64,000 bases of DNA. Origin: Nanobdellota archaeon (GTDB taxonomy: Archaea > Aenigmatarchaeota > Aenigmatarchaeia > QMZP01). The translations under genes and the position numbers were made by a program. Location of the stretch: positions 3,028-67,027 of the forward strand of contig JBDRJQ010000020.1 in assembly GCA_043814765.1 (NCBI GenBank). The letters are read 5' to 3'. Positions within the stretch are counted from its first letter, which is position 1. Each line of letters begins with the position of its first letter. Shown piece after piece: positions 1 to 64,000 of this stretch. The notes under the pieces were generated by a model. The model ran no database searches. It was not told the DNA's origin and saw only the letters and a program-made list of their open reading frames with translations.

Positions 1-1433
1 TTTGGCTCTACCCTATGAAATATTTCAGACAAGAATGGGTTTTTCCCCCTGTGGAAAATTTCCCTCTGCATAAAACTGCTCATATATTCTGGATATGCCG
101 TATGTATAGCTGTTGCGTCCCAGACCATACCTTCCATATATACTGGATATTTGAAATCACTGCTTCCTAATATAGCCATGACTTCTTGTCCTCTGCCAAC
201 AGCGAAGCTTGGTATTAAAACCCTGCCACCTTTCTTCATCGTATCATTTATAGAATTTATGAGTTTTTCTTCAACCTCTTTTCTTGGTGGAAGTTTATCT
301 TCAGCCCCACCATAAGTAGACTCTGTGATTAACGTTTCAACTCTCTGAAAATCTGTATATGCTGGATCAAAGAGTTTGTTTGGCCCGAACTTTAAATCAC
401 CTGTGTAAAGAACATTATGTAAGCCATTGCCTATATGCAAATGGATAAGAGAAGAACCAAGAAGGTGTCCAGACGGTTGAAGAGTTAGACGCGTATCTGT
501 GGTTATGTCAGAAACTTCACCAAAACCCAATGCTATCGAGTGTGTTACAGTTTTTTCAACAGCCTTCTTCGGATAAGGTGCAGCTTTCCCATTTTTTTTA
601 CAAACATCTATGTAGTCCAAACACAGTAAAACCATCAGGTCTCTTGTAGGAGCGCTGCAGTATAATGGGCCAGTGTATCCCTGATCGTAAAGATATGGCA
701 CAAACGCACAGTGGTCTATATGAGCATGCGATAAAACAACGGCATCTAATTTGTCAATATCAAACTCTGGCGCATCAAAGTAAGGAGATTCATCAGAACC
801 TGGATCAGCACCGCAGTCAAGAAGTATGTTAGAGCTAGGAGTTTCTATTAATAATGAGCTTCTACCAACTTGCCTGAACCCACCAAGAGCGCACAGTCTT
901 ACCCAACGCTTGTTATTATCAATTTCTTTATCTGGTTTGTCATTTATCTTTTGTCCTATATTATTGAGAAATTTCTTACGATAAGGAATTTCAGAGTGCA
1001 GAAGTTTTCTAACAGCACGAACAACATCAGAGTTTATGGCTGGTGCACGCTCTATTTTTGGCAACCAGAATGTTTCGTTTCTGATCCTCTTATATGTTTC
1101 TCCATTCTTTCCTATTACTAAACCAGGCTTTTGCGCCTCTATTATAACTTTACCTAGTTCCGGCTCAAAGTATATTTCTTTGATACCAGCACCCTCTGGT
1201 ACTATTTTTTTAATCATTTCTGAGGTTTTTTCCTGGTCAGTTGTTATGGATATGTCTGGTCTTACTTCTACCCGTTTCTTTAGCTCGCTGACAATTGCCC
1301 TGACAGGTTTTTCACTTTCCCTGAAAAATTTACCGTTCTTAGTGTAGATGACTATTTCAGAACCTTCAAATTTAACCTCTGAAATCATCGCGTCTGCTGG
1401 TAATTTTTTCTGCAGTTCTTTTAGAATGCTCAT
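1..1433 (-). CDS. aCPSF1-type RNA-processing nuclease (KH + metallo-beta-lactamase/beta-CASP), C-terminal part beyond window edge
   Basis: Absent from the ORF track because it runs off the window. My minus-strand translation from the ATG at 1433 gives MSILKELQKKLPADAMISEVKFEGSEIVIYTKNGKF (KH-like), then AVVLSHAHIDHCAFVPYLY (HxHxDH metallo-beta-lactamase motif). The frame stays open to position 1. Confidence 0.8.
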   Translation of the reverse strand, partial: MSILKELQKKLPADAMISEVKFEGSEIVIYTKNGKFFRESEKPVRAIVSELKKRVEVRPDISITTDQEKTSEMIKKIVPEGAGIKEIYFEPELGKVIIEAQKPGLVIGKNGETYKRIRNETFWLPKIERAPAINSDVVRAVRKLLHSEIPYRKKFLNNIGQKINDKPDKEIDNNKRWVRLCALGGFRQVGRSSLLIETPSSNILLDCGADPGSDESPYFDAPEFDIDKLDAVVLSHAHIDHCAFVPYLYDQGYTGPLYCSAPTRDLMVLLCLDYIDVCKKNGKAAPYPKKAVEKTVTHSIALGFGEVSDITTDTRLTLQPSGHLLGSSLIHLHIGNGLHNVLYTGDLKFGPNKLFDPAYTDFQRVETLITESTYGGAEDKLPPRKEVEEKLINSINDTMKKGGRVLIPSFAVGRGQEVMAILGSSDFKYPVYMEGMVWDATAIHTAYPEYMSSFMQREIFHRGKNPFLSEIFHRVEP

Positions 1434-1490
1434 TCTTTCTAATCACCGTTTATAAACTGTTTACCTAATTTGTTTATCAAAATGAACTGT

Positions 1491-2117
1491 TTAATTTTTT
1501 ATAAAATTCTTTACTTCTTCATTGGGTATTTTATGATAACCCTTTGAATCTATTACAACTAAATCTATACCACTTCCGCCTGAAGCTATATCTCTCTTGG
1601 TTGCAGAATATATAGCGTTAGCCACCATCCTTTTTGTTTCTTCTACAGTCATGTCCTTTTTAAACTGGTTTTCAAGCACACCAAGTGCAAAAGGCGAACC
1701 AGATCCTGTAGAAAAGTACTCTTTTTCGTCTGTGACTGCTCCTGATGGGTCAAATATGTATAATCCTGGTTCTTTATCATATCCGCCAACAATAAGCTGA
1801 ACAAAATAAGGAAAAAATCTTCTTGCATAGAGCATGTTTGAAACAAGGTTTGCAGCAGAGTTTACTCCTATCTTTTTTCCCTCATGCAGCTCATACAGCT
1901 TAAATTCTGCTTTCAGGAACCTTCCGAGAGCCTGTGCATCGCCTTGCATCCCAGCTATAGTCATAGCTATATGATTATCTAACTGCAATATTTTTTGAGC
2001 ATTTTTATCAGCTACAAGGTATCCCATTGTAGCCTTTCTTTCTGCGCCCAAAACCACTGCTCCTTTGCACACAACACCAACTGTTGTAGTTCCTGTTTTA
2101 AGTTTCTCGATTTCCAT
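1491..2117 (-). CDS. psmB: proteasome subunit beta
   Basis: A short propeptide is followed by the catalytic Thr context KTGTTTVGVVCKGAVVLGAERKATMG. Length is 208 aa. Confidence 0.9.
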   Translation of the reverse strand: MEIEKLKTGTTTVGVVCKGAVVLGAERKATMGYLVADKNAQKILQLDNHIAMTIAGMQGDAQALGRFLKAEFKLYELHEGKKIGVNSAANLVSNMLYARRFFPYFVQLIVGGYDKEPGLYIFDPSGAVTDEKEYFSTGSGSPFALGVLENQFKKDMTVEETKRMVANAIYSATKRDIASGGSGIDLVVIDSKGYHKIPNEEVKNFIKN

Positions 2118-2175
2118 AGAATCAGCTTATTTATCTTTAACAAGGAGTATTTAAATATTTGTGCATATTAGAGCC

Positions 2176-2562
2176 TTAAAACTCTGTTTTATCCTCCTTT
2201 TTAAGTATTGTTGACAAATCGAGTTCATATTTTCCAGGACCTATTCTAATGACAATCGGCTTTTGTGTGAATAGGTTTGTAACATCTATCCTATATTTAC
2301 CTGGTCTAACAACCCTTATTGCCTCAAGGTCAAGAATTACTGTATCTTCCTTATCCACCTTTTCTGGCAGTATTTCTCTTATATCCTGTTCTATCTCCTT
2401 AACTTCCTCTTTAGTTAGTTTCTCAACCTCTTTTTCATATTTCTCTATCATTTCTTCTCGTATGAAGAAGAAAAACTTTGATCCACAAGCATCACAACCA
2501 TTTACTAGATAGTCAGCATTATCAGAATGTATTTTCCCACAACGAGTACATTTGTTTGGCAT
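2176..2562 (-). CDS. Zn-ribbon protein conserved in archaea
   Basis: MPNKCTRCGKIH...NGCDACGSKFFF gives two CxxC pairs. The internal ATG at 2562 is preferred over the track start at 2589. It lies in an operon with the two genes upstream. Confidence 0.5.
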   Translation of the reverse strand: MPNKCTRCGKIHSDNADYLVNGCDACGSKFFFFIREEMIEKYEKEVEKLTKEEVKEIEQDIREILPEKVDKEDTVILDLEAIRVVRPGKYRIDVTNLFTQKPIVIRIGPGKYELDLSTILKKEDKTEF

Positions 2563-2588
2563 GCAGTTTCTCCAATAATTCAGAAACA

Positions 2589-2942
2589 TTAAGTGTACAG
2601 CATTAAATGTTCAGGATTCTTTTTTATCCTGCGTATTATTTTTGCAGGACCTATTAATGTAAGACCCCTTTTCTTGCCTATAACAGTCTCTATGAATCTA
2701 TTTTTGAATTTTTCAGTAATACTTATATTATTCCTTGAACCCAGTTCAAGTGAACTTAGCTCTATACCGCTAAACTTTTCAGACACTTTTTTCATTGTTT
2801 CCTTTATGAGCTCTGCTTCTTCTTTACTGTTCAATTTTGCATCAACAAGAATAATAGTGTCATCTTTAAGATCTTTGAATATAGAATTGAATTCGTATTT
2901 TTTCAAATTCTCGTATGGCAGTATCTTTATCTTTAGCTTCAA
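2589..2942 (-). CDS. small conserved archaeal protein (DUF2073-like, recalled from gene context)
   Basis: This 117-aa ORF lies between a GTPase and a Zn-ribbon gene, an arrangement I recall from other archaea. No catalytic motif is visible. Confidence 0.4.
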   Translation of the reverse strand: MKLKIKILPYENLKKYEFNSIFKDLKDDTIILVDAKLNSKEEAELIKETMKKVSEKFSGIELSSLELGSRNNISITEKFKNRFIETVIGKKRGLTLIGPAKIIRRIKKNPEHLMLYT

Positions 2943-2950
2943 TTTATCAC

Positions 2951-3580
2951 CTATAACATCTCAAAAAGTTTTGAATATAATTCATCTATGTTATGACCGT
3001 GTTTTGCACTTACAGCTACTATATTGTATTTAGGGAATGTATTTCTTATAACAGCTGTATTAGATCCCTTCACATCGGATTTATTTGAAACAACCAGTAC
3101 TGGTATCTTTCTTGCATCCAAATTTCCTAAAATAGTGATGTTAACCTGATTTATTGGGTCCTCTGTCGAATCCAGAACAACTAGAACCATATCCATATTG
3201 TCAAGCCATTTAATGGATTCTATGACACCCCTAGTTGCTTCTTTAGCTCGCTGTTTCGCAGCATGCTTTTTCATGCCGCTCTTAACAAAATCTTCAAAAT
3301 CTATTTTTGTTGCTATTCCTGGAGTATCTACAAGATTAAATGTGAGGCTCTTGTTACCCCTCTTTATCTTTATTTTCTCTTTCATCTGTATCTCTCGGGT
3401 TTCATGGGGTATTACAGAAGTTTTCCCCATCTCTTCACCAATCCAATCCATGCATATTTTATTGGCTAAAGTCGTCTTGCCCGAGTTAACAGGTCCGTAT
3501 AGGCCTATCTTTATATCCTTCTTGCGTTTGAATATGTTTCTTAGAAAAGAAGTTAGCTTTCCAATTATCAAATCTTTCAC
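2951..3580 (-). CDS. small GTP-binding protein (Era/Obg-like P-loop GTPase)
   Basis: G1 is GPVNSGKT, G3 is DTPG and G4 is NKSD. Confidence 0.75.
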   Translation of the reverse strand: MKDLIIGKLTSFLRNIFKRKKDIKIGLYGPVNSGKTTLANKICMDWIGEEMGKTSVIPHETREIQMKEKIKIKRGNKSLTFNLVDTPGIATKIDFEDFVKSGMKKHAAKQRAKEATRGVIESIKWLDNMDMVLVVLDSTEDPINQVNITILGNLDARKIPVLVVSNKSDVKGSNTAVIRNTFPKYNIVAVSAKHGHNIDELYSKLFEML

Positions 3581-3676
3581 CCTTTGAATTATGTTCTATA
3601 ATTAGAGTTGAGATATTTAAGTCTTGGCTCAAAAGGGTAATTTTTAAATACAATAGTTAAAATTCAATAGATTGAC

Positions 3677-3892
3677 ATGTCTGCGACAGCTACAACTGGT
3701 GCTGCATTGATTATAATAGCAATAGTCATAGCATCTGCTTGGGGAATATGGGTGTTTATAATAGAACCAGAGATACCAATCCTCATACGTGCTATCATGC
3801 TTATAATTGGTCTAGGATTTGTTGCGCTTTTATCTGCTTTGATAGTTGAGAGAGTCAAGGACATGAAGAAGGAACACTACCCTAAAAGGTAA
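3677..3892 (+). CDS. small membrane protein
   Basis: The 71-aa product has two hydrophobic spans, and the gene is co-oriented with the downstream YbjQ gene. An antisense ORF at 3664..3864 is the alternative reading. Confidence 0.4.
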   Translation: MSATATTGAALIIIAIVIASAWGIWVFIIEPEIPILIRAIMLIIGLGFVALLSALIVERVKDMKKEHYPKR

Positions 3893-3907
3893 GGAGGCTA
3901 TGGTAAT

Positions 3908-4222
3908 ATGCTAGTAGCTACAACAGAAACAGTTGAAGGTAAGAAGATTACAGAAAATCTAGGCCTTGTTAAGGGCAACACGGTGCGCGCAAAACACATT
4001 GGAAAGGACATAGTTGCCGGTTTTAGAAATATTGTGGGCGGAGAGATAAAAGAATACACTGAAATGATTATAGAAGCTCGAGAAGATGCATTAAAAAGAA
4101 TGATAGAAGACGCAAAAAAGAAAGGAGCAGATGCAATAGTGGGAACAAGATTTACCACGTCAATGATAACAAGTGGTGCTGCAGAGCTCTTGGTTTATGG
4201 AACTGCTGTGAAAGTGAAGTAG
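3908..4222 (+). CDS. YbjQ/UPF0145 family protein
   Basis: Family-typical full-length pattern: TTETVEGKKI...GNTVRAKHIGKDIVAGFRNIVGGEI..Y...EAR..A..RM...A...GADAIVGTRF. Confidence 0.75.
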   Translation: MLVATTETVEGKKITENLGLVKGNTVRAKHIGKDIVAGFRNIVGGEIKEYTEMIIEAREDALKRMIEDAKKKGADAIVGTRFTTSMITSGAAELLVYGTAVKVK

Positions 4223-5215
4223 TTATTTTCTCAGCTCTTTCCAGAGACCGTATATAGACACAGCAAGATTTTTCTTAACACTTCCAATTCCTCGAGTACA
4301 TCCATAGAAGCAGGGCGAATTTGTGTAGCAAGTCTTTATTTTATCTTTCATGCTCTTACTCACTTTTTTCCACTCTTTGTTTATGTCATTTGTTCTTAAA
4401 TCCAGAATAGGTGGAAATTCTATGCAGGGACTTAGCTTTCCCTCTGATGAAACCCTTAAAGAATTTGTAAAGGCGTCACATGATCCAACATTTTCATCTC
4501 TCATATATTTAATATTTTCATCAATAAATGGTCTTGAGATTCTTGATACTCCGCTTCTTACCTTTTTCATTTCCTTTATAACAAGTTCCTGTTCAGTGTT
4601 TTTGAGATTAAGATTTTCATTCGAAGCTGAAATGTAGTTTATATTATCATTATACGTGTTGAAGCTGTGGTCAAGTTCCAGTCCTGTAGCAAACTTATTG
4701 ATATCATCAAGTTCTTTGAAGTTTATACTGGTAACCGTTGTATGAATATTTCCATTAAGACCTTTGTATTTTGCTAAATGTTTTATATTCTCTAATACCC
4801 TTTCAATCTGATCAACGCCTCTTATTTCAATGTATTTTTTCTTATCAAATGTGTCCAAACTGATGGTTACCATAATTCTTCCATTCTTATTCATTTTATC
4901 CAGTTTGCCCAATGCATCATCTGACATTAAAATGCCATTGCTGATTATGTTTTGAGTGAAACCCATACCGTCAAGCATTGATACAACTTCAAACAATTCC
5001 TTTCTTATGAGAGGTTCTCCTCCCTGCACAAAAACAGTGTGAATGCCAAACTTTTTTAGATCAGTAAAAATCTTTCTGATTTCATTAACGCTCATCTCAT
5101 CTTCTTTCCTTTTCCACATGTTGCACATTGAGCATTTAGAATTGCATCTAGCAGTAATATCATAAATGCAGAGTGTTGGTTTTTTCTTTAATAAATTAAT
5201 AAAGCTCGTTAACAT
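4223..5215 (-). CDS. radical SAM protein with C-terminal auxiliary Cys cluster (SPASM/twitch-like)
   Basis: CNSKCSMCNMW is a CX3CX2C motif near the N-terminus. C-terminal cysteines are CDAF...SPCIEF...CYTNSPCFYGC. Confidence 0.75.
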   Translation of the reverse strand: MLTSFINLLKKKPTLCIYDITARCNSKCSMCNMWKRKEDEMSVNEIRKIFTDLKKFGIHTVFVQGGEPLIRKELFEVVSMLDGMGFTQNIISNGILMSDDALGKLDKMNKNGRIMVTISLDTFDKKKYIEIRGVDQIERVLENIKHLAKYKGLNGNIHTTVTSINFKELDDINKFATGLELDHSFNTYNDNINYISASNENLNLKNTEQELVIKEMKKVRSGVSRISRPFIDENIKYMRDENVGSCDAFTNSLRVSSEGKLSPCIEFPPILDLRTNDINKEWKKVSKSMKDKIKTCYTNSPCFYGCTRGIGSVKKNLAVSIYGLWKELRK

Positions 5216-5295
5216 ATTGAAGATAATCTTGTTTTAACCATTTAAATTCTTGAAATAACCGTAACGCATTAATTACCAGTTGTTATAAGAAAACT

Positions 5296-5790
5296 ATGAA
5301 GCCAGAATTATTGTTCTTTAGATATGCATTCCCATGCACCCGTACTATTGTTGATCGTGGAGACATAGACCAGGAGACTTATTCTAAACTCGAAGAACTG
5401 GCAAAACAGGGCAGGGCACCGGGGTTTGATGAACTGGAAAATACGTACAAGAATGCCTTTAAGATAATGAAAAAGCTTTACGGTGATAAACATAAAAATG
5501 GAAAATCCATTGAAAAGTACTGGCGCGAGGGAGATCATAACAAAGAGATAGACGAACATCCAGACTATAAAGATAAGACTGAAGAATTCAAGAAACTTTG
5601 TAAAATACGACAGGTAAAAGTGGCAGGAAGAGCGCCTTATTTTAAGGAGACTTTAAACTGGCTTGTTGTTAAGGAAAGTGAGAACAGCGACGAACAAATA
5701 GCATGGAATCCCTATAACTTAGAACTGAAAAAAGGAGAGACAGTAAATATACATCACAATATAATCATTGAAAAAGTCACGAGTATTTAA
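5296..5790 (+). CDS. hypothetical protein
   Basis: 164-aa ORF that I cannot assign to any family. Confidence 0.4.
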   Translation: MKPELLFFRYAFPCTRTIVDRGDIDQETYSKLEELAKQGRAPGFDELENTYKNAFKIMKKLYGDKHKNGKSIEKYWREGDHNKEIDEHPDYKDKTEEFKKLCKIRQVKVAGRAPYFKETLNWLVVKESENSDEQIAWNPYNLELKKGETVNIHHNIIIEKVTSI

Positions 5791-5837
5791 GTAGCCTCAG
5801 AGAAAATAATATTATAATAAATAGGAGGCAATTAAAA

Positions 5838-5882
5838 ATGGCAAAAAAGAAAGCAGCAAAAAAGACAACAAAAAGAAGATAA
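5838..5882 (+). CDS. 14-codon Lys-rich micro-ORF (MAKKKAAKKTTKRR), copy 1
   Basis: GGAGG lies 9 nt upstream of the ATG. The first 28 nt are identical to a second copy at 18576..18620. The peptide is too short to call by composition alone. Confidence 0.3.
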   Translation: MAKKKAAKKTTKRR

Positions 5883-5926
5883 ATAATGTTATTAAATCTT
5901 TTTAATTTTTTAAATTATTTATTTTT

Positions 5927-6046
5927 ATGACTAGTCTGATGTCAGCTATAGTTCTTGGTGCAGTTCAGGAAATAACAGAATGCTTATCCGTATCAAGTTT
6001 TGGGCGTCTAGCTATATTAGAAAATTTTAATCAAACCGGTTCTTGA
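5927..6046 (+). pseudogene. uppP: N-terminal remnant of undecaprenyl-diphosphatase (UppP/BacA)
   Basis: The 39-codon ORF MTSLMSAIVLGAVQEITECLSVSSFGRLAILENF matches the UppP N-terminal signature (ILGxVQGxTEFLPxSSxGHL). Signature residues are altered (F to C, P to S, H to R), and the ORF stops after 39 aa. Confidence 0.5.
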
Positions 6047-6123
6047 TAAAAAATTCTATTTATTCTCCATATACTGCTGGATTTTAGGCGTAATTATTAT
6101 ATACCTATCACTAATCTGATAAC

Positions 6124-6807
6124 ATGAAGTTAGCAGCGCTCTTTTCAGGCGGAAAGGATTCTACTTTCGCTGTTTATGACAGTATTAAGAAAGGTCACGA
6201 AGTGAAATGCCTAGTTTCATTGCTACCAAAGAACCCAGAATCCTATATGTTTCATTATCCCAATACAGAATTTACCAAGCAGCAAGCAGAAGCAATGAAC
6301 ATTCCTATCATAATCAAAGAAACTCTGGGTGAGAAGGAAAAAGAACTGGAGGATATGGAATCTGCTCTTGCTGAAGCAAAAGAAAAATTCAATGTAGATG
6401 GTGTTGTAGCAGGAGCGATAGCAAGCGAGTATCAAAGACAGAGGGTAAATGATATAGCCAAGCGATTAGGTCTAATGGTTTTGACACCCCAATGGAATAT
6501 GGATCCAGAAAAATACTGGAATATTCTCTTGGATAGTGGCTTCAAAGTTATGATAATAGGTGTTGCATCTGATGGGCTTTCTAAGGAGTGGCTAGGCCGT
6601 GTTATAGGCGAAGCAGAGCTCAGAAAGCTCAGAGAATTGAGCCAGAAGCACAGATTTCACCTAGCTTTTGAGGGCGGTGAGGCAGAGACCTTTGTTCTGG
6701 ATTGTCCGCTGTTCAAAAGAAGGATAGAAATCAAAGAAGCAGAAATCAAATGGGAAGGAGATTCGGGATTCTATTTTTTCAAGAAGATAAAATTAGTGGA
6801 CAAGTAG
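6124..6807 (+). CDS. diphthine-ammonia ligase (Dph6-type PP-loop ATPase, MJ0570 family)
   Basis: The N-terminus is MKLAALFSGGKDSTFAV (SGGKDS PP-loop). The 227-aa size is typical of the archaeal family. Confidence 0.75.
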   Translation: MKLAALFSGGKDSTFAVYDSIKKGHEVKCLVSLLPKNPESYMFHYPNTEFTKQQAEAMNIPIIIKETLGEKEKELEDMESALAEAKEKFNVDGVVAGAIASEYQRQRVNDIAKRLGLMVLTPQWNMDPEKYWNILLDSGFKVMIIGVASDGLSKEWLGRVIGEAELRKLRELSQKHRFHLAFEGGEAETFVLDCPLFKRRIEIKEAEIKWEGDSGFYFFKKIKLVDK

Positions 6808-6814
6808 ACTATAT

Positions 6815-8902
6815 TTAAAACTGTCCGAAGGTTAGCTTCTTTATTTCTGCAAGATCTATCAAAGAGTTTGCTTTTATCGCAGCGTTTGATACAGTATACA
6901 ATACATCTCCTATGTAAAGGCTTCTCTTTATGTTCTCATCTCCACCATACCAGTAATATCCGCTCTTCTTGAACGCTTCATCACTTTCATAGTGTGTTAT
7001 TCTGCCTTTCAACTGGAAACCGTTTATGAGATCTACATTGTATACGTAAGCTCCCTGGAAAACATAGTCACCATAACTGTCGCTTCTAGCACCTTCTTTT
7101 AGATTATCTGGTATCTCTGCTAGTGTTACTGGAATTACCATCAAATTCTTGTCCTTATCAAACAAGAATGCTTTATGCGTGTTTAAGGCTTCTGATTGAG
7201 TTCCTCTGTCTCCAATTATCTCTCTGTGAAGCTCTATTGGATTAGAGACATCTGTTACATCAAATATGGCTATCTTAATACCTTGATACCATGCAAAGTT
7301 ACCCCAAGATTCTTCTGCTTCAACAGTGTCTTTTCCTATTCCTATTATATGATTTTCATCATAAGGATGCATGTAGTCTGAGTACCCTGGCAGCTTGAGT
7401 TTACCTAATATGGTTGGATTGCTTGGATCAGACAAATCTATAACAAAGAAAGGATCAATTTTCTTAAAGGTAACCAAGTAACCTCTGTCACCCATGAATC
7501 TTGCAGAGTATATCTGTTCGCCAGGAGCTATATCTTCTATGCTTCCAACCTGATCGAGACCGCTATTAAAAATGTAAACATTATTAGTTGAAATATCTTC
7601 ACCTGATCTTGAAACATGACCAACAGTTGTTGCAATGCGGAAGTATCCGTTATTCTCATCCATGGAGAACTGATTCAATATTCTGCCAGGAGCTTCCATA
7701 TTTCCTAAGTAGTTTATTTTACCATTATTCAATTCGAATTTATGTATTATACTCTTTTCTGTTATCTCTTCTGCAGTTCCGTCATCTGCTAAGAGAGGTC
7801 TTATATTCCAATAAGGATAGTTGGTCTCTGCTAGATACAAATTATTTTGCGAAGCATAAACATTCTGTCCAGAGCCTACCACAACTTCCTTTTCTATGTC
7901 AGCATTAGGATTGCTTATAGACATTGATGCAATTGTAACAAAATTCTGTGGATTAATTGGTTCAAAATATCTTACATCACTGCAAGAGGCTATTTCAGTA
8001 AACTCTTTGCCAGTATCTAATTTAATCTCTTGTGCTGACATCTCTCTATATAGAGGAACTATATCTCCTTGCCCATTCTCCATAATATAGTAGCTAGGAT
8101 AAGAGTTCACAACAAAATAAACATTATCACCTATCTTTCTTGAAGAAACATAATTGCCCTCAAAATCAACAGAACGCACAGCTTCTGGATTTGTTTTGTC
8201 TGATACATCAAAAACCTTAACAGTCATAAACGTTGTTGTACGAGGATAAGGATAAATATTGGGTGCTATCATGCCACTAGCACCAGGTTCTTCCATTGGC
8301 ACAACCATGTCAACCTCTTCATATGTTATACCAAAAATCATGACATTGTTGCCTTCAATAAATATCTCTGTTGGATAGAAGTTTCCAAGATTTGTTTCAC
8401 TCAGAACTTCTGCTGTTTCAGCAGGATATGCATTTACTATAACTAGTTTACTTTTTGAATTGGAATCATCCCTGTAACCGTAATAACCATTTCCTGCAGA
8501 AAGGGTGTATATATACTGTCCATCTGACTTAACAATATCAGCTTCATCAACGCCTTCCACTTGTATGTTAGTTGTTGAGAAGTCACCAGTTGCTTGTGGG
8601 GCAGCTGCTTTTCCAGCTGAACCGCCACCGCCCGCAGAATCCGTAGTTAAGGCCTCAGCTATGCCGTATCCGCTGTAACCCCTTTGAGCTGCCTGTTTAA
8701 AAGCAGCACTTAGTGCTCCGCACGTTTCAAAAGTGTTGTAAGAAGCAGCAGGTGTTTGTGATACTAAATAATAATCTGTGAGTACAACACCCGATGCGAT
8801 TAGAATCAAAACTATTACAATCGGCAAAGTTGCAATTCCTTTCTTGTAAGATTTTGTACTCATATTCCTTAATAATTGTTTCAGCCTTTTAATATAACTC
8901 AT
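6815..8902 (-). CDS. secreted beta-propeller domain protein
   Basis: N-terminal TM/signal is IATLPIVIVLILIASGVVL. Family-typical motif is TNIQVEGVDEADIVKSDGQYIYT. The start is uncertain (8944, 8902 or 8863). Confidence 0.7.
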   Translation of the reverse strand: MSYIKRLKQLLRNMSTKSYKKGIATLPIVIVLILIASGVVLTDYYLVSQTPAASYNTFETCGALSAAFKQAAQRGYSGYGIAEALTTDSAGGGGSAGKAAAPQATGDFSTTNIQVEGVDEADIVKSDGQYIYTLSAGNGYYGYRDDSNSKSKLVIVNAYPAETAEVLSETNLGNFYPTEIFIEGNNVMIFGITYEEVDMVVPMEEPGASGMIAPNIYPYPRTTTFMTVKVFDVSDKTNPEAVRSVDFEGNYVSSRKIGDNVYFVVNSYPSYYIMENGQGDIVPLYREMSAQEIKLDTGKEFTEIASCSDVRYFEPINPQNFVTIASMSISNPNADIEKEVVVGSGQNVYASQNNLYLAETNYPYWNIRPLLADDGTAEEITEKSIIHKFELNNGKINYLGNMEAPGRILNQFSMDENNGYFRIATTVGHVSRSGEDISTNNVYIFNSGLDQVGSIEDIAPGEQIYSARFMGDRGYLVTFKKIDPFFVIDLSDPSNPTILGKLKLPGYSDYMHPYDENHIIGIGKDTVEAEESWGNFAWYQGIKIAIFDVTDVSNPIELHREIIGDRGTQSEALNTHKAFLFDKDKNLMVIPVTLAEIPDNLKEGARSDSYGDYVFQGAYVYNVDLINGFQLKGRITHYESDEAFKKSGYYWYGGDENIKRSLYIGDVLYTVSNAAIKANSLIDLAEIKKLTFGQF

Positions 8903-9011
8903 TTTACTTCGGTTTAAACCGAAGCAATACGAAACCAGTAGCAATAATAACCTCTATGGTGATGATTTTTGGCTAAATTTATAAAGGCTAATCTCAAATA
9001 TCATTGATTCA

Positions 9012-10178
9012 ATGACAAGTAAACATCTATTAGAGGCGTATGAGTCTGGTTTAATGCCAGCTGACATTGTGCCAACTGTTAGTTCCACTGCTCTTTCAAG
9101 GCTTATGAACTCCAAACAAACTTATCATGATGAATATGTTGAAGGCATAAGATCGCTGCAAACCATGGATATGGTGTTCGGTAAAAGAATTCACAGCATG
9201 ATTAATACTTTTTATGGCAAGATTTTTGCATCATCTGATTCTTTTGTAAAGGCGTGGTCCAGTGACTGGTATCGAACTGAAACTGACGATCTGGATATTG
9301 TTATTCCTGAAGGAACAACAAGAGCCCATGAATTCAGAAAACGCTATGGTAAAGGAACAAACATTCTCAGTTCCTTTTATAGTAGGCATATTAGAGAAAG
9401 AATGGCACTTGAGAGAAGAAGACATGATGTTTTAGAAAGTGACGGTTCTGTTCATCTAAAAGGCAAAAAGAAAAAAGAAAGGCTGAAAGAATTGGAAATT
9501 ATTGCTGCAAACGGTTTGTTTCCAATATCAGAACTTTACACTGGTAGCGCAGAATTCAACGGCTTCAAGCTAAACGGGTTTATTGACAGAGTTGATACGG
9601 TAGAAGACAGTTTTGTTATAATTGACTATAAAACAGGCGATATAAATGTTGATGGCAATCAACTCGTATTTTATTACATCGCAACTGAACAACTGCTTGG
9701 AAAACCTCCTGCAGCATGTTTCTTATATGATCTAGGAAATGGGAAACTCGTACCAAAAATAGTAACGTATAATGATGTTCAACGTTTAAGAGAGACTCTT
9801 GATGAATGCAGGGCAACACTTACACTTGTAGAATGGCTGAGAGATTTAAGAAGAGAAGAGCGTGGTTTAAATGGAAAGATTGCTAATAGGCAAGAAAAAG
9901 CAGATAATGATATCCAAACAGGACTCTTTAGCGCTGATCCTGCTGTGAGTCAAATGAGCGCAGAACTACAAAAAACAAGGGATAGCATAAGCGCAGTTAA
10001 ATCGTATTTATCTCTTGATAATCTTCCTGATCAAAAAATTATTCAAGAGCTACCGACTGAACCGATACCGAATAGTGTGTATGAAATAAGAGACAGGCTA
10101 ATTGCTTCATGGGGAGAACCAATGGACAGGATTCCTTATAATGAACCGGAAACAGAAATTGATATAGATATGGATTGA
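9012..10178 (+). CDS. PD-(D/E)XK nuclease superfamily protein (RecB/Cas4-like fold)
   Basis: GFIDRVDTVEDSFVIIDYKTGD gives the D...(D/E)xK motif. No Cas4-type Cys cluster is seen. Confidence 0.5.
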   Translation: MTSKHLLEAYESGLMPADIVPTVSSTALSRLMNSKQTYHDEYVEGIRSLQTMDMVFGKRIHSMINTFYGKIFASSDSFVKAWSSDWYRTETDDLDIVIPEGTTRAHEFRKRYGKGTNILSSFYSRHIRERMALERRRHDVLESDGSVHLKGKKKKERLKELEIIAANGLFPISELYTGSAEFNGFKLNGFIDRVDTVEDSFVIIDYKTGDINVDGNQLVFYYIATEQLLGKPPAACFLYDLGNGKLVPKIVTYNDVQRLRETLDECRATLTLVEWLRDLRREERGLNGKIANRQEKADNDIQTGLFSADPAVSQMSAELQKTRDSISAVKSYLSLDNLPDQKIIQELPTEPIPNSVYEIRDRLIASWGEPMDRIPYNEPETEIDIDMD

Positions 10179-10179
10179 A

Positions 10180-10473
10180 TTATCCTTTAATGTCATCAGA
10201 ATCAATATGTTCATCTTTTTCCGCCACTTCAAGTCCGTATTTTTTAAGAAACGATATGTCTTCCTCTCCCACATCAGAACCGGATACTCTTCTTATTTCA
10301 TAATACTGTTGCGGTTGTCTATCATAATCTAATTCAGAACCTCTTTTATTTATGTCTTTTATCAAATTTTCATCTGTATAAATTTGCCAGTTTATGTAAA
10401 AATCTTTCATATATCCTTCTATCAGCAAATCACGATCAGGAAACGGTTTACCTTGAGGAGCTTTGAACTTCAT
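10180..10473 (-). CDS. hypothetical acidic protein
   Basis: The track ORF (to 10533) overlaps tRNA-Gly, so the internal ATG (MKFKAPQ) at 10473 is preferred. Confidence 0.35.
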   Translation of the reverse strand: MKFKAPQGKPFPDRDLLIEGYMKDFYINWQIYTDENLIKDINKRGSELDYDRQPQQYYEIRRVSGSDVGEEDISFLKKYGLEVAEKDEHIDSDDIKG

Positions 10474-10503
10474 AACCGCTATTATAAGAATAAGAGATAA
10501 AAA

Positions 10504-10608
10504 TGCGTCGACCGGGATTCGAACCCGGATCATTAGCTACCGTCTAAACCTTTTCTTAAAAAAAGGCTTATTGGAAGGCTAAGGTCCTAGCCGTTAGACT
10601 ATCGACGC
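10504..10608 (-). tRNA. tRNA-Gly(UCC) with 33-nt intron at 37/38
   Basis: Hand fold gives acceptor GCGTCGA/TCGACGC, D arm GTCT-AACGGCTA-GGAC, anticodon stem TTAGC/GCTAA, loop CTTCCA^A and T arm CCGGG-TTCGAAT-CCCGG. The intron maps to 10539..10571. Confidence 0.85.
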
Positions 10609-10620
10609 AAAACAACTGGA

Positions 10621-11121
10621 CTATACGTCCAGGTCAAAGTCATCATCCATGTCGCTTTCACTTACAATCTTTTCTGGAGTTATATCTTTTACTTGAGATT
10701 TGCCTTTTTTGATTGCAGCCGCGACTTGATCCAACATTTTGTCGTCCATTCTTTTGACTTCAAGTGCTCCTTCAAGACCTATTGGACCCTCATTCATGAA
10801 CCTTGGTATTACGTGGAAATGAACGTGATTAACCAACTGTCCTGCTGCTGCGCCGTTGCTCTGCCCAATTGACACTCCGTCTGATTTCATAGATGTTTTT
10901 ACCTGCCCAGCTAGTTTCTTCACTGCTAAGAAAAGATCTGAAGCTTCCTTGTCTGGCATATCCAAGATATTTGAATAGTGTTTTTTTGGAATTACTATGC
11001 TATGCCCTGGGTTCCTTGGATTAATGTCTAGGAACGCTAAATGCTTTGCATCTTCATATACCTTTCTTGTAGGTATTTTTCCTGCAGCGATACCGCAAAA
11101 CAGGCATTGTTCTCCTGCCAT
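10621..11121 (-). CDS. HIT family (histidine triad) nucleotide hydrolase/transferase
   Basis: Contains HSIVIPKKH and the HVHFHVIPR histidine triad, plus an acidic C-terminal tail. Confidence 0.85.
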   Translation of the reverse strand: MAGEQCLFCGIAAGKIPTRKVYEDAKHLAFLDINPRNPGHSIVIPKKHYSNILDMPDKEASDLFLAVKKLAGQVKTSMKSDGVSIGQSNGAAAGQLVNHVHFHVIPRFMNEGPIGLEGALEVKRMDDKMLDQVAAAIKKGKSQVKDITPEKIVSESDMDDDFDLDV

Positions 11122-11142
11122 ATTATCACCTTAGTTTTTGAA

Positions 11143-11346
11143 TGGGGCTACCCGGATTTTCATACCATGAAAATCTTCAGACTTCCTTTTGGATTAAACC
11201 TTTTTTCAAAAGGTTTATTTTGAACCGGGGTCGTAAGCTCTTTTTGAATCCATTTCAATTGGAAGCGTCAGCTCCTTTTACTGAAGCTTTTCTTGAAAAA
11301 GCTTCACCCAAAGCTTAAATGCTAGACCAAGCTACACCATAGCCCC
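11143..11346 (-). tRNA. tRNA-Pro(UGG) with two introns (67 nt at 37/38; about 62 nt in the T-loop)
   Basis: Hand fold gives acceptor GGGGCTA/TAGCCCC, D arm GTGT-AGCTTGGTCTA-GCAT, anticodon stem TAAGC/GCTTA, loop TTTGGG^A (G37) and T stem CCCGG/CCGGG split by an insert. The introns map to about 11240..11306 and 11158..11219. The second boundary is ambiguous because AAAAT is repeated. Confidence 0.72.
11184..11217 (+). repeat. dispersed hairpin repeat, copy inside the T-loop intron of tRNA-Pro
   Basis: TCCTTTTGGATTAAACCTTTTTTCAAAAGGTTTA. Confidence 0.7.
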
Positions 11347-11392
11347 ATAATACCGTAATTGATTATTATAGTTTATAAAAGTAATAATATTC

Positions 11393-12106
11393 ATGACTTT
11401 GGAAGCCATTGTTTCTGAAATCAGGAAGGATTTGAAGGAAAATATTGACGAGGAGTACAGGAAAGGTTGCGCGAGAGCTTTCAAGGAAGAAATAAAGCCT
11501 TATGGTGTCCGTTTCGGAAAATTGAGTTGTATAACCAAATCTCACTTAAAGGAAATAAAAAAACTAAGTTTTGAACAGACAGCCGAGCTATGTGAAAAGC
11601 TTCTTAAAAGCGGCTGGTTTGAAGAAACCTCTGTAGCATTCGCCTTTATGTACAGCCACAGGAAAGAATTCAAAGAATCTACAATAGATTTGTTTGAAGA
11701 GTGGATAGAAAAATACGTGCACAATTGGGCTCATTGTGACGATTTCTGCACACATACTATAGGTTTCTTGCTTGAGAAATACCCGTTACTTGTAAATAGG
11801 GTTTTCTCTTGGACAGACTCAAAAAACAGATGGATGAAAAGAGCATCCGCTGTTAGTTATGTTATTCCAGCAAAAAACAGTCATTTTTTAAAGGAAATTT
11901 TACAAACCGCAGAGAAGCTTCTGTATGATGAAGATGATTTAGTTCGCAAAGGTGTAGGGTGGATGTTAAAAGAATATGCAAATCATAATCCTAAACCTAT
12001 AATAGAATTCGTAGACAAATATAAGAAGACAATGCCTAGAACAACACTGCGCTATGCAATAGAAAAACTTCCTAAGGAAACGAGGAAGAGGCTGATGGAA
12101 AAATGA
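11393..12106 (+). CDS. DNA alkylation repair protein (AlkD-like HEAT-repeat family)
   Basis: The 237-aa product has the pattern WFEETSVAF...WAHCDDFC...RWMKRASAVS...VRKGVGWMLKEY that I recall as typical of this family. Confidence 0.6.
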   Translation: MTLEAIVSEIRKDLKENIDEEYRKGCARAFKEEIKPYGVRFGKLSCITKSHLKEIKKLSFEQTAELCEKLLKSGWFEETSVAFAFMYSHRKEFKESTIDLFEEWIEKYVHNWAHCDDFCTHTIGFLLEKYPLLVNRVFSWTDSKNRWMKRASAVSYVIPAKNSHFLKEILQTAEKLLYDEDDLVRKGVGWMLKEYANHNPKPIIEFVDKYKKTMPRTTLRYAIEKLPKETRKRLMEK

Positions 12107-12396
12107 AAAAAATAAATAAAAAAAAGGAGAAGGCGTCGATTGTAGCAGGCACAACAGCTGCAACAGCTGGTTCTGTCGGCGGAATTCTTGGCGCGCTTGG
12201 CATATGCGGGTTTTGCATTGCGCCAACTGCCATAGCAGGATTGGCACTAATAAGCGTTATTTTGGCTGTCATAACCCAATACAGTTCTATTTTCCTGATA
12301 ACAGGAATGGTTTTGCTCATCTTCAGTTTTATTCTTAGAAAAACCCACCAAAAGAAATGCAAGGTGTGCAAAGCAAAGATTAATACAGAGAAATGA
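12103..12396 (+). CDS. small membrane protein
   Basis: Two hydrophobic spans and a C-terminal CKVCK. ATGA overlaps with both neighbours indicate translational coupling. Confidence 0.45.
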   Translation: MKKINKKKEKASIVAGTTAATAGSVGGILGALGICGFCIAPTAIAGLALISVILAVITQYSSIFLITGMVLLIFSFILRKTHQKKCKVCKAKINTEK

Positions 12397-13730
12397 CAAT
12401 TATAAACATGGTAAAACTTGTTTCGCATATACCTTCTAAGAACGTAATATCTTGCCTGAAAAGAGATATTCTGATTGACGGGTTCCATATAGTTGTTGAT
12501 TTGAAAAAAAGCAAAGGCAGTTACATGTATTCAGCTGTTGACAAGAAAAAATACCTGGACATGTACTCTTATTTTTCAACGCTTCCTATAGGCCATAACC
12601 ATCCAAAGATGATTAACAAAAGTTTTTTAAAAGAGCTCACTGCTGCTGCCATAGAAAAACCAGCAAACTCAGACGTATATACAGAAGAATATGCGCATTT
12701 CGTTAAAACCTTCTCAAAGTTTGCTAAGCCTCCTCATATGAAACACTTATTCTTTATATCAGGAGGAGCCCTGGCAGTAGAAAACGCACTCAAAACTGCT
12801 TTTGACTGGAAGATAAGACACAACTTCAAGAAAGGTTCAATAAATGAAACAGGCACAAAAGTCATGCACTTCAGAGAAGCTTTTCACGGCAGAAGTGGAT
12901 ATACATTATCTTTAACTAACACAGATCCTGTTAAAACAAAGCATTTTCCCAAATTTGACTGGCCCAGAATAATTAATCCAAAGCTTCACTTTCCTGTAAC
13001 AAAGGAAGTTCTTGAAGAAGTTGAAAGGGTAGAAAAGAAAGCAGTCACACAAATAAGCAAGAACATAAGAAAATACGGAAACGACATAGCATGCTTGATT
13101 ATAGAGCCAATTCAAGGAGAAGGAGGAGACAACCATTTCAGAAAAGAGTTCTTACAGAAACTTGAAAGCATATGCAATAGACACAGCATAATGTTTATTT
13201 TAGACGAGATTCAAACAGGCTTTGGCACCACAGGCAAGATGTGGGCGTATCAGCATTTCGGAATAAAACCAGATATCATAGCTTTCGGCAAAAAAACTCA
13301 GGTTTGCGGTATAATGGCTTCAAAACGCGTTGATGAAGTTGAGAACAATGTCTTTGAGAAATCCAGCAGAATAAACTCTACGTGGGGCGGAAATCTGGTT
13401 GACATGGTTCGCTGCAGAAGATACCTTGAGATAATGGTTAAGGACAAATTAATTGAAAACGCAGCAATTGTTGGCGAATATTTCTTGAAGCGCTTAAGAG
13501 AGCTCTCAGAAGAATGCGGACAGTTCAATAATGTTCGAGGACGGGGATGTTTTGTTGCAATAGAATTTCCTTCTGTAAAAGAAAGAGACGAGTTCAGAAA
13601 GAACTGCTGGAAGAATGGCTTGGCGACCTTAAACTCTTGGCCAAAATCCATTCGTTTCCGTCCACCATTAAACATATCCAAGAGTGAAATCGATGAAGCA
13701 ATTGAAGTAATGAGAAAATGCTTGAATTAG
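12393..13730 (+). CDS. lat: class III aminotransferase, L-lysine 6-transaminase-like
   Basis: Contains DGFHIVVDLKKSKGSYMY...YLDMYSYFSTLPIGHNHP, PLP-Lys context IIAFGKKTQVCG and DEIQTGFG. Confidence 0.7.
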   Translation: MTIINMVKLVSHIPSKNVISCLKRDILIDGFHIVVDLKKSKGSYMYSAVDKKKYLDMYSYFSTLPIGHNHPKMINKSFLKELTAAAIEKPANSDVYTEEYAHFVKTFSKFAKPPHMKHLFFISGGALAVENALKTAFDWKIRHNFKKGSINETGTKVMHFREAFHGRSGYTLSLTNTDPVKTKHFPKFDWPRIINPKLHFPVTKEVLEEVERVEKKAVTQISKNIRKYGNDIACLIIEPIQGEGGDNHFRKEFLQKLESICNRHSIMFILDEIQTGFGTTGKMWAYQHFGIKPDIIAFGKKTQVCGIMASKRVDEVENNVFEKSSRINSTWGGNLVDMVRCRRYLEIMVKDKLIENAAIVGEYFLKRLRELSEECGQFNNVRGRGCFVAIEFPSVKERDEFRKNCWKNGLATLNSWPKSIRFRPPLNISKSEIDEAIEVMRKCLN

Positions 13731-13806
13731 TAAGTACCGATAAGTTGACATTATAAAACAAAACCCCCCAAATGTTTGGAGGGAATTGATTCTTGAAAAT
13801 ATGCGC

Positions 13807-14814
13807 CTACTGAGTATTGGCTTTAGCTTCGGCGATTTCTTCCTCTGTGTAGAGAAGCCGACAACCATCGTTGTGAATCGAAAGGCCATTGTTGAGATAG
13901 GTCTTATCTCCAGGCTCAATCCGCTCCCCGCAGATTGCGCATACACGGTCGCACTGGCAAGGAAATGTGTTGCATACGGGGCACTCCATTGAATACTGCT
14001 CCATACCCCACCACTGCCCATACAGTTTGAGAAGGTCAATTATCTCCCCATGCCTTGTAAGAGCAACTCTTTTGCGGGTGAACTCCACGGTCTGCCAGGT
14101 AGTCACGAAAGTTCCGTCAACGAATGGTCCATCTTTCTCGAGCTGCACTCTGACAGGCGCGCCTTCACGAAAGTTGTTTCGGATGTCTTTCGCATAGAGC
14201 CACATACTTGAAATACCTTGAGGAGAGAATGAGCCTTGAATTGCAATATTTTCACCTTTGACTATAACCTCCATGTAGAGGCCGAAGCCTGTGTTGAAGA
14301 TGTGAGGCATTTCTCTGCGCTGTTGGGAGAGGTTTTCAAACCAATCCGTTTTGAAAAGGAGGATGGGATCGAGCCGCAACCAGAGAGGTCTTCTGTCGGG
14401 TGCATAAGTAATGCTTTTTCCTGCGGAAGGAAGCGCGTTGCAGATGCATTCCGACCTTTCCGCTAAAATTTCCAACATCTTTTCCGAGACGATAACGGCG
14501 AAGTTTTCTTTAACCTTCGCCTTCCCCCAGGATTTCAGGCCATACTTCATGGTTGCGAAAGCGACTATAATGAAGTTTTCGTCGCTGTTGATGAGTGCTG
14601 AAATCCATGGCCCTTCTTCCACATCAAAGATTTGAATATCCTTGAATTTTACAACGTCTCCAACCTTGAATTCGCCCGATGATGTGAGGCCCATGTTTAG
14701 TACACAGCCCCTTTCGTCATACCGGAGATCTGAATATCTTACAAACAATCGAGCTCCGTCTTCTGCAAACGCTGTTGGCAGAAACTCTCTAATCATTTCG
14801 ATGATAGCTTTCAT
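13807..14814 (-). CDS. hypothetical protein with C-terminal Cys-rich (zinc-ribbon-like) region, on a GC-rich island
   Basis: The 335-aa ORF ends in CPVCNTFPCQCDRVCAICGERI...CRLL. AGGAG lies about 7 nt before the ATG. Several antisense ORFs overlap it, as expected for higher GC. Confidence 0.6.
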   Translation of the reverse strand: MKAIIEMIREFLPTAFAEDGARLFVRYSDLRYDERGCVLNMGLTSSGEFKVGDVVKFKDIQIFDVEEGPWISALINSDENFIIVAFATMKYGLKSWGKAKVKENFAVIVSEKMLEILAERSECICNALPSAGKSITYAPDRRPLWLRLDPILLFKTDWFENLSQQRREMPHIFNTGFGLYMEVIVKGENIAIQGSFSPQGISSMWLYAKDIRNNFREGAPVRVQLEKDGPFVDGTFVTTWQTVEFTRKRVALTRHGEIIDLLKLYGQWWGMEQYSMECPVCNTFPCQCDRVCAICGERIEPGDKTYLNNGLSIHNDGCRLLYTEEEIAEAKANTQ

Positions 14815-15054
14815 GGCTATCTCCTCATACTGAGGGAGTCTGACTCAGACCCTTTCAGCGCCATTGTTTATCCCCTAATGGCAGGGAAATTTGCTGTTTT
14901 AGAAAAAGCTACTAACATCTATCAAATCTGGTTCCAATCATGTCTCGCGTTCTATGAGAGTCACAATCAGATCTTGGATCTGATAGTCGTTTTTTGTTAA
15001 TTTTTGATAACCCAGCGAACCTTTTACCGTTCAAAAGGCTAATATATTTAATGA

Positions 15055-15104
15055 GTTTTTGGATACAACCTTTTGTAGAAGGCGAAAGCCTCTAAAAGGT
15101 TGTA
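15055..15104 (+). repeat. dispersed hairpin repeat, copy with extra GAAGGC-GAAA-GCCTC hairpin in the loop
   Basis: GTTTTTGGATACAACCTTTTGTAGAAGGCGAAAGCCTCTAAAAGGTTGTA. A weaker CCTTTT...AAAAGG hairpin lies at 15017..15040. Confidence 0.65.
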
Positions 15105-15152
15105 ATGTTACTATTAAATAGTGACAAAGGGTTTATAAAGCTTACGCTTAAA

Positions 15153-15398
15153 TCATGCAATAAGTTGCTTTATATATACTGGTTCTGGGCCTTGCTGTCT
15201 TTTGATATCCATCCTTACAAAACCCAAATCAGTGTAGGTTGATTTATGACCGTAATCGCATTCAAAATAATCATGCTTTACACCGTTTCCTAGCTCGCCT
15301 ATGTATCTCAAATCTTGTGGTTCATCAGAGATGCCTAGTATGTGGCACATTGGACAGACTTCTTCTATTACGTCTCCTAAGATTGGATATTTCATCAC
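15153..15398 (-). CDS. hypothetical small protein (CPMC...CDYGH)
   Basis: 81-aa ORF with a possible Zn-binding pattern. No family recognised. Confidence 0.4.
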   Translation of the reverse strand: MMKYPILGDVIEEVCPMCHILGISDEPQDLRYIGELGNGVKHDYFECDYGHKSTYTDLGFVRMDIKRQQGPEPVYIKQLIA

Positions 15399-15506
15399 TC
15401 AAAGAATAAACTTCGGCAAACCGAACAGTTATTAATTGTTTTAGCTTGCTTATAAACAAAGATTTCAAACGCTAACTGATTTATTCCTGCTATACCATAT
15501 GTTACT

Positions 15507-16082
15507 ATGTCTGCAGATAACAAGGAGATAGAGATAAAGATACCTCTTACTGAAAACGAGTTTTTTGAGCTGAAAGAAAGACTAAGGCAAATCGCTACAA
15601 TGAAAAACAACACTAAACATGTAGACACATATTTTACTCCGCCGCACAGAGACTTTTCAGAACCGCAATATCCGTTTGAATTTTTCAGCATCAGAAAAAG
15701 AGGGGACAAAACCATATTAAATTACAAGCATTTCCACCCACCAAACTCCCCGGAAACAACGCACTGTGACGAGTTTGAGACAGAGATAACTAATGCAGAG
15801 GGCATAGAAAAGATAATATCGTTGCTTAATTTCAGGCAATTGGTTGTTGTTGAAAAGGAAAGAGAAACATTTATCTACAAAGATGATTTTGAAATCTGTA
15901 TGGATAAAGTAAAGGATCTAGGGTTTTTCATAGAGATTGAAGCAATGAAATCTTTTGACGGTGTTGAAGACACAAGAAATAAACTGTTTGAGTTTGCAGA
16001 ATCTCTGGGAATAGATACTTCAAAAACAGCTCCAAGAGGGTATGTTTGCATGCTTATGAAAAAAGGGCAATATGCTAATTAA
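15507..16082 (+). CDS. CYTH domain protein (class IV adenylate cyclase / triphosphatase fold)
   Basis: N-terminal EIEIKIPL (ExExK) motif and an FIEIE strand near the C-terminus. Confidence 0.7.
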   Translation: MSADNKEIEIKIPLTENEFFELKERLRQIATMKNNTKHVDTYFTPPHRDFSEPQYPFEFFSIRKRGDKTILNYKHFHPPNSPETTHCDEFETEITNAEGIEKIISLLNFRQLVVVEKERETFIYKDDFEICMDKVKDLGFFIEIEAMKSFDGVEDTRNKLFEFAESLGIDTSKTAPRGYVCMLMKKGQYAN

Positions 16083-17067
16083 ACAACGCCTTTATGGCCA
16101 TTGTTGCGTAAGCACCCTTTGGCAGTCTGAAAGAAACCACGCATTTTCTTTTACCCTTGTTTAGTTCGTCTTTTTCTAGGGAAGTTATACTAAATTCTTC
16201 CAATGGCATCATCAGGTTTCTATCTGCCCCGCTTGATACCATTTCTGGCATTTCAGGAATCTTGAAATCCTCTTTCTTTACGCCTTCTGAAGACATAATC
16301 TCGTTTGCTATGAAAGCTATATCATTCGGTATCTTTGTTTCATAACCAATTAGCGGCACGTTTATGTTTTTTACATTCTCTGTTGGAAAAATCAGTTCCC
16401 CTAGCGGATATTTCAGTTTTTTGTGTTTGAACTTCTTCATATATTCGCTTACCATGCGATTCCACAAAAAAGACTGGTAAGCATGAACATACAGCCACAA
16501 AGTTCTCTTGGGAATTATTCTTAGTGCACCAATTGCATCATTATGATGGTTTCTAAGATGCTCTAAACATTCGGGTATCATTCGAGCAGCCTCCTTAAAC
16601 TTCTTCTGCACTATAAGTTTTCCTATGAAATGGTTGTTAGCTTCTCTGCCAAAACGCTGTTCATCAAAATAATTTGGCACCCATTTCATTTTCTTTGGGG
16701 TTTTTATCTCATCAATTGCCCTTACTGTTATCTCAAAATCATTGGCTACGTGCGTGGATAAATTCATTCTTTCATCAACGCGACCCAAATAAGTTAGCTT
16801 TATGTTGTTCAAATCAAGGTTTTTGTTCGGTCCGTTTAATATTGATATATACTGTTCTGTAACAGCAAATTTGTCCTTTGTTCCAGAGTAGTTGATATAT
16901 TTTCTACTTTTTTTAAGTGAATAAGCTATGGCAGAGATAGCCCTTTCAGTGGTAACATTATTCTTCCATAAGGAATAGCAAGCGTATTTTCCGCCCTTAC
17001 CGATAAAAACATCTATAACTTCGCTTACAAGAAAATCTTCTGGTATCTGCTTTATTTTATATGCCAT
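16075..17067 (-). CDS. truD: tRNA pseudouridine synthase TruD/Pus7
   Basis: N-terminus has IKQIPEDFLVSEV. The catalytic motif is GTKDKFAVTEQ (GxKDxxAxTxQ). Confidence 0.8.
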   Translation of the reverse strand: MAYKIKQIPEDFLVSEVIDVFIGKGGKYACYSLWKNNVTTERAISAIAYSLKKSRKYINYSGTKDKFAVTEQYISILNGPNKNLDLNNIKLTYLGRVDERMNLSTHVANDFEITVRAIDEIKTPKKMKWVPNYFDEQRFGREANNHFIGKLIVQKKFKEAARMIPECLEHLRNHHNDAIGALRIIPKRTLWLYVHAYQSFLWNRMVSEYMKKFKHKKLKYPLGELIFPTENVKNINVPLIGYETKIPNDIAFIANEIMSSEGVKKEDFKIPEMPEMVSSGADRNLMMPLEEFSITSLEKDELNKGKRKCVVSFRLPKGAYATMAIKALFN

Positions 17068-17127
17068 GAATAATTTTAAGATAGGAGATTAAAAAACGTT
17101 TTTTAACCCATACAGCTTAATTCACGT

Positions 17128-17994
17128 ATGAAAAGGGAAGATGCAGTCTTTATGGGCAATTTTGAAAGAGAAGTCAATGATACAGTAAAAAAGTACAAAC
17201 TATTCGATAAAAAAGACAAGATGTTTGTTGCTTGTTCTGGTGGAAAGGATTCCACAACTCTACTGTATTTAATGAAAAAGTTTGGCTATAATCCAGAAGC
17301 TTTGATAATAGATTTATCAAAGACAGATTATTTTCAGACTCATCTCAAAAACATAGAAAAGTTCTGTAAAGATCAGAAGATAAAATTGCATGTCATTGCA
17401 CTGGAAGACGAACTGGTTTATCCAATGTGTCACATGACTTCTGTAATGAGAAAAAAAGAAGGTTACAAATCATGCGCAGTTTGTGGCGTGATGAAACGCC
17501 ATCTTTTAAACAAAAAACCAAGAGAGCTTGGTGCAACAAAAATTGCTGTGGGACACAACTTAGATGATGAATCACAAACAGTCATCATGAATCTTTTTAG
17601 GGCTGATATGATTTCTTCTGTTAACGCAGGGCCCAAAGTTGATGTTGTAAAGGATGATAAGTTTATTGTAAGAGTTAAACCATTTTATTTCACAAAAGAA
17701 GCTGACATAAAAAAATATTCTGAATTAATGAAATTTCCAGTGCAGTATACAAAGTGTCCGTGTTCAGGAGATTCACTGCGCAATTTCATGAGACAATATC
17801 TGAACAAACTAGAAGAAAAATATCCTGATATAAAAAGAAGAATACTTGATAACTCTCTCTTCATTTCAGAAGCTATTAGAAACTCTTTACCCAATGAAAT
17901 AAAGATAAACCATTGCAAGAGATGTCATGAACCAACTAAGAATGAATATTGCGCAGCATGTATTATGTTAAAAACGATGAGCACGCCTCGGTAG
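17128..17994 (+). CDS. tRNA 2-thiolation PP-loop ATPase (TtuA/NcsA-like)
   Basis: PP-loop is ACSGGKDST. Cys pairs are CAVCG, CPCSG and CKRCH...CAAC. The stop codon lies inside tRNA-Thr. Confidence 0.75.
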   Translation: MKREDAVFMGNFEREVNDTVKKYKLFDKKDKMFVACSGGKDSTTLLYLMKKFGYNPEALIIDLSKTDYFQTHLKNIEKFCKDQKIKLHVIALEDELVYPMCHMTSVMRKKEGYKSCAVCGVMKRHLLNKKPRELGATKIAVGHNLDDESQTVIMNLFRADMISSVNAGPKVDVVKDDKFIVRVKPFYFTKEADIKKYSELMKFPVQYTKCPCSGDSLRNFMRQYLNKLEEKYPDIKRRILDNSLFISEAIRNSLPNEIKINHCKRCHEPTKNEYCAACIMLKTMSTPR

Positions 17995-18058
17995 CTCAGT
18001 TTGGTAGAGCAATTGCTTCGTAAGCAATGGGTCGAGGGTTCGAATCCCTTTCGAGGCT
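17985..18058 (+). tRNA. tRNA-Thr(CGU)
   Basis: Fold is GCCTCGG TA GCTC AGTTTGGTA GAGC A ATTGC TTCGTAA GCAAT GGGTC GAGGG TTCGAAT CCCTT TCGAGGC T. There is no intron. Confidence 0.9.
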
Positions 18059-18090
18059 TCTTTTTATTTAACTGAAACTATTTCATTATC

Positions 18091-18525
18091 ATGGACCACG
18101 TTGCTATAATGAAAAAATCATGGGGACTGACACCTAAAATTCTCAGCGGTGAGAAAAAGATTGAGTCAAGATGGTACAAAAACAAATGTTCTCCATGGAA
18201 TAAGATTAAAGCCGGTGAAACTGTCTATTTCAAAGATTCAGGTGATCCTGTAACAGTAAAAACAGAAGTCAAAAAAGTAATTCAGTTCTCCAACCTGACT
18301 CCTGAAAAAATCAAAGAAATTCTGTACAAATACGGCAAAGCAGACGGGCTTGGAATAGGCGATATTCCAAAATTCATCGAACTTTTCAAATACAAGAAAT
18401 ATTGTATGCTAATTTTTTTGGAAAATCCCCAGAAAGTTAAACCTTTCTGTATTGATAAAACAGGCTTCGGAATGATGTCAGCTTGGATAAGCGTGGATGA
18501 CATCAATAAAATAGAAGCAAAATAA
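18091..18525 (+). CDS. ASCH (PUA-like) domain protein
   Basis: Contains LSGEKKIESRW...AGETVYF. The assignment comes from this pattern only. Confidence 0.5.
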   Translation: MDHVAIMKKSWGLTPKILSGEKKIESRWYKNKCSPWNKIKAGETVYFKDSGDPVTVKTEVKKVIQFSNLTPEKIKEILYKYGKADGLGIGDIPKFIELFKYKKYCMLIFLENPQKVKPFCIDKTGFGMMSAWISVDDINKIEAK

Positions 18526-18575
18526 AAAACCCCTAAACTAAAGAGGGGGTTAAAAACAAAGAGCTATCTATTTAA

Positions 18576-18620
18576 TTATTTTTTCTTTTTGCTCTTTTTT
18601 GCTGCTTTCTTTTTTGCCAT
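18576..18620 (-). CDS. 14-codon Lys-rich micro-ORF (MAKKKAAKKSKKKK), copy 2
   Basis: The reverse complement reads ATGGCAAAAAAGAAAGCAGCAAAAAAGAGCAAAAAGAAAAAATAA. GGAGG lies 7 nt upstream. It is paralogous to 5838..5882. Confidence 0.3.
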   Translation of the reverse strand: MAKKKAAKKSKKKK

Positions 18621-18680
18621 TTTAACCTCCAATAATTCAATAATATTATATTATTCTACTACCTAATAAATCAGCATTTA

Positions 18681-19250
18681 TTATAAAAAACTGACAACTC
18701 CTGTCAATAAAAATTCTATGCCCCAAGCTATTGTTACTATACCCATAATTGTTGAAAGCATTTTTACACCGCCGTCACCCAAAACATTGTATATTCTAAC
18801 TGCGAAAACGATTGATAAGAATGTTACAAACAATGCTCCGGTACCAGCAAGCATTGTAGTTAGTAAACCTACGTCTCTTACTAGAAGTATAGTAGCTATT
18901 ATTGCTGCTGGTCCAGTTATCAGTGGCGTTCCTATAACAATTGCAATATCACTTGCTTTATCCATTTTATTGAACGACAAACCGAGAACCATTTGTATGC
19001 CAAGAATGATAAGTATCACTCCACCCGCAGCCCTGAAAGTTTCTATGTTTACACCCATAAGAGCCATAATAGAATCACCAAAAATAGCGAATACAAAGAA
19101 AACCAAAGCGGCAACCAATATACCTTTCTTAACTATCTGCATCTTTTTGTCCATCTTCTTTCCTTTGGTAACAGAAAGCAAGACAGACAAGCTTAATGGA
19201 GGATCCATTATAACAAGAAGCAATATGAAAGCCTCAATTAGTTCTAACAT
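18681..19250 (-). CDS. MarC family (UPF0056) integral membrane protein
   Basis: N-terminus is FILLLVIMDPPLSLSVLLSVT, with multiple TM segments over 189 aa. Confidence 0.7.
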   Translation of the reverse strand: MLELIEAFILLLVIMDPPLSLSVLLSVTKGKKMDKKMQIVKKGILVAALVFFVFAIFGDSIMALMGVNIETFRAAGGVILIILGIQMVLGLSFNKMDKASDIAIVIGTPLITGPAAIIATILLVRDVGLLTTMLAGTGALFVTFLSIVFAVRIYNVLGDGGVKMLSTIMGIVTIAWGIEFLLTGVVSFL

Positions 19251-19331
19251 AATAACTAATTGTATTTTTTGGTAATAAGCTTTCTGTTCACATATCGCTT
19301 ATTATTTAAGCTAACATAACAATTAAAGAAA

Positions 19332-20339
19332 ATGATTTTTATGTCTGCAATAGAAGTAAAAAATTTAACAAAGAAGTTCAACGGGTTTACTGCAATAGAT
19401 CACATATCTTTTGACGTGAAGGAAGGAGAGTTGTTTGGTCTTTTAGGACCAAACGGGGCAGGCAAAACAACAACATTGAACATACTTTCTACTTTGCTTA
19501 AACCAACTTCTGGAAAAGCTGATATTGTAGGATTTGATATAGTAGAAAATAAGGATGACGTTAGAAAAAGCATAGGGATAGTATTTCAGGATCCTGCGTT
19601 GGATGCGGAGCTTACTGGAAGAGAGAACTTGGAATTCCATGCTATGATGTATGGAATGAACAAGGAGAGCAGAAAAAAAAGAATAAAAGACGTCATTAAT
19701 CTGGTTGAACTATCAGATAAAGCCGATATTCTCGTAAGTAAATACTCTGGCGGAATGAAAAGAAGACTGGAAATAGCAAGAGGTCTGATGCACAGACCAA
19801 AAGTGCTTTTTTTAGACGAGCCAACACTTGGATTGGATGCACAGACCAGAAGAAAAATCTGGGAATACATAAAAAAGCTTAACAAAGAAAGCAATGTTAC
19901 GATAATACTTACTACTCATTACATGGAGGAAGCTGACTATCTTTGTGAAAGGGTTGCCATAGTGGATAATGGCAAAATAGTTGCAATGGACACTCCAAGC
20001 AAACTGAAGAACAGTTTGGGCGGCGATGTTGTTTCACTTGAAGTCGGCCAAAAATCAGACCAATTGATGAAAATATTAGAAGAATGCAAGTGGATAAAGA
20101 AAATGAAAAAGCATGACGGCACATTAAGCCTTACAATGGAAGATGGTGAAAAAAGAATTCCAGAACTTGTTAAAACATCCGAAAAGCATGGAATAGAAAT
20201 ATTGTCTGTCAATTTCAGAAAGCCAAGCCTTGAGGATGTTTTCATTCATTTCACTGGTAAAAGCATCAGAGATCATGAAGCCAGTCGCGAAGACGTAAAC
20301 AAGCAAATAATGAAAAGAAGAATGGGCATGAGGCACTAG
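19332..20339 (+). CDS. ABC transporter ATP-binding protein (DrrA/ABC-2 type)
   Basis: Walker A is GPNGAGKTT, the signature is YSGGMKRR and Walker B is LFLDEPT. Confidence 0.85.
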   Translation: MIFMSAIEVKNLTKKFNGFTAIDHISFDVKEGELFGLLGPNGAGKTTTLNILSTLLKPTSGKADIVGFDIVENKDDVRKSIGIVFQDPALDAELTGRENLEFHAMMYGMNKESRKKRIKDVINLVELSDKADILVSKYSGGMKRRLEIARGLMHRPKVLFLDEPTLGLDAQTRRKIWEYIKKLNKESNVTIILTTHYMEEADYLCERVAIVDNGKIVAMDTPSKLKNSLGGDVVSLEVGQKSDQLMKILEECKWIKKMKKHDGTLSLTMEDGEKRIPELVKTSEKHGIEILSVNFRKPSLEDVFIHFTGKSIRDHEASREDVNKQIMKRRMGMRH

Positions 20340-20347
20340 GCGATTTT

Positions 20348-21108
20348 ATGATTAACACTAATGCAATATACGTTTTGTGGCTGAGAGAAGTGAAGAAATT
20401 CATCAGAAACAAGTCGAGGATAATTGGAATGCTCGGCATGCCATTATTCTTTTTGGCCTTCCTTGGCATAGGATTTTCAAACATGCCTGTTACAGGCATG
20501 TCAGGAGTCGATTATCTATCATTTCTCATACCAGGCATAATCACGATGGGAATGGTTTTCACTTCAATGTTCGCAGGCATTTCTGTCTTGTGGGACAGGC
20601 AATTCGGCTTTCTGAAAGAAATCATGGTTGCTCCTGTCAAAGAGTTTCCATAGTTATAGGCAGAGTTCTAGGCGGAGCAACAACTTCACTAGCGCAAGGA
20701 ATAATGATACTCATTATAGGATTGCTAGTAGGATTTCAAATAACCAGCATACTAGGCTTTTTCATATCCATTTTGTTCATGCTTCTGCTTTCAGCCACGT
20801 TCATAGGCATAGGCCTTATAATAGCGTCAAAAATGAAAGACATGCAGGGCTTTCAGCTGATTGTTAATTTCCTTGTGTTGCCTCTGGTTTTCCTCTCAGG
20901 AGCACTTTTCCCTGTGGACAATCTGCCTGGATTTGTCAAAACATTGACATACTTGAATCCAATAACTTATGGTGTGGATGGCATCAGAGCTTCACTTATA
21001 GGAGTTTCATCACTTCCAATACTATATAATCTTGCAGCATTGATTGTGTTTTCATCTGTAATGGTTTTTCTTGGTGCATATTTCTTTGACAGAAGCGACA
21101 ACGTTTAA
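20348..21108 (+). pseudogene. ABC-2 type permease interrupted by a single-nucleotide frameshift
   Basis: ORF 20348..20653 ends ...IMVAPVKEFP*. The protein continues in another frame from 20641 as RVSIVIGRVLGGATTS... Adding one A to the AAA run at 20639..20641 restores VAPVKRVSIVIGRVLGG. Confidence 0.7.
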
Positions 21109-21142
21109 AAGAGTAATTTCACAAATATATAGTAGTGATTAT

Positions 21143-21913
21143 ATGGAACTCAAAAAACTTTTAGTAATGCTAGTCGTTCTAGCGTTCTTAATTCCTACAG
21201 CAATTGCTGACGGATCTGATTCAGGTAACGGTGCACAAACAAGCAGCAGTGAAACAACTGAACGTGGTGAAGAAAACCAAGTGACAGACGATTCTGTTGT
21301 CACTGACAACAGTTCAGATGATCTAGTAATAGCTCCTAATAAAAACCAGCAACAAACACAAAACACAGGAGATTCCGGCCAGCTAAAAGTCACTAACACA
21401 GAACAAGTGAAAGCAAAAACACTTTCTGGTTTGACTCAATCCATTCAAAACAGAAACCAAGAGATGAATCAAGAAATGGAATCTTTAGGCCAGACACAGC
21501 AAAATGTTTTACAAAACCAGAATAAGGTGAGACTGGCAGTTCATGCCTTTCTTGCAATGGAAGATTTGGTTGGTGGCATAGGCAAGAATGTTTCAGAAAT
21601 AGCCAGAGAATTTGACAATTCTATGCAAAAGACAGTTCAAGCTGAAGAAAGAATGCAAACAAGGAACATCTTCATGTTTTTCTTCTTCGGTGGCGATGAA
21701 GTTTCTGCTGCTGAAATAGAAGAAGAACTCAACATGAATCAGAACAGAATGGAAAAATTGCAGGAATTAAAGGAGCAATGCCAGTGCAATGAGGAATTAA
21801 AAAACATGTTTCAGGAACAGATGCAGAACATAGAGATGGAACAAACAAGGCTTCGCGAACTGGCGCAAGAGCATAATATGAACAAAGGATTGTTTGGTTG
21901 GTTGTTCAAGTAA
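21143..21913 (+). CDS. secreted Gln/Asn/Glu-rich protein
   Basis: The signal-like N-terminus MELKKLLVMLVVLAFLIPTAIA is followed by low-complexity, coiled-coil-like sequence. Confidence 0.5.
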   Translation: MELKKLLVMLVVLAFLIPTAIADGSDSGNGAQTSSSETTERGEENQVTDDSVVTDNSSDDLVIAPNKNQQQTQNTGDSGQLKVTNTEQVKAKTLSGLTQSIQNRNQEMNQEMESLGQTQQNVLQNQNKVRLAVHAFLAMEDLVGGIGKNVSEIAREFDNSMQKTVQAEERMQTRNIFMFFFFGGDEVSAAEIEEELNMNQNRMEKLQELKEQCQCNEELKNMFQEQMQNIEMEQTRLRELAQEHNMNKGLFGWLFK

Positions 21914-21955
21914 CAACCATTTTCTATTTATTTCTCAAAATCAATTATTTTACCA

Positions 21956-22906
21956 ATGAGGCATTTAATTTCTCTTAAAGAACAATCAAAGGAAGACATA
22001 AGCGAAATTCTGCAAATGGCCCAAAAAATAAAAAAGAAACGCAATTCAGGCGAGCTAACAAATTATCTTCCGAACAAAACCCTGATAATGCTTTTCCAGA
22101 AAAGTTCTACAAGAACCAGGCTGTCATATGAAACAGGAATGACAGAACTTGGCGGGCATGCCATCTTTCTTGATGCGAGAACCACACAATTCTCTTTGAC
22201 TGATTTTGCTTATGAAATAAGAGCAGTTATGAGATTTGGTCATGCGCTAATGTTTCGTGCTATTAAAGCAAAGGATGTAGAAACCGCTGCTTCATTTAAT
22301 ACGATACCTGTGATAGACGGCAACAGTGAAAAATATCATCCTTCTCAAGCACTTAGCGATATACTAACAATGGCAGAACACTCTGGTGGTTTGAATAAAG
22401 TGAAAAAAATAACCTGGTTGGGAATAGAAAATAATGTTTCTAACACACTGAAATTGGCCTGCGCTAAGCTAGGAATAAAAGTTGCTATAGCGGCACCTAA
22501 GATTGACAAGAACAGTGTTGATCTAGAGCTCAATAAAATGGCTGAAGCAACAGGCATGATTACAAGAACACTGGATCTCGAAGAGGCCCTAAAAGATGCT
22601 GACTACGTGCATACAGACACATGGATGAATATGGAGTTATTCAGCAATGGAAGAGTAATACCTGCTTATAGAAAGGATTATGAGAAAAGAAAAAGGCAGC
22701 TACTTCCGTTCCAGCTCAACGCAAAAATAATTGATAAATATGCGCCGAAAGCAAAGATAATGCACTGCATGCCTTGCCATGCTGGATATGAAATAACTCG
22801 TGATGCAATAGGCCATAAAAACTCTATTATTTTTGATCAGGCAGAGAACAGATTGCATATGCAAAAAGGAATGATAATGTGGCTTCTGGGCAACGAGGCG
22901 AAATAG
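21956..22906 (+). CDS. carbamoyltransferase, ornithine carbamoyltransferase-like
   Basis: Contains SSTRTR, HPSQAL, HCMPCHAG and DQAENRLHMQK. The OTC SMG loop reads NME (HTDTWMNME). Confidence 0.7.
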   Translation: MRHLISLKEQSKEDISEILQMAQKIKKKRNSGELTNYLPNKTLIMLFQKSSTRTRLSYETGMTELGGHAIFLDARTTQFSLTDFAYEIRAVMRFGHALMFRAIKAKDVETAASFNTIPVIDGNSEKYHPSQALSDILTMAEHSGGLNKVKKITWLGIENNVSNTLKLACAKLGIKVAIAAPKIDKNSVDLELNKMAEATGMITRTLDLEEALKDADYVHTDTWMNMELFSNGRVIPAYRKDYEKRKRQLLPFQLNAKIIDKYAPKAKIMHCMPCHAGYEITRDAIGHKNSIIFDQAENRLHMQKGMIMWLLGNEAK

Positions 22907-22964
22907 CTTTATTTAAAAAGAAAAGATACAAATTATAAAAAAATATATTTTTGGAGGTAATTAT

Positions 22965-23246
22965 ATGTTATCGAGTTTGCCAACAGATTTAAGCAAAGTC
23001 AGAAAAGAGCACATAGACATGGAAATTCTTCGTGCAGGCATGATTGCAGAGCTTGATGCAGTCAATTTTTATGAGCAGATGGCTGCAATGACCCAACGCA
23101 GCGATATAAAGAAAGTCCTTTTGGACATCGCGAAGGAAGAAAAAACACATGTTGGAGAATTCGAAGCGTTGCTCTTGAAACTTGACAGTGAGCAGGTAAA
23201 GGAAAGCGAAAAGGGCAGAAAGGAAGTTGAAGAATTGACAGAATAG
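22965..23246 (+). CDS. small ferritin-like/rubrerythrin-fold protein
   Basis: Contains [12 protein letters not shown]...[16 protein letters not shown] (ExxH di-iron-type motif) in 93 aa. Confidence 0.6.
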
Positions 23247-23254
23247 GTGGTAAA

Positions 23255-23629
23255 TTGACAGAACTGAATCAAATCTACAAATGCAATATCTGCGGAAACA
23301 TAACCGAAGTCCTGCATACAGGTGCAGGAGAGCTTGTCTGCTGCGGCCAGCCGATGGAGCTTTTGGAAGCCAAAATGCAAGACCAGGGACATGAAAAGCA
23401 CGTTCCTGTCATTGAAAAAACAGAAAAAGGTGTAAGGGTAAAGATAGGCTCGATTCCTCATCCAATGGAAGAAAGCCACTTCATTGAATGGATACAAATC
23501 ATCGCAGACGGCAAGAGCTACAGGAAATTCCTTAAACCAGGCGACGTGCCAGAAGCAAAGTTCTGCATCAAGGCAGATAACATGGCTGTGAGAGCATACT
23601 GTAATGTGCACGGTTTGTGGAAGGCGTAA
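23255..23629 (+). CDS. dfx: desulfoferrodoxin (2Fe superoxide reductase)
   Basis: N-terminal desulforedoxin Cys are YKCNICGN...VCCG. The SOR centre is HVPV...[11 protein letters not shown]...CNVHGLW. The start codon is TTG. Confidence 0.85.
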
Positions 23630-23630
23630 G

Positions 23631-23720
23631 CCTCCTTTTGGATCAAATCTCTTATTGTAATGGATTAGAGATATCTCTTATCCTATTATATTGGAGATAA
23701 GACCTTTTTCTAAAAGGTTT
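23631..23720 (+). repeat. dispersed hairpin repeat, copy split by a nested palindromic insert
   Basis: CCTCCTTTTGGATCAAA[...GGATTAGAGATATCTCTTATCC...]GGAGATAAGACCTTTTTCTAAAAGGTTT. Confidence 0.6.
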
Positions 23721-23756
23721 GTGTGGAAGGCGTAAGGCTTTATTCCTTTATTTTAA

Positions 23757-24389
23757 TTGATTATTATGAAAACCCTAGTCGAAACAATTAACCAGCTAAA
23801 GAACAGCGAAGTGAAACAATTAGTTGATTCTCGGACAGAGGAATTCAAGAAGATTAGAAAGAACGAAAACAACTCTCTTTTCAAAGAGCTATGCTTCTGC
23901 CTTCTTACTGCAAACTACAGTGCTGAAGGCGGCATAAAGATACAGAAAAAGATAGACAATGATTTCATTACTCTTTCTGAGGTTGATCTCAGGAATGAAT
24001 TGAAGTTTTTAGGGCACAGATTCTACAGCGCCAGGGCAGCCTATATCGTGCTTGCAAGAAAGCATCTTGAAATGCTAGAAATGCTGACAAGGACTTTGGG
24101 AGAGCAGGCATTGAGAAAATGGCTTGTGGAGAATGTCAAAGGCTTAGGATACAAAGAGGCCAGCCATTTCATGCGCAATATTGGCTATAGTGATGTAGCC
24201 ATAATTGATTTTCACATAATCGACCTTTTAGTTAAAAACAAAATCATAAAAAGTCCGAAAACTCTGACATCGAAGAAATACCTTGAGATTGAAGCCCTTC
24301 TAAGGAAGATTGCTGACAAAACAAACCTCAATCTCGCTGAATTAGATTTCTATCTCTGGTACATGGAGACAGGGAAGATTTTAAAGTAG
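23757..24389 (+). CDS. ogg: N-glycosylase/DNA lyase (archaeal Ogg, HhH-GPD)
   Basis: Contains LFKELCFCLLTANYSAE and VKGLGYKEASHFMRNIG, followed by D. An ATG at 23766 is an alternative start. Confidence 0.7.
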   Translation: MIIMKTLVETINQLKNSEVKQLVDSRTEEFKKIRKNENNSLFKELCFCLLTANYSAEGGIKIQKKIDNDFITLSEVDLRNELKFLGHRFYSARAAYIVLARKHLEMLEMLTRTLGEQALRKWLVENVKGLGYKEASHFMRNIGYSDVAIIDFHIIDLLVKNKIIKSPKTLTSKKYLEIEALLRKIADKTNLNLAELDFYLWYMETGKILK

Positions 24390-24408
24390 TTTAAACTAAT
24401 TTTATATT

Positions 24409-25281
24409 ATGAAACAAGCCGACTTCTGGACGAAGTTGGATGATAAGAAAGTCCAATGTCAGTTATGTCCTAGAAACTGTATAATAGCTGATGGTAAGCG
24501 TGGAGCATGCAATGTCAGAGAAAACAGAAAGGGAATATTATACTCTCTTGTCTACGGCAGGCCTGTAACAGTGTCAGTTGATCCGATTGAGAAGAAACCA
24601 TTATACCATTTTCATCCAGGCACACAGACTTTGTCTATAGCAACAGTAGGCTGTAATCTGCGCTGCAGCTTCTGCCAGAACTGGGAGATATCCATTGCTA
24701 CGACTGTAAGTGGCCAGCATCTGTCTCCAGAGCAAGTGGTTGGCATTGCAAAGGATTACGGAGTAAAAAGTATAGCCTATACGTACACAGAACCCACTAT
24801 ATTTTTCGAATACGCTTATGATATCATGAAAATCGCTCGCAAGGAAGGCCTCCTTAACGTGTGGGTATCCAATGGCTACACTAACCCAGAACCAGCTAAA
24901 AAAGCTGCAAAATATCTTGATGCAATAAATGTTGATCTGAAAGGTAACCCAAAATTCTACAAAGATTTATGCATGGTTCCCAGCGAAGAACCAATACATG
25001 AAGCTCTGAAGATATACAAGCAAAACAAAGTTCACATAGAGATTACAACACTCCTTATCCCTGATCATAACGATGATGATAAAACGCTTCAGGGAATAGT
25101 TGACTGGGTTAAAATAAACCTTGGAACAGATACACCGATGCATTTCTCAAGATTTCATCCTGACCATAAACTAAAGAACGTTCCGTCTACGCCAATTGAA
25201 ACAATTAAAAAAGCAATGGAAATAGCAAAAAAGAGAGGAATGAAGCACGTTTATGCAGGCAATGTGCCTAATCTTATATAA
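24409..25281 (+). CDS. AmmeMemoRadiSam system radical SAM enzyme
   Basis: Contains CQLCPRNC...GACNVREN and ATVGCNLRCSFCQNWEIS, which I recall as typical of this family. Confidence 0.8.
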   Translation: MKQADFWTKLDDKKVQCQLCPRNCIIADGKRGACNVRENRKGILYSLVYGRPVTVSVDPIEKKPLYHFHPGTQTLSIATVGCNLRCSFCQNWEISIATTVSGQHLSPEQVVGIAKDYGVKSIAYTYTEPTIFFEYAYDIMKIARKEGLLNVWVSNGYTNPEPAKKAAKYLDAINVDLKGNPKFYKDLCMVPSEEPIHEALKIYKQNKVHIEITTLLIPDHNDDDKTLQGIVDWVKINLGTDTPMHFSRFHPDHKLKNVPSTPIETIKKAMEIAKKRGMKHVYAGNVPNLI

Positions 25282-25303
25282 ATATCATCTACAAATTGAT
25301 AAC

Positions 25304-25732
25304 ATGGCTGAAGATAAAGAACAGATAGAAAAGAAGATGAAAGAAGGCTGGATTAAGACCAGCATGATGATTGAGCTGTTAGCTGCTGATCCAGACAAAA
25401 CAAAGGAATTTCTAGAGAAACATGTTGAAAAGATAGAGAAAGAGGATAAAATTATACTTTACAGAAAGGACTTTAAAGAGGTTATAGAAACAACTAGTCC
25501 ATTTCCAAACGTACCAAAGGCTTATTCTGGAATTGTTGAGATAGAGCTTGTAGCAGAGACTCTAGACAAAATAGTTTATATTGTAATGAACTACGGACCA
25601 ACTAACGTGGAGATATTGGAACCTACAAGGATTGCAATAGATATGGGAGAAGCACAGGGCATAGTTAATTCTGTCTCCACAATGATGCACAAGTTCGCCG
25701 CAGCAGGCGTCGGTGGCATAATTACTAGTTAA
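25304..25732 (+). CDS. hypothetical protein
   Basis: The ORF starting MAEDKEQIEK is preferred over the track start at 25253, which overlaps the upstream gene. Confidence 0.4.
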   Translation: MAEDKEQIEKKMKEGWIKTSMMIELLAADPDKTKEFLEKHVEKIEKEDKIILYRKDFKEVIETTSPFPNVPKAYSGIVEIELVAETLDKIVYIVMNYGPTNVEILEPTRIAIDMGEAQGIVNSVSTMMHKFAAAGVGGIITS

Positions 25733-25780
25733 AATCAATACCAAGCAAAGCTTTTTATACCCCAAAATTAACATTTTATT

Positions 25781-26260
25781 ATGTACGATAATCCTGAAGA
25801 CGTTATTGAGAATGGTGTACCAGCTGCTGTTAGAAAAGACTGGGATATGGTAGACGAAGCAGTAGTTCCAGCATTTGAAAAAGCACTTAAAGGTAAAGGC
25901 GAATGCGGAGCATTAGATAAAATTGATGAATATCTAAAAGATGAAAATCCAGATGTTAGAGATTATTCAGCAACTCTTGCAACTAAATTTTTTCAAGTTA
26001 TTCCGTATAGGCATAGTGATCATATAATGATATTAGCATTACTAAAGGAAGTTGCATACGATGATCCAGAGATCTTCCCAAGATTTAGAGCTTCAACAAC
26101 TTTAGTAGAAATTGATAGAAGTAATATGCAAGATGTCGATCTTGGTATAAATTATGGAAGATTGCTTGAGAACTTCAATGATACTGTTGCCGAAGAGGCT
26201 GATTTGTCAGAAGTAGCAAATCAATACATATCATATGTATCTGGTAAAATTAAACAATAA
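25781..26260 (+). CDS. hypothetical protein (helical repeat-like)
   Basis: 159-aa ORF, no family recognised. Confidence 0.4.
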   Translation: MYDNPEDVIENGVPAAVRKDWDMVDEAVVPAFEKALKGKGECGALDKIDEYLKDENPDVRDYSATLATKFFQVIPYRHSDHIMILALLKEVAYDDPEIFPRFRASTTLVEIDRSNMQDVDLGINYGRLLENFNDTVAEEADLSEVANQYISYVSGKIKQ

Positions 26261-26894
26261 TTCTAGCATCCACAGCAACAGCGCCTCTAAAACTGACAAA
26301 AACTGGATTCAAGTCTAGTTCTTTTATTTTCTTCTCTTTTGTCATCATTCTTGATATTTTTAGCAGAATATCCTCTATGGCTTTGAAGTTCACCGCTTTG
26401 TGACCGCGCACGCCTTTTAGAATGCTGTAGCCCTTTATTTCCCTTATCATCTCTTGCGCGTCTTTGCGCTCTATAGGAATCAGACGGAAGGAAACGTCCT
26501 TTAGAACCTCTACGAATATACCGCCCATGCCAAACATTATAACAGGACCAAACTGCTGGTCATAGTTCGCTCCGATAATTGTTTCATGACCGCCAATCAT
26601 CTGCTGAACTAAGATGCCTTCCACTTTGGCTCTGGGCTGTTTTCTCTTGACATTGGCATGAATTTTTTTGTAGGCATGCCTGACTTCCAGATCATCCTCC
26701 AAGCCAATCTCAATTCCGCCAGCCTCTGTCTTGTGCACAATATCCTTTGAAACAATTTTCAGAGTGACCGGGTAGCCAATTGACTTGGCTTTCTTTGAGC
26801 ACTCGTCCTCAGTTCTCACTATAGAATAAACAGGATAAGGTATGCTGTATTTACGCATAAGTTTCAATGTTTCAGTGTCAGAAAGTTTCGGCAT
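26250..26894 (-). CDS. ATP-grasp domain protein, ADP-forming acetyl-CoA synthetase beta-like
   Basis: Contains ETLKLMRKYSIPYP...GYPVTLKIVSKDIVHKTEAGGI...LDLNPV. Confidence 0.6.
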   Translation of the reverse strand: MPKLSDTETLKLMRKYSIPYPVYSIVRTEDECSKKAKSIGYPVTLKIVSKDIVHKTEAGGIEIGLEDDLEVRHAYKKIHANVKRKQPRAKVEGILVQQMIGGHETIIGANYDQQFGPVIMFGMGGIFVEVLKDVSFRLIPIERKDAQEMIREIKGYSILKGVRGHKAVNFKAIEDILLKISRMMTKEKKIKELDLNPVFVSFRGAVAVDARIIV

Positions 26895-26935
26895 ATTAAA
26901 TAATTGTTTCGAGTAATAAAATAATTTAATAAACC

Positions 26936-27688
26936 ATGCGAAATAATTCTATGGAAGAAAAAAAGCCAATAATTACATATGCACTCATAATCATAAACAT
27001 TTTGGTGTTTCTTATAGTCTTTTCAATGCCAGAAGAGATGCTTAATGTGGTGTTTCAAAACTTTGCTTTTTCCTCTTCTCAAGCAGGAGAAGTATGGAGA
27101 TGGTTTTCATCACTCTTCCTTCATGCCAGCGCTTCTCATCTTTTCTTCAACATGATTGGTCTGTTCTTCTTTGGAAAGATACTGGAGAAAGAGGTTGACA
27201 AGCAATGGTATCTGGCAATTTACTTCATAGGCGGTTTAATAGGCACTTTTGCCTTTATGTTGACTAGTATAGAGCCAGTTGTAGGAGCATCCGGTGCTGT
27301 GTTCGCTCTGATGGGTGCGGCCATGTTTTTGAATCCAGTCAAGCGCGTGCACTTCTTCGTGTTCCCATTACCGTTAGCCTTTATAGCAATAACATTCCTA
27401 TTGACAACAACCATTGTTGTGTACTTTCAGCCAGAGATGGGTGGAGTTGCGCATATAGCTCATTTGGCAGGACTGATAACAGGATCGATATTTGCGTTTT
27501 TCTATGACCCGAAACGGGTAATGAAAGGGCTTCTAGTGCTCATAGTAATGGGTGCCTTGCTTTTGATACTGGGTCCAATTCTAGGACTCATAACTGGTTT
27601 TGGCAGCATAATGCTGTCTGTAATAGACACTGTGATAGGTGCGGTTCTTTACACCATTGCAAAGCTTCTAGGATTCTTATGGGCATAA
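26936..27688 (+). CDS. rhomboid family intramembrane serine protease
   Basis: Contains HLFFNM, the catalytic Ser in GASGAVFALMG and the His in AHIAHLAG. Confidence 0.8.
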   Translation: MRNNSMEEKKPIITYALIIINILVFLIVFSMPEEMLNVVFQNFAFSSSQAGEVWRWFSSLFLHASASHLFFNMIGLFFFGKILEKEVDKQWYLAIYFIGGLIGTFAFMLTSIEPVVGASGAVFALMGAAMFLNPVKRVHFFVFPLPLAFIAITFLLTTTIVVYFQPEMGGVAHIAHLAGLITGSIFAFFYDPKRVMKGLLVLIVMGALLLILGPILGLITGFGSIMLSVIDTVIGAVLYTIAKLLGFLWA

Positions 27689-27743
27689 GTTCTTTTCTAA
27701 ATTTTAATTTATTAATCCAATTGTCAATTTTATGGTATACAGT

Positions 27744-27775
27744 AAACCTTTTTCAAAAGGTTCAATTCAAAAGGA
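27744..27775 (-). repeat. dispersed hairpin repeat, inverted orientation
   Basis: The plus strand reads AAACCTTTTTCAAAAGGTTCAATTCAAAAGGAG. The reverse complement matches CTCCTTTTGxATxxAACCTTTT...AAAAGGTTT. Confidence 0.6.
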
Positions 27776-27875
27776 GTCTAAGGACTTCCATAGCATTGTT
27801 TGGGGTTTCCCATATAGCACAATAATAGGATGTGTAGAGGAGTGATGACTTGTATAGTCATTTTTTAAAATAGAG

Positions 27876-28373
27876 GTGATTGTATTGTTTAGCAGAAATA
27901 AAGAAAAGCTTTCTTCTAGGTCTAATGTTGCCTGTTTTGTTGACGGTCCTAACATAATAAGGAAAGAGTTTAATCTGGATTTAGATGAGCTTCGCAGAAC
28001 AGCTCAGAAATACGGAAGAATAATTGTAGGAAAAGTTTTTCTCAATCAGCATGCTTCGGATAAATTAATAGAGGCCATAGCAAATCAGGGATTTGAACCG
28101 ACGGTTATGCTGAGTGGTGAAACAGATCCTGATGTTGATGTTGCTCTTGCTGTTGCAGTAGTTGAAGCGGCATATAATAGTGACATAGATATCATAGTAA
28201 TAGGATCAAGAGATGCTGATTATCTGCCTGCAATTCAGGCTGCAAAGAAGCGCAACAAGAAAGTTGTTGTTATGGGCACAGAACCAGGCTTCTCAAAAGC
28301 GCTTCAGCATTCTGCTGATTATGTTGAGTTTCTAAGAGGAAGATCCAGTCCTCCAAAAAGGAGCTTCAATTAA
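27876..28373 (+). CDS. NYN (LabA-like) domain protein
   Basis: Contains ACFVDGPNI...DVDVALAV...IVIGSRDADYLPA. The start is GTG. Confidence 0.7.
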   Translation: MIVLFSRNKEKLSSRSNVACFVDGPNIIRKEFNLDLDELRRTAQKYGRIIVGKVFLNQHASDKLIEAIANQGFEPTVMLSGETDPDVDVALAVAVVEAAYNSDIDIIVIGSRDADYLPAIQAAKKRNKKVVVMGTEPGFSKALQHSADYVEFLRGRSSPPKRSFN

Positions 28374-28405
28374 TCTTATTAAACGTGCAAACTTTAACTA
28401 TTAAC

Positions 28406-29320
28406 ATGAAAAAAGCAGTTATTGCTCTTGGCGGGAACGCTTTTTTAGAAAGGGGTCAGAAAGGGACTTTTGAAGAGCAGGTAGAAAATCTGCAAAAAGC
28501 TTCTAAGGAAATTGTTAAGCTAATCAAATCTGGATGGGACATAACAATTACTCATGGTAATGGTCCTCAAGTCGGTGCTATTCTTCTTCAACAAGATACT
28601 ACCAAAGAGGTTCCAAAAATGCCAATGTATATCTGCGGGGCAGAAAGCCAGGGACTCATGGGTTACATGATATGCGAGTCCTTGGGGAATGAGATGCGAA
28701 AGAACAAAATAAATAAAGATGTTGTTAACATAATGACGCGCGTTGTTGTTGACAAAAATGATCCTGCTTTCAAGAACCCGGAAAAAGCAGTAGGACCATC
28801 ATACAAGTCTTCAGAAGGCTTGCCTAAAGACTGGACTATAAAGAAAACCTTCCGCGGTTTCAGACGTGTTATAGCATCACCAGAACCCAAAGAAATAATG
28901 GAAGCAGATGCTATAAGAGACGCCTCAAAAAACGCGGTTGTTGTTGCGTGTGGCGGTGGAGGAATACCTGTTGTAAAAGATGGCAGAAGTATCAGAGGCA
29001 TTGATGCTGTTATAGACAAAGACAAGGCATCAGAGCTTCTTGCCCGCAAAATAGGAGCTGATACACTAATCATACTCACAGATATTAATTCTCTGTATCT
29101 AAACTGGCGCAAAGAGAATGAACAAAAACTAGATGCAATTACATTAAAAGAAGCAAAAAAATACTACAAAGAAGGACATTTCCTTGCCGGTTCAATGGGA
29201 CCAAAAATGGAAGCTGCTATAAAATTTTTAGAGAACGGCGGTAAACAAGTCGTAATTTGCCTTTTTGAAGATCTAGAGAAAGCTCTGGAAGGTAAAGCAG
29301 GCAGTATTGTTAAGAACTGA
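28406..29320 (+). CDS. arcC: carbamate kinase
   Basis: Contains MKKAVIALGGNAF, ITHGNGPQVG, ACGGGGIPV and DKDKAS. Confidence 0.85.
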   Translation: MKKAVIALGGNAFLERGQKGTFEEQVENLQKASKEIVKLIKSGWDITITHGNGPQVGAILLQQDTTKEVPKMPMYICGAESQGLMGYMICESLGNEMRKNKINKDVVNIMTRVVVDKNDPAFKNPEKAVGPSYKSSEGLPKDWTIKKTFRGFRRVIASPEPKEIMEADAIRDASKNAVVVACGGGGIPVVKDGRSIRGIDAVIDKDKASELLARKIGADTLIILTDINSLYLNWRKENEQKLDAITLKEAKKYYKEGHFLAGSMGPKMEAAIKFLENGGKQVVICLFEDLEKALEGKAGSIVKN

Positions 29321-29337
29321 TTTTTAGGAAGCGTTAG

Positions 29338-29370
29338 TTTTTGGATAAGACCTTTTTTCAAAAGATTTTA
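29338..29370 (+). repeat. dispersed hairpin repeat between convergent arcC and ftsZ
   Basis: GTTTTTGGATAAGACCTTTTTTCAAAAGATTTTA. Confidence 0.6.
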
Positions 29371-29428
29371 TGAGGAGAGGCGGGAAAGGCAACCGAGCCT
29401 CGATTACCTTTCACCAATCTCTTTATAC

Positions 29429-30676
29429 TCATTTTCCTATTACAGGAATTCCAAGATCCTTTGCGAATTCATCTCTGTGTGCAGCTTCTTCTTGTGCCAG
29501 GGGACCCAGTATGTATGGCGATTTTATTCCCGTGACAATTGTTATAACTCTTATCTTGCCCTTGAATGTTGGGTCAATTCTTGAACCCCATATAACCTGT
29601 GCCTCTGGATCAAGTTGTCTTGATACATATTCTCCTATTAAATTCACTTCATCAAGTTTTAGATCCTCGCCGCCCGTTATGTGTATCAAAGCACCTGTTC
29701 CACCTTCGTAGTTAACTTCCAAGAGCGGGTTTGCCATAGCCCTTGTTACAGATTCTTCTGCTCTGTTCTTTGTGTCAGATTCTCCGAAACCAACGCTTGC
29801 AACTCCGCCTGAGTGCATTATCGTTCTGACATCTGCATAATCCAGGTTTACAAGTGATGGTGTTGCGATTGTTTCTGTAACACCTTTTATTATTGTTGAT
29901 ATCAAATTGTCTGCTACACCAAAAGCCTGCTGAAGTGGCAGGTCGCCAGCTATCTTCAACAATCGGTCATTCTCTATTACCATAACAGTATCACAGACCT
30001 GTCTTAAGTGGTATAAACCATCTTCTGCTTTTCCCATTCTAGCTCCTTCTATCTTAAATGGTAATGTTACACAACCGATAACAATTGCTCCCATATCTTT
30101 GGCTATCTGAGCTATTACTGGTGCAGCTCCTGTACCTGTTCCGCCACCAAGACCGCAAACAAGATACAGCATGTCACATCCTTCAAGTATCTTCTTCAGC
30201 TGTTTTTCGCTTTCTTCTGCAGCTTTTTTGCCTGTTATAGGATATCCTCCTGCTCCAAGACCTCTTGTAAGTTCTCTTCCTATAAGAACTTTCTTATCGC
30301 TTTTACTGATGCTTAAATGTTTTGCGTCTGTATTAACAGCAATTGTATCAGCTCCTTTTACTCCCATTTCTGTTAGCCTTGTTACACAGTTGTTACCTGC
30401 ACCGCCAACGCCAAGAACAAGTATCTTTGCTTGCAAGTTTTCAAGGCCAAACTCATCCATTATATCCTGATCTGCATTCTTTGGTGTCTCGTTTGGAACC
30501 ACGTAAGCAGCTGGCTCTCCTGCAGATATTTCATTTGAATAACTGAAAGAATTTGCTTTCTGTGGCTCTATGTTTGTTTCTTGGACACGCTCAACCGGTG
30601 AATATCGTGTTGGTTCTCTTACCGGTTCAATATTTTTTACTTCATTTTCAAATACTCTTTGTATGATCGAATCCAT
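29429..30676 (-). CDS. ftsZ: cell division protein FtsZ
   Basis: Contains GVGGAGNN and the tubulin signature GLGGGTGTGAAPV. Confidence 0.92.
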   Translation of the reverse strand: MDSIIQRVFENEVKNIEPVREPTRYSPVERVQETNIEPQKANSFSYSNEISAGEPAAYVVPNETPKNADQDIMDEFGLENLQAKILVLGVGGAGNNCVTRLTEMGVKGADTIAVNTDAKHLSISKSDKKVLIGRELTRGLGAGGYPITGKKAAEESEKQLKKILEGCDMLYLVCGLGGGTGTGAAPVIAQIAKDMGAIVIGCVTLPFKIEGARMGKAEDGLYHLRQVCDTVMVIENDRLLKIAGDLPLQQAFGVADNLISTIIKGVTETIATPSLVNLDYADVRTIMHSGGVASVGFGESDTKNRAEESVTRAMANPLLEVNYEGGTGALIHITGGEDLKLDEVNLIGEYVSRQLDPEAQVIWGSRIDPTFKGKIRVITIVTGIKSPYILGPLAQEEAAHRDEFAKDLGIPVIGK

Positions 30677-30689
30677 TTTTTCACCTCTC

Positions 30690-31010
30690 CTCTTATATTA
30701 AAAGACGACTATACACAATCATTGTAAGTCGTCAACCATTCGGAAGCGGAAACAGACGGACGACCTTAGCCAATCGGTTTAAGTCGTCATGCTGTTCGCT
30801 CCTTTTGGATAAAACCTTTTTCTAAAAGGTTTTATATACTGTAAAACATATTTTCCAGTTCGGAATTGCATTTAAATACGTTCAACCAAGTATATACATA
30901 AAACTAGAATTGTATCAAGTTCCCCAACTTGATGACCAAATTCATTGATATTCAATAAACGTTTATTCGATCCCCATCGAATGCGCGTCTGTTTCTGATA
31001 CCCTAAAACC
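30690..31010. ncRNA. candidate structured RNA or structured ftsZ leader (unclassified)
   Basis: No ORF is present. GAAACAGACG (about 30749..30758) is exactly complementary to CGTCTGTTTC (about 30986..30995). Several local hairpins lie between them (GACGAC...GTCGTC twice, TTCGAT-CCCC-ATCGAA, ATCAAGTT-CCCC-AACTTGAT). Confidence 0.3.
30799..30834 (+). repeat. dispersed hairpin repeat, best copy (12-bp stem)
   Basis: CTCCTTTTGGATAAAACCTTTTTCTAAAAGGTTTTAT. Confidence 0.7.
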
Positions 31011-31054
31011 TTACAAACATTGTAGTTATTATTAGATTTTTTGGTATATAAAGC

Positions 31055-31651
31055 TTAAAGGGACATAGCCTTGTTTTTATCCTTCAGCCATAAACCGAAG
31101 TCCCTAAATATCGGTTCTTTTTGCACTCTCCAACTCATATATTCGTCATATTCTTTGTCTGTCATTTCTGCAAGGGTTTTATTAAATGTTTCAGGTATAA
31201 AGATTGAGTGGAGCTTGGACCAGCTGCGTTTGTGAGAACTGCCCCTAGATTGTTCCGAAGCTGTTCCGTTTATATTGCTTTCGAAAAATATTGGTTCCTT
31301 GAGGCTACCATCAATGTAAGCTAGAACGTTCTTGAACTTGCAAGACCTGTCTTCCCCTTCAATTAGCTTGAGCAGACCTTCCAACCCGAGACCTTGAAGC
31401 GCGTGGTTTGTGAACGGGCCAGGAAAGTCCTTCCACTTTTTCAAATAAAATCCCGCATCGTGCACTATCAGCGGTTTCTTGAGAATTTCATAAGCCTTTA
31501 TTGCCTTTTCTCTCGCTATCTCCATTATGTCATAGCTTCTCGGTTCAGGAATATCAATGTCTTTCTGTACCAACTGTATGTTGAATTCGGAAAGCTCCTT
31601 CTGAGCTGTCAGGAATTTCCCGTTGTTTCCAGTGACAAAAAAAATTTCCAT
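31055..31651 (-). CDS. non-canonical purine NTP pyrophosphatase (Ham1/ITPase)
   Basis: The N-terminus is MEIFFVTGNNGKF, with EPRS...EIAREKA further on. Confidence 0.8.
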   Translation of the reverse strand: MEIFFVTGNNGKFLTAQKELSEFNIQLVQKDIDIPEPRSYDIMEIAREKAIKAYEILKKPLIVHDAGFYLKKWKDFPGPFTNHALQGLGLEGLLKLIEGEDRSCKFKNVLAYIDGSLKEPIFFESNINGTASEQSRGSSHKRSWSKLHSIFIPETFNKTLAEMTDKEYDEYMSWRVQKEPIFRDFGLWLKDKNKAMSL

Positions 31652-31725
31652 AATTAATGTAATTAATGTGAGAGTTATAATTGTTACATTAAACTATATT
31701 TAAAGCAACAACACAAATTGGTCTT

Positions 31726-32130
31726 ATGGGATATGAAGAACTGCTCTCAAGGGCTATGAAGAAGGTGCCTGATAAAACAGGTAGCGGTGAGAGGTTTGAA
31801 ATGCCTAAATCAAAGATGCTGAAGCAGGGCGTGCGCACAATTTTCATCAATTTTAACGAGGTTATCAGCAAGCTCAGAAGGGATCAGAAACATTTCCTGA
31901 AGTTCCTTTTAAAGGAACTTGCCACGTCATTTGAAGAGAGGGACGGCAAGATGATTTTTCAGGGCGTTTTCACAGAGGAACAGGTAAACAGGAAGATTGA
32001 ATCTTACGTGAAACATTTTGTAATATGCCCTAAGTGCAGCAGGCCTGACACAAAGATAGTCGAAGAGGGAGAATCAGCGTTCCTAGTTTGCGAAGCTTGT
32101 GGAAACAAACAACAAATAAAGAAGGTGTGA
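31726..32130 (+). CDS. translation initiation factor aIF2 subunit beta
   Basis: Contains YEELLSRAMKKVP...RFEMPK and the Zn ribbon CPKCSRPDT...CEACG. Confidence 0.85.
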   Translation: MGYEELLSRAMKKVPDKTGSGERFEMPKSKMLKQGVRTIFINFNEVISKLRRDQKHFLKFLLKELATSFEERDGKMIFQGVFTEEQVNRKIESYVKHFVICPKCSRPDTKIVEEGESAFLVCEACGNKQQIKKV

Positions 32131-32132
32131 AC

Positions 32133-32543
32133 ATGAAATATAAATTCATAGAAGACCTTACTTCTGATGTAATGTTTGAAGCATACGGTAAGGATCTTAA
32201 AGAACTGTTTCAAAATGCAGCAGAAGCCATGTTCAGTGTTATCTGCCAGATGGATAAAGTGAGACCAAAAAAAAGCATGGAAATAGAAGCTGAAGCCAAT
32301 TCTAAAGAAGAGCTTATGATAGCATGGTTGCAAGAGCTTATCGCTGCAGTGGATACAAAGGAGATGTTTTTCTCAAAATTTGAGATTACAGAGATAGATG
32401 AAAAACACATCAAAGCAAAGGTTTATGGTGAAGATGCTGATCCGACTAAGGGTGAAACAGTAGTCAAAGCCGTTACTTACTATAAATACAAACTAGAAAA
32501 AACACCAAAGGGATTTGTTACAAGGGTTAGTTTGGATATATAA
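32133..32543 (+). CDS. archease (RtcB activator)
   Basis: The sequence runs MKYKFIEDLTSDVMFEAYGKDLKELFQNAAEAMF...KAVTYYKYKLEK. The internal ATG is preferred over the track start at 32088. Confidence 0.8.
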   Translation: MKYKFIEDLTSDVMFEAYGKDLKELFQNAAEAMFSVICQMDKVRPKKSMEIEAEANSKEELMIAWLQELIAAVDTKEMFFSKFEITEIDEKHIKAKVYGEDADPTKGETVVKAVTYYKYKLEKTPKGFVTRVSLDI

Positions 32544-32568
32544 AATTTGGTTTCTAATCAGTTTTATG

Positions 32569-33705
32569 ACTGAAAAGGGAAGATGTCTCGCTTCTCAAGA
32601 AATACGAGAAATGATAAAGAGAAAGAAGATTGTTTCTTCTGGTAAGATTGACAAGAAACAAATAAAACCATCAACATTCGAACCTACAGTTGGTGAAAAC
32701 GTATTTGTCATTACAGACAGCAATTTATTCCGTCCTGCAAACGGTGAAAGAGTAGAGGAAGCATTGGCAAGACTTAATAAAAGCGACATAAAGGAGTATG
32801 ATATAAGAGATGGATTTGATTTGCATGTGGGATTTTCGTATCTCTTTCCTCTTAGAGAAAGACCTATACTTGACCCACTTAAAAATGAAAGAATAAGATC
32901 TTCAACAAGAAGCAGTTTCGGAAGAATGTTCTATAATATACGCACATTGAGCAGTGGAAATTCTCGTTACGAAACACTTTTTCCTGGGCATGAAGCAACA
33001 GAATTGGATCTCTGGTTATTTGTTCAGCCTCAGGCTTTCAATGGCATAATTCGTACAGGAGACTCTCTAACACATTCTAAAATTCTTACAGGCTACGATC
33101 CAAGACTAACAGATGCTGAAATAAAGGATGCTGTAGAAAATAATCCAATTCTTTGGGATAAGTATGATGAAGGGAAACAGGCAGACCATGTAATTGATGA
33201 AGGGTTAGAGCTTAATCTAGATTTATTAGGATGGGGCAAAGAAGGTATAGTAGCCCTAAAAACCAAGAAGAATCCTGAGGAAATAGATTTTCGCGAAATA
33301 GGTAAATATGAACCATTAGAATTTTTTGAACCTGTAAGAATAGATAGTTATGGAGGCATTTCAATAGGCAATGAACACTGTTTATTCTCATCCTGGGAAT
33401 ATTTAACTGTTCCAGAGAACATGAATGCAGAGCTTGTAGCGCATTCACCAGTTGGTTTTATAGGACCGCTGCATCGTGCAGGTTTTGTAAACAATGGTCA
33501 TAAAGGACCTTTAGTTTTTGAAATAACACCGTATGAAACAGTAAACATACATATGAGAAGGGGCATGAAAATGCCTATAAGTTATCTTAACTTTTATAGA
33601 ACAGCGATTCCAGATGTATCATACAGCAAGACAGGATATTTTCATGAACAAAGAGGCATCTGCCTACCAAAACAATTCAAACAAATAGATTGGGACAACC
33701 TTTAG
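32569..33705 (+). CDS. 2'-deoxycytidine 5'-triphosphate deaminase (DCD) family-like protein, long form
   Basis: Collinear with my recollection of the roughly 360-aa DCD-like family: IKPSTFEPTVG (vs IQPASLDLRLG), TRSSFGRMFYNIRT (vs PKSSTGRLDIFTRV) and IIRTGDSLTHSKI. The start is taken at MTEKG. Confidence 0.55.
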   Translation, partial: TEKGRCLASQEIREMIKRKKIVSSGKIDKKQIKPSTFEPTVGENVFVITDSNLFRPANGERVEEALARLNKSDIKEYDIRDGFDLHVGFSYLFPLRERPILDPLKNERIRSSTRSSFGRMFYNIRTLSSGNSRYETLFPGHEATELDLWLFVQPQAFNGIIRTGDSLTHSKILTGYDPRLTDAEIKDAVENNPILWDKYDEGKQADHVIDEGLELNLDLLGWGKEGIVALKTKKNPEEIDFREIGKYEPLEFFEPVRIDSYGGISIGNEHCLFSSWEYLTVPENMNAELVAHSPVGFIGPLHRAGFVNNGHKGPLVFEITPYETVNIHMRRGMKMPISYLNFYRTAIPDVSYSKTGYFHEQRGICLPKQFKQIDWDNL

Positions 33706-33766
33706 AACATATGCAGTGATGAAGAGCGAATTACTATTTAAAAGCCCAAGAAATAAAATTGATACT

Positions 33767-35173
33767 ATGAAAGAAAAGCTAAAACAGGTCAACGATTTCG
33801 AATGGCTTCTACCAAAAAACTCCCGAGACAAAATGACTGTTGATGCAAAGATAATAGCCAACAAAAAAATTCTTGATGTCATTGAAGATGACGCAGTGCA
33901 GCAACTAACAAATGTTGCAACGCTTCCTGGCGTTGTTTCACCTGTTGTTGGTTTACCTGATATGCACTGGGGATACGGTCTGCCAATGGGAGCTGTGGGC
34001 GCTTTTGACGCAGAAGAGGGCATTATATCTGCAGGTTTATGCGGGTTTGATATAAACTGCGGCATAAATCTTATTCGCACCAATCTCACTGTAAAGGAAA
34101 TCAGACCAAAACTCAGAGAATTGGTTCCTGCTTTATTTGATGCCATTCCAAGCGGTGTGGGAGCAAAAAGCAAGCTTAGACTCACGCCAAAGGATCTAGA
34201 TGACGTTCTAGTTAATGGTTTAGATTGGGCCCTAGAAAAGGGCTACATAACAAAGCAAGATAAAGAAAACACAGAAGAGAAAGGCGTAATGAAAGGAGCT
34301 GATACTTCCAAAGTAAGCGATATGGCAAAAAAGCGCGGAATACCGCAGCTAGGCACTCTGGGAGCAGGAAACCATTTTCTTGAAGTGCAGGAGATAAGTG
34401 ACATTATTGATAAAAAAACTGCAAAAAAATGGGGAATCACAGAACCAGGACAAGCTATGATAATGATTCATTGCGGATCTCGCGGCCTTGGTCACCAAGT
34501 CGCTTCTGATTATCTTAAAATTCAGGAACAGGCTGTAAAGAAATATAAAATATGGCTTCCTGACCAGCAGCTAGCATGTGCGCCTGCTAATTCCCCAGAA
34601 GGCAAGGATTTCTATGATGCTATGAGAGCAGCTGTTAATTATTCTTTTACGAACAGAGCTGTTATGACTGGATGGCTTCGCGAAGTTTTTGAAAAAGTCT
34701 TTAATCGTTCATGGGAAGACATGGACATGCAGACATTATACGCAATTGCCCATAATATTGTGAAGCTAGAGGATCATAAAGTCAATGGCAAAAAGAAAAA
34801 ACTTTATATTCACAGGAAAGGCGCCACAAGAGCTTTCCCTGATACGCCTGTTATAATAGCAGGTTCCATGGGCACTTCCTCTTATCTTCTCAAAGGAACA
34901 GAAGAAGCACTAAAAAAGACTTTTGGTTCTTCTGCTCATGGAGCAGGAAGAGCCATGAGTAGACATGCAGCTATTAAAAAATACAGAGGAGATGTCATAC
35001 AGAAAGAGCTTGAAAAACAGGGAATAATATCAAAGGCAACGCATCCTAGAAGCTTTGCTGAAGAAGCACCTAATGCTTACAAGGATGTGGAGTCTGTTGT
35101 AGACAGTGTTCATGGTGCAGGGATATCAATAAAGGTTGCTCGCATGGTACCATTAGGAGTAATAAAAGGTTAA
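33767..35173 (+). CDS. rtcB: RNA-splicing ligase RtcB
   Basis: Contains GLPDMHWGYGLPMG, GFDINCG, GAGNHFLEVQ, HCGSRGLGHQ, HRKGATRA and SSAHGAGR. Confidence 0.92.
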   Translation: MKEKLKQVNDFEWLLPKNSRDKMTVDAKIIANKKILDVIEDDAVQQLTNVATLPGVVSPVVGLPDMHWGYGLPMGAVGAFDAEEGIISAGLCGFDINCGINLIRTNLTVKEIRPKLRELVPALFDAIPSGVGAKSKLRLTPKDLDDVLVNGLDWALEKGYITKQDKENTEEKGVMKGADTSKVSDMAKKRGIPQLGTLGAGNHFLEVQEISDIIDKKTAKKWGITEPGQAMIMIHCGSRGLGHQVASDYLKIQEQAVKKYKIWLPDQQLACAPANSPEGKDFYDAMRAAVNYSFTNRAVMTGWLREVFEKVFNRSWEDMDMQTLYAIAHNIVKLEDHKVNGKKKKLYIHRKGATRAFPDTPVIIAGSMGTSSYLLKGTEEALKKTFGSSAHGAGRAMSRHAAIKKYRGDVIQKELEKQGIISKATHPRSFAEEAPNAYKDVESVVDSVHGAGISIKVARMVPLGVIKG

Positions 35174-35174
35174 T

Positions 35175-36086
35175 ATGGTTATTGCTTATCTGAGTATGAT
35201 TAAACCAGTGAAGGCTTTGATTCCACTTATAGCTGTATTCTTTGGAGGCTTACTGGTTATAGGATGGGATTTTCAACATTTATCAGGCTATTCTCCATTG
35301 TATCCTGCGCTGTTAGCTGTTTTTCTCATAGCCGGTGGCGGAAACATAATAAACGATTATTTTGATGCAGAATCAGACAGAATAAACCATCCAAAAAGAC
35401 CAATACCTTCTGGAAAAGCGTCAAGGCGTGGAGCTTTAGTTCTATCAGCTATGTTCTTTTTAGCAGGAGTATTATTTGCAGCTTTCATAAACTGGCCAGC
35501 TTTTATTATAGCTGTTGTTAACAGTTTACTTTTAGCTCTTTATTCCTCCCAGCTGCAGAACAAAATATACACAGGTAACATATTAATAGGTTATCTTATC
35601 GGTTCATCTATTTTATTTGGTGGCATAGCAATGAACAATGTAGTTCTTCCTATATGGCTTGGTTTATTGTTGGGATTATCAGTAATTTCTCGTGAGATGA
35701 TAAAGGATTTGGAAGATGCAGAGGGTGATAGAAAAAGTATTTTAAAACGGCTGGCATCAAAATTCAGAAAAGCGTCAACACCAATAACAGAGAAATTTGG
35801 TATTCCTAGTAAAAGTGTTGAAGTGAAAGTGAACAAGAGAATAACCATTTTGTTATCAGCTGTATCATTAATGGCAGCTGTTGTGATATCACCAATGCCT
35901 TATATCTTTGGCGTGCTTGGTTTCAATTATCTTATGGCTATAATACCTGCAGATATAGTTCTCTTCTTTACGGTTTATCAGTTAAACAACATAAACGGCA
36001 AAGCAAATTATCGAACAGTACAGAAGATGATTAAACTGGGAATATTACTCACTTTGATAGCGTTTATTGTCGCTATCTGGTTTTGA
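35175..36086 (+). CDS. UbiA-family prenyltransferase, digeranylgeranylglyceryl phosphate synthase-like
   Basis: Contains NDYFDAESDRINHPKRPIPSG, a second Asp-rich motif KDLEDAEGDR and multiple TM segments. Confidence 0.75.
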   Translation: MVIAYLSMIKPVKALIPLIAVFFGGLLVIGWDFQHLSGYSPLYPALLAVFLIAGGGNIINDYFDAESDRINHPKRPIPSGKASRRGALVLSAMFFLAGVLFAAFINWPAFIIAVVNSLLLALYSSQLQNKIYTGNILIGYLIGSSILFGGIAMNNVVLPIWLGLLLGLSVISREMIKDLEDAEGDRKSILKRLASKFRKASTPITEKFGIPSKSVEVKVNKRITILLSAVSLMAAVVISPMPYIFGVLGFNYLMAIIPADIVLFFTVYQLNNINGKANYRTVQKMIKLGILLTLIAFIVAIWF

Positions 36087-36116
36087 TTTATTAAAATAAA
36101 ATCTATTAATTTTCAT

Positions 36117-36309
36117 GGCCCTGTATTTTAACGGATAGAATGTGACCTTGCGGTAGGCTCTTGTCTCCAATAACATGGAACAAGAGACATCTCTCATTCA
36201 GAATAATGGGAGATGAGATTTTCCTCAGGGCAAAATCCTAGGGAAAATAGGAGGCTAAGGCCTTCCCTGCGAAGAGGTTGTGATCTGGGTTCGAGTCCCA
36301 GCAGGGCCA
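36117..36309 (+). tRNA. tRNA-Arg(GCG) with 121-nt intron at 37/38
   Basis: Acceptor is GGCCCTG/CAGGGCC, T arm is CTGGG-TTCGAGT-CCCAG and anticodon stem is TGACC/GGTTG. The pre-tRNA forms a canonical BHB: TTGC[GG^T]AGG ... CCT GCGA[AG^A]GGTTG. The intron is 36154..36274. Confidence 0.78.
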
Positions 36310-36359
36310 CTGAACATAAAAAGGAAAGCTTTATATACTTATTGTTATAAATATATAAC

Positions 36360-36381
36360 ATTGTGTTAGAAAAACACAACA
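36360..36381 (+). promoter_or_regulatory. inverted repeat upstream of the XRE regulator gene (possible operator)
   Basis: ATTGTGTT-AGAAA-AACACAAC lies about 35 nt upstream of the ATG at 36414 and is preceded by an AT-rich TATA-like stretch. Confidence 0.25.
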
Positions 36382-36413
36382 ATATATGATATATAATTAA
36401 CATTAGTGATTAG

Positions 36414-36620
36414 ATGAAAACCAGAATAAAGGAATTCCGAGCGCGCCACAACATGACGCAGGAAGATTTAGCAAGAAAAGTAGATGTTAGAAGAGAGACT
36501 ATTGTGTTTTTAGAGAAGGGAAAATACAACCCTTCTCTGAAACTAGCTCATGAAATTTCTAAAGCTTTGGAAGCGAAGATAGAAGATATATTTATCTTCG
36601 AGGATGAATATATACTATGA
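36414..36620 (+). CDS. XRE-family helix-turn-helix transcriptional regulator
   Basis: [48 protein letters not shown] is a classic HTH_3 pattern. Confidence 0.8.
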
Positions 36621-36982
36621 GCACAGCGCTGCCATGGGTTTTTATCGGAGTATTAGCAGGATTGATAATAACATTGGGTTTAGTTCTATTTTTATTTAAA
36701 AGAAAGAAAGGTGTTGCAGGACAGGATCCGGATTATAGATCATTTTTTTTAATTGGATTATCATGGCTTATTATTGGAATACCTTTTATCTTTATTTATG
36801 ATATGGCTTTCAATGGATTATTTATAATGGGATTAATATTCTTCATAATGGGTGCAGCAAACTTTAAGAAGTGGAATAAAAAACCAATAACAAAAAACCA
36901 AAAGATAGGTTGGGCATTGACTTTTATCGCGATGATTATATTACTAGCTTTTGTTTGGTTTGTTAATATACTAAATCAATAA
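36617..36982 (+). CDS. membrane protein coupled to the HTH regulator
   Basis: Four hydrophobic spans. A 4-nt overlap with the upstream gene. Confidence 0.5.
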
Positions 36983-36990
36983 TTAAATAA

Positions 36991-38163
36991 TCATTTTAGC
37001 AGCTCTAATTCATCTTCTGTGATTTCCAAGTGGTTTATGATTTCTTTGTTCATAAATTGTTTCAGGTAAGGCAAATAACCAGATTTTACTGTTCTCGTCG
37101 AACAGTGTAGTGTTGCGCCCAGGCGAGTGCATAATCCCTTCATAACAGCCCGCTTCATTCTAGTTCTTCCAAGCTCAATTAACCGCTTAGGTGGTTTATA
37201 GGCTACATAGCCATGATCACTATGCGACTTTGCGAGTGATATGCCTGAAATCATGTCAACCATAAAGGCCTTGAACCTCCAGTTCTGTTGTTTCATGACA
37301 CGATTTCTGAAGATGTCAGCCTTTGATAGTATATCATAAGCCTTTATTATTTCTTCTGGGGATCTGAAAATCATTGAAGCGTTGCTCTCAATCCACCATA
37401 AAATCTCATCAGGATCTTTATCACTGTCAAAAATTGCTTTACGAGTTGCTTTTATGTTTCTAGAATTGAATACAGCAGGCATGATGTCAAAAATACTAGA
37501 CTTCCTCTCCCTGTAGCCCAAAACTTCCAATGAGGCATTATCTATGCATTTCTTACCAGCGCAAACCATGTGCAGATCACTTATTGCAGATCTTATATCT
37601 CCTTGTGACCAGCGTGCTATATGTTTTATTGTTTCACCCTCTGGTTTTATTCCCTCCAATGAACATATTTCATTGAGTTTCTTTTCAATAGAAGCACTGT
37701 GCACCTTTGAAAACTTTACAAGTTTGCAATAGTTTCTAAGAGGTTTTAGCTTATTTTTCCAAGGATCGTTTGCTATGAGCACTACAGGAAATGAAGAGTT
37801 TTTTATCAGTTTTATTATAGCTGTTACAGCTCCTCTGTCATTGCCTGATATGCCGTCAACCTCATCCAGAAGTATTATCTTACCTTTATGAAAAAGTGAG
37901 TGAGTTTTAGCTCCGGAAAACAGGCTTTCTATCTCCTCTGCGTTGCGCTTGTCTGAAGCATTAAGCGCAATCAAATGAAGCTTGTTTTCGTTGGCAAGAG
38001 TCTCTATTAACAGAGATTTACCCACGCCTGGCGGTCCATGAATAAACAACGCTTTTCCAGGCTTCCATTCCCTGAACCATGTTAATGCTTCATCTATGCC
38101 TTTCTTCTGACTGATTATATTCTCTACTTTTCCAGGCTTGTATTTGTCTGTCCACGATTCCAT
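36991..38163 (-). CDS. rfcL: replication factor C large subunit
   Basis: Contains WTDKYKP, Walker A GPPGVGKS and Walker B LLDEVDG. Confidence 0.8.
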   Translation of the reverse strand: MESWTDKYKPGKVENIISQKKGIDEALTWFREWKPGKALFIHGPPGVGKSLLIETLANENKLHLIALNASDKRNAEEIESLFSGAKTHSLFHKGKIILLDEVDGISGNDRGAVTAIIKLIKNSSFPVVLIANDPWKNKLKPLRNYCKLVKFSKVHSASIEKKLNEICSLEGIKPEGETIKHIARWSQGDIRSAISDLHMVCAGKKCIDNASLEVLGYRERKSSIFDIMPAVFNSRNIKATRKAIFDSDKDPDEILWWIESNASMIFRSPEEIIKAYDILSKADIFRNRVMKQQNWRFKAFMVDMISGISLAKSHSDHGYVAYKPPKRLIELGRTRMKRAVMKGLCTRLGATLHCSTRTVKSGYLPYLKQFMNKEIINHLEITEDELELLK

Positions 38164-38204
38164 ACCGTATAATTCGATCTAACGGTTAAATTGTTTAACT
38201 TGCA

Positions 38205-39029
38205 TCAGCAGTTGTTGTCAACAGTGTAATTGCAGCCGCCTGGACAGAAGCCGTCATCGTTTACGCACTCTGATATTACTATGTTACGGCAGTGCCTTGG
38301 AGTTCCAACACATATATCCTTGGTAGTGTCGTCACCGTCATCGCAATCAAAATGGAAATTGCACTTATCTTCAAGTATATTTGCACAATGCGATTTAGTT
38401 GTTCCACCGTAATTGCATACATCTAGTGTTTCATCATTACCGTCATCACAAGCCGAATCATCACAGCATTTATAATTAAGGCATTGATGATCCTTTATGT
38501 ACTGACAGTTGCCACATACTATGTTTAAACATTTGTTGTCTTGACAAAATTGGTTACCTAAACAAGCCGAATCATCACAACACTTGTAATTCAAGCACCT
38601 GTTATTAGAAAAATATTGGCACTCTCCACAGATTCCTTCAGTGCATACATTGTTTTCGCAAGGTCCTCCACCAAAACAGCCTGTATCTTTACAGCAAGTT
38701 TCTGGTGTTTCGCCTCTTTCAATAAAACCGTTTCCACATATGGGTGTAGAATAAGATATTATTAGAACTATTATAGCGATTGAAAAAATAAAAATAATTA
38801 TCATTAAGATGGTTTTAGCATCAGTAGGTCTTCTAACCTTAGGCACTTCTTTAATTTTCTGCGCTTCTTTTACCTCTTCCCTTTTTTTCTTATTTAAAAT
38901 TTGCTTAGCAGTCTCATCAATTTCCTTTTCAGACCATGCATTTTGCATTAAAGCTTCCTTTATCTCTTTGATTTTCTTACCTTCTTTTAATTTTTTAATT
39001 ATATGCTTAACTAGATTCTTGTCTGCCAT
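38205..39029 (-). CDS. membrane-anchored Cys-rich surface protein with internal tandem repeat
   Basis: A Lys-rich cytoplasmic N-terminus is followed by one TM (ILMIIIFIFSIAIIVLII). The repeat is CGECQYFSNNRCLNYKCCDDSAC / CGNCQYIKDHQCLNYKCCDDSAC. Confidence 0.6.
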   Translation of the reverse strand: MADKNLVKHIIKKLKEGKKIKEIKEALMQNAWSEKEIDETAKQILNKKKREEVKEAQKIKEVPKVRRPTDAKTILMIIIFIFSIAIIVLIISYSTPICGNGFIERGETPETCCKDTGCFGGGPCENNVCTEGICGECQYFSNNRCLNYKCCDDSACLGNQFCQDNKCLNIVCGNCQYIKDHQCLNYKCCDDSACDDGNDETLDVCNYGGTTKSHCANILEDKCNFHFDCDDGDDTTKDICVGTPRHCRNIVISECVNDDGFCPGGCNYTVDNNC

Positions 39030-39072
39030 AAAAACTCTTTTTATAAATTGATATTTTTTCTATAAATCTCTG

Positions 39073-39987
39073 CTAATCATTTTCCTTTACGTACTCGTAT
39101 GCAGAAGTAGATGCAATTGCGCCGTCTCCGCAGGCTGTTATCATCTGCTTTAATGGGCCATTAGTGCAATCTCCTGCAGCGAACATGCCTCCAACATTGG
39201 TTTTCATTTCTTTGTCAACCACTATGAATCCCCGATCATCAACCTTTATTTTTAGTTTTCTTGCAAGCTCTGATGTTGGCACGCTACCTATTTCTATGAA
39301 AATTCCTTCTACGGGTATCTCAGTTTCCTTTTTTGTTTTAACATTGCGAACAGTTATTGATTTAACTGTTCTATCGCCCTTTATCTCAACAGGAATTGTA
39401 TTCCACATAATCTTTACGCTTGATTTTTCAAGTCGTTTAACCAGCGATTCAATAGCTCTGAATTTATCACGCCTGTGCATGATTGTAACCTCTTTTGCAC
39501 CGATATTTTCTATCATCAAACAGGCACTAATAGCTGCATCTCCACCGCCAATAACAACAACTCTTTTTTCCTTGAAAATAGGACAATCGCAGGTTGCACA
39601 GTAAGAAACACCCTTTCCGCTGAATTCTGCTTCTCCTTTTATGTTGGTTTTTCTGTGTTTTGCTCCTGTCGATATTATAACAGAACGACCATTATACTCA
39701 TTTTTATCGGTTTTTACGACAAAATGTTTCTTAATTTTTGTTATTTTAAGCACTTCTTCTTCTATTATTTCATTGCTTAGCTTCAAAGCATGATCTTCTA
39801 GTTTTTTCATTAATTGCATACCACTCAAATTCATAATGCCGGGATAATTGTCCACGTTTGTAGCTTCTGTCATTTGTGACAGCTCGCTTGGATTGCTAAG
39901 AATAAGGGTCTTCAGGCCTCTTCTAACAGAAAATACACCAGCTGTTAAGCCTGCTGGACCTTTTCCAATAATTATAATATCGTACAT
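39073..39987 (-). CDS. trxB: thioredoxin-disulfide reductase
   Basis: FAD site is IIIIGKGPAGLTAG, redox CATC is in YCATCDCPIF and the NAD(P) site is VIGGGDAA. Confidence 0.85.
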   Translation of the reverse strand: MYDIIIIGKGPAGLTAGVFSVRRGLKTLILSNPSELSQMTEATNVDNYPGIMNLSGMQLMKKLEDHALKLSNEIIEEEVLKITKIKKHFVVKTDKNEYNGRSVIISTGAKHRKTNIKGEAEFSGKGVSYCATCDCPIFKEKRVVVIGGGDAAISACLMIENIGAKEVTIMHRRDKFRAIESLVKRLEKSSVKIMWNTIPVEIKGDRTVKSITVRNVKTKKETEIPVEGIFIEIGSVPTSELARKLKIKVDDRGFIVVDKEMKTNVGGMFAAGDCTNGPLKQMITACGDGAIASTSAYEYVKEND

Positions 39988-40039
39988 AACATCCTCTCAT
40001 CAAACTGATTTAGATATTGGTTTAACTGGTTTTTTAAAC

Positions 40040-40621
40040 TTATATCTTTCTTACGTCAATCACAGTTTTGTTTCCTATTACCCCGTTGTTGGTTGCTATC
40101 AATGTTTGAGTACCTAACTGGAATATGCTAACACCAGTTATATTAAAGGTGCTGTATTCCAGCAAAATCTTTAAAGGTAAATATAACCCCATTCCATAAG
40201 AGAAGCTGGGTTCAAAGAAAGTGAAAAAACTGCTAGTTTCTATTTTGGATATGTCATCTTCTATTGTTTTCCAGTCGCCTTTTGTAAATGCCAGAAGCAC
40301 CTTGGAGTTTGTAAAAGAAACATTTATTCCAATAGTATGAATGTTTCCATTACCGTCAACAAGCAATGAGTTGAACTGATTATTTGAGAACACTAAAGCG
40401 CTTAGTATGTTGGTGTTGTTATAGGAAGCTATGTACTTATGTGTTGGACTAGAGAATATGTTTTCTGAACCCCAATCACTAGAGTTGCTGGTATCATTGC
40501 CTGGTATGTAAACTGTGTTCTCAATGTTGTTTAAAGATAATTTTATTTGAACGCTATGATCTGCCTGCACTAAAGGCAACATCAACATCAACAGCAAAAA
40601 CACAAAAATAATCCAGCGCAT
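40040..40621 (-). CDS. secreted hypothetical protein
   Basis: Signal-like MRWIIFVFLLLMLMLPLVQA. Its start abuts the stop of the upstream gene. Confidence 0.45.
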   Translation of the reverse strand: MRWIIFVFLLLMLMLPLVQADHSVQIKLSLNNIENTVYIPGNDTSNSSDWGSENIFSSPTHKYIASYNNTNILSALVFSNNQFNSLLVDGNGNIHTIGINVSFTNSKVLLAFTKGDWKTIEDDISKIETSSFFTFFEPSFSYGMGLYLPLKILLEYSTFNITGVSIFQLGTQTLIATNNGVIGNKTVIDVRKI

Positions 40622-41317
40622 CTACCACACCATCGTTCTTATTAAAACACGGTTATCATCGTCTAGTATCTTGTTCCAAACCTCTTTTACGTATACGTTT
40701 GTGGAGTTTGGAGGAAGCAGGCCAAATATGTTGCTTACAGTTTCGTTTACTTCCAATTCAACTCTAAATGGCCTGTTTATGCTCAGATTACCCTGTATGT
40801 CATAGTAAGACATAGCGTTCAATTCGTTTATTTTTGTCTGTGAGACCATCAACATTTTCTCCTTTGCGCTGGGTTTTAGTTTAATATCTCTACTAAGAGG
40901 CGTATCAGGATTGCAGAAAGAACTACCGCTTATGTTCTGAAATTTAATAGTAAACTCTGTGTTGTTTGATGGTGTAACTATTGCTTGAAACAAGACTTGA
41001 TTCGTTCTCACTTCACAGGAAACAGCGGATATCAAAACACCCTCTTTGTACACTCTTGTTGAGAAATTAGTGCCTTCTGGAAAATCCATATCCATATAGA
41101 AATTGAATGTTCCAGCTCCTAGTTTAGATGTGTTTGTATAATTCGCATAAACTACGTAAGTGTCAGTTGTTAGATAGTCAACAAATTTGTCACTTATACT
41201 GTTTAAAACATCGGATAGTGGCTCTGTTTTAAAATCAAAGAAATCAGCATAGAAAGTAAAAGACCACGCAACTACAGCAATAAACATGCCAATAGCAACC
41301 ACCCAATCAATATTCAT
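40622..41317 (-). CDS. N-terminally anchored hypothetical protein
   Basis: N-terminal TM is WVVAIGMFIAVVAWSFTFY. No family recognised. Confidence 0.45.
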   Translation of the reverse strand: MNIDWVVAIGMFIAVVAWSFTFYADFFDFKTEPLSDVLNSISDKFVDYLTTDTYVVYANYTNTSKLGAGTFNFYMDMDFPEGTNFSTRVYKEGVLISAVSCEVRTNQVLFQAIVTPSNNTEFTIKFQNISGSSFCNPDTPLSRDIKLKPSAKEKMLMVSQTKINELNAMSYYDIQGNLSINRPFRVELEVNETVSNIFGLLPPNSTNVYVKEVWNKILDDDNRVLIRTMVW

Positions 41318-41399
41318 GTATTATTTTTGGTTTTGACTTGTTATATTGTTTCTTGGAGTGTGTTTTTAGTATTTATTTATAAAAAACAAAATTAACTAT

Positions 41400-41783
41400 A
41401 TGGATATAAGTGATAGAATGACTAAAACAAAACTCTTTTTAAAAAATCATCTTATACTTGTTGTTATAGTTTTAATACTGATTCTTAGTGCAGCCTATCT
41501 TGTAACTTTTGGTTTGGTTTATGTATCCTTTTCAGAGCCTGCTGCACCCAATACCCTTCCTTCTGGAACTAGGTTTTGTGTGGACTATGATGGAGGATTA
41601 GAATTTAGCGTAAAAGGAAAAACCACGCTTACAGAGGGAACTTCTATAACAGAGAAAATCGATTATTGCGTAGATGGCAGCAACGAACTGAGAGAATTTT
41701 ACTGCGAAAGCAACAAAATTAATAGCATATATGTTGAGTGTACAGGGCATGGTTCACGGTGTTCTGATGGCGCCTGCGTTTAA
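41400..41783 (+). CDS. membrane-anchored protein with one copy of a Cys-containing module
   Basis: One TM, then CVDYDGG...KG...DYC...LREFYC...VEC...RCSDGACV. Confidence 0.5.
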   Translation: MDISDRMTKTKLFLKNHLILVVIVLILILSAAYLVTFGLVYVSFSEPAAPNTLPSGTRFCVDYDGGLEFSVKGKTTLTEGTSITEKIDYCVDGSNELREFYCESNKINSIYVECTGHGSRCSDGACV

Positions 41784-41813
41784 GCTTTTATTTTCTTATG
41801 ATTAATATACTAT

Positions 41814-42395
41814 ATGGCTAAAAAGAAACAGCTAAAACTAACACAAAACCAATTAATTTTGAGTCTCATGTTAATAATATTGTTAATTTCATCGATTGCT
41901 TTTGTTGCAGGGTTTGGTGCGATTAATATTGGTCGTGGAAGCGAACCACTTGCACCCACACGCTGTGCTGATAGTGATGATGGTTCCAATTACCAAACAA
42001 AGGGAACAGTGGAATATCTAGAAGAACCACTACCTGTGCAGTATTTTACAGATCGATGCTTAAGAGGCAGTATTTTAATGGAATATTCCTGTGATGATAA
42101 TAGAGTTGAATCAGTAGAATATGACTGTGTTTTAGAAGGATCATCGTGTTCTGATGGCGCCTGTGCATCAATAACCCATTGCGAGGAGACTGATGATGGA
42201 ATAAACAAATTTGAAAAAGGTACAGCTATATTCAAACTGCCTGACTTGCCTCCAGAATATTACACAGATAGATGCGAAGATTCCACACAACTGAAAGAAT
42301 ATTACTGTAATCAAAACATATTGGAAGAGATTGTTATAGACTGCGTATCATCAAGAGACAAGACGACTAAATGCATTCAAGGCGTTTGCGTATAA
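41814..42395 (+). CDS. membrane-anchored protein with two copies of the same Cys-containing module
   Basis: The modules are CADSDDGSNYQTKG...TDRC...LMEYSC...YDC...SCSDGAC and CEETDDGINKFEKG...TDRC...LKEYYC...IDC...KCIQGVCV. Confidence 0.5.
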   Translation: MAKKKQLKLTQNQLILSLMLIILLISSIAFVAGFGAINIGRGSEPLAPTRCADSDDGSNYQTKGTVEYLEEPLPVQYFTDRCLRGSILMEYSCDDNRVESVEYDCVLEGSSCSDGACASITHCEETDDGINKFEKGTAIFKLPDLPPEYYTDRCEDSTQLKEYYCNQNILEEIVIDCVSSRDKTTKCIQGVCV

Positions 42396-42397
42396 TC

Positions 42398-44587
42398 CTA
42401 CTCTTCATCCTCTTCTTTTACATCTTTTATGCCCTTTCTTTCCTTAATTTGATTGACTATCTTTTGTTCAAGGTCTTTTGGAAGAGGTTCATAAACAACA
42501 TCTATTAGCCAATAGAAACCCTGTCCGCCTGTGGCTGATTTAAGATCAGAGTTGAAGCCAAACATCTCTGCAACAGGCAATTTGCACTTTATAGTTGTTG
42601 TGCCGCGCTCATCGCTCATTTCAAGAACTTGACCACGCCTGTTGCTTATTTCTTTTATTGCTCCACCCATATTATCAGTTGGCACATCTATTCTAATAAT
42701 CTGCTTTGGTTCAAGCATGTATGTTTTTGCTCCTTTCATAGCATCTCTTACAGCACGTCTTACAGCAGGTATTACTTGTGCAGGCCCTCTATGTATTGCG
42801 TCTTCATGCAGTTTGGCGTCAACTAATTTTATTTTTATGCCAGCACATGGTTCTCTAGCCATAGGACCTTCTTTCATTGCTTCTATAAAAGACTGTTTTA
42901 CCATTTCCATTATTTCAAGAATTGCACCAACACCATGCGTGGTGTCAATAAGCATGCATTTGTTGTAGATAAGCTTTATCTTTTTTATCTCTTCTCTGTC
43001 CATTCCCAATTCTGCAAGCTGGTCATTCAGAGCAACGTTCTTTTTCTTTAGTTCCTGATCTGCTATCTCTCCACGAACCATTGCCCGGTAAACTTTATCT
43101 TCAAGTTTTTCTGCAACAATATAGAAACGGTTGTGTTTGTTTGGAGATTTACCTTCAACCGGTTCTGGCGTGATATTTTGTACGCTCTCCTTGAAAATAA
43201 CAATTGGTGGAGAAACACTAGCATCTATACCCATTTCTTTAAGCTTGTTTTCTATTTTTGCGTTGATGTGCAGTTCTCCAAGACCAGATACCAAATACTC
43301 GCCGGTATCTTCGTTTATGCTGACTCTTAGTGTTGGATCCTCTCTGCTGGTTCTCTTAAGCAACTCTATGAACTTTGCAAGGTCTTTTGGATGTTTTGGT
43401 TCAATAGCCTTTGTAACAACAGGCTCGAATATATGTGTTATTGATTCGAAACCCTCTATCATATAGTCAGGACTGCATATTGTTTCACCTGAACTAGCAT
43501 CCTTCAAACCAACTATGCCAACAATATTACCTGAAACAACTTCATCCATTGAAACTCTCTGTTGTCCCTTGTAAACTGAAACCTGCTGTACCCTTTCTTT
43601 CTTCTGTTTAGACAACAAATAAACATCCTGTCCTCTCACTATATTACCTGAGAATATTCTAACAGTTGCAACATAACCTGCATGCGGATCAGGATACATT
43701 TTTGTTACAACGCCTGCTAGTTTACCTTTAATGTTGCATGTATACATGTCCTTTCCTATTTCAGATTCCATATCACCCGGCCAAATCTTTTCTATCCTGT
43801 ATTTTTGGGCTTCAAGTGGATTCGGTAGATGCTTGATAACCATATCAAGAACAACAACATGAAGCGGAGCCTTTTCAGCCAGTTCTTTCTCTTTGGCTTG
43901 CTCGCTGTAATCTATAATACTCTTAAAAGAAACGCCAGCTTTCTTCATTAAAGGAATGGATATTGCCCAGTTCTTTACAGCAGAACCAAATGCAACAGAA
44001 CCGTCGTTTACGTTGACCTGCCACGCTTCTTTATACCGATCTTCTGAATACTTCTTAATAAGAAGGTTTACTTCTGTTATTATCTTTAGGAACTGCTCCT
44101 GCATCTGTTCAGGTGTTAACTTAAGTTCCTTTATGAGCCTGTCAACCTTGTTAATGAATAGCAAAGGTTTAACTCTTTCTTTTAGAGCCTGCCTGATAAC
44201 TGTTTCTGTTTGAGGCATCACACCTTCCACAGCATCTGCCAGAACTAACACACCGTCCACAGCTCTCATGGCCCTTGTAACATCACCGCCAAAATCAACG
44301 TGACCTGGCGTGTCAATAAGATTGATTAAAAAATCTTCGTCATTATATTCATGAACCATTGAAACATTAGCTGAGAATATTGTTATACCTCTTTCCTGTT
44401 CTTGTTTATCGAAATCCATTACCAGCTGTTTACCTGCAAGATCTGTTGACATCATTCCTGCACCAGCAAGTAAGTTATCAGTTAGAGTTGTTTTACCATG
44501 GTCTATGTGAGCTACTATGCCTATATTTCTAATATGATCTTGATTTGACATTAATTTTTGTACGAGTTCTGCTTTATCTTTTGCCAT
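42398..44587 (-). CDS. fusA: translation elongation factor aEF-2
   Basis: Contains IRNIGIVAHIDHGKTT, DTPGHVDF and the diphthamide-loop context LHEDAIHRGPAQ. Length is 729 aa. Confidence 0.95.
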   Translation of the reverse strand: MAKDKAELVQKLMSNQDHIRNIGIVAHIDHGKTTLTDNLLAGAGMMSTDLAGKQLVMDFDKQEQERGITIFSANVSMVHEYNDEDFLINLIDTPGHVDFGGDVTRAMRAVDGVLVLADAVEGVMPQTETVIRQALKERVKPLLFINKVDRLIKELKLTPEQMQEQFLKIITEVNLLIKKYSEDRYKEAWQVNVNDGSVAFGSAVKNWAISIPLMKKAGVSFKSIIDYSEQAKEKELAEKAPLHVVVLDMVIKHLPNPLEAQKYRIEKIWPGDMESEIGKDMYTCNIKGKLAGVVTKMYPDPHAGYVATVRIFSGNIVRGQDVYLLSKQKKERVQQVSVYKGQQRVSMDEVVSGNIVGIVGLKDASSGETICSPDYMIEGFESITHIFEPVVTKAIEPKHPKDLAKFIELLKRTSREDPTLRVSINEDTGEYLVSGLGELHINAKIENKLKEMGIDASVSPPIVIFKESVQNITPEPVEGKSPNKHNRFYIVAEKLEDKVYRAMVRGEIADQELKKKNVALNDQLAELGMDREEIKKIKLIYNKCMLIDTTHGVGAILEIMEMVKQSFIEAMKEGPMAREPCAGIKIKLVDAKLHEDAIHRGPAQVIPAVRRAVRDAMKGAKTYMLEPKQIIRIDVPTDNMGGAIKEISNRRGQVLEMSDERGTTTIKCKLPVAEMFGFNSDLKSATGGQGFYWLIDVVYEPLPKDLEQKIVNQIKERKGIKDVKEEDEE

Positions 44588-44588
44588 G

Positions 44589-45257
44589 CTACTCTCCCAC
44601 TTTTATTACTTCTACCTTCTCTATTTCCGCAAACTTTACTGGGTAAATTTTGCTTCCCTCTTTCTTTATTGATCTTTGTATGTTGCCTGCTATCAGAGAA
44701 CTAATAAAATCATCTATTTTGGATTTCTTTGTTGCACCTGAAACCATTTCTTCGATTAAATTGCGAACCTTTCGCTGTATATTGGCTTCAATGTTATTGT
44801 TTAATATGGCTGTAATAGTTAATTGAAGTTTCCATCCGTCCTTTGTAGTAAAGTAACTTATTAGAGTTACTTTCTGGCTGCGTTTTCTAACGCTTCGCAT
44901 CATGAACTCTTTTGGAACAGTATAACCATTAAAACGTGTCATTGCGTTCTTGCCTTCTATTTTAACTATTTTGAAAACTATTTTCATCTGTTGTTTTGTT
45001 GGATGACCTATAATATCACTAAGATTAACATCCACGTTTCTATTTATCAGATTTTTGGGATCAGTGCATGGAGTTTCAGCTATTATTTTCTCACCAAACA
45101 TCTTAGGAGACAAAACAGTAAACCAATCCTTTCCTTTCCATTTCTTTACTGTTGGTTTTTTAGCTTCTGGCTTGTCTGATTTAGCTTCTTTTCTGTCCCC
45201 TTTTTCTTTGGATTTTTTATCCAACTGACTTTCTGTCTGTTTTTTCATATTATCCAT
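44589..45257 (-). CDS. rps3ae: 30S ribosomal protein S3Ae (eS1)
   Basis: Contains KKWKGKDWFTVLSPKMFGEK...GHPTKQQ...FKIVKIEG. Confidence 0.85.
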   Translation of the reverse strand: MDNMKKQTESQLDKKSKEKGDRKEAKSDKPEAKKPTVKKWKGKDWFTVLSPKMFGEKIIAETPCTDPKNLINRNVDVNLSDIIGHPTKQQMKIVFKIVKIEGKNAMTRFNGYTVPKEFMMRSVRKRSQKVTLISYFTTKDGWKLQLTITAILNNNIEANIQRKVRNLIEEMVSGATKKSKIDDFISSLIAGNIQRSIKKEGSKIYPVKFAEIEKVEVIKVGE

Positions 45258-45325
45258 TTCCTATTTATTGATTATATAATTATATAAGAATACAATATGT
45301 GCGCTATATTTATAAATAAAAGTGG

Positions 45326-46750
45326 TTAGACCCCTTTATTCTCATAAAATTGTTTAACAGCTTTTTCAACATTTTTAATGAAATCCTCTTCCTCACCCTT
45401 AATTATTGTTGCTCCAGCTGCTCCTGCATGGCCACCACCTTCAGCTTCCTTGTTTTTTATAGCGCTTCTTATAATTTCCTTAAGATTTAGCCCCTTTTCC
45501 ACAAGGTCATCGCTTGTCCTGGCGCTGACTTTCACTTCTTTTCCGCCCTCAACATCAGCCAGTGCAAAAACAGGTTTGTTAGGCAACATACCTGATCTGT
45601 GCATTATGGATGCAACATTTGATATTATGTGCTCTGAGATCTTGTTGCCTACAATTATAAACACTACATTGTCCTTTTCCTTTATCACTTCTTTATGAGA
45701 TTCGACCCAACTCAGAGCTTTTCCTATCCTTTTTCTATATTCCTTAAAAATTGGTTTTACTTCATCGAATGCCTTATTTTCATTGAGACATAGAGCAACT
45801 CCCAGATACGCCTTACCCAGTTTGCCACAAGAATTGAGCATTGTTGCAAATTCATTTGCATCTCTGAACTCATTCTTCTTATCTAACAGTTCGTATATGT
45901 CACCAAAAATCCAATCAGGATTTTCATGATTTGCTCTTATTCGCTCCTTTATTATTCCAGAAATCATCCTTTTTGTTTCCTCTTCAGATAGTTCTGCAAG
46001 TGTTCTCCAAGTTCCATCATTTCTTTTAATTTCTATGCCCATTTCTTGAAGGAACTGTACGCTACCAGACTCTGATTCTGATACGCCTGGTATATAAGGA
46101 TCCAACGAGTATTCTAGTGCTTTATGTAATGGCCTAGTGTATCTGCCCCATATCCTAATGCCTTTGGTGACCTTTATCTTGTTGATTATTTGAGCATCTT
46201 TTAGTATCTCTTTATTCAGCCCCATGAGCCCCCATTCAGAACCGATTGATCCTATCTGGGAATCTCCTATTGCTCCTACTACAGCCAAAGCACTAAGATC
46301 CTTATTTTCAGGATTCATTGATCTGGCTATAATATAAGCCATACCAGCACCTGAAACATTATCTCCCATACCAAAACTCATAGAATTTAAGTGCAAAAGG
46401 CCTTCTCGTTCACTTCCTTCTGTTTCATGGTGGTCTGCCACTATAATCTTTCTTTTGCCGTCTAGAAGATATTTGCCCAATAAATCAAGATACCCAGAAC
46501 CTAGGTCAGTAAATATGATAAGGCTCTCTTCACCGGCTGCAAGTTCTTTTATAAAATCCTCTTTTAACTGTTTCATAAAAGATAATCTAAAATCCTTTCC
46601 CTCACGAAAAAGAGCCCTGCTCATGATAGCAGCAGATGTTATACCATCACAGTCATAATGAGAAACAAGTCTTATCTTACCAGGGAACGAATTTATTGTT
46701 TCTGCTATATTTTTAGCCTTGTTTATCATTGATTCTATTTTCTTTAACAT
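45326..46750 (-). CDS. DHH-family phosphoesterase, RecJ/GAN-like
   Basis: Contains HYDCDGITSAA, VADHHE and GGGHAGAAG (DHHA1). The start is taken at MLKKIES. Confidence 0.75.
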   Translation of the reverse strand: MLKKIESMINKAKNIAETINSFPGKIRLVSHYDCDGITSAAIMSRALFREGKDFRLSFMKQLKEDFIKELAAGEESLIIFTDLGSGYLDLLGKYLLDGKRKIIVADHHETEGSEREGLLHLNSMSFGMGDNVSGAGMAYIIARSMNPENKDLSALAVVGAIGDSQIGSIGSEWGLMGLNKEILKDAQIINKIKVTKGIRIWGRYTRPLHKALEYSLDPYIPGVSESESGSVQFLQEMGIEIKRNDGTWRTLAELSEEETKRMISGIIKERIRANHENPDWIFGDIYELLDKKNEFRDANEFATMLNSCGKLGKAYLGVALCLNENKAFDEVKPIFKEYRKRIGKALSWVESHKEVIKEKDNVVFIIVGNKISEHIISNVASIMHRSGMLPNKPVFALADVEGGKEVKVSARTSDDLVEKGLNLKEIIRSAIKNKEAEGGGHAGAAGATIIKGEEEDFIKNVEKAVKQFYENKGV

Positions 46751-46819
46751 AAGATACAAATAAGCCTTTAATACGATTGGTACGCAAGACATTTAAATAT
46801 AAGAGGTAATAAATGTGTT

Positions 46820-47830
46820 ATGAGCGAAGAAAACACAGATTCTGAAAAATGGACATTCCAGCCAAAGGAAGCAGCAACAGAACCGGTAAAAAAAAGCAAA
46901 TCAGATAACAAGATTTTTAAATACGCTATAATAGCTGTTGTTTTCCTAGTGGTGGGTTTCTTGGCAAGCAGTATGACAGGCATGACAGGACAGTTCGTTG
47001 GTGCAGAAAAAATTTCTTCTGAACAAGTACGCGAAAAAACAGAGGCTTACATAACAGACAATTTCTTAGCAGCAGGCTCTGAACTAATTATCAATAATGT
47101 TACAGAAGAAAATGGATTGTATCTAATTTCTATGAGCATTGACGGCAGTGAATTCGTATCCTATGCTTCAATAGACGGAAAATTACTTTTACCAAGCGGA
47201 TTGGACATGGATACTCCTATTAAAACTCAAGATACTGAACCAACCCCGCAGGATATACCTAAGACAGAAACCCCGTTAGTAGAGCTGTTTGTTATGAGCT
47301 TCTGTCCTTATGGATTGCAAGCGGAGAATATAATGCAGTCTGTAGTTGATTTATTGGGCGACAAAGTTGACATAATTCCTCAATATATATTGAGTCTTGA
47401 TGGTGACGGAGTACGTTCACTTCACGGACAGTACGAATGGGAAGAAGACGGAAGACAGCTTTGCATAATGGAAGAATACAACGTGGCAAAACTTTGGGAA
47501 TATCTTGAAGTTTTCAATAGTGAATGTAACAGTGGTAATTTGAACACATGTTGGAAGGAGAGGGCTGAAGAAATAGGTATTGATGTATCAGTGATTGAAC
47601 AATGCTTTGAAGAAAGAGTCACCGAATTGCTTAGGGCACAGGCAACTCTATCAGATGCTAAAGGTGTTACAGGATCACCAACACTGTTGATAAATGGAGT
47701 TAAATACACTGGAGCAAGAGATTCAGAGTCATATAAAGAAGCAATATGCTCGGCTTTCATAGACCTACCAAAAGAATGTTCAGAAATAATCAGCACAGGT
47801 GATAGTAATACACCATCAGGAAATTGTTAA
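46820..47830 (+). CDS. membrane-anchored thioredoxin-fold (DsbA-like) protein with single-Cys CPYG site
   Basis: One TM (IIAVVFLVVGFLASS), then the extracytoplasmic domain ELFVMSFCPYGLQAE and GSPTLLINGVKY. Confidence 0.45.
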   Translation: MSEENTDSEKWTFQPKEAATEPVKKSKSDNKIFKYAIIAVVFLVVGFLASSMTGMTGQFVGAEKISSEQVREKTEAYITDNFLAAGSELIINNVTEENGLYLISMSIDGSEFVSYASIDGKLLLPSGLDMDTPIKTQDTEPTPQDIPKTETPLVELFVMSFCPYGLQAENIMQSVVDLLGDKVDIIPQYILSLDGDGVRSLHGQYEWEEDGRQLCIMEEYNVAKLWEYLEVFNSECNSGNLNTCWKERAEEIGIDVSVIEQCFEERVTELLRAQATLSDAKGVTGSPTLLINGVKYTGARDSESYKEAICSAFIDLPKECSEIISTGDSNTPSGNC

Positions 47831-47851
47831 TTTTTTTCTTTTTTTCCTTTT

Positions 47852-50281
47852 TTATAACCCTTCTATTTCTATTGTTCTTCTTTTCATCGAAGGGTATATA
47901 ATGAACATTATAATTACTATCACAAAAGCAGCTGCTGCAGCTATTATCAGCCATGGTATTTCTATGCATGGCATGGCGCAGGGACCACCACAATCCACAC
48001 CTGCTTCATACTCATCCTGTATGCCGTTAAGGCATGCATCACACTGAGCGTCATATTTGTCTGTCTTTCCGTCACAGTTGTCATCCTGTTCGTTTCCGCA
48101 TAATTCATGAGGAGCAGCTTTTACAGCAGTTATGCATGATTCCCATAGATAGTTTTCACCACATATTGATACGCCCTTTTCGCATATTCCTATATCAGTT
48201 CCGCAGGTTCTTGTTTCTCCTGCACTGCAGCATTCTGAATTTTCATCTACCTGCCCGTCACAATCATCATCAATACCGTTGCAGCTTTCTTTTGTGGGTT
48301 CTTCACCACCATAACACTGGCACTGCGCATATAGCGCACTAGCTTGAAAACCAACATTATCTATCTTTCCATCACAGTTGTCATCCTTTTGGTTGCATAT
48401 CTCATCTATTGGTCCTACTTCACCATAACACTCGCTCCACATGCCGCCTGAACAGACTGATAAGCCTTTTTTACATATGCCAACTTCAGATCCTCCGCAC
48501 TCCCTAGTTTCACCAGATACGCATAAGCAGCCGGATTCATCTACCTGTCCGTCACAATCATTATCTAAATTATCGCACACCTCTGTTGATGATAAAACGC
48601 CGCCAATACATTCACCCCAAACACCGTTTGTATTGCATATTTTGTAGCCTTGTTGACAGACACCAATATTGCTACCACAAGAAATGTTAGTTCCTGCTGC
48701 GCAAATCGTATTAATACATATGTTGGCTGTACATGTTTGATTGTTAGAACAGCCGCAAGCATCACAGTTATTAATCAGATTTCCATCATCACAATAAAGG
48801 GGCTTGGTTGCTGAACATTCGCCGTGCAATGTTCCGTCAGAGCATTCCTGCGGCGGAATATCTGAAACTTTTATATTGAATAATATAGTGTCTGTAGATA
48901 TTTTGTTGATGCTGGTGTCTTCATACCATATTTTCCATGCGATTGTTGAGCCTTCAGCAATCGTGCTGCTTGACCAGTCAAAAACCGTAGTCACAGGCGT
49001 TGCAACACCTCCGCAATCATAGGGGGATCCATATGTGCCGTCAGTTATGTTTACCCATGTGCCTGACTCGTTTGTGGCTAATACAGCTTGCAATAGGCCT
49101 GTTTCATCCGTACCCTCTGCTTCTAGCTCATTGATATCAATTCCGTCTGCAAAAATTGCATCATAATGCTGTTTTTGGTTTTTCCATGTTGGCGGATTCT
49201 CATCAACAGATTCTTCTTCATCACTTAATACATAAAATGCTGGAGCATCATGTTGATTGTTATATGCTGTCTTTATCCAGTCTGCCGACCTCTTTGTTGT
49301 TGATAATCTTATTTCATCTGCCTCTCCGTTATAATTTCCACCCAAGTCCCCTCTTGAATGTATCTTTACCGAGCTTATTCCACCAAAACCGCTGATATCA
49401 GATCGGCTGTCCTTCAAATCACCGTCAATATAAAGTGCTATGGTATTTGTCCCGTCGAATGTGAAACATAAATAGTGCCATTCCCCATCTGATATTATGT
49501 TGTTTCCATCTATCGTCATCGAACGCATCCATACTCCACCATTCTGGTAGCCGAGTATCCAGTCTGATGAGTATCCTCCAATGGCGTGCGTCTGCACGAT
49601 AAGGTATTTGTTTCCAGGTGATGTGTCTTTCGTCCACATAGATGCTGTAAATTCGCCTCCGCCTGAGAAATCATAATCCTGATTTGTGTCTACATAGCCA
49701 GTATCGCTTGTGAAACTCTGTGCTCTGTCTATCTGTCCGGTTGTTGTTTCTTGTGGCTTGTTTTCTGATGCCTTTGAGCCGTTGCTTAGCCCAGCACTGT
49801 CTTCTACTGTGGATGTCGTTAAGTCATCCATATGGTAAACAAGCTTGTAATTGTTGCTCCATGTTCCTGCTGAATTTGACTGGTCTGCCGCACCATTATT
49901 CCCATAATACATATAGATTTCAGTGTCTATTGATAGTGTTGGCACTTCAACATATGCTTCCAAGAACTTTGTTTCTGTATCAGAGTACCTGACTATTTCA
50001 TGGTCTAGCTTCGTTCCACTCGAGTCTACAAACACTATATCATAAGCGTTTGCGTTTGCCTTTCCAAATAAAGGGTTGTCTTGGTCTGTTATTTCTATAA
50101 GAACTGGGAAATTCACAAAGTTCACTGATCCTTCTATCTTGTCATTGTTTATTGTCACCTTTTGCCTGTACTGCCAGTTTTCATTCCACCATGCAGCTTG
50201 AGCATTTACACCACTATAAAAAATAACACTGTTCATAACTATCATAACTATGACTAAAAATGCGAGTTTTTTCAGTGTCAT
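47852..50281 (-). CDS. large surface protein: DUF2341-like N-domain + LamG/concanavalin-like domain + Cys-rich CDGxDNxCDG repeats + C-terminal TM anchor
   Basis: The signal peptide is followed by WWNENWQYRQKVTI...NFPVLIEI, then GEWHYLCFTFDG...LYIDG. Repeats are CDNLDNDCDGQVDE / CNQKDDNCDGKIDN / CNGIDDDCDGQVDE. The C-terminus is WLIIAAAAAFVIVIIMFII. Confidence 0.7.
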   Translation of the reverse strand: MTLKKLAFLVIVMIVMNSVIFYSGVNAQAAWWNENWQYRQKVTINNDKIEGSVNFVNFPVLIEITDQDNPLFGKANANAYDIVFVDSSGTKLDHEIVRYSDTETKFLEAYVEVPTLSIDTEIYMYYGNNGAADQSNSAGTWSNNYKLVYHMDDLTTSTVEDSAGLSNGSKASENKPQETTTGQIDRAQSFTSDTGYVDTNQDYDFSGGGEFTASMWTKDTSPGNKYLIVQTHAIGGYSSDWILGYQNGGVWMRSMTIDGNNIISDGEWHYLCFTFDGTNTIALYIDGDLKDSRSDISGFGGISSVKIHSRGDLGGNYNGEADEIRLSTTKRSADWIKTAYNNQHDAPAFYVLSDEEESVDENPPTWKNQKQHYDAIFADGIDINELEAEGTDETGLLQAVLATNESGTWVNITDGTYGSPYDCGGVATPVTTVFDWSSSTIAEGSTIAWKIWYEDTSINKISTDTILFNIKVSDIPPQECSDGTLHGECSATKPLYCDDGNLINNCDACGCSNNQTCTANICINTICAAGTNISCGSNIGVCQQGYKICNTNGVWGECIGGVLSSTEVCDNLDNDCDGQVDESGCLCVSGETRECGGSEVGICKKGLSVCSGGMWSECYGEVGPIDEICNQKDDNCDGKIDNVGFQASALYAQCQCYGGEEPTKESCNGIDDDCDGQVDENSECCSAGETRTCGTDIGICEKGVSICGENYLWESCITAVKAAPHELCGNEQDDNCDGKTDKYDAQCDACLNGIQDEYEAGVDCGGPCAMPCIEIPWLIIAAAAAFVIVIIMFIIYPSMKRRTIEIEGL

Positions 50282-50321
50282 ATATGTTAATTATTGGTTG
50301 GGTCCTGTTAAATATAATGTC

Positions 50322-50588
50322 CTAACCAGACTGTTTTGCAGAATTAATATATCTCCATTTAACATATTCTATTGGATCATCATATTCCTCATCTATATCA
50401 CTGTCAGTTGGATAATTGAACCCTACTGAGAATGGGACCAAGGCGCTCACAGCTGTTGTGGAAGAGAGCTCAGAAGCTAGAATAGTTCCCAATTCCTGCT
50501 CATTGGGCACCAACGTGGTTGTACCAGCACTTATGCTGTTTCCATCAATATAACTCCCTACAGATACACTATCAAAGTGGCCAAATCA
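50322..50588 (-). pseudogene. start-less ORF remnant between two surface-protein genes
   Basis: The open frame HFDSVSVGSYIDGNSISAGTTTLVPNEQ...EYVKWRYINSAKQSG* has no ATG (only a TTG at 50513). Its 3' end duplicates the 3' end of the neighbouring gene. Confidence 0.3.
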
Positions 50589-50644
50589 TCACTAACAACA
50601 TATTTATGGTTTGTTCAGAAGAGTAACCAGACTGTTTTGCAGAA

Positions 50645-52855
50645 TTAATATTTCCACTTTTCCTTTATGTCACTCCATGATTCTTCTTCTGATTTGCCCA
50701 TTGATTTGAATACAACGAAAACCAGTACGATTATTATAACAATAACCAATATGACTGCAATCAGCATTATGTCTAGATTTTCTAGGAATTTGAAAGGGCC
50801 TTCACATTCAGCAACACAGACTCCGCCGCAATCAATACCGTCTTCATTGCTATCCTTTATATCATTGAAACAGTTGACTGTTGGTAATGAACAGTCAGTG
50901 TCCTGTCCATCAACATATCCGTCACAGTCGTCATCAATGCCATTCGAACACTGCTCACCACTACCGGGGTTTATACCATAAAAATTATCATTGCAGTCAG
51001 GCATTCCTGGGTAATAACTGGCTGAGTTGGTTTTAGATCCGCATGTTGTGTAATAATCAGAATCTGAGTCGTATGCCTCGTCTATTTCATTGTTGCAGTT
51101 GTTATCCTTACCATCGCAGATCTCTGCTGTTGGACCAACATCGCCAACACAATCATCCCATTCTCCATCATTGCATTCCCTCTCTCCAAGACTGCATTCT
51201 CCTATGTCGGAGTCACCGCAACTCTCTTTTATTGGTTTGCCGTCTTCCTCGTCTATGTCGCCGTCACAGTTGTTGTCAATACCGTCGCACTTCTCGGCTT
51301 TGCCTGGATTTATGTTTTTATCAGAATCATCACAATCGTCTATCCCTGCATAGTATTTATCGCCATCTGCATCAATTTTGTCAACAATTGTTTTAACATC
51401 AAGAGTAAAGTCTTTATCAGCAAACGATGAATTGAATGACTTGTCTATTGCCTTGCAGTTCCATGTATAGTTGCCAGGTGTAACATTTTCAACTAAGAAA
51501 GTGTGTTCAGCTGTTTTAACTTTATCAAAGTTTATCTGCTCCTTTGCGGTCTTGTTCTCACCTTCTGCTCCAAAATACAGAATAAGCGAAGCAATGGAAA
51601 AAGTATCAGAAGCGCTGCAGGTAAGGTTTATATCGCCCTCAGCAACAGTTGCATTGAAAACAGGTGATACCAATGTTACTTCCGGTGCTGTATTGTCTAG
51701 CTTAGAAGACTTTACATCGAATTCTATAATTTCACTGCCATCTATGTTAACATTTGTCGAATAATCTAAGAAATTAACAGTGTGTGGATTGAAACTCAAT
51801 TCTATTTCCTTAGAATTATCATACCTTACGTTCTTTTCAACAACAGCATGAACACCTGTTAAACCATCTTCGTCTGTAACGTCTACTTCAAATGCAGGGC
51901 CGCCAGCATTGTTTTTTACCTCAACCTCAACACCTTCCTGTGGTACACTGTCTACAAGAATCTTAAATTGAGTGTACCATTTTATTACCAGGCTTGCATC
52001 AAAGAACATGGTATCAGGATGAAACACGTATCCATTATCAAGAGTAACATTAAATAGCTCAACTCCTTTTGAAAAACGAATGTATACGCTTGGTCCACCG
52101 CTGGCTGCACCAACAGCTGTTTCAATTATGCTGTCTTTTATAAGAGTATTATGCGAATATGACAATAGGATTCCTTCTCCAGAGGGTACTGTGTAAGGAG
52201 GTGGTCCCCAACCAGCACCTTGTATTCTGTTGTTTTTTATAATATTATCATCAGAATAAACCAGTCTTATAGCGCGAAAGTATGAGTTTAATATTTGATT
52301 ACTGTCTACTATATTTTCTGCAGAATATTCATCATCTTCAGCATTGCCCATAATTTCTATGGATGTTGGATTGAGTCTGAAATAATTGTCTACTATGCTC
52401 ACACCCTTTGTTCTTAAAAGTTTTACGCCCTTACTGCCACCATTACCTAGAAAACTATTACCTGATATCAATCCACTGGTTATAGTAGGAGTAGCACCAA
52501 GCGTTCTCTCGCCGTTGAATAATACACCCATGCCGAAATTATTTGTTTGGCAATTTCTTATTTCAACATTATCATATCCGTTGTTAACTATAAAAGCTCC
52601 TGTGTTTAGTGCATCCGGATCAATTTTCCATACATCAAAAAGAGCATTGTTGCAATCGATTACTATGTCGTCGTCACCGACTATAAGAAACCCTGTTTCT
52701 GGCGGATTTGTTACTGTGCACGTCATGTATTCAAAAGTCACATCTTCTGTTATTGTGACTGGTTCACTAGGGCACGGAGCCAACTGCGCTTCTGCACTGG
52801 AAACCATAGAAGCAACTAGAATTATAGCAAAAACAGAGAATAACAGTTTTTTCAT
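50645..52855 (-). CDS. large surface protein: right-handed parallel beta-helix + Ig-like region + Cys-rich CDGxDNxCDG repeats + C-terminal TM anchor
   Basis: Signal is MKKLLFSVFAIILVASMVSSAEA. Beta-helix repeats include IVDNYF..., IKNNRI... Further motifs are DADGDKYYAGIDDCDDSDKNINPGKAEKCDGIDNNCDGDIDE and TM IAVILVIVIIIVLVFVVF. Confidence 0.7.
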   Translation of the reverse strand: MKKLLFSVFAIILVASMVSSAEAQLAPCPSEPVTITEDVTFEYMTCTVTNPPETGFLIVGDDDIVIDCNNALFDVWKIDPDALNTGAFIVNNGYDNVEIRNCQTNNFGMGVLFNGERTLGATPTITSGLISGNSFLGNGGSKGVKLLRTKGVSIVDNYFRLNPTSIEIMGNAEDDEYSAENIVDSNQILNSYFRAIRLVYSDDNIIKNNRIQGAGWGPPPYTVPSGEGILLSYSHNTLIKDSIIETAVGAASGGPSVYIRFSKGVELFNVTLDNGYVFHPDTMFFDASLVIKWYTQFKILVDSVPQEGVEVEVKNNAGGPAFEVDVTDEDGLTGVHAVVEKNVRYDNSKEIELSFNPHTVNFLDYSTNVNIDGSEIIEFDVKSSKLDNTAPEVTLVSPVFNATVAEGDINLTCSASDTFSIASLILYFGAEGENKTAKEQINFDKVKTAEHTFLVENVTPGNYTWNCKAIDKSFNSSFADKDFTLDVKTIVDKIDADGDKYYAGIDDCDDSDKNINPGKAEKCDGIDNNCDGDIDEEDGKPIKESCGDSDIGECSLGERECNDGEWDDCVGDVGPTAEICDGKDNNCNNEIDEAYDSDSDYYTTCGSKTNSASYYPGMPDCNDNFYGINPGSGEQCSNGIDDDCDGYVDGQDTDCSLPTVNCFNDIKDSNEDGIDCGGVCVAECEGPFKFLENLDIMLIAVILVIVIIIVLVFVVFKSMGKSEEESWSDIKEKWKY

Positions 52856-52897
52856 ATATAATATATAGTTGTTCAATGCTTAAAAATAATAACACTT

Positions 52898-55513
52898 TCA
52901 ACGCCATTTTCTGCGCAATATTCTTTGATATCCTTTGCTTAGCTCTTCCCAGGACTTTTCATTTCCGCCCCTAATCGCAAGAACTACTGCTAATACCACT
53001 ATGCCAACTGCAATTACTATTAAAATCAAAACTATCAGCAAAGTATTTTCACCGAAAACTGGAGGCAAAGGAGGTTCTTCCATACAGTCAGTGTCCTGTC
53101 CGTCAACATATCCGTCACAGTCATCGTCAAGACTGTTGTAACAATTCTCAAATTCTGGGTTTACTTCACCCACGCATTCTGACCATCCTGTATACAAACA
53201 CTGTTTTGTTCCCTGCCTGCATATGCCAACACCAGCATTTTGCGAACCAACTCCACACGGTGCTGATTTTCCGATAGGGGAACAACATGAAAGATCATCA
53301 TCTGGTTCACCGTCACAGTTGTTATCCAAACCGTCACATATCTCTGCTGAAGGACCAATATCGCCAATACAATCACTCCACTCACCATCACTGCAGTATT
53401 TTGTTCCCTGTGAGCACGTTCCTGTTGATTTACCACAAGACAATTCAAGCTGGCTTAAATCATCTACTGCACCACTGCAGTCATTGTCAATGCCATCACA
53501 TTCCTCATCTTCACCTGGATTTATATCAGCATTATCATCATCGCAATCATCTATGTTTGCGTAGTAGTTATCACCATCTTCGTCTACCATAGTTGATGCT
53601 TCCTCAAATATATTGAGAGTAAAATTTGCACTTGCAAATATCTCATTAAACGCGTTGTCAAACGCCTTACAGTTCCAGATGTATGTTGCTTTGCCTAGAT
53701 TTGTCATGTTGAATGTAACGTTTGCACTGGTTTTATCAGAGAACTCTACACCGCTCGTTGATTTGAAAGTTCCTGATTCGTTCCAGAAAAAGTACATACT
53801 ATAAAGACCAGCATCTGCATTGGCTTCACATGTAAACTGCATGTTTCCGGGCAAAGAGATTTTGTTGTTACCAGGAGCATGAAGAGTTACAGATAAAATC
53901 TCTGTGTCACAGTCACCGTCATTTGCTGAAGTGCAGTCAGCTGGACAACAGCCATCACTAGTACCTATGCATTGGGTTATTGCTGGATAAGAGCACGTTT
54001 TTGGAGTGCCTGAACAAGTGTTTGTTGTGCACGCATTATTATCATTGCAGTCCGCATCACCGCTGCACTCATCTTCAGGACTGCAGTCCTGCGGGCAGTT
54101 GGAGTATGTCTCGCTTCCTTCGCATGTTCCGTCACCGCAAACAGTTCCAACCACTAAAACCTTGGTTTCAGTCTTGTCTATCAGTATGCCGTTAACATTG
54201 TAGGTAAGGAAAGTGGCTCTGTGTGGATTATAAGATACTCCAGCAGGTCCTCCCCAATTAGGATCATTAATGTATTTTTTTTCCACTGCTTCAAATTCAG
54301 CAGTTAATCCATTTGAGACAATTTGACCAGACCACACCAATTGGTTGAATTGATTGTTATTGTATAAATTAACTGTTGTTCCCTGCGGAAGCGGATTATC
54401 ATCTTTTGCTATATTAAGTTTGACAAACCAGCCTATTGATACGCTTGAATACAAACTAGTTCCAAACAAAATAGGTTCAGGATTAGTTGCATTCATAACT
54501 TCAGTGTCAGGCGCTCCACTCAGATATAGAACATTTCCATTACCTTGAGGACTCTTTATAATATTGCTTTCAAACCTGTTGTTTTTGGCCCCGCTTACAA
54601 CAACTGATCCACCTGTCTGGGAACCAGAATTTGTGATTGTGTTACCTGTTATATTGTTATTATCAGAATGCTGTCCTATACCTATTGCGTACGGAGCAGA
54701 ACCAGCTATAACATTAGAATATACACTAGTCCCTCCGCCTGCACCCATAAGTCTTATGCCTCTACTGTTTGCAGTTAATAAGTTGTTGTTTATAGCAATA
54801 CTTCCTACACGGAGATCCATTGCTATTTGGTTGTTTTTGAAAGTGTTATGTCTTATACCACCACTGTTTATTACAGTGTCTGTGTCAATAATTTCAAATT
54901 CAACTTTGTTTTCTGATAGAATACTTGTCGAATAGGTTACTTCTATTATATAAACATCAACAGGGCCTTTCGATCCAGTCAATGTGTACATATCACCCTC
55001 TGTTACAGATTTAAATTTTCCGTCGATTGTTATGCCAGCTACTGTATCACTTCCTATGTAGTTAACTGTGACATCATGCGTTACGCCGTTTACTGCAACC
55101 TGTTCAGTGTATCCTGAGTTTATTATCACTCTTTCATAAATATGGGAAGCGAGTATACCAACATCAAAACCATCTATTATGCAGTTTTCCAAAGTTAAAC
55201 CGTTATAACCGTTATTTACTATGAATTTCCCCTCATTACCAGGGATGCTATCATTGACAGGTTTTATTGTAGCTCCGTGACAGTTTATGGAAACATCATC
55301 TGCAGCTATTCTGTAGAAACCAATATCAGGAGCATTAATGTAACAAATAACATTATCTTTATTTTCTTGGTTAATGTTAACATCACTGGTTACATCCTTA
55401 TATCCATTAATAGGCGGACAATCAGCCTTTGATATTTGTGATGAAATATTAGGAAGCATTAATGCAAGAATTATAAAAAATGACACCAAAATCAGTACTT
55501 TATGGGTTTTCAT
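52898..55513 (-). CDS. large surface protein, paralogous architecture (beta-helix + Cys-rich repeats + C-terminal TM anchor)
   Basis: A signal peptide is followed by beta-helix repeats (NNQIAMD, NNNLLTANS, GNTITNSG, ESNIIKS). Further motifs are CGDGTCEGSETYSNCPQDC, DEDGDNYYANIDDCDDDNADINPGEDEECDGIDNDCSG and TM LLIVLILIVIAVGIVVLAVVLAI. Confidence 0.7.
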   Translation of the reverse strand: MKTHKVLILVSFFIILALMLPNISSQISKADCPPINGYKDVTSDVNINQENKDNVICYINAPDIGFYRIAADDVSINCHGATIKPVNDSIPGNEGKFIVNNGYNGLTLENCIIDGFDVGILASHIYERVIINSGYTEQVAVNGVTHDVTVNYIGSDTVAGITIDGKFKSVTEGDMYTLTGSKGPVDVYIIEVTYSTSILSENKVEFEIIDTDTVINSGGIRHNTFKNNQIAMDLRVGSIAINNNLLTANSRGIRLMGAGGGTSVYSNVIAGSAPYAIGIGQHSDNNNITGNTITNSGSQTGGSVVVSGAKNNRFESNIIKSPQGNGNVLYLSGAPDTEVMNATNPEPILFGTSLYSSVSIGWFVKLNIAKDDNPLPQGTTVNLYNNNQFNQLVWSGQIVSNGLTAEFEAVEKKYINDPNWGGPAGVSYNPHRATFLTYNVNGILIDKTETKVLVVGTVCGDGTCEGSETYSNCPQDCSPEDECSGDADCNDNNACTTNTCSGTPKTCSYPAITQCIGTSDGCCPADCTSANDGDCDTEILSVTLHAPGNNKISLPGNMQFTCEANADAGLYSMYFFWNESGTFKSTSGVEFSDKTSANVTFNMTNLGKATYIWNCKAFDNAFNEIFASANFTLNIFEEASTMVDEDGDNYYANIDDCDDDNADINPGEDEECDGIDNDCSGAVDDLSQLELSCGKSTGTCSQGTKYCSDGEWSDCIGDIGPSAEICDGLDNNCDGEPDDDLSCCSPIGKSAPCGVGSQNAGVGICRQGTKQCLYTGWSECVGEVNPEFENCYNSLDDDCDGYVDGQDTDCMEEPPLPPVFGENTLLIVLILIVIAVGIVVLAVVLAIRGGNEKSWEELSKGYQRILRRKWR

Positions 55514-55563
55514 ATAATAATATATAGTGCATAGAATCTTAAAAAAGAATTGTTAGTGGTTTA

Positions 55564-56421
55564 ATGAAGGAAGCAATACTCATTCGGTATGGAGAAATTG
55601 CGCTGAAATCAAAACCTGTGCGCAAACGGTTTGAAATGAAACTAGTCAGCAACATAAAAAACGCACTGGGAAAAAACGCAAAAGTCAGGCTAACCTATGG
55701 AAGAATTATGGTAGATAACGCAGACAAAAAACAAATAAGCATACTGAAAAATATTTTTGGTGTTGTTTCATTCTCCAATTGCATTGTTGCAGAATCAAAA
55801 AAGGAAAACATTCTAGAAACAGGGTTGTATGTTGCCAAGAAAATCACAAAGAAGACGTTTGCAGTCAAAACAAACCGTGTTGGAGATCACAGTTTCACAT
55901 CAGATCAGATAAACAAAGAATTGGGTGCTTTAATTGTTGAGAAGTTTGGTAACAAGGTCAATCTATCCAATCCGGATGCAACTATTTTTGTAGATATTCG
56001 GGACAGAAGAGCTTACATTTATACTGCTGTTATAAGAGGTCCTGGAGGTCTTCCAGTTGGTGCTGCAGGCAAGCTAGCTGTTTTAATGGACAGCAAAAAA
56101 AGCATAGCAGCTGCTTGGACTGTTCTCAAGCGTGGATGTTCAGTTGTTCCTATCTTCATAAAGAAACCCAATGCCTCATGGATTAAGACGATAGAAAAGT
56201 GGTCATATGGCTCTACTGTTAAACCTAAAATTATAGAGTCTAATGAACAAAAAAACATAGAAAAAGCTATATCTGAAACCTCTGTACTGGGCTTAGTTTT
56301 ATCTGACGACATAAGCAAGGCAGATTCTTTTAAGCATATCAAAAAACAGTTTTCTGTGCCTGTTTACAGACCGCTTCTGTGCCTTTCAGAGAAGGACGTG
56401 CTTAAGAGCATGAATAATTAA
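55564..56421 (+). CDS. ThiI-like THUMP domain protein with degenerate PP-loop
   Basis: The ThiI-type N-terminus is ILIRYGEIALKSKPVRKRFE. Where SGGxDS is expected the sequence reads LAVLMDSKKSIAAAW. At 285 aa it is shorter than ThiI. Confidence 0.55.
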   Translation: MKEAILIRYGEIALKSKPVRKRFEMKLVSNIKNALGKNAKVRLTYGRIMVDNADKKQISILKNIFGVVSFSNCIVAESKKENILETGLYVAKKITKKTFAVKTNRVGDHSFTSDQINKELGALIVEKFGNKVNLSNPDATIFVDIRDRRAYIYTAVIRGPGGLPVGAAGKLAVLMDSKKSIAAAWTVLKRGCSVVPIFIKKPNASWIKTIEKWSYGSTVKPKIIESNEQKNIEKAISETSVLGLVLSDDISKADSFKHIKKQFSVPVYRPLLCLSEKDVLKSMNN

Positions 56422-56446
56422 TAAATCAGTTAATCAATTATTTATT

Positions 56447-57430
56447 ATGGTTAAAATAGGTAGTGGTAAGAGGATAAGGAAGAAGATTAGGAAGAATATT
56501 AGGAAACCCAACATAAAAAAGCCTCATATTAAACTCAAACACAGGGAGCCTGAAAGGACAATTAAAGCTATATCTGAAATGAAGATACAGGGAGCAAGGG
56601 AGATAGCAAAGGCTGCTATCAAATCCATGGGCGAAGTTGCGAAGAACAGCAATATTTCTAATAAAAGGGAATTTTTAGCTAAGCTTGAGAGTACAAAAAA
56701 ACAACTGGTTGCATCCAGACCAACAGAGCCTATGCTAAGAAATGTTTTGTCTTTCATAATAAACGAGGCAAGCAAATATGAAGGAGATAATATTACACGT
56801 TACACACACCTGTTTTCAGGAAATTATCTCAACGAACTAGAAATGGATCTTGATAAACTGATTCGCATAGGAGCTGAAAGCATACAAAAAAGAGATGTGA
56901 TATTGACTAATTGTCACTCAAACACTATCGTAGAAATTTTTAAAAAAGCAAAGAAAAAGGTTAATTTTTCAGTCATAGTAACAGAAACTCGCCCCAGAAA
57001 TCAGGGATTAATAACAGCTAAGGAATTAACAAAAGCTGGTATAGAAGTGACTTTATGCGTTGATTCTGCGATAGGAACTGTGATGGACAGAGTAACCAAG
57101 GTCATAGTCGGTTCTGATGCAATACTTGCAGACGGCTCAGTTGTTAACAGAATAGGCACACTGCCTATAGCAATGGTTGCAAAGAAATTCAATACCCCTT
57201 TCTATGTTATTGGCGAAACTCTAAAATATGATTCAAAGACAGCTATGGGTCAGTTAGAGCCAATAGAGCAAGGTGATCCTAAGGAAGTTCTTTCACCTAA
57301 AAAAATTAAAGGGTTAAAAATAATAAATCCAGCTTTTGATGTGACACCAGAAGAGTATATACACAGCCTAATAACCGAGAAAGGTATAATGAAACCAGAA
57401 GTACTCAGAACAGTAGTGAAGCTGAAATAA
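56447..57430 (+). CDS. eIF-2B alpha/beta/delta family protein (ribose-1,5-bisphosphate isomerase-like)
   Basis: Contains MKIQGAREIAKAA..., TNCHSNTIV, VTETRPRNQG, VGSDAILADGSVVNRIGT and FDVTP. It has a Lys-rich N-terminal extension. Confidence 0.65.
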   Translation: MVKIGSGKRIRKKIRKNIRKPNIKKPHIKLKHREPERTIKAISEMKIQGAREIAKAAIKSMGEVAKNSNISNKREFLAKLESTKKQLVASRPTEPMLRNVLSFIINEASKYEGDNITRYTHLFSGNYLNELEMDLDKLIRIGAESIQKRDVILTNCHSNTIVEIFKKAKKKVNFSVIVTETRPRNQGLITAKELTKAGIEVTLCVDSAIGTVMDRVTKVIVGSDAILADGSVVNRIGTLPIAMVAKKFNTPFYVIGETLKYDSKTAMGQLEPIEQGDPKEVLSPKKIKGLKIINPAFDVTPEEYIHSLITEKGIMKPEVLRTVVKLK

Positions 57431-57519
57431 GCTTATATTTCTGGCTTAAAACAAATCTGTTGCTAAAGATAAATTTAACCTGAAACAATAATTAAGCATC
57501 AATAAGAGAGGCAGAATAA

Positions 57520-58347
57520 ATGCTCTTCTGGAGAAGGTTCAAATCTAACGTTTCGTGCAGGTGGACAGAGGCATGGACATTCAAGGTTGATGTATTCCTG
57601 AATATAGTAAACACAGTTCTAGCTGTGTTCATGTGGTATTTCATGTCCATAATGATACATCCAGCTATACTAGGATATGTAAATGTCGGTTACCTGCCAT
57701 TCATTATGGTTGGTAGTGTTGCGCTCTTCTTTGCCAGCAGAGTAACAGCAAGCTTCTCAGGAAGTTTTTACAGAGATATAGAAAGCGGTATATTTAAATT
57801 GGTGTACTTATCCGATATGAATTTAATACATTATTTTTTCATGAACTTCTTTACAGGACTGATATTTGATTCTTTCTTGATATTGGTTCCAATGATATCA
57901 GCATACTTCTTTTTGATACAGATAGTGGCATACGAGACAACGACATTTTTCAGTATGGGTATTCTATTGACAATATTAGCGTCATTCGCAATATTTGTGG
58001 TTGGTCAGCTAGGATTCACCATGATGACTGTGGGATCCAAACTGTACCTTAAGAAAGGAGATCCTATAAGCTTTACCATAGAAAAGCTAAATCAATTCTT
58101 CTCCGGACAGGTATTTCCACTAAGGTTGCTTCCTGCATTTTTGGCATTCCTGCCTACGGTGTTGCCTGCTGCTTACGTGATTCTGATTTGGAGGGATTCT
58201 CTCTTCTTGGGCAAAACAATCTTTGACGGAACAATGACTAACATCATGATTGGAGGAATTGTAGTAAGCGCTGTTATATTTGCTGTAGGGTTGCTCTTCT
58301 TTTACAAAGGCATAGAGAGGGCCAAGGTGGAGGGAAGATGGCTGTAA
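57520..58347 (+). CDS. ABC-2 type transporter permease
   Basis: About six hydrophobic spans. A 10-nt overlap with the downstream ATPase gene. Confidence 0.55.
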   Translation: MLFWRRFKSNVSCRWTEAWTFKVDVFLNIVNTVLAVFMWYFMSIMIHPAILGYVNVGYLPFIMVGSVALFFASRVTASFSGSFYRDIESGIFKLVYLSDMNLIHYFFMNFFTGLIFDSFLILVPMISAYFFLIQIVAYETTTFFSMGILLTILASFAIFVVGQLGFTMMTVGSKLYLKKGDPISFTIEKLNQFFSGQVFPLRLLPAFLAFLPTVLPAAYVILIWRDSLFLGKTIFDGTMTNIMIGGIVVSAVIFAVGLLFFYKGIERAKVEGRWL

Positions 58348-59348
58348 AAAATGATATAGAAGTCAGAAACCTGAGAAAGAATTACTATGAGTACAAGGTT
58401 TTCAAAAAAGGAAAACTTCTGACAAGGGCACTGAAAGGAGTTTCGTTTAATGTAAAACGTGGTGACTTTATCGGACTTCTGGGGCTCAACGGCGCAGGCA
58501 AAACAACACTGATGAAGATACTTACAACCAATATGAGGGAGACCTCAGGCAAAGTGCTAGTTAACGGATTTGATGTGAACAGTGATCAGAGGAAGGTAAG
58601 GAAGAGCATATCTTGGATGTATGGTGTGGATTATTATGGTGTTGGGTGGGCATCTGTTCAGAAGAACCTAGAACTCGCTGCCAACATACTAGGATTAGAA
58701 AAGAAAAAATCAAAGCAAATCATAGACAGGACAATAAAAGAATTTGGCTTGCAGAAGTTTAGAAAGCTGGATGTATGGAGGCTCAGTACTGGTTTAAGAG
58801 CAAGATATTCGCTTGCTGTTGCCATGATGAAAAACCCAAAAATTCTTTTCCTTGATGAACCGCTGATAGGTCTTGACGTGGAGAGCAAGGATGCTGTAAG
58901 AAAAAAACTGAATGAACTGAACCAAAATGGATTGACAATATTGTACACATCACACCAGCTAAATGAAGTAGAAAAAGTCTGTAAAAAAATCATACTGATA
59001 AATGACGGAAAAATAGTTCATCAGGGATATACAGACGACCTGAAGAACAGGTACAGGAAAATAAATCTGTTAGAGATTCGCTGCAAGACAGAGGATCTGG
59101 TTGGCATCAGGAAATCCCTTCTCAGAGAAAAAAACATAATAAACGACATAGAGGTTCTAGGAAGCAGGGGAAACGAACATCAGCTCAAGATCTATACAAA
59201 TGTTGATTCAAGCGAAGCTCTGCTACCCATAGGCAAGCTCTTCAAAAACAAAAACGTTATCCTGCAGAGCCTTAATGTTGGAACAGTTGATCTTGAGACT
59301 GTCTTCAAGAAGGTTATAAAGAAGAAGTTATTTAAATCCTTTTATTAA
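58338..59348 (+). CDS. ABC transporter ATP-binding protein
   Basis: Walker A is GLNGAGKTT, the signature-like motif is LSTGLRARY and Walker B is LFLDEPL. Confidence 0.8.
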   Translation: MAVKNDIEVRNLRKNYYEYKVFKKGKLLTRALKGVSFNVKRGDFIGLLGLNGAGKTTLMKILTTNMRETSGKVLVNGFDVNSDQRKVRKSISWMYGVDYYGVGWASVQKNLELAANILGLEKKKSKQIIDRTIKEFGLQKFRKLDVWRLSTGLRARYSLAVAMMKNPKILFLDEPLIGLDVESKDAVRKKLNELNQNGLTILYTSHQLNEVEKVCKKIILINDGKIVHQGYTDDLKNRYRKINLLEIRCKTEDLVGIRKSLLREKNIINDIEVLGSRGNEHQLKIYTNVDSSEALLPIGKLFKNKNVILQSLNVGTVDLETVFKKVIKKKLFKSFY

Positions 59349-59378
59349 ACATTTAATATCAAAGTTTGAGGTGAATAA

Positions 59379-59507
59379 ATGCCTAAAGAGAAAGTTGTTA
59401 AAAAAAAGGTTTATGCAGAAAATGTTGAAGTCAAAAAACTAAAAGACGGCAATTTCCGGCTAATCGTTAAGGGTTTAAGAAAAAAAAATGACGGAGGTAA
59501 CAAATAA
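59379..59507 (+). CDS. small peptide P1 (42 aa) with shared leader-like motif
   Basis: Hand-translated as MPKEKVVKKKVYAENVEVKKLKDGNFRLIVKGLRKKNDGGNK. GAGGTGA lies 4 nt upstream of the ATG. It is not in the ORF track because it is under 60 aa. Confidence 0.45.
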   Translation: MPKEKVVKKKVYAENVEVKKLKDGNFRLIVKGLRKKNDGGNK

Positions 59508-59508
59508 T

Positions 59509-59730
59509 ATGAAAGATATACATTTTAAGATAAAAGCCTCTAACGTAAATGTTAAGAAACTAGAAAACGGTACCTTTAAAATAGTCTGTGACAACATAAA
59601 GGAGCTTGAAAAAACATCTGAAAAGAGTAAATGGAAAAGCTCATATGGTAAAAAGGAAATAACAATATATCGTGGAAATCATGTTTTCAAAAAAGACATG
59701 AAGACAAAAAATATAAAGAAAATAAGGTGA
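59509..59730 (+). CDS. small peptide P2 (73 aa) with shared leader-like motif
   Basis: MKDIHFKIKASNVNVKKLENGTFKIVCDN... GGAGGT lies 10 nt upstream of this ATG. The track start at 59488 is the alternative. Confidence 0.45.
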   Translation: MKDIHFKIKASNVNVKKLENGTFKIVCDNIKELEKTSEKSKWKSSYGKKEITIYRGNHVFKKDMKTKNIKKIR

Positions 59731-59734
59731 TAAA

Positions 59735-59899
59735 ATAGTAAATGAAGTTATTGATGTTAAAGCATCAAAGGTTGAAGTAAGGAAATTGAGAGATGGTGTA
59801 TTTGAAGTTATAATATACGGAGCAAAGGGTGATCTAGAATGCTGTATGGATTATGCTCCATGTGATGCTACAATACAAGTCAGTATACCTGCAAGATAA
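59735..59899 (+). CDS. candidate RiPP precursor P3: leader-like motif + Cys-rich core, apparent ATA start
   Basis: The frame reads (I)VNEVIDVKASKVEVRKLRDGVFEVIIYGAKGDLECCMDYAPCDATIQVSIPAR*. AGGTGA plus 4 nt precedes the ATA, mirroring the SD-ATG geometry of P1. No ATG, GTG or TTG lies upstream of the conserved motif. Confidence 0.45.
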   Translation: MVNEVIDVKASKVEVRKLRDGVFEVIIYGAKGDLECCMDYAPCDATIQVSIPAR

Positions 59900-59966
59900 T
59901 TGTATAATAATCAAGGGTGAGCCAGAATGCTGTATGGATTATGCTCCATGTGATGCTACAATACAA
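59837..59966 (+). repeat. tandem direct repeat of the core-encoding segment (two identical 42-nt copies, 59837..59878 and 59925..59966)
   Basis: GAATGCTGTATGGATTATGCTCCATGTGATGCTACAATACAA occurs twice. Similarity extends upstream (ATAATA...AAGGGTGA) with a 6-nt in-frame indel. Confidence 0.9.
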
Positions 59967-59984
59967 TTTGATTCAATGAGATAA
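59853..59984 (+). CDS. possible second core peptide P4 (…IIIKGEPECCMDYAPCDATIQFDSMR), no leader homology
   Basis: The only in-frame ATG (59853) lies inside the P3 core. This may be a non-functional partial duplicate. Confidence 0.25.
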   Translation: MLHVMLQYKSVYLQDNCIIIKGEPECCMDYAPCDATIQFDSMR

Positions 59985-60033
59985 ACAATCAGCTAAGATA
60001 GTGGAAATCCTCAATTAAACTTTATTATTTAAT

Positions 60034-61428
60034 GTGGTATTTATGATTAATCTATGTGAAACGATTATTGAATTCTCTGAAAAAGTATCGCCTAAATCTA
60101 AATATACATTTTCTAAATATCTAAATGTTATACCTTACAAATCTAATGTAATCTTGCTATCCGGAAGAACTGGTCGCATAATAGTTTGCACAAACAATGA
60201 ATGGAAACTTGTTAAAAAATATCTTAGATCGCCAAACAACAATGAAGATTTTTTTTATCCTTTCATTGAGACTGGAATGATTGTTAATAAAGAATTTGAT
60301 GAATTTGCTTATTTACTAAACAAAACAAACGAAAATAGGAAAGAATTAATAGAAAGAACCTATGATGGATCAAGAAGTGGTGGGATTTGGCTGACTCTTG
60401 GTAATTCATGTAATCTAAAATGTATTTATTGCTATCTGGAGAAAAACACCAGTTTAATGAGTTTTGAAACAATTAATGACGCCTTAGAGCAATTTCATGA
60501 TGGTTTTGTTAAAGGTAAACTTAAAAACGCACAGATTGCAATTGCTGGAGGAGAACCACTTTTATACAAGGATAGAGTAAAGCATATTTTTATCAAAAGT
60601 AAAATGCTGTTCAAAGAGGATTTTAATAAAGTTATTTTTTTCATAATAACCAATGGTACACTTATAGATGATGATTTGTTGAAATTCATAAAAACGAATA
60701 AGATAAATGTCCTGTTTCAAATAAGTATAGACGGTAATGAGGATATTCATAACAAAAGACGCATGTATGCAGATGGCAAAGGCACATATAATACAATTAT
60801 AAAAAATCTAAAAAGGGTAGCTGAATATGGAAACTTGATAATAATTAGAATACATGCCGACGAATCTAATTACTCGAAGATGGATAAGTTTTTTCATGAT
60901 ATTAAACCAATCCTCAATTCAAAAGTAACTGTTGACTTTATCGCACCAGTATGTGTTGATAAAGACGTTAAGTATGACAGTAAGCAATCATTTATAAAAT
61001 TTGATAAAATGGTAGAATCATTTAATAGTTTTGTTGATAGGAATAAATTAAAACTTTATAATGAAACAGAAACCGATTACAATCCGTTAAGTTCTACAAG
61101 TTATTTAGGACGTAATATATCCTTTTGTTCTGGTTTTGTCGGACAAAAATTTTGGCTAGATCCAAAAGGAAACTGGCTTGCATGTCCCATGGAAGAGTGG
61201 GTTATAGGCGATATAAAAAATGGCATTTCATATTCAAAAGTAAAAGAATTAAACAACATGGTAAAGGAAAACAACAAATGTTTGAGGTGTCCTAGATATT
61301 TTTTTTGCTCTAAACGTGTATGTCATAGAGTTATTTTAACTGGCATGGAAAAGCACACACCATTTATTAATAATAAAGATTTCAAATATATGGCAATAAA
61401 ATATGCAAAAAGTGCTGGTTTGGTATGA
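60034..61428 (+). CDS. radical SAM/SPASM peptide-modifying enzyme with PqqD/RRE-like N-terminal domain
   Basis: Contains GNSCNLKCIYCY (CX3CX2C), IAGGEPL, C-terminal FCSGF...ACPME...CLRCPRYFFCSKRVCH (SPASM-like CX2CX5CX4C) and N-terminal SNVILLSGRTGRIIVCTNNEWKLVKKYL. Confidence 0.75.
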   Translation: MVFMINLCETIIEFSEKVSPKSKYTFSKYLNVIPYKSNVILLSGRTGRIIVCTNNEWKLVKKYLRSPNNNEDFFYPFIETGMIVNKEFDEFAYLLNKTNENRKELIERTYDGSRSGGIWLTLGNSCNLKCIYCYLEKNTSLMSFETINDALEQFHDGFVKGKLKNAQIAIAGGEPLLYKDRVKHIFIKSKMLFKEDFNKVIFFIITNGTLIDDDLLKFIKTNKINVLFQISIDGNEDIHNKRRMYADGKGTYNTIIKNLKRVAEYGNLIIIRIHADESNYSKMDKFFHDIKPILNSKVTVDFIAPVCVDKDVKYDSKQSFIKFDKMVESFNSFVDRNKLKLYNETETDYNPLSSTSYLGRNISFCSGFVGQKFWLDPKGNWLACPMEEWVIGDIKNGISYSKVKELNNMVKENNKCLRCPRYFFCSKRVCHRVILTGMEKHTPFINNKDFKYMAIKYAKSAGLV

Positions 61429-63233
61429 AAAAAACAAAAAAAATATGTCTAGTTTCAATGCCCTTTAATAATGTTTTTTATCCCAATATACAATTAGCTA
61501 GCCTTAAGAGTTACATTAATCAGAACAGCCCAATAAACGTAGATCTTAAACACTTCAATCTTGATTTCTTCAATTTTATTTTAAGCTCCAAAGAAAAGAA
61601 AGAAACCATTCCATATTATAGTTTTTTTAATTCATATAGTAGAGATCTATACAATGGAGACATAGTCTTTGCATGTATGTATTATCCCAAGAAAATGAGT
61701 TCTATATTAGATGTAATATTCAACAAAAAAAACAAGACCACAAAACATAAGCACTGGAGAAAAGAACTTACAAGAAAAGAAACAATAAAAATTATCAACG
61801 ATTTTAAAAAATTCACTGAAGATTTAATAAAATCTGTAAACTGGAAGGATTATTTTTTAGTGGGATTCAGTTGCTCATTTGCTCAGCTATTTCCATCTAT
61901 TTACGCTGCAAAATTAATAAAAAAGGCAAATCCAGATATAAAAATAGTTTTTGGAGGCAATGTTGTTTTTGAAGAACAAGGAAAATACATCTTAAATGAA
62001 TTCAACGAAGTAGATTTTATAATTTCTGGTGAGGGTGAAAAACCCCTTTTAAAAATGATTAGTGATTTAACAAATAAAATAATCCCTGAAAGGTATATTG
62101 ATGGCAGCAAACAACTAGTTAAATTGGATAATTTACCACTACCAGACTATAATAAATTCTTTGAACAACATTCTCAACTAAAGATACCTTATTTGGTTTT
62201 AATGTTATATGCATCAAAAGGTTGTTTTTATAATAAATGTAGTTTTTGTAGCATGAATAAACAATACTCATCATACAGGATAAAGAATGTAAACAAAATG
62301 ATAGATGAAATTATTGAGTTAAAAAGAAAATATCCGAAAACTGTGAATTTTGCATTCACTGATAGCATGATACCAGAACCATACTTAATCAAATTTGCCA
62401 AAGAAATAATAAAAAGAAAAATAAAAATATCATTTTGGTTAGAACTAAAAGCAAATGCAAAAAAAGAGACAATAAAATTATTATCAAAGGCAGGCCTAAA
62501 AGGAGCGCAGATAGGAATAGAGTCATTTAATCAAAACATATTAGAGAGAATGAACAAAGGAACAACAGTAAAGCAAAACATTGAAACAATGAAAATTTTT
62601 GAAGAGCTTAACGTAAAGGTTAGTTCCAATATAATAACACGATTTTTGAACGTTGATAAAAAAGACATAATTAATACTTTTGAGGTACTAAAAAAATTAA
62701 AATACTATCATCCGCTAAGTGCCAGCATTTTAGATTATACTTACGGTTCAAAAGAACACGAAAAACTGGTAAAATCAGGTTCTTATATACTTGCAGATGA
62801 AGAATTGAACTACATAATATATGCAAATCTAGAAAAATACAATACCTTTCTTCCAATCATTCCTAAAAAACAAGATAATCTGAAAGAATGGAAAGCCGTA
62901 GAGAATTTTATCAACGAAGAAAGAAAAAAGAAAAGATTCATAAACAGCCTTCCAGGCATCTACTATAAAAAACACAAAAACAAGATAACAGTTTACGTCA
63001 ACTATAACAAAAAGCTTGTAGGAACAGATATCACTAAAAAAATAGACTTATTGATATTTAACTTTTGCGATTCATTCAAAAACATACAAGAAATACGTAA
63101 TTGTCTTTCTGGATATTCTAAAAAGGAGATAAGTGAGTCAATAGAGCGTTTATTGAAAAAAGAAATACTTATAGATATAGATGAAGATTATATGACACTG
63201 CCAGTGAAGTTTGACAAGTCTAAATGGAAATAA
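61425..63233 (+). CDS. radical SAM enzyme with cobalamin-binding-like N-domain (class B / RiPP-maturation C-methyltransferase-like)
   Basis: The N-terminus is ICLVSMPFNNVFYPNIQLASLKSYI, followed by IVFGGNVV and the cluster motif SKGCFYNKCSFCSMN. The start overlaps the upstream stop in an ATGA junction (4-nt overlap). Confidence 0.65.
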   Translation: MKKTKKICLVSMPFNNVFYPNIQLASLKSYINQNSPINVDLKHFNLDFFNFILSSKEKKETIPYYSFFNSYSRDLYNGDIVFACMYYPKKMSSILDVIFNKKNKTTKHKHWRKELTRKETIKIINDFKKFTEDLIKSVNWKDYFLVGFSCSFAQLFPSIYAAKLIKKANPDIKIVFGGNVVFEEQGKYILNEFNEVDFIISGEGEKPLLKMISDLTNKIIPERYIDGSKQLVKLDNLPLPDYNKFFEQHSQLKIPYLVLMLYASKGCFYNKCSFCSMNKQYSSYRIKNVNKMIDEIIELKRKYPKTVNFAFTDSMIPEPYLIKFAKEIIKRKIKISFWLELKANAKKETIKLLSKAGLKGAQIGIESFNQNILERMNKGTTVKQNIETMKIFEELNVKVSSNIITRFLNVDKKDIINTFEVLKKLKYYHPLSASILDYTYGSKEHEKLVKSGSYILADEELNYIIYANLEKYNTFLPIIPKKQDNLKEWKAVENFINEERKKKRFINSLPGIYYKKHKNKITVYVNYNKKLVGTDITKKIDLLIFNFCDSFKNIQEIRNCLSGYSKKEISESIERLLKKEILIDIDEDYMTLPVKFDKSKWK

Positions 63234-63236
63234 ATT

Positions 63237-64000
63237 ATGAAAATGTTAAAAATATGTCTGGTTTCCATGCCATTTCATACTGTTATCTATCCCGATGTTC
63301 AATTGTCAAATCTGAAGAGCTACATAAATTCTAAGAATAAAATTAATGCAGATTTAAAATATTTTAATTTGAATCTATTCTACTTTCTATCTAAAATTGG
63401 TTCAGAAAAAATGTACCTTAGGTGTCTTCATAATTATTATTCTCCAGATATGTGCTACGGTGATTTGTTTTATTCTTGTTTATATTACCCAGAAAAAAAG
63501 GATAATATAATAAACATAATTATGGATTCAAACGACAAATATTTCCACTCCCATAACTATCTAAGAAAACCATTTTCAAAAAAAGAAACGGTAAATTTTA
63601 TTAATGAATTAAAAAATGAGACTGACAAAATCATAAAGTCTGTGAATTGGAAAGATTATCTTATAGTTATACTTGGCTGTTCTTATGGACAGCTTTTCCC
63701 ATCACTTTATGCGGCAAAACTGATAAAGAAACTCAATCCATCAATTAAGATTTGTGTGTATGGTAATCTCATTTTCAAAGAATATGGAAACTACATATTA
63801 AACGAGTTTAGAGACATAGATTTTATTTTTTCAGGAGAAGACGAAAAAACGTTTTATAAATTAATTTATGATATAATTAACAACAGAAAACCTAATAAAA
63901 ACATAAACAATTTTAAGAATCATATTAAACTTGATCAACTACCTTTTACAGATTATAAGGACTTTTTTGAGAAATCTAATTTAATGGGTATTGAGCAGAA
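63237..64000 (+). CDS. second, paralogous radical SAM enzyme of the same type (N-terminal 254 aa only; continues beyond window)
   Basis: Hand-translated as MKMLKICLVSMPFHTVIYPDVQLSNLKSYI...SVNWKDYLIV...LYAAKLIKKLNPSIKICVYGN..., collinear with 61425..63233. It is absent from the ORF track because it is open-ended. Confidence 0.6.
   Translation, partial: MKMLKICLVSMPFHTVIYPDVQLSNLKSYINSKNKINADLKYFNLNLFYFLSKIGSEKMYLRCLHNYYSPDMCYGDLFYSCLYYPEKKDNIINIIMDSNDKYFHSHNYLRKPFSKKETVNFINELKNETDKIIKSVNWKDYLIVILGCSYGQLFPSLYAAKLIKKLNPSIKICVYGNLIFKEYGNYILNEFRDIDFIFSGEDEKTFYKLIYDIINNRKPNKNINNFKNHIKLDQLPFTDYKDFFEKSNLMGIEQ

Follow-up and report, generated by a model that had tools for sequence, protein, structure and literature searches.

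How hairpin modules of ~35-55 bases came to be common to gene spacers and to tRNA introns is the question raised by this locus, a stretch of 64 kb (hereafter the window) from one tiny DPANN archaeon, whose lineage bears the label Nanoarchaeota, with Aenigmatarchaeota as the label of its next-best FtsZ matches. The answer that we favour is that these are small non-coding palindromic modules which probably behave like non-autonomous (MITE/REP-like) mobile DNA, and which also form the core of tRNA introns; as such, they may show how archaeal tRNA genes acquire introns.

The full unit of the principal module, element A, measures ~47-55 nt and consists of a first hairpin (hp1), a linker and a second hairpin (hp2). 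The first has the form TAAACCTTTT-loop-AAAAGGTTTA, with 10-12 bp (its arms are also given as TAAACCUUUU-loop-AAAAGGUUUA) and a loop that ranges among the copies from 2 to >50 nt; the linker is AUCCAAAA, and hp2 is GGAGC-UNAC-GCUUCC. Three of the copies in the window lie inside tRNA introns and five or six are intergenic (Table 1); in the one at 29327..29372 hp1 is imperfect and hp2 is reduced to a remnant, GGAAGCGTTAG.

A covariance model (R1) was built from eight copies belonging to other DPANN genomes, none of them from the window, which was then scanned with the filters off. Seven copies were recovered with E<0.01, all of them at positions named in an earlier sequence-only reading of this DNA, together with a split copy at 23631 and a marginal one at 15018, shuffles predicting 0 in the 64 kb; on inspection the eight sites of that reading are all present as described, and its observation of a dispersed hairpin family is confirmed. 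When up to 3 mismatches are allowed, three matches to the 23-mer CTCCTTTTGGATWAAACCTTTTT occur in the window, where shuffles lead one to expect 0.00, and a de novo repeat search of the window found the family independently, as repeats D4, D7 and D17. The distribution is restricted: R1 gives no match with E<1 in the window beyond 10.5-31 kb, and a single one in ~700 kb of control DNA, which belongs to the closest relative and comes from 612 kb of loci from HIT relatives, the 91 kb from more distant FtsZ relatives giving none; nor did the full pattern match anything in IMG/VR. In the hairpin alignment, 96% of the cells are paired and 20 have changed on both sides, compared with 4.0 +/- 1.7 after shuffling (0/500), counts that lean towards the tested structure, as the alignment was fitted to R1 and includes the reverse-strand matches of the palindrome. 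Across MAGs of 35% to 54% GC, hp1 and the linker are near-identical (the loci having been picked with a 20-base pattern), which neutral decay would explain less well than would functional constraint or horizontal transfer. Similar GTTTTTGGAT-plus-hairpin repeats are present in two bacterial families.

That these are low-complexity A/T-rich palindromes, arisen independently and by chance in an AT-rich genome, is scarcely credible. It is true that the core is T4-6/A4-6 in a genome of 37% GC, and that a half-pattern arises by chance in viral DNA (49 matches, 48 of them without the hairpin); however, shuffles predict no copies, the E-values of R1 go down to 2e-9, conservation reaches past the T/A core into the linker and hp2, and the control DNA is essentially devoid of matches. 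A chance origin, which the earlier reading had contemplated for the intron copies, is refuted for the strong ones, and is conceivable only for hp1 of tRNA-Gly (E 0.009) and for the copy at 15018 (E 0.8).

Table 1. Copies of the hairpin family, tRNA genes with introns and splicing-related genes in the window.
Feature	Position	Strand	Details
Copy in tRNA-Pro T-loop intron	R1 match 11185-11217	-	46.2 bits, E 2e-9; best copy
Copy upstream of FtsZ	30798..30835, R1 match 30801-30833	-	41.6 bits, E 3e-8; perfect 12-bp hp1 and AUCCAAAAGGAGC linker; fold
Complete two-hairpin element, 47 nt, Rhomboid-NYN spacer	27743..27789, R1 match 27743-27774	+	35 bits, E 1e-6; fold shows two hairpins
Intergenic copy, GC hairpin nested in hp1 loop	15055..15104, R1 match 15055-15101	-	R1 26.8-34.4 bits; E 1.5e-4 at 26.8 bits
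Degenerate second copy, tandem to copy 15055	about 15000-15041, R1 match 15018-15040		E 0.8, marginal
Copy between convergent amino-acid kinase and FtsZ genes	29327..29372, R1 match 29337-29369	-	24.6 bits, E 5e-4
Copy in tRNA-Pro anticodon-loop intron	R1 match 11274-11306	-	19.8 bits, E 0.008
Copy in tRNA-Gly intron	10545-10570	-	R1 19.7 bits, E 0.009
Composite intergenic copy 23631	23612..23739	-	Split R1 matches 23634-57 (15.9 bits) and 23700-20 (12.8 bits)
tRNA-Gly(UCC) gene	10504..10608	-	Rfam tRNA 56.3 bits with 35-nt insert; ARAGORN -i: i(39,33)
tRNA-Gly(UCC) intron, 37/38, 33 nt	10539-10571	-	Nearly all hp1 (10545-10570)
tRNA-Pro(UGG) gene, two introns	11143..11346	-	Exons 11346-11307, 11239-11219, 11156-11143
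tRNA-Pro intron 1, 37/38, 67 nt	11240..11306	-	hp1 TGAAGCTTTT/AAAAGCTTCA (11282-11306), GUAAAA linker, hp2 GGAGCUGACGCUUCC, tail
tRNA-Pro intron 2, T-loop 59/60, 62 nt	11157..11218	-	hp1 11195-11217, AUCCAAAAGG linker, 3' terminal UGAA-AA
tRNA-Arg(GCG) gene	36117..36310	+	121-nt intron about 36154-36274; ARAGORN -i
Archease	32088-32543	+	Pfam PF01951, 5.8e-37
RtcB tRNA-splicing ligase	33716-35173	+	Pfam PF01139, 1.4e-156

In the tRNA genes the copies occupy position 37/38 of tRNA-Gly and of tRNA-Pro and the T-loop of the latter (copy 11184 being itself intronic), and in each of them hp1 begins 0-1 nt past the 5' splice site. While its T-loop intron is present, tRNA-Pro is missed by ARAGORN and by Rfam; ARAGORN finds it only if 11156-11218 is deleted and an anticodon-loop intron of 65 nt is allowed. 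We read the anticodon as UGG, the AAA returned by ARAGORN being due to ambiguous placement of the intron. Removal of the inserts leaves a canonical tRNA in both genes, and the three can be taken as archaeal bulge-helix-bulge introns, presumably spliced as such. The T-loop intron forms the canonical 3-4-3 motif (T-stem CCCGG/CCGGG, H TTCA/TGAA, bulges AAA and AAT), and its predicted splicing gives the T-loop TTCAAAT. The same motif, with hp1 as h' and an outer helix of 4-6 bp, is found in five intron copies (wPro_T, L027, L018, L024 and L001), while three (wPro_ac, wGly and L012) need a relaxed one; by hand, too, the Gly and Pro introns at 37/38 yield only relaxed motifs (an H with 3/4 bp, or else a bulge of 4 nt), that of tRNA-Gly having B1 = CA|A, hp1 = h', H_b GACG/CTTC with 3/4 paired and B2 = GT|A. 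In the intergenic copies bulge-helix-bulge solutions occur at background level only (36% at random sites). Orientation is identical in all eight tRNA-intron copies from the window and other genomes, hp2 of tRNA-Pro intron 1 matches that of L024 and L027, and both introns are present in the tRNA-Pro ortholog of L080, with compensatory changes in hp1 and hp2. The window encodes both RtcB and archease, with which the host ligates introns of the bulge-helix-bulge type; the splicing endonuclease EndA is not among its genes.

If the modules were mobile, their sites should be filled in some lineages and empty in others, and a comparison with related genomes, which the sequence-only reading had proposed along with the covariance model, shows presence and absence at the Rhomboid-NYN spacer, the FtsZ 3' flank and tRNA-Gly(UCC). 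In the spacer, 27743-27789 is a precise and recent insertion of 47 nt whose junction is empty in two related lineages (L029/L165 and L168) and also in L028; it is the only insertion polarised by an outgroup, and is flanked at best by an imperfect duplication of 6 nt, ATACAG/ATAGCA. At the FtsZ 3' flank both the window and L029 have a copy and L168 has none; the copy of L029, like those of L165 and L166, is orthologous and diverged. As for tRNA-Gly(UCC), the number of introns in the gene that adjoins the HIT gene is 1, 2 or 0 among three close relatives, and the intron is kept in the ortholog of L080 and missing from that of L081. Several copies sit at rearrangement junctions: the one at 30798..30835 coincides with a break of synteny, Ham1 lying between FtsZ and eIF2-beta in the window only, and at copy 15055, the region around which is missing from L080, homology of the upstream promoter with L168 and L029 stops exactly at the start of hp1.

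No agent of such movements came to light in the window. Among the roughly 60 of its ORFs that were scanned no Pfam match was obtained for a transposase, an integrase or a Y1 (HUH) transposase, nor for any autonomous partner or cognate transposase, and the lack of Y1_Tnp or TnpB matches in the window sets the family apart from the IS200/IS605 PATEs and the REP-RAYT systems. Terminal inverted repeats are lacking in element A, whose hairpins are internal, and the 5' flanks of 16 copies have no common target.

Modules are also found nested within one another. The nested hairpins reported earlier are real, both the GC hairpin in the loop of copy 15055 (whose fold has -19 kcal/mol, z = -7) and a palindromic insert of ~55 nt, module B, within copy 23631. 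The latter copy directly follows the stop codon of desulfoferrodoxin, which its hp2 (23619-23635) overlaps, the remainder comprising the linker, module B (about 23645-23700) and hp1 (23700-23722). The flanking duplication at this site is likewise borne out, as a direct repeat of 20-23 nt, GGTTTGTGGAAGGCGTAAGC at 23612-23631 and GGTTTGTGTGGAAGGCGTAAGGC at 23717-23739, the first copy of which is the native end of the gene, to judge from the L029 ortholog. A flanking repeat of 20 nt is atypical of transposition. Module B itself is palindromic, of ~65 nt, with imperfect terminal inverted repeats of ~16 nt, and is common to copy 23631 and the tRNA-Arg intron, the two being colinear over ~95 nt; in the intron it spans 36160-36225 and is accompanied by an hp2-like GGAGGCUAAGGCCUUCC, without hp1 (fold z = -6.7). 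In the T-loop intron of L027 it is inverted (53/63 identical when reversed), which points to mobility at the level of DNA. The precise insertion, the variable introns, the two orientations of module B and the rearrangement junctions together strengthen the earlier suggestion of a small mobile or recombinogenic element.

A different view would be that the element is not mobile and is a conserved functional cis-element, either a hairpin signal in RNA or single-stranded DNA (a bidirectional oligo-T terminator, a processing site) or a site bound by a conserved DPANN protein, with selection maintaining its copies wherever required and those of the introns being a by-product of reusing a stable hairpin as the h' helix. 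Intergenic copies are without exception found downstream of some gene end, in L021 and L003 the first TAA or TGA of the element is at the same time the stop codon of the preceding gene, both arms carry runs of T4-T6, the orthologous copy in the FtsZ 3' flank persists in two lineages with compensatory changes, and the strong conservation of hp1 and linker among MAGs differing in GC could be understood in the same manner. Nevertheless, a copy lies within 80 nt of only 6/66 predicted gene 3' ends, the strands read by FtsZ and Ham1 offer T4 runs only, copies are found inside tRNA introns and, antisense, in tRNA 5' leaders (L006), a loop of such variable length argues against a dimeric operator in duplex DNA, one insertion is clean and lineage-specific, and the 91 kb of more distant relatives contain none; we therefore regard this view as unlikely. 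Bidirectional termination, put forward by the sequence-only reading as the simplest role, is not supported as the main one: too few of the predicted gene ends carry the element for it to be the general terminator, and a ~50-nt sequence conserved across genomes, present also in introns and tRNA leaders, is unlike terminators; an oligo-T terminator would be expected to close most transcription units with at least 5 T on the transcribed strand. The T-runs may incidentally help termination.

The direction could also have been the reverse, from intron to genome by way of RNA, if excised introns circularised by RtcB (or their cDNA) recombined into DNA at sites resembling the junction, occasionally giving rise to intergenic copies as well as to new introns. 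That archaeal tRNA introns can be circular is established (PMC12558985, PMC3326292), a circle that has recombined should have a direct repeat of its junction on either side, and the 20-nt repeat at 23631 consists of GGTTTGT + GGAAGGCGTAAG, in which the end of hp1 runs into the start of hp2, as in the junction of a circle; the single orientation of the tRNA-intron copies would agree with this. However, the first copy of that repeat is ancestral coding sequence, so that the likeness may be due to chance, introns carry module B in either orientation, the sense bias of the intergenic copies (about 8 sense and 4 antisense) is not significant, these copies lack a bulge-helix-bulge, and a reverse transcriptase did not turn up in the window. 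This route appears quite improbable.

If we accept the mobile-module reading, copies would insert at the DNA level, and in spacers would subsequently stay passive, whereas in a tRNA gene a copy would survive only in the orientation and register that permit a bulge-helix-bulge in the pre-tRNA. This would require (i) that hp1 begin with the third nucleotide of the 5' bulge or immediately behind it, where it would become the outer helix h'; (ii) that the 3' end of the intron supply a 4-nt strand able to pair with nucleotides of the exon, which in T-loop introns would be UGAA with the universal UUCA of the T-loop, in such a way that one intron end would fit any tRNA; (iii) and finally, that the splicing endonuclease cut both bulges and RtcB and archease join the exons. 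The link with tRNA intron gain taken up in the earlier reading is plausible, in one direction or the other.

Short, dispersed, non-autonomous palindromes, mostly intergenic, are known from bacteria as REP/BIME and MITE, among them the archaeal PATEs derived from IS200/IS605. A general review of these is available (PMC3184786). The present family resembles them in its hairpin covariation, its nesting, its variable presence at given sites and its tie to rearrangements, and departs from them in that the window yielded no transposase, whether RAYT, TnpA or another, in that element A has neither TIRs nor a clear target duplication, and in that copies are tolerated within tRNA genes as introns. With archaeal intrinsic terminators it has in common the T4-T6 runs on both strands and the placing of intergenic copies downstream of genes; the conserved two-hairpin sequence of ~50 nt, its rarity at gene ends and its presence in introns and leaders are the differences. 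The genes for C/D box sRNAs in Nanoarchaeum and Pyrobaculum, described as mobile and in some cases located inside tRNA introns, are likewise small structured modules that, in a nanoarchaeon, occupy tRNA introns and intergenic positions (PMC3491384). No copy contains box C (RUGAUGA / UGAUGA) on either strand and box D (CUGA) is only sporadic, and therefore identity with C/D box sRNAs is rejected; Rfam has no match for the element.

Closer parallels concern the introns themselves. For the transposed tRNA introns of Thermoproteales (Fujishima et al. 2010, MBE 27:2233, as summarised in PMC4090602 and PMC4390854), the summaries describe a gain judged to be recent and to have taken place in DNA, as we propose here; measured against what they relate, the differences are that this is a DPANN lineage and not Crenarchaeota, that the module also occurs in spacers and tRNA leaders, with demonstrable insertion, and that it has a modular build (hp1, linker, hp2, nested B). 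Eukaryotic introners are MITE-like transposons that create spliceosomal introns (mentioned in bioRxiv 10.64898/2026.07.09.736142 and PMC11282704), and the likeness lies in the concept of a small mobile element which is harmless within a gene since the splicing of the host removes it, leading to bursts of introns. The differences are a protein endonuclease and a bulge-helix-bulge in place of the spliceosome, tRNA genes as targets, and an element that does not carry both splice sites, the exon having to supply one strand of the central helix. It is possible, as a tentative proposal, that these modules are the archaeal counterpart of introners, landing anywhere and persisting in tRNA genes by means of the outer helix of hp1 and a short 3' tail that pairs with the exon, each success being a new bulge-helix-bulge intron; if true, this would account for the burst of introns, canonical and T-loop, that the present DPANN lineage displays, and provide a concrete, testable vehicle for the transposition of archaeal tRNA introns. 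In kind, we take this to be a MITE-like hairpin family that doubles as the core of tRNA introns.

The hairpin sites listed in the sequence-only reading, eight in number, are all present in the sequence, and the repeat family that they had suggested is confirmed, a dispersed-repeat search recovering it independently (D4, D7, D17). On the sense strand of tRNA introns, the unit (element A) consists, according to predicted folds and sequences, of a first hairpin, hp1 (TAAACCUUUU-loop-AAAAGGUUUA, 10-12 bp), a linker (AUCCAAAA) and a second hairpin, hp2 (GGAGC-UNAC-GCUUCC), in all some 47-55 nt. A 23-mer consensus with up to three mismatches gave three matches against zero expected, and a covariance model (R1), built from eight copies from other genomes and none from the window, and run over the window with filters off, gave seven sites at E<0.01; copy 23631 (copies are named by their approximate start) appeared as two half matches, 15018-15040 was marginal, and outside 10.5-31 kb the window held no match at E<1. 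In control DNA, 612 kb of metagenomic loci with genes for HIT relatives contained a single match, in the closest relative, and the 91 kb that surround FtsZ in more distant relatives contained none. In the alignment fitted by the model, reverse-strand matches included, 96% of cells are paired, the outer pairs covary (UA/CG/AU and AU/GC), and changes on both sides affect 20 cells against 4.0 ± 1.7 in shuffles (0 of 500 reach 20). The orthologous tRNA-Pro introns of the relative L080 keep hp1 and hp2 by compensatory changes: GAAGC/GCTTC to AAGCC/GGCTT, GGAGC..GCUUCC to GGAGGCC..GGCCUUCC and, in the T-loop intron, ACCTTTT/AAAAGGT to ACCTGTG/CACAGGT.

Features of the window, and of other loci where named, with their positions
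Feature	Position	Strand	Remark
tRNA-Gly(UCC)	10504-10608	-	33-nt intron at 37/38, essentially hp1
R1 match	10545-10570		20 bits
tRNA-Pro(UGG)	11143-11346	-	two introns
tRNA-Pro T-loop intron	11157-11218	-	62 nt; carries best-scoring copy
R1 match	11185-11217		46 bits
tRNA-Pro intron at 37/38	11240-11306	-	67 nt; begins with hp1, contains hp2
R1 match	11274-11306		20 bits
R1 match	15055-15101		27 bits
R1 match	27743-27774		35 bits
R1 match	29337-29369		25 bits
R1 match	30801-30833		42 bits
tRNA-Arg(GCG)	36117-36310	+	121-nt intron with four hairpins, module B nested
Module B	23645-23700		intergenic copy 23631
Module B	36160-36225		tRNA-Arg(GCG) intron
Module B	L027 5400-5465		tRNA intron
Promoter-like motif and palindrome	15105-15160	-	
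Promoter-like motif and palindrome	L168 2450-2490		
Promoter-like motif and palindrome	L029 ~5640		
Third hairpin family	27845-27861	+	
Third hairpin family	30705-30732	-	
Third hairpin family	30760-30787	+	
Third hairpin family	L080 9930-9957		
Ham1	31055-31651	-	
Region of OapC and OapB	1-1035 and 2176-2942	-	includes ~1 kb without ORFs
Inverted repeat	5835-5886 / 18572-18623		52 nt, 87%
Large genes with internal repeats	47852-55513	-	three genes
Cys-rich tandem repeat	59825-59966	+	54-nt unit, 96% identical
Radical SAM and B12-binding radical SAM genes	60034-63233	+	

Of the window's four tRNA genes, three bear introns, and two of these escape the usual tools: tRNA-Arg(GCG) is missed by default ARAGORN and Rfam, and the gene at 11143-11346 is invisible to both, ARAGORN finding it once 11156-11218 is removed. 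The latter is read as tRNA-Pro(UGG) because L080 retains the CUUUGGG anticodon loop, position 37 is a G, and the alternative anticodon given by ARAGORN, AAA, is not known to be used by archaea. Its T-loop intron (position 59/60) fits the canonical bulge-helix-bulge exactly, with the T-stem CCCGG/CCGGG, a central helix TTCA/TGAA and the bulges AAA and AAT, and cleavage after the second bulge nucleotide is predicted to leave the T-loop TTCAAAT. The same geometry is found in the T-loop introns of L027 and L018, loci of the JAHIRU01 MAG, whose FtsZ is 85% identical, and, judged by eye, in that of L024, while the anticodon-loop introns of L024 and L001 have the canonical motif. In eight of eight intron copies hp1 begins 0-1 nt after the 5′ splice site and in a single orientation, and therefore occupies the position of helix h′, the outer helix of the bulge-helix-bulge. 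Given a universal T-loop UUCA, introns that end in UGAA-AA are predicted to be spliceable from the T-loop of any tRNA, and T-loop introns of this type occur in at least four different tRNAs (tRNA-Pro of the window, L018, L027 and L024). In the features tested, the intron copies agree with archaeal bulge-helix-bulge introns; the window encodes both RtcB and archease, and disrupted tRNA genes are known to be numerous in DPANN lineages, whose endonucleases have a broadened specificity (PMC5829648).

Outside the tRNA genes, every segment around each copy was deleted by brute force before ARAGORN -i, with the recovery of tRNA-Pro as positive control, and no hidden tRNA appeared around the window copies 15018, 15064 (copy 15055), 23631, 27745 (copy 27743), 29338 and 30809, nor around the copies of L016, L021, L003, L002, L025 and L029 from other genomes. 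Bulge-helix-bulge solutions at the flanks of these copies are at the background rate, 36% of random sites also having one, and the non-tRNA copies probably stay unexcised. Spacer copies lie in both orientations with respect to the neighbouring genes (~8 sense, 4 antisense), a bias that is suggestive, not significant, and in the Woesearchaeota-labelled L006 two copies precede tRNA genes by 0 and 16 nt, in antisense to them. Another hairpin family, the third (ACGACTTA...TATAGTCGT), is found immediately before the ribosome-binding sites of two window genes, NYN and FtsZ, and of the HIT gene of a relative; it may be a common 5′-UTR or operator element.

The proposal that these hairpins are mobile is supported by insertion and presence/absence differences among relatives and by the nested, inverted module B, and the comparison of orthologous spacers and tRNAs suggested along with it does find filled and empty sites (Rhomboid-NYN, the FtsZ 3′ flank and tRNA-Gly). 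In the Rhomboid-NYN spacer of the window a precise 47-nt element occupies 27743-27789, flanked by a possible imperfect 6-nt duplication (ATACAG/ATAGCA), and neither the L029/L028/L165 lineage nor a third one, L168, has any interruption at this junction, so that on the most parsimonious tree the element is an insertion in the lineage of the window. The copy at the FtsZ 3′ flank of the window has a diverged counterpart in L029, L165 and L166 and none in L168, and the number of introns in the tRNA-Gly(UCC) beside HIT varies, from none in L081 to one in the window and two in L080, where an unrelated T-loop intron accompanies the hp1 intron. The extra T-loop intron of L080 (46 nt, ~10640-10690), which the window does not have, belongs to an unrelated hairpin family. 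At copies 15055, 23631, 29338 and 30809 the order or content of genes differs from that of L029, L080 and L168, and three of five synteny breakpoints carry copies versus one of nine intact junctions; the tie to rearrangement junctions is suggestive, not significant. Ham1 stands between FtsZ and eIF2-beta in the window only; these two are adjacent in L160, L161 and L163, and have adenylosuccinate synthase and IMPDH between them in L029 and L165. At copy 15055 the homology of a promoter and palindrome stops exactly at the hp1 boundary. This promoter-like TTTATAAACCC, with the palindrome GTCACTATT.ATAGTGAC behind it, stands in front of unrelated genes in three genomes and may be a regulon motif; a translocation of the gene downstream of copy 15055 from the amino-acid-kinase/FtsZ locus was discarded, the proteins being unrelated and only the ~45-nt promoter and palindrome common.

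Module B, a second palindromic module of ~65 nt that nests in element A, has imperfect terminal inverted repeats of ~16 nt (CTCGAAATCTCATCTCC ... GGAGACAAGACTCGAG) and the core GRATKAGAGATRTCTCTTRTYC. Copy 23631 and the tRNA-Arg(GCG) intron are colinear over ~95 nt, hp2 included, and in L027 module B sits in the hp2 loop in the opposite orientation, with 53 of 63 positions identical when reversed, which argues for insertion at the DNA level. Copy 23631 abuts the desulfoferrodoxin stop codon and has a 20-23-nt direct repeat on both sides, the first being the native gene end, as in the L029 ortholog. In sequence this repeat resembles hp1's end fused to hp2's start, as the junction of a circularised element would, and is compatible with an RNA-mediated variant in which a circular intermediate was integrated at this site, circular tRNA introns being known in archaea (PMC12558985, PMC3326292); however, the likeness may equally be due to chance, and the variant is rated improbable. 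The reading preferred here, with moderate confidence, is that of a non-autonomous mobile hairpin family that doubles as a tRNA-intron core.

Bidirectional termination, which the sequence-only reading took as the simplest role, is not supported as the primary one: a copy lies within 80 nt of only 6 of 66 predicted gene ends, and on the FtsZ and Ham1 strands the copies have only T4 runs, and therefore element A is not the terminator of this genome, a local contribution to termination being possible. The main argument for some function is its high sequence conservation. A known RNA family was rejected, as Rfam at gathering and E-value thresholds returned only tRNAs and noise, with one weak H/ACA-like match (30696-30851; 26 bits, where the gathering score is 90); so were a C/D box sRNA, for which box C is absent, and a Shine-Dalgarno or small-ORF role of AAAAGGAG, downstream of which a start codon is not consistently found. 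A virus-borne element was likewise discarded: IMG/VR gave 0 matches to the full pattern of element A and 0 to module B, and the hairpin is absent from 48 of 49 half-pattern matches in viral DNA.

A scan with a 20-base pattern, in which a single genome stood for each species, detected the element in 11 archaeal MAGs (GC 35% to 54%) labelled Woese-, Nano-, Aenigmat- or Micrarchaeota or ‘uncultured archaeon’, about half of the archaeal matches being in or next to tRNA genes. Outside the pattern, the hp2 region (GGAAGCGTYAG) is also common to L006, L024 and the window copies, which are therefore homologs and not pattern artefacts. The lineage of the window is rich in copies (~9 in 64 kb), close relatives have few, and relatives that are somewhat more distant have none, a patchiness that fits bursts or horizontal spread. 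Dispersed two-hairpin repeats of ~60-75 nt also exist in Oscillospiraceae (L010, L011, L013, L017, L019, L023) and Acetobacteraceae (L004, L015, L020), and, without annotation, on plasmids of Komagataeibacter and Novacetimonas; like the archaeal element they start with GTTTTTGGAT and a CCTTTTT/AAAAAGG hairpin, and the bacterial hairpin TGAAGCTTTT..AAAAGCTTCA shares its stem with the hairpin of the tRNA-Pro intron. The GTTTTTGGAT-plus-hairpin likeness may represent convergence or a common recognition signal; no plasmid or annotated homologs of the archaeal element were found.

The window (GC ~37%) is dense in housekeeping genes (HIT, desulfoferrodoxin, Ogg, rhomboid, NYN, FtsZ, RtcB, archease, TruD, EF-2), a protein labelled ‘MAG: Nanoarchaeota archaeon’ matches its FtsZ at 100% identity, and the next-closest FtsZ relatives are from MAGs labelled Nanoarchaeota or Aenigmatarchaeota; it is therefore chromosomal DNA of a DPANN archaeon. 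Near the origin-associated genes OapC and OapB there is ~1 kb without ORFs, where a replication origin may lie. The inverted repeat reflects a tiny Lys-rich ORF (MAKKKAAKKTTKRR) that is present twice, and the large genes with internal repeats, which have MopE-type metal-binding motifs, beta-helix and laminin-G, probably encode surface proteins. The tandem repeat encoding a Cys-rich peptide, just upstream of the radical SAM genes and in a region of 28% GC, looks with them like a RiPP-type cluster, which may be foreign DNA.

The family bears on the question of intron gain at new positions in archaeal tRNA genes, given that in one genome and its close relatives it is found in three states, in spacers (including a dated insertion), in tRNA leaders and as the intron core at 37/38 and 59/60, which turn this question into a problem of comparative genomics and biochemistry with defined substrates. 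Multi-intron genes such as this tRNA-Pro escape standard tRNA finders, incomplete tRNA sets are reported for DPANN genomes (PMC5829648), and a model of the module can flag hidden tRNA genes in them. A literature search, not exhaustive, found no description of a hairpin family common to DPANN tRNA introns and spacers. As a whole the family behaves like MITE and REP elements, although no transposase turned up among the roughly 60 window ORFs scanned with Pfam, target duplications are not clear, and element A lacks terminal inverted repeats. Its nearest precedent is intron transposition as inferred for Thermoproteales (PMC4090602), and the closest concept is the eukaryotic introner.

Follow-up and report, generated by a model that had tools for sequence, protein, structure and literature searches.

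The tRNA-Pro(UGG) locus and its neighbourhood

The stretch of DNA analysed here (64,000 nt, hereafter the window) carries on its minus strand an interrupted gene for tRNA-Pro(UGG), which runs from position 11346 (G1) to position 11143 (A73) and measures 204 nt. A 75-nt cloverleaf results once two inserts, one of 67 nt in the anticodon loop (37/38) and one of 62 nt in the T-loop, are deleted, and ARAGORN calls the resulting sequence tRNA-Pro(tgg). The initial annotation had placed a tRNA-Pro(UGG) with one canonical and one T-loop intron at 11143-11346; these coordinates proved exact, on the minus strand, the lengths it gave for the two inserts were correct, and the assignment as a whole is backed by all computational tests run.

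Exon 1 (11307-11346, minus strand; GGGGCTATGGTGTAGCTTGGTCTAGCATTTAAGCTTTGGG; tRNA positions 1-37, 40 nt) supplies the 5' strand of the acceptor stem, the D-arm, the 5' strand of the anticodon stem and U32-G37 with the anticodon UGG, and it is followed by intron 1 (11240-11306, minus strand; 67 nt), which occupies nucleotides 41-107 of the pre-tRNA at the canonical position 37/38. Exon 2 (11219-11239, minus strand; AGCTTACGACCCCGGTTCAAA; positions 38-59, 21 nt) contributes A38, the 3' strand of the anticodon stem, a 4-nt variable loop, the 5' strand of the T-stem and T54-A59; intron 2 (11157-11218, minus strand; 62 nt) then interrupts the T-loop at position 59/60, a non-canonical site. Exon 3 (11143-11156, minus strand; TCCGGGTAGCCCCA; positions 60-73, 14 nt) completes the molecule with U60, the 3' strands of the T-stem and acceptor stem and the discriminator A73, CCA not being encoded. 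In the predicted mature tRNA-Pro, the exon ends would be joined as ...CUUUGGG/AGCUUA... (37/38) and ...GGUUCAAA/UCCGGG... (59/60), and the sequence bears the proline identity features G1-C72, A73, G35, G36 and G37. The gene is neither split nor permuted: its three exons are collinear, on one strand and within 204 nt. A TATA-box-like element (TTTATAAA; 11372-11379, minus strand), recognized by eye, has its centre about 30 nt upstream of G1 and may serve as an archaeal promoter. A C/D-box guide RNA of the tRNA-Trp type was considered for the introns and rejected, given that no Rfam snoRNA match lies inside 11143-11346 (E up to 10), no C box (RUGAUGA) was seen in either intron, and D boxes (CUGA) are missing as well.

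Beside the tRNA-Pro gene lie a HIT-family gene (10621-11121, minus strand) and a tRNA-Gly(UCC) gene with a 33-nt intron (10504-10608, minus strand); the three are co-oriented over window positions 10504-11346 and separated by spacers of only 21 and 12 nt. The tRNA-Gly gene and an intron-bearing tRNA-Arg(GCG) gene at about 36117-36310 account for the two further intron-bearing tRNAs that had been noted in the window.

In its intact form, the tRNA-Pro gene escapes standard finders. ARAGORN reported no tRNA here, whether given the window, the 204-nt precursor before splicing, or the whole genome with intron detection (-i), and Rfam gave no match there at the gathering threshold or at E up to 10. 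Removal of intron 1 alone led to no ARAGORN call. Removal of intron 2 alone gave Phe(aaa), the only alternative to emerge when single-intron folds and other isotypes, either of which would have counted against the initial annotation, were looked for; this call was not upheld, as a scan guided by bulge-helix-bulge (BHB) motifs instead gives Pro(tgg) with a 67-nt canonical intron. In that scan, each BHB-bounded segment in non-coding DNA was deleted before ARAGORN was run, and the same tRNA-Pro(UGG) gene was recovered independently.

In what follows, G000 denotes the host genome assembly of the window and C-numbers its contigs, G001 is a genome of the same genus, and L-numbers are loci in these genomes and in relatives; the host probably belongs to the DPANN phylum Aenigmatarchaeota. 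ARAGORN, even with intron detection, and the Rfam tRNA model both returned zero tRNA-Pro genes for G000, and about one third of its tRNAs are missed or mis-typed by ARAGORN or Rfam, so that the "tRNA completeness" of metagenome-assembled genomes (MAGs) of this lineage is systematically underestimated. BLAST searches with the mature sequence found only two tRNA-Pro genes, UGG and GGG, in this assembly of about 88% completeness. The sole candidate for a third, tRNA-Pro(CGG), was an alternative parse of the Arg(GCG) gene and was rejected. Since the only other tRNA-Pro found has the anticodon GGG, Pro(UGG) would be the sole reader of CCA and CCG, which together make up 54% of the proline codons in 507 long ORFs.

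Conservation of the interrupted gene

In G000, and likewise in ten relatives from across the order, the tRNA-Pro(UGG) gene adjoins the HIT-family gene, and this conserved synteny defines a set of positional orthologues; the same linkage suggests a shared transcript. Next to the HIT gene, the orthologues carry zero, one or two introns: L005, L028 and L029 have none, L024 has an intron at 53/54 alone, L025 combines 37/38 with 53/54, and L002, L004, L010 and L020 have the pair 37/38 and 59/60. An intronless positional orthologue is identical at 69 of 75 positions and reaches an Rfam tRNA score of 56 bits. For these comparisons a bounded window and a higher intron penalty were used, as unrestricted spliced alignment over 3-kb loci gave nonsense multi-intron paths. 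Between G000 and its congener G001, whose HIT proteins are 78% identical, only 4 of the 75 exon positions differ (3 of 40 in exon 1), and two of these four differences form a compensatory pair, 5:68 (C-G to U-A), that bridges exon 1 and exon 3.

Within G000, the closest counterpart is the tRNA-Pro(GGG) gene (C8:23191-23327, plus strand; 137 nt), which ARAGORN and Rfam both missed. It has no 37/38 intron, and its only insert, of 62 nt at 59/60, matches intron 2 of Pro(UGG) with 90% identity; the two tRNAs show one exon difference outside the anticodon arm. This paralogue bears on the notion that the locus is an assembly artefact or chimeric contig, in which the metagenome assembler wrongly joined copies of a repeat into a tRNA gene. 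Both inserts are indeed repeat-derived (see below), and repeats can mislead assemblers, but we consider such an error extremely improbable: G001, an independent assembly from the same genus, shows the exons in identical order and interrupted at both of these sites, the closely similar 59/60 intron of Pro(GGG) lies on another contig, and the insert boundaries coincide exactly with BHB bulges.

Splice motifs at the two junctions

The archaeal BHB motif consists of a 4-bp helix (H) between two 3-nt bulges, each of which is cut after its second nucleotide. From the sequence alone, the T-loop junction is ambiguous and could lie anywhere from 56/57 to 59/60, a region in which 59/60 is the only candidate with nine of nine BHB pairs. 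Position 59/60 is the structural analogue of 37/38 and a well-known non-canonical intron site. The placement of the intron in the T-loop by the initial annotation therefore stands, and its exact site, 58/59, is refined to 59/60 by BHB geometry, the spliced product being identical. The junction had been marked for a closer look at its BHB, and the motif turns out to be a strict hBHBh', in which the T-stem serves as helix h, H is formed by UUCA (54-57) and UGAA, the bulges are AA/A and AA/U (slashes mark the cuts), and h' comprises a U-A and an A-U pair. The minimum free energy (MFE) fold of the full precursor contains the same elements; in it, the acceptor and T stems form together with the 4-bp H and, at 59/60, the two 3-nt bulges (z-score -4.3). 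Per position pair, the chance of a BHB is p = 1.5e-4 for nine of nine pairs and p = 2e-3 for eight of nine or better.

Covariation was assessed with the register set from the tRNA stems alone, without fitting to the BHB, and by counting the pairs of H and h'. At 59/60, 86% of these positions are paired across 28 junctions (13 tRNAs of G000 and 15 tRNA-Pro genes of relatives), compared with 71% in shuffles, of which 0 of 500 reach the observed value, and 47% when the register is slid by one column. At position 57, tRNAs with A57 face an intron U, and those with G57 mostly face an intron C.

The BHB at 37/38 is relaxed, with eight of nine pairs. Its helix h has 5 bp, the bulges are AG/A and GG/U, and h' is made up of G-C, A-U and A-U; in H, U32-U34 pair with three intron A's to give three A-U pairs, and the fourth position is a G35·A mismatch. 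In a nearest-neighbour model, the MFE structure lies 10.9 kcal/mol below this conformer; it forms a U32-A38 pair instead, and a 3x3 internal loop contains or adjoins the splice sites. MFE folding was accordingly rejected as support for the BHB of intron 1, since it favours this other pairing. The motif was likewise rejected as the only means of locating intron 1, because it is not unique: the A/U-rich context offers several other BHB-like candidates with eight of nine pairs, so that the junction is set by the tRNA body rather than by the motif, and an intron read at 36/37 yields a mature sequence identical to that from 37/38. Across 19 tRNA-Pro genes, 81% of positions are paired at 37/38 versus 59% in shuffles and 50-58% in registers slid by one column, and the wobble base 34 (U, C, A or G) covaries with the intron base that it faces. 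Of the 19 genes, 8 share the G35·A mismatch, which is thus a tolerated feature, not an accident of this gene.

The relaxed 37/38 BHB is the weakest point in the case for splicing of tRNA-Pro(UGG). Because it is thermodynamically disfavoured, one may ask whether only the T-loop insert is standard, with the 67-nt insert leaving through another register or conformer (36/37, hBH or HBh') or with the help of an extra factor. The mismatch in H, its presence in 8 of 19 homologues, the energy gap and the equivalence of a cut at 36/37 would all fit such a route. We nevertheless regard it as improbable, as covariation prefers the strict 37/38 register over slid ones, h' is well paired (81%) with many compensatory changes, and the epsilon2 form of the splicing endonuclease EndA is documented to tolerate relaxed motifs (PMC3239211, PMC12397907). 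Excision of both introns through BHB motifs at 37/38 and 59/60 is the reading we prefer.

Splicing machinery and predicted maturation

An EndA of matching type is encoded outside the window (G000 C37:38712-39899, the same gene as locus L031:865-2055). This 396-residue protein is of the three-unit epsilon2 class (ARMAN-2 type) and aligns end to end with the ARMAN-2 epsilon2 EndA (PDB 4FZ2, E 2.5e-94); the catalytic triad Y236/H251/K282 is conserved, as are Y160-K161 of the ARMAN-specific loop. This Tyr-Lys loop confers broad specificity. Cleavage of a 59/60 intron in vitro is documented for this enzyme type (PMC3239211). Full-length epsilon2 orthologues are present in 59 of 61 related genomes, and orthologues are also found in many MAGs labelled Aenigmatarchaeota (55-64% identity) and in Micrarchaeota (41-44%). 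In many relatives, open frames of about 185-370 aa encode an additional EndA paralogue that is short and alpha-like; none was seen in G000. The reviews consulted place the epsilon2 enzyme only in Micrarchaeum and its relatives (Mancarchaeum), and our literature search found no paper that ties Aenigmatarchaeota to epsilon2 EndA or to intron-rich tRNAs; the combination of an epsilon2 enzyme and heavily interrupted tRNAs now spans Micrarchaeota and an Aenigmatarchaeota-like DPANN order. The RtcB RNA ligase (33716-35173, plus strand; PF01139, 522 bits), the inferred exon-joining enzyme, and its activator archease (32088-32543, plus strand; PF01951, 127 bits) are both encoded in the window, where they had already been recognized before these profile matches were obtained.

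Based on these components, a maturation pathway can be proposed. The 204-nt primary transcript would fold to present a BHB at each exon-intron boundary, the anticodon stem being extended at 37/38 by pairing of U32-U34 with an A-run at the end of intron 1, and the T-stem being extended at 59/60 by pairing of T54-A57 (UUCA) with UGAA near the end of intron 2. The epsilon2-type endonuclease would then cut in the four 3-nt bulges, archease-activated RtcB would ligate the 40-, 21- and 14-nt exons into the 75-nt tRNA, and CCA would be added after ligation. The gene anatomy, the motifs and their covariation, the enzyme genes and the interrupted architecture kept in orthologues can be read directly from the genomes; from them we infer transcription, cleavage and ligation of the precursor. 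On this sequence evidence, window positions 11346-11143 very probably hold a functional gene, the sole one found for tRNA-Pro(UGG), with two protein-spliced introns in a small DPANN archaeon.

Interrupted tRNAs across the host genome

The layout is shared by many other tRNAs of this genome. At least 13 tRNAs of G000 have a 59/60 intron, and at least eight have introns at both 37/38 and 59/60, namely Pro(UGG), Gln(UUG), Leu (CAG according to ARAGORN, read here as CAA), Thr(UGU), Ser(GGA), Ser(CGA), Ser(UGA) and Ile(UAU); this census is a lower bound, with C28:9760-9977 and C37:34385-34538 as ambiguous loci and an ambiguous 5' half in the Leu gene at C29:~68.2k. Besides the two proline tRNAs, the 59/60 introns belong to eleven genes at C13:2092-2340, C27:15681-15886, C28:38780-38973, C29:2374-2494, C29:73118-73320, C29:~68.2k, C35:29119-29321, C35:29385-29562, C35:29817-29985, C35:~13.7k and C8:16348-16521, seven of which also have a 37/38 intron and most of which are missed or mis-typed by ARAGORN and Rfam.

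Two side observations concern the same set of genes and those of relatives. Apparent A34 anticodons were seen in a Leu loop, CUAAGGA (AAG), in G000 at C29:~68.2k and in G001 at L106, as well as in a Pro loop, UUAGGGA (AGG), at L008 of genome G021; Leu(AAG) and Pro(AGG) have been noted in ARMAN-4 and ARMAN-5 (Fujishima et al., 2011, PMC3239211). In G001, Ser(UGA) and Gln(UUG) (loci L107 and L109) show an apparent third insert in the D-arm region beside those at 37/38 and 59/60, and they are candidate three-intron tRNAs.

Repeat-built introns and their turnover

Intron 1 of tRNA-Pro(UGG) opens with an exact 10-bp hairpin (TGAAGCTTTT-TCAAG-AAAAGCTTCA), just as first described, and also holds a second hairpin of a repeat family (AAAAGGAGC-TGAC-GCTTCC). 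Intron 2 contains a hairpin repeat (UAAACCUUUU-GAA-AAAAGGUUUA-AUCCAAAA) together with a second hairpin. The family has a consistent layout, in which a hairpin NAAACCTTTT-loop-AAAAGGTTTN is followed by ATCCAAAA and then by a hairpin AAAAGGAGC-loop-GCTTCC. That the repeat in the second intron is dispersed, as the initial annotation held, is borne out genome-wide: its core, AAAGGTTTAATCCAAAA (at most 2 mismatches), has 39 copies in G000 versus 0.7 in shuffles, located in 59/60 introns, 37/38 introns and intergenic DNA, with over half of them outside tRNA genes, and the copy in intron 2 shares a 32-nt stretch of 100% identity with an intergenic one. Module A occurs in the 59/60 introns of Pro(UGG), Pro(GGG), Ser(CGA), Ser(UGA), Val(GAC), Thr(UGU) and the tRNA-Leu genes at C27:15681-15886 and C29:~68.2k, and in the 37/38 introns of Ala(GGC) and Ser(CGA), with a variant in that of Pro(UGG). 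Judged by these resemblances, both introns of tRNA-Pro(UGG) are copies or variants of one dispersed hairpin repeat family, and similar introns are found in different tRNAs and at different positions of a single genome, which is the pattern of copied introns of the Thermoproteales type.

Outside tRNA genes, the window contains copies or variants of the repeat (...AAAGGTT[TG]NATCCAAAA...) at about 15073 (minus strand), 27756 (plus strand), 29355 (minus strand) and 30819 (minus strand), the last interrupted within its second hairpin by a nested insertion similar to that of the Val(GAC) intron. Another copy (C35:11589-11636) lies directly against the 3' end of a tRNA-Ser(GCU) gene without introns (C35:11637-11721, minus strand).

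A repeat of this kind raises the question of whether tRNA-Pro(UGG) is a dead gene that received two MITE-like hairpin-repeat insertions, the working copy residing in the unassembled 12% of the genome. Both inserts hold copies of a repeat that is also present in intergenic DNA, and a genome that is about 88% complete leaves room for a second tRNA-Pro(UGG), but decay of the gene appears very unlikely on several grounds. The exons are intact, with a compensatory stem change relative to the same-genus orthologue; in several genera, the syntenic locus retains the two-intron layout despite unrelated intron sequences; and the junction helices covary. Moreover, at least 13 tRNAs of G000 bear the same type of insert, many of them being the sole copy found for their anticodon, and a matching broad-specificity endonuclease is encoded in the genome. 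We thus retain the view of a functional, spliced gene whose introns are built from a repeat.

Comparison of the two congeneric genomes indicates that these introns turn over within the genus. Intron 1 of Pro(UGG) is present in G000 and homologous in G001 (82% identity in a BLAST match that spans exon 1, intron 1 and exon 2), and the 59/60 intron of the same gene consists of module A in G000 and of the unrelated module B in G001. Ser(GCU) has no 59/60 intron in G000 and a module B intron in G001, Val(GAC) has a 59/60 intron in G000 and none in G001, and Ser(GGA) has a 37/38 intron in G000 and none in G001. For several introns, the difference between G000 and G001 consists of nested insertions in hairpins, and module B also occurs free-standing in G001, just past a stop codon. 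Such a turnover pattern, in which each difference may be a gain or a loss, would be the expected output of a mobile, DNA-level intron source. No insertion signature was found. A target-site duplication of the palindromic TTCGAA was considered as the source of the H helix and rejected, as tRNAs with TTCA pair with TGAA and not with a copy of the T-loop.

We are evenly divided on whether the 59/60 site and, less so, the 37/38 site act as landing pads that are repeatedly recolonized by lineage-specific mobile hairpin elements. According to this proposal, the 3' tail of such an element (YGRR-AA) would complement the near-universal T54-T55-C56-R57, so that an element bearing the tail could be excised by the epsilon2 endonuclease from almost any tRNA upon landing. 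Intron 2 of Pro(UGG) would then be a recent arrival or replacement that postdates the split between G000 and G001, and the locus, if the proposal is true, would offer a snapshot of intron birth and turnover driven by a DNA repeat, an arrival route for archaeal tRNA introns. Introns that are shared with a repeat and that change between congeneric species make the arrival of archaeal tRNA introns testable by comparative genomics.

Comparison with known systems

Multi-intron tRNAs are known from Crenarchaeota, Nanoarchaeum, Korarchaeum, two methanogens and ARMAN-1/2 (PMC4033280), and they have now been described in Asgard archaea (bioRxiv 10.64898/2026.10.13.758758). The nearest precedent is ARMAN-2 (Candidatus Micrarchaeum acidiphilum), in which 56% of tRNAs are interrupted, pre-tRNA-Cys is cut at 59/60 in vitro, and a tRNA-Pro(GGG) carries two introns, at 53/54 and 59/60 (PMC3239211). 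The rarity that the initial annotation attributed to the present gene was therefore overstated, since 59/60 multi-intron tRNAs, a two-intron tRNA-Pro among them, have been published for ARMAN-2 and at least eight tRNAs of G000 share the layout. Given this published two-intron tRNA-Pro, the tRNA-Pro(UGG) gene adds to an already known two-intron 59/60 design of tiny archaea. By itself, a two-intron gene would not surprise a specialist; the interest lies in its repeat-built introns and their genus-level turnover.

ARMAN-2 and G000 have in common a DPANN host, a three-unit epsilon2 EndA of about 390 aa with a conserved Tyr-Lys loop (Fujishima et al., 2011, PMC3239211; 4FZ2; PMC12397907), many interrupted tRNAs, 59/60 introns, a two-intron tRNA-Pro and a weak D-stem in tRNA-Pro. 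They differ in that the two-intron tRNA is Pro(GGG) with 53/54 and 59/60 in ARMAN-2 and Pro(UGG) with 37/38 and 59/60 in G000, that G000 belongs to another phylum-level lineage (Aenigmatarchaeota-like), and that a genome-wide repeat makes up the introns of its Pro(UGG), which are long (62-67 nt).

In Thermoproteales, according to the portions of the literature summarized in PMC4033280 and PMC4090602, tRNAs have up to three BHB introns each at recurrent non-canonical sites (Sugahara et al., 2008; Fujishima et al., 2010), and near-identical introns occur in unrelated tRNAs at different positions, implying that introns are copied between genes. G000 resembles this system in its multiple introns per tRNA and in the similarity of introns across different tRNAs and positions, but the Thermoproteales enzyme is an (alpha-beta)2 endonuclease with a Crenarchaea-specific loop, whereas that of G000 is epsilon2. 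A further published tRNA-intron system shares with G000 introns that are missed by standard annotators, repeated gains and BHB-competent sites; in G000, by contrast, intron sequences visibly recur in a dispersed repeat and from one tRNA gene to another.

Follow-up and report, generated by a model that had tools for sequence, protein, structure and literature searches.

Positions 57520 to 64000 of the DNA analyzed here (a stretch of 64,000 nucleotides, hereafter the window) hold a run of genes that raises the question of whether an archaeon encodes small peptides together with the radical SAM (rSAM) enzymes that modify them. The original prediction of a candidate rSAM RiPP cluster draws support from the architecture of the enzymes and from the gene grammar, and is weakened by the absence of a homologous locus, a frame-disrupted Cys precursor and family scores that fall below cut-off. 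An rSAM RiPP cluster that was horizontally acquired and is possibly partly decayed is a plausible reading, and we place at roughly one half the probability that the locus is a RiPP-type peptide-modification cluster, probably horizontally acquired, in a Nanoarchaeota (DPANN) genome. The archaeal host was confirmed as a Nanoarchaeota/Nanobdellota metagenome-assembled genome (MAG).

Gene order and the transporter genes

In the ORF listing, all window genes from a permease to the second of the B12-type rSAM paralogs lie tightly packed on the + strand, in the order permease, ABC ATPase, four small ORFs (59379-59984), rSAM/SPASM enzyme and a tandem of B12-type rSAM enzymes. The packing fits an operon, with some genes overlapping by 4-10 nt and others standing 30-60 nt apart, and the ORF coordinates, including a 10-nt and a 4-nt overlap, agree with the co-oriented arrangement that had been predicted. 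The contig ends inside a third B12-type rSAM paralog, so the cluster is cut there, and no leader protease is visible at the cluster up to that point.

The locus is led, as predicted, by genes for a putative ABC-2-type permease of 275 amino acids (57520..58347, + strand) and a DrrA-like ABC transporter ATPase (58338..59348, + strand), which overlap by 10 nt. The ATPase is recognized by PF00005 (95.5 bits), while the ABC-2 identity of the permease is left without Pfam support, as this protein matches no Pfam or NCBIfam model, Pfam ABC-2 (ABC2_membrane) included. It shows six hydrophobic segments only, plus a weak, local match (E=7e-4, motif FxSGxxFPxxxLPxF) to a bona fide ABC2_membrane protein encoded at 20377-21105. 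The pair thus resembles ABC-2 (DrrAB-type) RiPP export or immunity transporters in joining a DrrA-like ATPase to a six-segment membrane protein through overlapping genes, but it differs from them in the failed ABC2_membrane match, in an ATPase score below the subfamily cut-off (TIGR01188 drrA, 210.7 bits against 312) and in a codon composition that departs from the enzyme block. GC3 is 0.45 for the permease, which exceeds the host genes, and 0.43 for the ATPase, compared with 0.24-0.27 for the enzymes, so the transporter may be an unrelated neighbour, and membership of the permease in the cluster is uncertain.

Small ORFs with a shared leader-like motif

Directly downstream, ORF1 (59379..59507, + strand; 42 aa, MFH1445127.1) follows a GAGGTG ribosome-binding site (RBS) and carries the leader-like motif VEVKKLKDGNFRLIV with a short Cys-free tail, and ORF2 (59509..59730, + strand; 73 aa, MFH1445128.1) follows a GGAGGT RBS and carries the motif VNVKKLENGTFKIV with a Lys-rich tail of 45 residues that includes W, Y, H and F. 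Neither contains a Cys-rich core, and ORF1 is without a usable one. A run of nine A residues (59480-59488) lies directly 5' of ORF2. The reading frame of ORF3 (59738..59899, + strand) encodes the leader-like motif VEVRKLRDGVFEVII and then the core GDLECCMDYAPCDATIQVSIPAR, and ORF4 (59853..59984, + strand; 43 aa as listed) contains the Cys core a second time (…IIIKGEPECCMDYAPCDATIQFDSMR).

ORF1, ORF2 and ORF3 form a paralogous set in which the leader-like N-terminus is conserved, as V-x-V-(K/R)-K-L-x-(D/N)-G-x-F-x-(I/V), and the tails diverge. The three leaders are more alike than shuffled sequences, of which 0-1 in 2000 reach the same similarity, and the motif was found nowhere else in the window. 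The invariant residues are written with different codons (A as GCA/GCC, V as GTT/GTA/GTC, L as CTA/TTG, G as GGC/GGT and F as TTC/TTT), which points to constraint on the leader at the protein level. A search of 1.84 billion representatives with ORF1 returned only its self-match, no homologue of ORF3 was found, and no homologous peptide or locus turned up in any of the collections searched, which hold billions of proteins.

Disruption of the Cys-core reading frames

The three-Cys core ECCMDYAPCDATIQ that had been noted in one small ORF is present, but it occurs twice, once in each unit of a 54-nt direct repeat located at 59825-59878 and at 59913-59966 (+ strand). The two units are 96% identical, match fully over their last 42 nt and encode KG(DL/EP) ahead of the core. 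The spacing of the copies, 88 nt, shifts the frame by 1, so the two cores are read in different frames; ORF4 has no leader motif of its own, and its N-terminus is the ORF3 core read out of frame. The ORF3 frame is open from 59726 and offers no canonical start before TTG 59786, whereas the RBS-linked ATG 59742 (AGGTGA) misses the frame of the conserved leader by 1 nt. Both ORF3 and ORF4 were left uncalled by PGAP. As assembled, the Cys-core precursor genes are frame-disrupted, so present production of a Cys-core peptide is doubtful.

These features lend some weight to an alternative that we consider unlikely but serious, namely that the locus is a RiPP cluster by descent that is now decaying or inactive, with the precursor array of ORF1 to ORF4 broken and the enzymes recent enough to remain intact. 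The proposed breaks are a truncation (the ORF1 stop comes 10 residues past the leader), a 1-nt indel at the start of ORF3 and the frame-shifting duplication. Elsewhere in the window, the adjacent pairs that were tested consist of distinct and intact genes, so the assembly does not suffer from indels in general and real mutations become more likely, although local assembly errors are possible at a tandem repeat. Decay is also harder to reconcile with an intact ORF2 that has an RBS, with starts that remain possible at TTG 59786 for ORF3 and ATG 59853 for ORF4, and with at least three long enzyme ORFs that are intact at 27% GC, where stops arise easily.

The rSAM/SPASM enzyme

The first rSAM gene (60043..61428 from an ATG, 461 aa, or from GTG 60034, 464 aa; + strand; MFH1445129.1) encodes a peptide-maturase-like protein with a Radical_SAM match (PF04055, 65.9 bits). 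Its top NCBIfam models all describe rSAM/SPASM peptide maturases, namely PapB (143 bits), CefB (115), geopeptide (96), CcpM (96) and SCIFF (80), with a sulfatase maturase at 73, and among solved structures the thioether synthase CteB comes closest (5WGG, E=8e-20). The predicted structure aligns over its full length with three RiPP maturases that contain an RRE, CteB, TigE and SuiB (Foldseek), and has an N-terminal beta3-alpha3 module, which together suggest a predicted RRE-rSAM-SPASM architecture. Assignment to a housekeeping clade had been named as a possible refutation, and by HMM scores, by CteB and by the structural model the enzyme sits nearer to peptide maturases than to sulfatase or cofactor enzymes.

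This architecture is common to the ranthipeptide and sactipeptide maturases (PapB family NF047865; CteB; SCIFF maturase TIGR03974), which provide the best HMM and structure matches and share the motifs CX3CX2C, CX13GX4C and CX2CX5C, the last as part of SPASM; in addition, a Cys-containing small ORF lies directly upstream here. The differences include a PapB score far from the cut-off of 340 bits, identity of at most 31% to any protein, a candidate core with one DX3C only and no CX3D repeats, and an incomplete SPASM motif. The predicted C-terminal SPASM-type Cys cluster is thus present with six of its seven canonical Cys, the last being missing, and with CX4C spacing where CX3C is expected. Sactisynthases are known to be divergent in sequence (PMC10288494). 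Likeness to these systems leaves S-C alpha, S-C beta/gamma and C-C chemistry not assignable from sequence here.

The B12-type rSAM paralogs

Overlapping the SPASM gene by 4 nt is the gene for a B12-binding rSAM enzyme of 602 aa (paralog a; 61425..63233, + strand; MFH1445130.1), followed by paralog b (63237..64000, + strand), whose N-terminal 254 aa lie in the window before it runs past its end. Paralog b is 49% identical to paralog a and 43% identical to a distinct, partial third paralog further along the source contig (P0002, MFH1445132.1), so the two paralogs predicted are indeed paralogous but number at least three. Both sequence signatures claimed for them are found, KICLVSMPF..YP..QL..LKSYI at the N-terminus and SKGCFYNKCSFCSMN as the cluster motif.

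The family proposed for these proteins, RiPP-maturation rSAM C-methyltransferases, corresponds to TIGR03975, which we take to be the class of B12-dependent peptide C-methyltransferases typified by PoyB and PoyC. Paralog a aligns with this model over its full length (positions 1-606), with a score that is three times that of the next model but, at 268 bits, lies below the cut-off of 281.85; the N-terminal part of paralog b scores 90 bits. Paralog a also has a borderline match to the B12-binding domain (PF02310, 31.7 bits, threshold 32.1), and models for BchE, HpnJ and lipid B12-rSAM enzymes gave weaker matches. Overall, the HMM searches recovered ABC_tran, Radical_SAM and full-length TIGR03975, with no family score reaching its curated cut-off. 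The model of paralog a (pLDDT 89) points to a cobalamin rSAM fold, with OxsB, TsrM, MgmA, TokK and CysS as top matches, and predicts a C-terminal beta3-alpha3 winged-helix (RRE-like) domain that aligns weakly with the N-terminal domain of the SPASM enzyme (hhalign). Paralog a shares with the TIGR03975 class this fold and winged helix, CX4CX2C and an N-terminal MPF…P…QL…L..Y; it differs in its sub-cut-off score and its tandem array, and the likeness is read from the family model.

The relatives that score above the TIGR03975 cut-off also differ in their surroundings, since none of the seven examined is accompanied by a SPASM enzyme or by any called gene for a peptide; an S1-domain protein comes next in three bacterial cases (L001, L032, L039), and four archaeal ones (L033, L034, L036, L041) adjoin a double-HTH NirDL-like protein. 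With no close relatives of the peptides or of the SPASM enzyme among billions of proteins, the synteny proposed as a check cannot be shown and comparative support is absent, and the original prediction does not come cleanly through the refuting tests named for it. A 'PoyB group' has been named (PMC10288494), and one study dropped antiSMASH TIGR03975-rule matches as likely false positives.

These neighbourhoods, the weaker matches to BchE, HpnJ and lipid enzymes, and the lack of a Cys-rich core in ORF1 and ORF2 would suit rSAM enzymes that act on another substrate (protein, tetrapyrrole or lipid) beside small ORFs that encode unrelated proteins or are duplications with no function. We judge this improbable, because the SPASM enzyme has an RRE-like domain and most resembles peptide maturases, the B12 enzymes carry a C-terminal winged helix and favour TIGR03975, and three leader-sharing small ORFs directly upstream are otherwise hard to explain.

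A RiPP-type peptide-modification cluster, by comparison, allows a mechanism that we infer from substrate-enzyme pairing through thioether and methylation chemistry to export and a biological role; what is observed directly is the order of the genes, their domain architectures and family affinities, and the paralogous leaders. Three paralogous small genes would yield peptides with a common N-terminal leader, which could dock on the RRE-like domains at the N-terminus of the SPASM enzyme and the C-terminus of the B12 enzymes. The SPASM enzyme would cross-link the core, with thioethers at the Cys of ECCMDYAPCDATIQ as the most likely chemistry. Unactivated carbons might be C-methylated by the three cobalamin-type rSAM paralogs that stand in tandem, and the neighbouring ABC pair may serve for export or for immunity to the product.

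Composition and origin of the block

At ~59350, directly after the ABC ATPase, GC falls abruptly from 0.35-0.41 to 0.26-0.31, and the enzymes have GC1 and GC2 far under host-gene values. If the block from this point were foreign to the archaeal genome, either as the product of a chimeric join in the assembly or as a mobile insertion received very recently from an organism of lower GC, an 'archaeal RiPP' would be a misattribution. The block sits at a contig end, its only mid-range relative (P0003, 43% identity) is on an unclassified contig of 27.9% GC, and a 19-nt imperfect inverted repeat flanks the small-ORF region. A foreign block is nonetheless very improbable, given a seamless join (a 30-nt gap on the same strand with the host-type GAGGTG RBS), a GC boundary free of repeats and of genes for a transposase or integrase, enzyme GC3 near the lower host range (0.26-0.36) and a K/N/I-rich amino-acid composition that accounts for much of the shift. 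Both enzyme ORFs, of 461 aa and 602 aa, are intact, with a GC content of 27-29%.

Relationship to other archaeal clusters

The claim of novelty made for such a cluster in DPANN-like archaea was overstated. A survey that applied antiSMASH to 11,644 archaeal genomes has already predicted rSAM RiPP clusters of the ranthipeptide and sactipeptide type across DPANN archaea, none experimentally characterised, and reports 221 BGCs in Nanoarchaeota (PMC12144867). Subtilosin-like sboA-albA-albC loci are also described in Thermococcus (bioRxiv 10.64898/2026.07.27.741052). The present locus differs from both in its peptides without homologue, three extra B12-rSAM paralogs and DPANN MAG host; it resembles them in its archaeal host, in a function that is predicted only, and in combining an rSAM thioether-type maturase with an adjacent small precursor and ABC component.

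Organization of the gene cluster

The genes between 57520 and 64000 are best explained as a horizontally acquired RiPP-type cluster, a reading to which a probability of about one half is assigned. In the proposed pathway, RRE-like domains would bind the leader of each peptide, a SPASM radical SAM enzyme would cross-link the bound peptide, cobalamin (B12) radical SAM paralogs would C-methylate it, and an ABC pair may export the product.

The ORF map agrees with the original prediction that these genes are co-oriented and tightly packed, with every one of them on the + strand. The array opens with a permease-like gene (57520-58347) and an ABC ATPase gene (58338-59348), continues through 59379-59984 with four small ORFs (ORF1, 59379-59507; ORF2, 59509-59730; the ORF3 frame, 59738-59899; ORF4, 59853-59984), and then encodes a SPASM radical SAM enzyme (461-464 aa; start at 60034 or 60043, end at 61428), a 602-aa B12 radical SAM enzyme, B12a (61425-63233), and a paralog, B12b, which begins at 63237, runs beyond the window end and is recognized by its 49% identity to B12a. 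Two B12 paralogs had been predicted, and the pair within the window stands, but the total is too low. B12b shares only 43% identity with P0002, which is labeled ‘partial’ and comes from the same source contig, and the accession run MFH1445127-132 corresponds to ORF1, ORF2, the SPASM enzyme, B12a, an unlisted 131 that is presumably B12b, and a third B12 paralog (P0002) cut by the contig end. Therefore, there are at least three B12 paralogs and the cluster is incomplete. No leader peptidase gene was found within 57520-64000, and the contig stops inside the third B12 paralog.

The radical SAM enzymes

The SPASM enzyme (MFH1445129.1) matches the Pfam Radical_SAM model PF04055 at 65.9 bits and has a CX3CX2C [4Fe-4S] motif, CNLKCIYC, whose cysteines (C123, C127 and C130) are invariant in a 32-sequence alignment. 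Its NCBIfam matches are a near-unbroken run of radical SAM/SPASM peptide maturases, ranked as PapB (ranthipeptide), then CefB, geopeptide, CcpM, Nif11-type and SCIFF; the PapB model NF047865 scores 143.3 bits, which is under its curated equivalog cut-off of 340, and the cyclophane-forming YhhB and GrrM models also match, at 75 and 56 bits. A sulfatase maturase or other housekeeping identity was rejected, since peptide maturases outscore anSME (143 vs 73 bits) and anSME is without the N-terminal domain. The best relative of the enzyme shares 31% identity across half its length.

A SPASM-type C-terminal Cys cluster had also been predicted. The elements CX13GX4C and CX2CX5CX4C are indeed present, aligned to the cysteines of the thioether synthase CteB, which is the nearest solved structure by sequence (E=8e-20), but the final near-invariant SPASM Cys (column 572 of the 32-sequence alignment) is absent and the Pfam SPASM model PF13186 has no match in the protein. 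From the AlphaFold model (pLDDT 76), an N-terminal RiPP recognition element (RRE) of the PqqD-like β3α3 type is predicted, comprising three strands (residues 27-32, 35-40 and 46-50) and three helices (51-61, 68-76 and 87-108) at pLDDT 80-89. Foldseek aligns the whole chain over 463-476 columns to CteB, TigE and SuiB, all of which are RRE-bearing RiPP maturases. Pfam searches relaxed to E<=10 gave no PqqD/RRE match in the SPASM N-terminal or B12 C-terminal domains, so RRE-like domains were judged by predicted structure and hhalign instead.

B12a (MFH1445130.1) matches TIGR03975, ‘RiPP maturation radical SAM C-methyltransferase’, over its full length (residues 7-594 to model positions 1-606). 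This family had been named in the original prediction, and it is the best match, with the next model scoring only a third as much, but the score of 268.0 bits is just below the curated cut-off of 281.85. The partial B12b scores 90 bits over its N-terminal 250 residues. In B12a the B12-binding domain PF02310 is borderline (31.7 vs 32.1 bits) and a CX4CX2C motif is invariant. The best fold matches of its model (pLDDT 89) are the cobalamin radical SAM enzymes OxsB, TsrM, MgmA, TokK and CysS over 400-600 columns, and the predicted structure is a cobalamin-binding Rossmann domain plus a radical SAM barrel (class B architecture). A confident β3α3 winged-helix domain closes the C-terminus of the model and aligns weakly with the SPASM N-terminal domain (hhalign probability 42%).

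The sole 43% relative of the B12 enzyme lies on a 2,051-nt Logan contig (L031; GC 27.9%) without gene context. This contig carries an identical 19 nt, TTAAGAAATATCTTTGACA, at both ends (1-19 and 2033-2051), and in the assembly graph it may be either a tandem repeat or a path that closes on itself as a circle.

Candidate precursor peptides and their reading frames

ORF1 (42 aa), ORF2 (73 aa, ATG at 59509) and the ORF3 frame have a common N-terminal motif, A-x2-V-x-V-x-K-L-x2-G-x-F, with pairwise similarity scores above those of 1999-2000 of 2000 shuffles, and the motif was not found elsewhere in the 64-kb window. Its invariant residues are encoded by differing codons across the three ORFs, which points to constraint on the encoded protein. 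The tails that follow are unrelated to one another: ORF1 stops 10 residues past the motif, the intact ORF2 has a Lys-rich tail with aromatic residues and no obvious core, and ORF3 has GDLECCMDYAPCDATIQVSIPAR. A conserved leader joined to a variable core is the pattern expected of RiPP precursors, and these three ORFs display it. Given the best family matches of the SPASM enzyme, thioethers at the three Cys would most likely be the cross-link; C-C or C-O chemistry on the aromatic-rich ORF2 tail is possible, as the YhhB and GrrM models also match this enzyme. The proposal that ORF1 to ORF4 are pieces of one larger known gene was rejected, as no family match was obtained in any frame and separate ribosome-binding sites and starts serve ORF1 and ORF2.

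The Cys core lies on a 54-nt direct repeat whose copies are 96% identical, with the last 42 nt identical, and the 88-nt spacing of the repeat shifts the frame of its second copy (ORF4) by +1 and leaves that copy leaderless. No ATG, GTG or TTG precedes the TTG at 59786 in the ORF3 frame, and this codon is itself inside the leader; an ATG at 59742, with an ORF1-like AGGTGA ribosome-binding site ahead of it, is 1 nt out of that frame. The frame steps by +1 at each move from ORF1 through ORF2 and ORF3 to ORF4, and the PGAP annotation calls ORF1 and ORF2 only. A generally error-ridden assembly was rejected as the source of these shifts because the neighboring ORF pairs that were tested at other places in the window proved to be intact genes, distinct from each other. 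Therefore, the offsets may stem from real mutation or from local misassembly of the repeat; a regulatory origin is less likely.

If the offsets are real mutations, the locus could be the same RiPP cluster now in decay, for which the displaced ORF3 start and the leaderless ORF4 would speak; the intact ORF2 points the other way, and decay is considered somewhat unlikely. In a variant of the improbable reading that the cluster is functional and makes a new RiPP class, the offsets would be regulatory and would provide phase variation or programmed +1 frameshifting that yields a two-core precursor. Candidate sites are the A9 tract that separates ORF1 from ORF2, the offset ATG of ORF3, and an AGA-TAA +1 site in the interval from the first core to the second. 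The A9 homopolymer occupies 59480-59488, at the ORF1/ORF2 junction, and losing one A would fuse both ORFs into a two-leader protein.

Comparative searches and the contexts of related enzymes

The synteny survey proposed with the original prediction revealed no peptide-enzyme synteny in GTDB genomes, JGI metagenomes or IMG/VR, and there is no comparative support for the locus. A SPASM-protein synteny search of GTDB genomes found nothing, a 3-sequence B12 radical SAM profile retrieved only generic B12 radical SAM proteins (21-38% identity) from the same three collections, and tblastn with all cluster proteins and peptides against 30 loci, a set outside which the one generic IMG/VR match falls, detected no peptide or SPASM co-occurrence. 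The ORF3 peptide has no homologue among 5.8 billion proteins. When 1.84 billion representatives were searched with a leader profile, only self-matches and one other protein, P0166, came back; P0166 was rejected as spurious since it is a 778-aa repetitive protein in which 12 weak stretches sum to the match.

Relatives that score with TIGR03975 occur in other conserved settings. Three bacterial members (L001 10001-13013; L032 182-3537; L039 664-3767) score 367-378 bits, above the cut-off, and each is directly followed by a gene for an S1-domain protein of 388-399 aa; housekeeping genes surround the pair in L001, the one long contig, and the L032 and L039 contigs are too short for context. This conserved pair suggests that some members of the family have a role outside RiPP maturation, possibly linked to protein or RNA. 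Members on archaeal-looking contigs with Cdc6, primase, GINS and GGR neighbors (L033 2094-4937; L034 6898-9896; L036 6971-9899; L041 4067-6945; L042 1027-3905) always adjoin, divergently or convergently, a gene whose product, 323-325 aa long, contains two AsnC-type HTH/NirDL-like domains and resembles siroheme decarboxylase. In L040 (7018-9785), a TIGR03975-like B12 radical SAM protein scoring 264 bits has a 321-aa radical SAM protein as its partner, inside an island of OLD-type TOPRIM/AAA and UvrD-like helicase genes (Gabija-like), transposases and toxin-antitoxin genes. The neighborhood tally is three bacterial S1-linked, four archaeal NirDL-linked and one in a mobile/defense island; no precursor-like gene was called in the loci of the 8 relatives, and a SPASM enzyme or called peptide gene was absent around all TIGR03975-scoring relatives that could be placed.

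A sponge-microbiome study discarded antiSMASH TIGR03975-rule matches as likely false positives. Therefore, membership in TIGR03975 alone is no proof of RiPP function, and a practical side result is that a lone match predicts a RiPP cluster poorly, given that the nearest members have conserved contexts without a SPASM enzyme or called peptide gene. These contexts speak for the alternative that the enzymes act on a substrate other than the neighboring small ORFs, which is nevertheless judged unlikely. In the present window, leader-sharing small ORFs are situated 1.4 kb upstream of B12a. The RiPP case for this locus rests on its local gene combination.

Base composition and the transporter genes

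GC content drops from 0.35-0.41 to 0.26-0.31 at ~59350, straight after the ATPase gene. GC3 is 0.26-0.36 in host genes, 0.43-0.45 in the ABC pair and 0.24-0.27 in the radical SAM genes, in which GC1 and GC2 are also much lower than in host genes. The transporter and the peptide-enzyme block thus differ in history, and the latter looks acquired; that the whole block is chimeric or misattributed, as such composition might also suggest, is considered quite improbable. The window is archaeal: it has an intron-containing tRNA and encodes the origin-associated proteins OapB and OapC, archease and RtcB, and NCBI assigns the source MAG, with its 69,552-nt contig, to Nanoarchaeota (now Nanobdellota). 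Three compositional classes (host, ABC pair and radical SAM block) lie within 7 kb. A 19-nt imperfect inverted repeat (59349-59367 and 60017-60035, 84% complementary) flanks the entire small-ORF array, and its left arm sits exactly at the GC drop.

Linkage of the transporter to the proposed cluster is plausible, given the same strand and a 30-nt gap. The ATPase matches PF00005 at 95.5 bits, over the cut-off, and the DrrA-type model TIGR01188 at 210.7 bits, where the cut-off is 312. Its partner had been taken for an ABC-2 permease, an assignment that is putative: the protein gave no Pfam or NCBIfam match, ABC2_membrane included, even at E<=1, and its weak supporting features are six hydrophobic segments together with a local match of 36 residues (E=7e-4). 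A second ABC transporter operon (19332-21913) encodes an ATPase, a permease that is a bona fide ABC2_membrane protein (PF01061, 88 bits) and another ORF, of 280 aa, that matches no family.

Significance for archaeal RiPPs

A 2025 antiSMASH survey of 11,644 archaeal genomes reported 221 BGCs in Nanoarchaeota, predicted ranthipeptide and sactipeptide clusters across DPANN, and counted only two lanthipeptides as validated before its own work (PMC12144867); subtilosin-like loci have also been described in Thermococcus (bioRxiv 10.64898/2026.07.27.741052). The claim of novelty for archaea and DPANN is therefore overstated, since predicted clusters of this kind are already catalogued (PMC12144867). 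This locus is thus an orphan example of a known, already-mined kind and not a new category. We know of no radical SAM-modified peptide characterized from any archaeon.

DPANN archaea are host-dependent, so a secreted modified peptide could serve host interaction or competition. It is improbable that the cluster is functional and makes a new class of archaeal RiPP, a thioether-cross-linked, multiply C-methylated peptide with an unseen leader family that a DPANN episymbiont uses against or on its host. Four points limit the value of the locus: it is a singleton without comparative support, the contig end truncates it, the reading frame of its best precursor is disrupted, and genome mining already flags its class. 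What it provides is a compact test set in which three leader-sharing peptides accompany a single SPASM enzyme and three B12 paralogs.

Other features of the window

A scan for sigma-70 promoters and intrinsic terminators gave background levels only, and these models are inapplicable to archaea. Genes for OapC, OapB and a GTPase, a set associated with archaeal origins, occupy 2176-3580 on the - strand; beside them, a stretch near 3600-4200 without ORFs of at least 110 aa may contain a replication origin. Three successive large predicted surface proteins (809, 743 and 871 aa) are encoded at 47852-55513 on the - strand, and these contain repeated Cys-rich MopE-type metal-binding motifs, beta-helix/NosD, Big_7, laminin-G and DUF2341 domains, as well as hydrophobic anchors at the C-terminus.

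Follow-up and report, generated by a model that had tools for sequence, protein, structure and literature searches.

The stretch of DNA analysed here (the window, 64 kb) comes from an NCBI MAG that carries the label of a Nanoarchaeota archaeon (DPANN), in which it is part of a contig of 69.5 kb. It contains three consecutive small reading frames, P1, P2 and P3, that share an N-terminal motif and lie directly in front of genes for radical SAM enzymes, and all genes around P1-P3 are located on the + strand in a tight, operon-like packing. The features of the locus are as follows:

57520-58347, + strand: putative ABC-2-type permease, a hydrophobic ORF of 275 aa that overlaps the ATPase gene by 10 nt
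58338-59348, + strand: ABC ATPase, DrrA-like, 336 aa (TIGR01188 drrA, 2.9e-62; PF00005, 5.4e-27)
59379-59507, + strand: P1, 42 aa, with the motif at 59406-59474 and then a basic tail of 11 residues
59509-59730, + strand: P2, 73 aa, with the motif at 59527-59595 and then a Lys-rich tail of 46 residues
59735-59899, + strand: P3, a 54-codon frame as read from ATA, with the motif at 59753-59821 and then the core DLECCMDYAPCDATIQVSIPAR
59825-59878, + strand: first copy of a 54-nt direct repeat (family D1), in the P3 frame, encoding KGDLECCMDYAPCDATIQ
59913-59966, + strand: second copy of the repeat, termed P4, encoding IIIKGEPECCMDYAPCDATIQFDSMR within the frame 59904-59984
60043-61428, + strand: radical SAM/SPASM peptide maturase, CteB/PapB-like, 461 aa from ATG (464 aa from the GTG at 60034)
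61425-63233, + strand: B12-binding radical SAM enzyme 1, 602 aa (TIGR03975, PF02310 and PF04055)
63237-64000, + strand: B12-binding radical SAM enzyme 2, the N-terminal 254 codons of an open frame that continues past the window

The peptides quoted for P1, P2 and P3 in the original prediction were found in the sequence at the coordinates claimed, and their C-terminal parts are, as had been held, mutually unrelated. P1 and P2 appear in the NCBI annotation as hypothetical proteins, and none of the start variants tested for P3 and P4 had a match in the NCBI protein collection. Three cysteines are present in P3, where the core has the pattern CC-M-D ... C-D-A-T, one in P2 and none in P1; neither P1 nor P2 possesses a Cys motif or a recognisable modification motif in its tail.

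The motif common to the three frames, A-x-x-V-x-V-[KR]-K-L-x-[DN]-G-x-F-x-[ILV]-[IV], spans about 20 residues (for example, KIKASNVNVKKLENGTFKIV) and has seven invariant columns (A, V, V, K, L, G and F) in the three-way alignment. It is real, occurs exactly three times in the window and lies far beyond chance, bearing out the similarity first proposed by eye: pairwise BLASTP searches among P1-P3 gave E values of about 1e-6 (8e-7, 3e-6 and 8e-6), and a profile of the three sequences scored 58-79 bits on its own members (P2, 78.8; P1, 67.6; P3, 58.1) versus about 4 bits for the next best, the other 2380 of the 2383 six-frame segments in the 64-kb window reaching no more than 4.4 bits. Nucleotide identity among the 23-codon blocks of the motif is only 52-57%, and the differences are most numerous at the third codon position, followed by the first and then the second, with 15-16 at the third versus 5 at the second. 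The Nei-Gojobori method applied to these blocks in the three paralogues gave a pS of 0.81, which is saturated, versus a pN of 0.33-0.39, so that the test for selection was passed. Six of the seven invariant residues differ in synonymous codon between copies, examples being Leu (CTA/CTA/TTG) and Val (GTC/GTT/GTA). Saturated synonymous divergence, lower nonsynonymous divergence and varied codons together show that the P1-P3 modules are old paralogues kept by protein-level selection and not a recent DNA repeat. The original prediction had named, as the explanation that would count against it, a recent duplication of non-coding sequence confined to this locus; the similarity indeed seems to be so confined, but the duplication is not recent and selection at the protein level is seen. 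Repeat D3, a separate 21-nt likeness of the P1 motif to the P2 tail, is A-rich and not in frame, and was set aside as chance.

An AF2 model of P2, which is weak because it was built from three sequences only (mean pLDDT 61.6), predicts that the motif is part of a long beta-hairpin (residues 5-17 and 23-35, pLDDT about 72-75) with [DN]-G at the turn. Outside the hairpin the confidence is poor, with an all-beta structure predicted over the whole length, and a Foldseek search with the model revealed no significant structural neighbour. With low confidence, P2 may perhaps be a small all-beta protein instead of a peptide.

Inspection of the translation signals showed that P1 and P2 are standard small ORFs, but that P3, which had been counted as a third, has no canonical start ahead of the motif. 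A Shine-Dalgarno (SD) sequence, GAGGTGA (59368-59374), is located 4 nt from the ATG of P1, and another, GGAGGT (59493-59498), 10 nt from the ATG of P2. P3 is preceded by the SD-like sequence AAGGTGA (59724-59730), with the same 4-nt spacing as in P1, but to an ATA at 59735. SD-like sites are rare in the window: of 53 large ORFs only 6 have one at the start, and random positions have one in 2.9% of cases, so that three of them in succession are meaningful. The P3 frame is open from 59726 to a stop codon at 59897-59899, and its sole ATG, GTG or TTG codon is a TTG at 59786, within the motif. Reading from the ATA places nine residues ahead of the motif Ala, as in P2. Because the SD spacing resembles that of P1 and the N-terminal length that of P2, we read P3 as a gene that would start at this ATA and that is either weakly used or dead. 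Initiation at ATA is possible, with low efficiency. Two other explanations for the absent start were considered: an ATG at 59742, which is out of frame and would need a 1-nt indel, was ranked below the ATA, which fits both the spacing of P1 and the length of P2; and an assembly frameshift is unlikely, since, among ten other window ORFs that were compared with Pfam, those with a domain match covered essentially the whole model (RtcB, for instance, 1-426 of 426), and none looked like a split gene.

The two copies of the 54-nt repeat are 96% identical and spaced 88 nt apart, so that P4 is out of frame with P3. P4 has no SD, no start codon and, by the leader profile applied to the frame 59904-59984, no leader motif. 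The repeat is a recent DNA event, either a duplication or a gene conversion, and the best reading of P4 is that of a dead partial duplicate or a gene-conversion tract. Together, the defective start of P3 and the dead P4 suggest that there has been some decay, even if the system formerly worked.

Similarity searches for relatives of the peptides were negative throughout. A HMMER search with the leader profile against 1.84 billion representative proteins found no homologue beyond P1 and P2, and two tandem-repeat proteins that matched were judged to do so by chance. A scan for the leader in 185,579 species genomes, the JGI metagenomes and IMG/VR, using a back-translated pattern with confirmation by tblastn, found none. 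P3 had no relative by a protein word search, and a degenerate DNA pattern for its core, CCMDYxPCD, found nothing in the genomes; two metagenome matches to this pattern lie antisense inside a phage portal-type gene and were therefore attributed to chance. When the leader profile was applied to loci L001-L006, L009 and L010, nothing significant was found (all E>1). P1-P4 also had no significant family match among Pfam, NCBIfam and PDB sequences: the SCIFF precursor model (PF13165/TIGR03973) did not match even at E<=10, the NHLP and Nif11 leader models were without an NCBIfam match at E<=0.01, and no Pfam family passed its threshold. The view that the motif falls outside the NHLP, Nif11 and SCIFF leader families therefore stands, since no Pfam or NCBIfam model was matched. 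As far as is visible, the motif family appears to be a singleton, and because no homologous locus was found, there is neither comparative support nor covariation with the enzyme. For the proposal that P1-P3 form a RiPP precursor family, the paralogous constrained module, the unrelated tails and the maturase neighbours all speak in favour, but no homologue was found outside the locus, and the pattern of a conserved leader with variable cores is present among the three paralogues at this locus only.

The enzyme encoded immediately downstream matched many radical SAM/SPASM peptide maturase families in NCBIfam, with PapB being the best (1e-41), followed by CefB, the geopeptide maturase, CcpM and the SCIFF maturase, but all of these matches were far below the curated cut-offs. 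For example, it scored 143.3 bits against the PapB family NF047865 (cut-off 340) and 80.1 bits against the SCIFF maturase TIGR03974 (cut-off 425), and is thus a member of neither. Besides its own record, the closest relative among 5.8 billion proteins shared no more than 31% identity, and no relatives were found in viral contigs. The CX3CX2C motif (C123/C127/C130) and the SPASM cysteines C362, C381, C413, C416, C422 and C426 are invariant or nearly so among 37-38 homologues; the enzyme thereby possesses the two features, CX3CX2C and a SPASM Cys motif, by which radical SAM/SPASM RiPP maturases in general are recognised, and lacks the usual seventh (last) SPASM cysteine.

An AF2 model of this enzyme, built from the homologue alignment, had a mean pLDDT of 78.6. 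In the model, the N-terminal domain (residues 21-107, pLDDT about 86-91) consists of strands at 21-50 and helices at 51-61, 68-76 and 87-107. The best PDB folds were CteB (5WHY/5WGG), aligned over the full length, and then TigE, anSME, SuiB, ChlB and SkfB. CteB was also the closest solved structure by sequence (phmmer, 7.8e-20), with a match that starts only at residue 114, and the profile of the SPASM family aligned to CteB residues 5-105, the RRE region. No Pfam PqqD/RRE match was found on the N-terminal 117 residues. Based on the model and the profile alignment, we regard the N-terminal domain as RRE-like. The distant relatives of the enzyme all adjoin short Cys-rich ORFs in the loci examined, including a 49-aa peptide in L001, SCIFF peptides in L005 and L006, and a 33-aa peptide ending CGCNCNC in L004.

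The ATG of B12 enzyme 1 overlaps the stop codon of the SPASM gene. This protein aligned over the entire length (1-606/606) of TIGR03975, the model for RiPP maturation radical SAM C-methyltransferases, with a score of 268 bits, just under the cut-off of 281.85. Enzyme 2, for which there is no protein record in the database, is 49% identical to enzyme 1 and 43% identical to P0124, a third B12-radical SAM paralogue at the end of the same contig, the mutual identities of the three being 43-51%. The sole closer relative of the B12 enzyme (P0125, 43% identity) is present on a 2-kb contig without context, and the more distant relatives have unrelated gene contexts.

We found that base composition separates these genes from those to their left. 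The overall GC content of the window is 37%; across the first 57.5 kb it is 37.7 ± 1.2% (segments of 6.5 kb), and the two ABC genes (permease 39%, ATPase 38.6%) are like the rest of the genome. At about 59350, where P1 starts, the GC content drops to approximately 30%, and it remains at 26-31% through the peptide block and the SPASM and B12 genes. P1-P3 and the radical SAM genes are one low-GC island, and this common low GC independently argues that the peptide genes and the enzymes form one unit; to judge from composition, the island was probably acquired jointly. The host-like GC of the ABC genes weakens the case for their belonging to the cluster, and the membership of the permease is uncertain. 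The permease had no Pfam or NCBIfam match and is 25% identical to a permease beside the SPASM homologue in L001, and the ATPase is 33% identical to the L001 ATPase. No protease gene is visible.

Among known systems, the locus resembles the SCIFF/ranthipeptide systems CteA-CteB of Clostridium thermocellum and PapA-PapB (freyrasin), in which short precursors are located directly upstream of a SPASM maturase with an N-terminal RRE, here an RRE-like domain; of the solved structures, CteB matched best in fold as well as in sequence, and PapB was the best NCBIfam match. The CteA leader binds the RRE of CteB as a beta-strand between helix alpha3 and strand beta3, and the thioethers of ranthipeptides join Cys to Asp in freyrasin, to Thr in CteA and to Asn in NxxcA (PMC8326336). 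The P3 core is like those of freyrasin and CteA in that its cysteines are close to Asp and Thr, the acceptors in those peptides (PMC8326336). However, P3 contains three cysteines, whereas the SCIFF peptides of about 45 residues contain six; three paralogous precursors with unrelated tails are present, unlike CteA and PapA; and, in contrast to both of these systems, B12-radical SAM methyltransferases are included and the host is an archaeon. A second likeness is to the NHLP/Nif11 multi-precursor systems of the proteusin/polytheonamide type, in which one leader is combined with differing cores beside B12 enzymes of the TIGR03975 type, of which several paralogous, TIGR03975-like copies are present here. 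The leader at this locus, however, is only about 25-30 residues long and shows no similarity to the models of those leaders, and the cluster includes a SPASM enzyme of the thioether type.

The nearest locus with a non-self SPASM homologue, L001 (GCA_054042625.1), encodes an enzyme of 464 aa with 31% identity and likewise has an ABC-2 permease, an ABC ATPase and a Cys-rich ORF (49 aa). It differs in having a single precursor with another N-terminus, no B12-radical SAM genes and a downstream M1 peptidase. Its small upstream ORFs were not matched by the leader profile, the sole match (6.9 bits, E 1.4) being inside a radical SAM frame. Radical SAM-dependent RiPP clusters have been predicted across archaea, including DPANN, as antiSMASH ranthipeptide/sactipeptide classes, with 221 BGCs of all classes in Nanoarchaeota, and a characterised product is available for only a few archaeal RiPPs, lanthipeptides of Haloarchaea (PMC12144867). 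The passages of that survey consulted give no leader families for the archaeal radical SAM clusters, and the leader described here has no counterpart in the sequences searched.

Because the conserved motif is placed directly before peptide-modifying radical SAM enzymes, P1-P3 are most likely precursors of modified peptides. We give slightly better than even chances to a reading of the locus as an orphan radical SAM RiPP cluster with several precursors. On this reading, the leader would be the N-terminal module common to P1-P3, some 25-30 residues that are predicted to form a beta-hairpin with a [DN]-G turn, and one of its strands would bind to the RRE-like domain of the SPASM enzyme in the way that the CteA leader binds to CteB. 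Thioether cross-links from Cys would next be introduced by the SPASM enzyme into the core of P3, expressed from its ATA, with Asp or Thr as acceptors as in ranthipeptides, and the B12-radical SAM enzymes, of which at least three are in tandem, would C-methylate the cores. As the only candidate substrates in which no cysteine is needed, P1 and P2 may represent alternative substrates, most plausibly of the B12 methyltransferases. Export of the products would follow. The ATA start of P3, the defective P4 and the absence of a protein record for B12 enzyme 2 indicate that the cluster may be decaying.

It is conceivable, although rather unlikely, that only P3, and formerly P4, served as a precursor, and that P1 and P2 are coreless paralogues derived from the leader that act as competitors or regulators at the RRE, serve in immunity or as carriers, or are themselves decaying. 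The brevity of the P1 tail, at just 11 residues, the lack of a Cys motif in both P1 and P2, the pairing of all distant SPASM relatives with Cys-rich peptides and the all-beta prediction along the entire length of P2 would fit such a division of roles. It is P3, however, that has the defective start, whereas P1 and P2 have an intact ATG and a strong SD; the motif is equally conserved in P1 and P2 despite saturated synonymous divergence; and the three B12-radical SAM enzymes need substrates, for which cysteine is not required.

We consider it unlikely that the locus is a decaying, horizontally acquired remnant that makes no product, with the conservation of the motif reflecting past selection. 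An ATA at the start defined by the SD of P3, a leaderless and out-of-frame P4, a low-GC island unlike the host genome, a B12 enzyme without a protein record, a SPASM domain without its seventh Cys and a locus that is a singleton across the databases searched are all consistent with decay; but the SPASM gene, B12 gene 1, P1 and P2 are intact ORFs, the full length of the other window genes tested speaks against an error-prone assembly, and ATA can initiate at low efficiency. There is only a slight chance that P1-P3 are small basic beta-hairpin proteins with a non-RiPP role, such as nucleic-acid or surface binding, to which the radical SAM genes are adjacent incidentally. Although the Lys-rich sequences, the hairpin prediction and the failure to match a known leader family would agree with such a role, P1-P3 have the island, the strand and near-zero intergenic spacing in common with the radical SAM genes, one copy has a Cys/Asp/Thr core of the kind that these enzymes modify, and no fold or family match to binding proteins was found. 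A non-coding DNA repeat with spurious ORFs is almost certainly the wrong explanation of the similarity, since, despite the confinement of the family to one locus and the presence of the recent 54-nt repeat, the blocks are only 52-57% identical with differences mostly at third positions and amino acids kept, and the three open frames each follow an SD site and face no long antisense ORF.

The multi-precursor reading and its rivals overlap. A more far-reaching version, which we offer tentatively and with considerable doubt, is that a hitherto unseen beta-hairpin leader feeds three chemically unrelated cores to an RRE-bearing thioether synthase and three paralogous B12-radical SAM methyltransferases, making the locus a compact combinatorial RiPP system of a genome-reduced DPANN archaeon, gained as a low-GC island and perhaps acting on the host or on competitors. 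A split system, in which the near-pure leader P1 activates the enzyme in trans on a leaderless core such as P4, is hardly credible, because P4 has no translation signals.

Part of this picture is already known: radical SAM RiPP clusters have been predicted in archaea including DPANN, as stated in the survey cited (PMC12144867), and the arrangement of a leader with variable cores beside an RRE enzyme is the usual one for RiPPs. The new elements are the sequence of the leader, enzymes that are very divergent, and the occurrence together, in a Nanoarchaeota genome, of a CteB-like enzyme and three B12-radical SAM paralogues. As a singleton family that is in part defective, it is of value as a single experimental lead and not as a general principle. 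If the peptides are made and modified, the locus would be among the very few concrete, testable RiPP pathways of DPANN archaea; if the proposed scheme is true, a new and short leader would become available for a radical SAM enzyme of the RRE type, and candidate substrates would be defined for a set of three divergent B12-radical SAM methyltransferases.

A sharp step in GC content separates 59350-64000 from positions 1-59350 of the window. We found that the GC content of the window is 37.7 +/- 1.2%, with the ABC genes at 39%, and that it lies at 26-31% from the start of P1, the first of the small candidate precursor frames, through every radical SAM gene. The region 59350-64000 thus looks like a low-GC island that was horizontally acquired and extends past the end of the window. 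The block of P1 to P4, comprising the three leader-bearing frames and the leaderless second copy of the P3 Cys core, is enclosed as a whole by a pair of repeat arms:

59349-59367 and 60017-60035: imperfect inverted repeat of 19 nt, 16/19 bases complementary

This repeat is probably not meaningful, however, because by a rough estimate about 0.4 such pairs would be expected by chance in a stretch as AT-rich as this one.

At least three B12-radical SAM paralogues lie in tandem, counting the copy at 63237-64000 and the one at the far end of the contig; they share 43-51% identity with one another, and their number (at least three) equals that of the leader-bearing peptides (three). The second copy, starting at 63237, has no protein record, whereas its neighbours do, suggesting that it may have been annotated as a pseudogene. 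Among the product of 61425-63233 and its relatives P0124-P0137, all family members inspected contain the motif GCxxNKCxFC, in which the Cys spacing is CX4CX2C rather than the canonical CX3CX2C.

Elsewhere in the window, an Rfam search matched a tRNA at 10504-10608 on the minus strand (span 105 nt, 56 bits), where ARAGORN reported none; this is probably an archaeal tRNA containing an intron. The 871-aa product of 52898-55513, also on the minus strand, combines a signal-like N-terminus and a C-terminal membrane anchor with numerous Cys-rich repeats of the type C..DNDCDG, and is likely a DPANN cell surface protein.

A further small Cys-rich frame was found in L001, the GCA_054042625.1 locus carrying the nearest non-self homologue of the CteB-like radical SAM/SPASM enzyme:

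L001 5830-5979, plus strand: 49-aa Cys-rich ORF, MEFKILYQ...CECVGPENLCATKCSGWDVCICHIVR (GCA_054042625.1)

Absent from the called-gene table of that record, this ORF lies directly upstream of the homologue, with ABC-2 transporter genes and an M1 peptidase on its flanks, and likely encodes a RiPP precursor.
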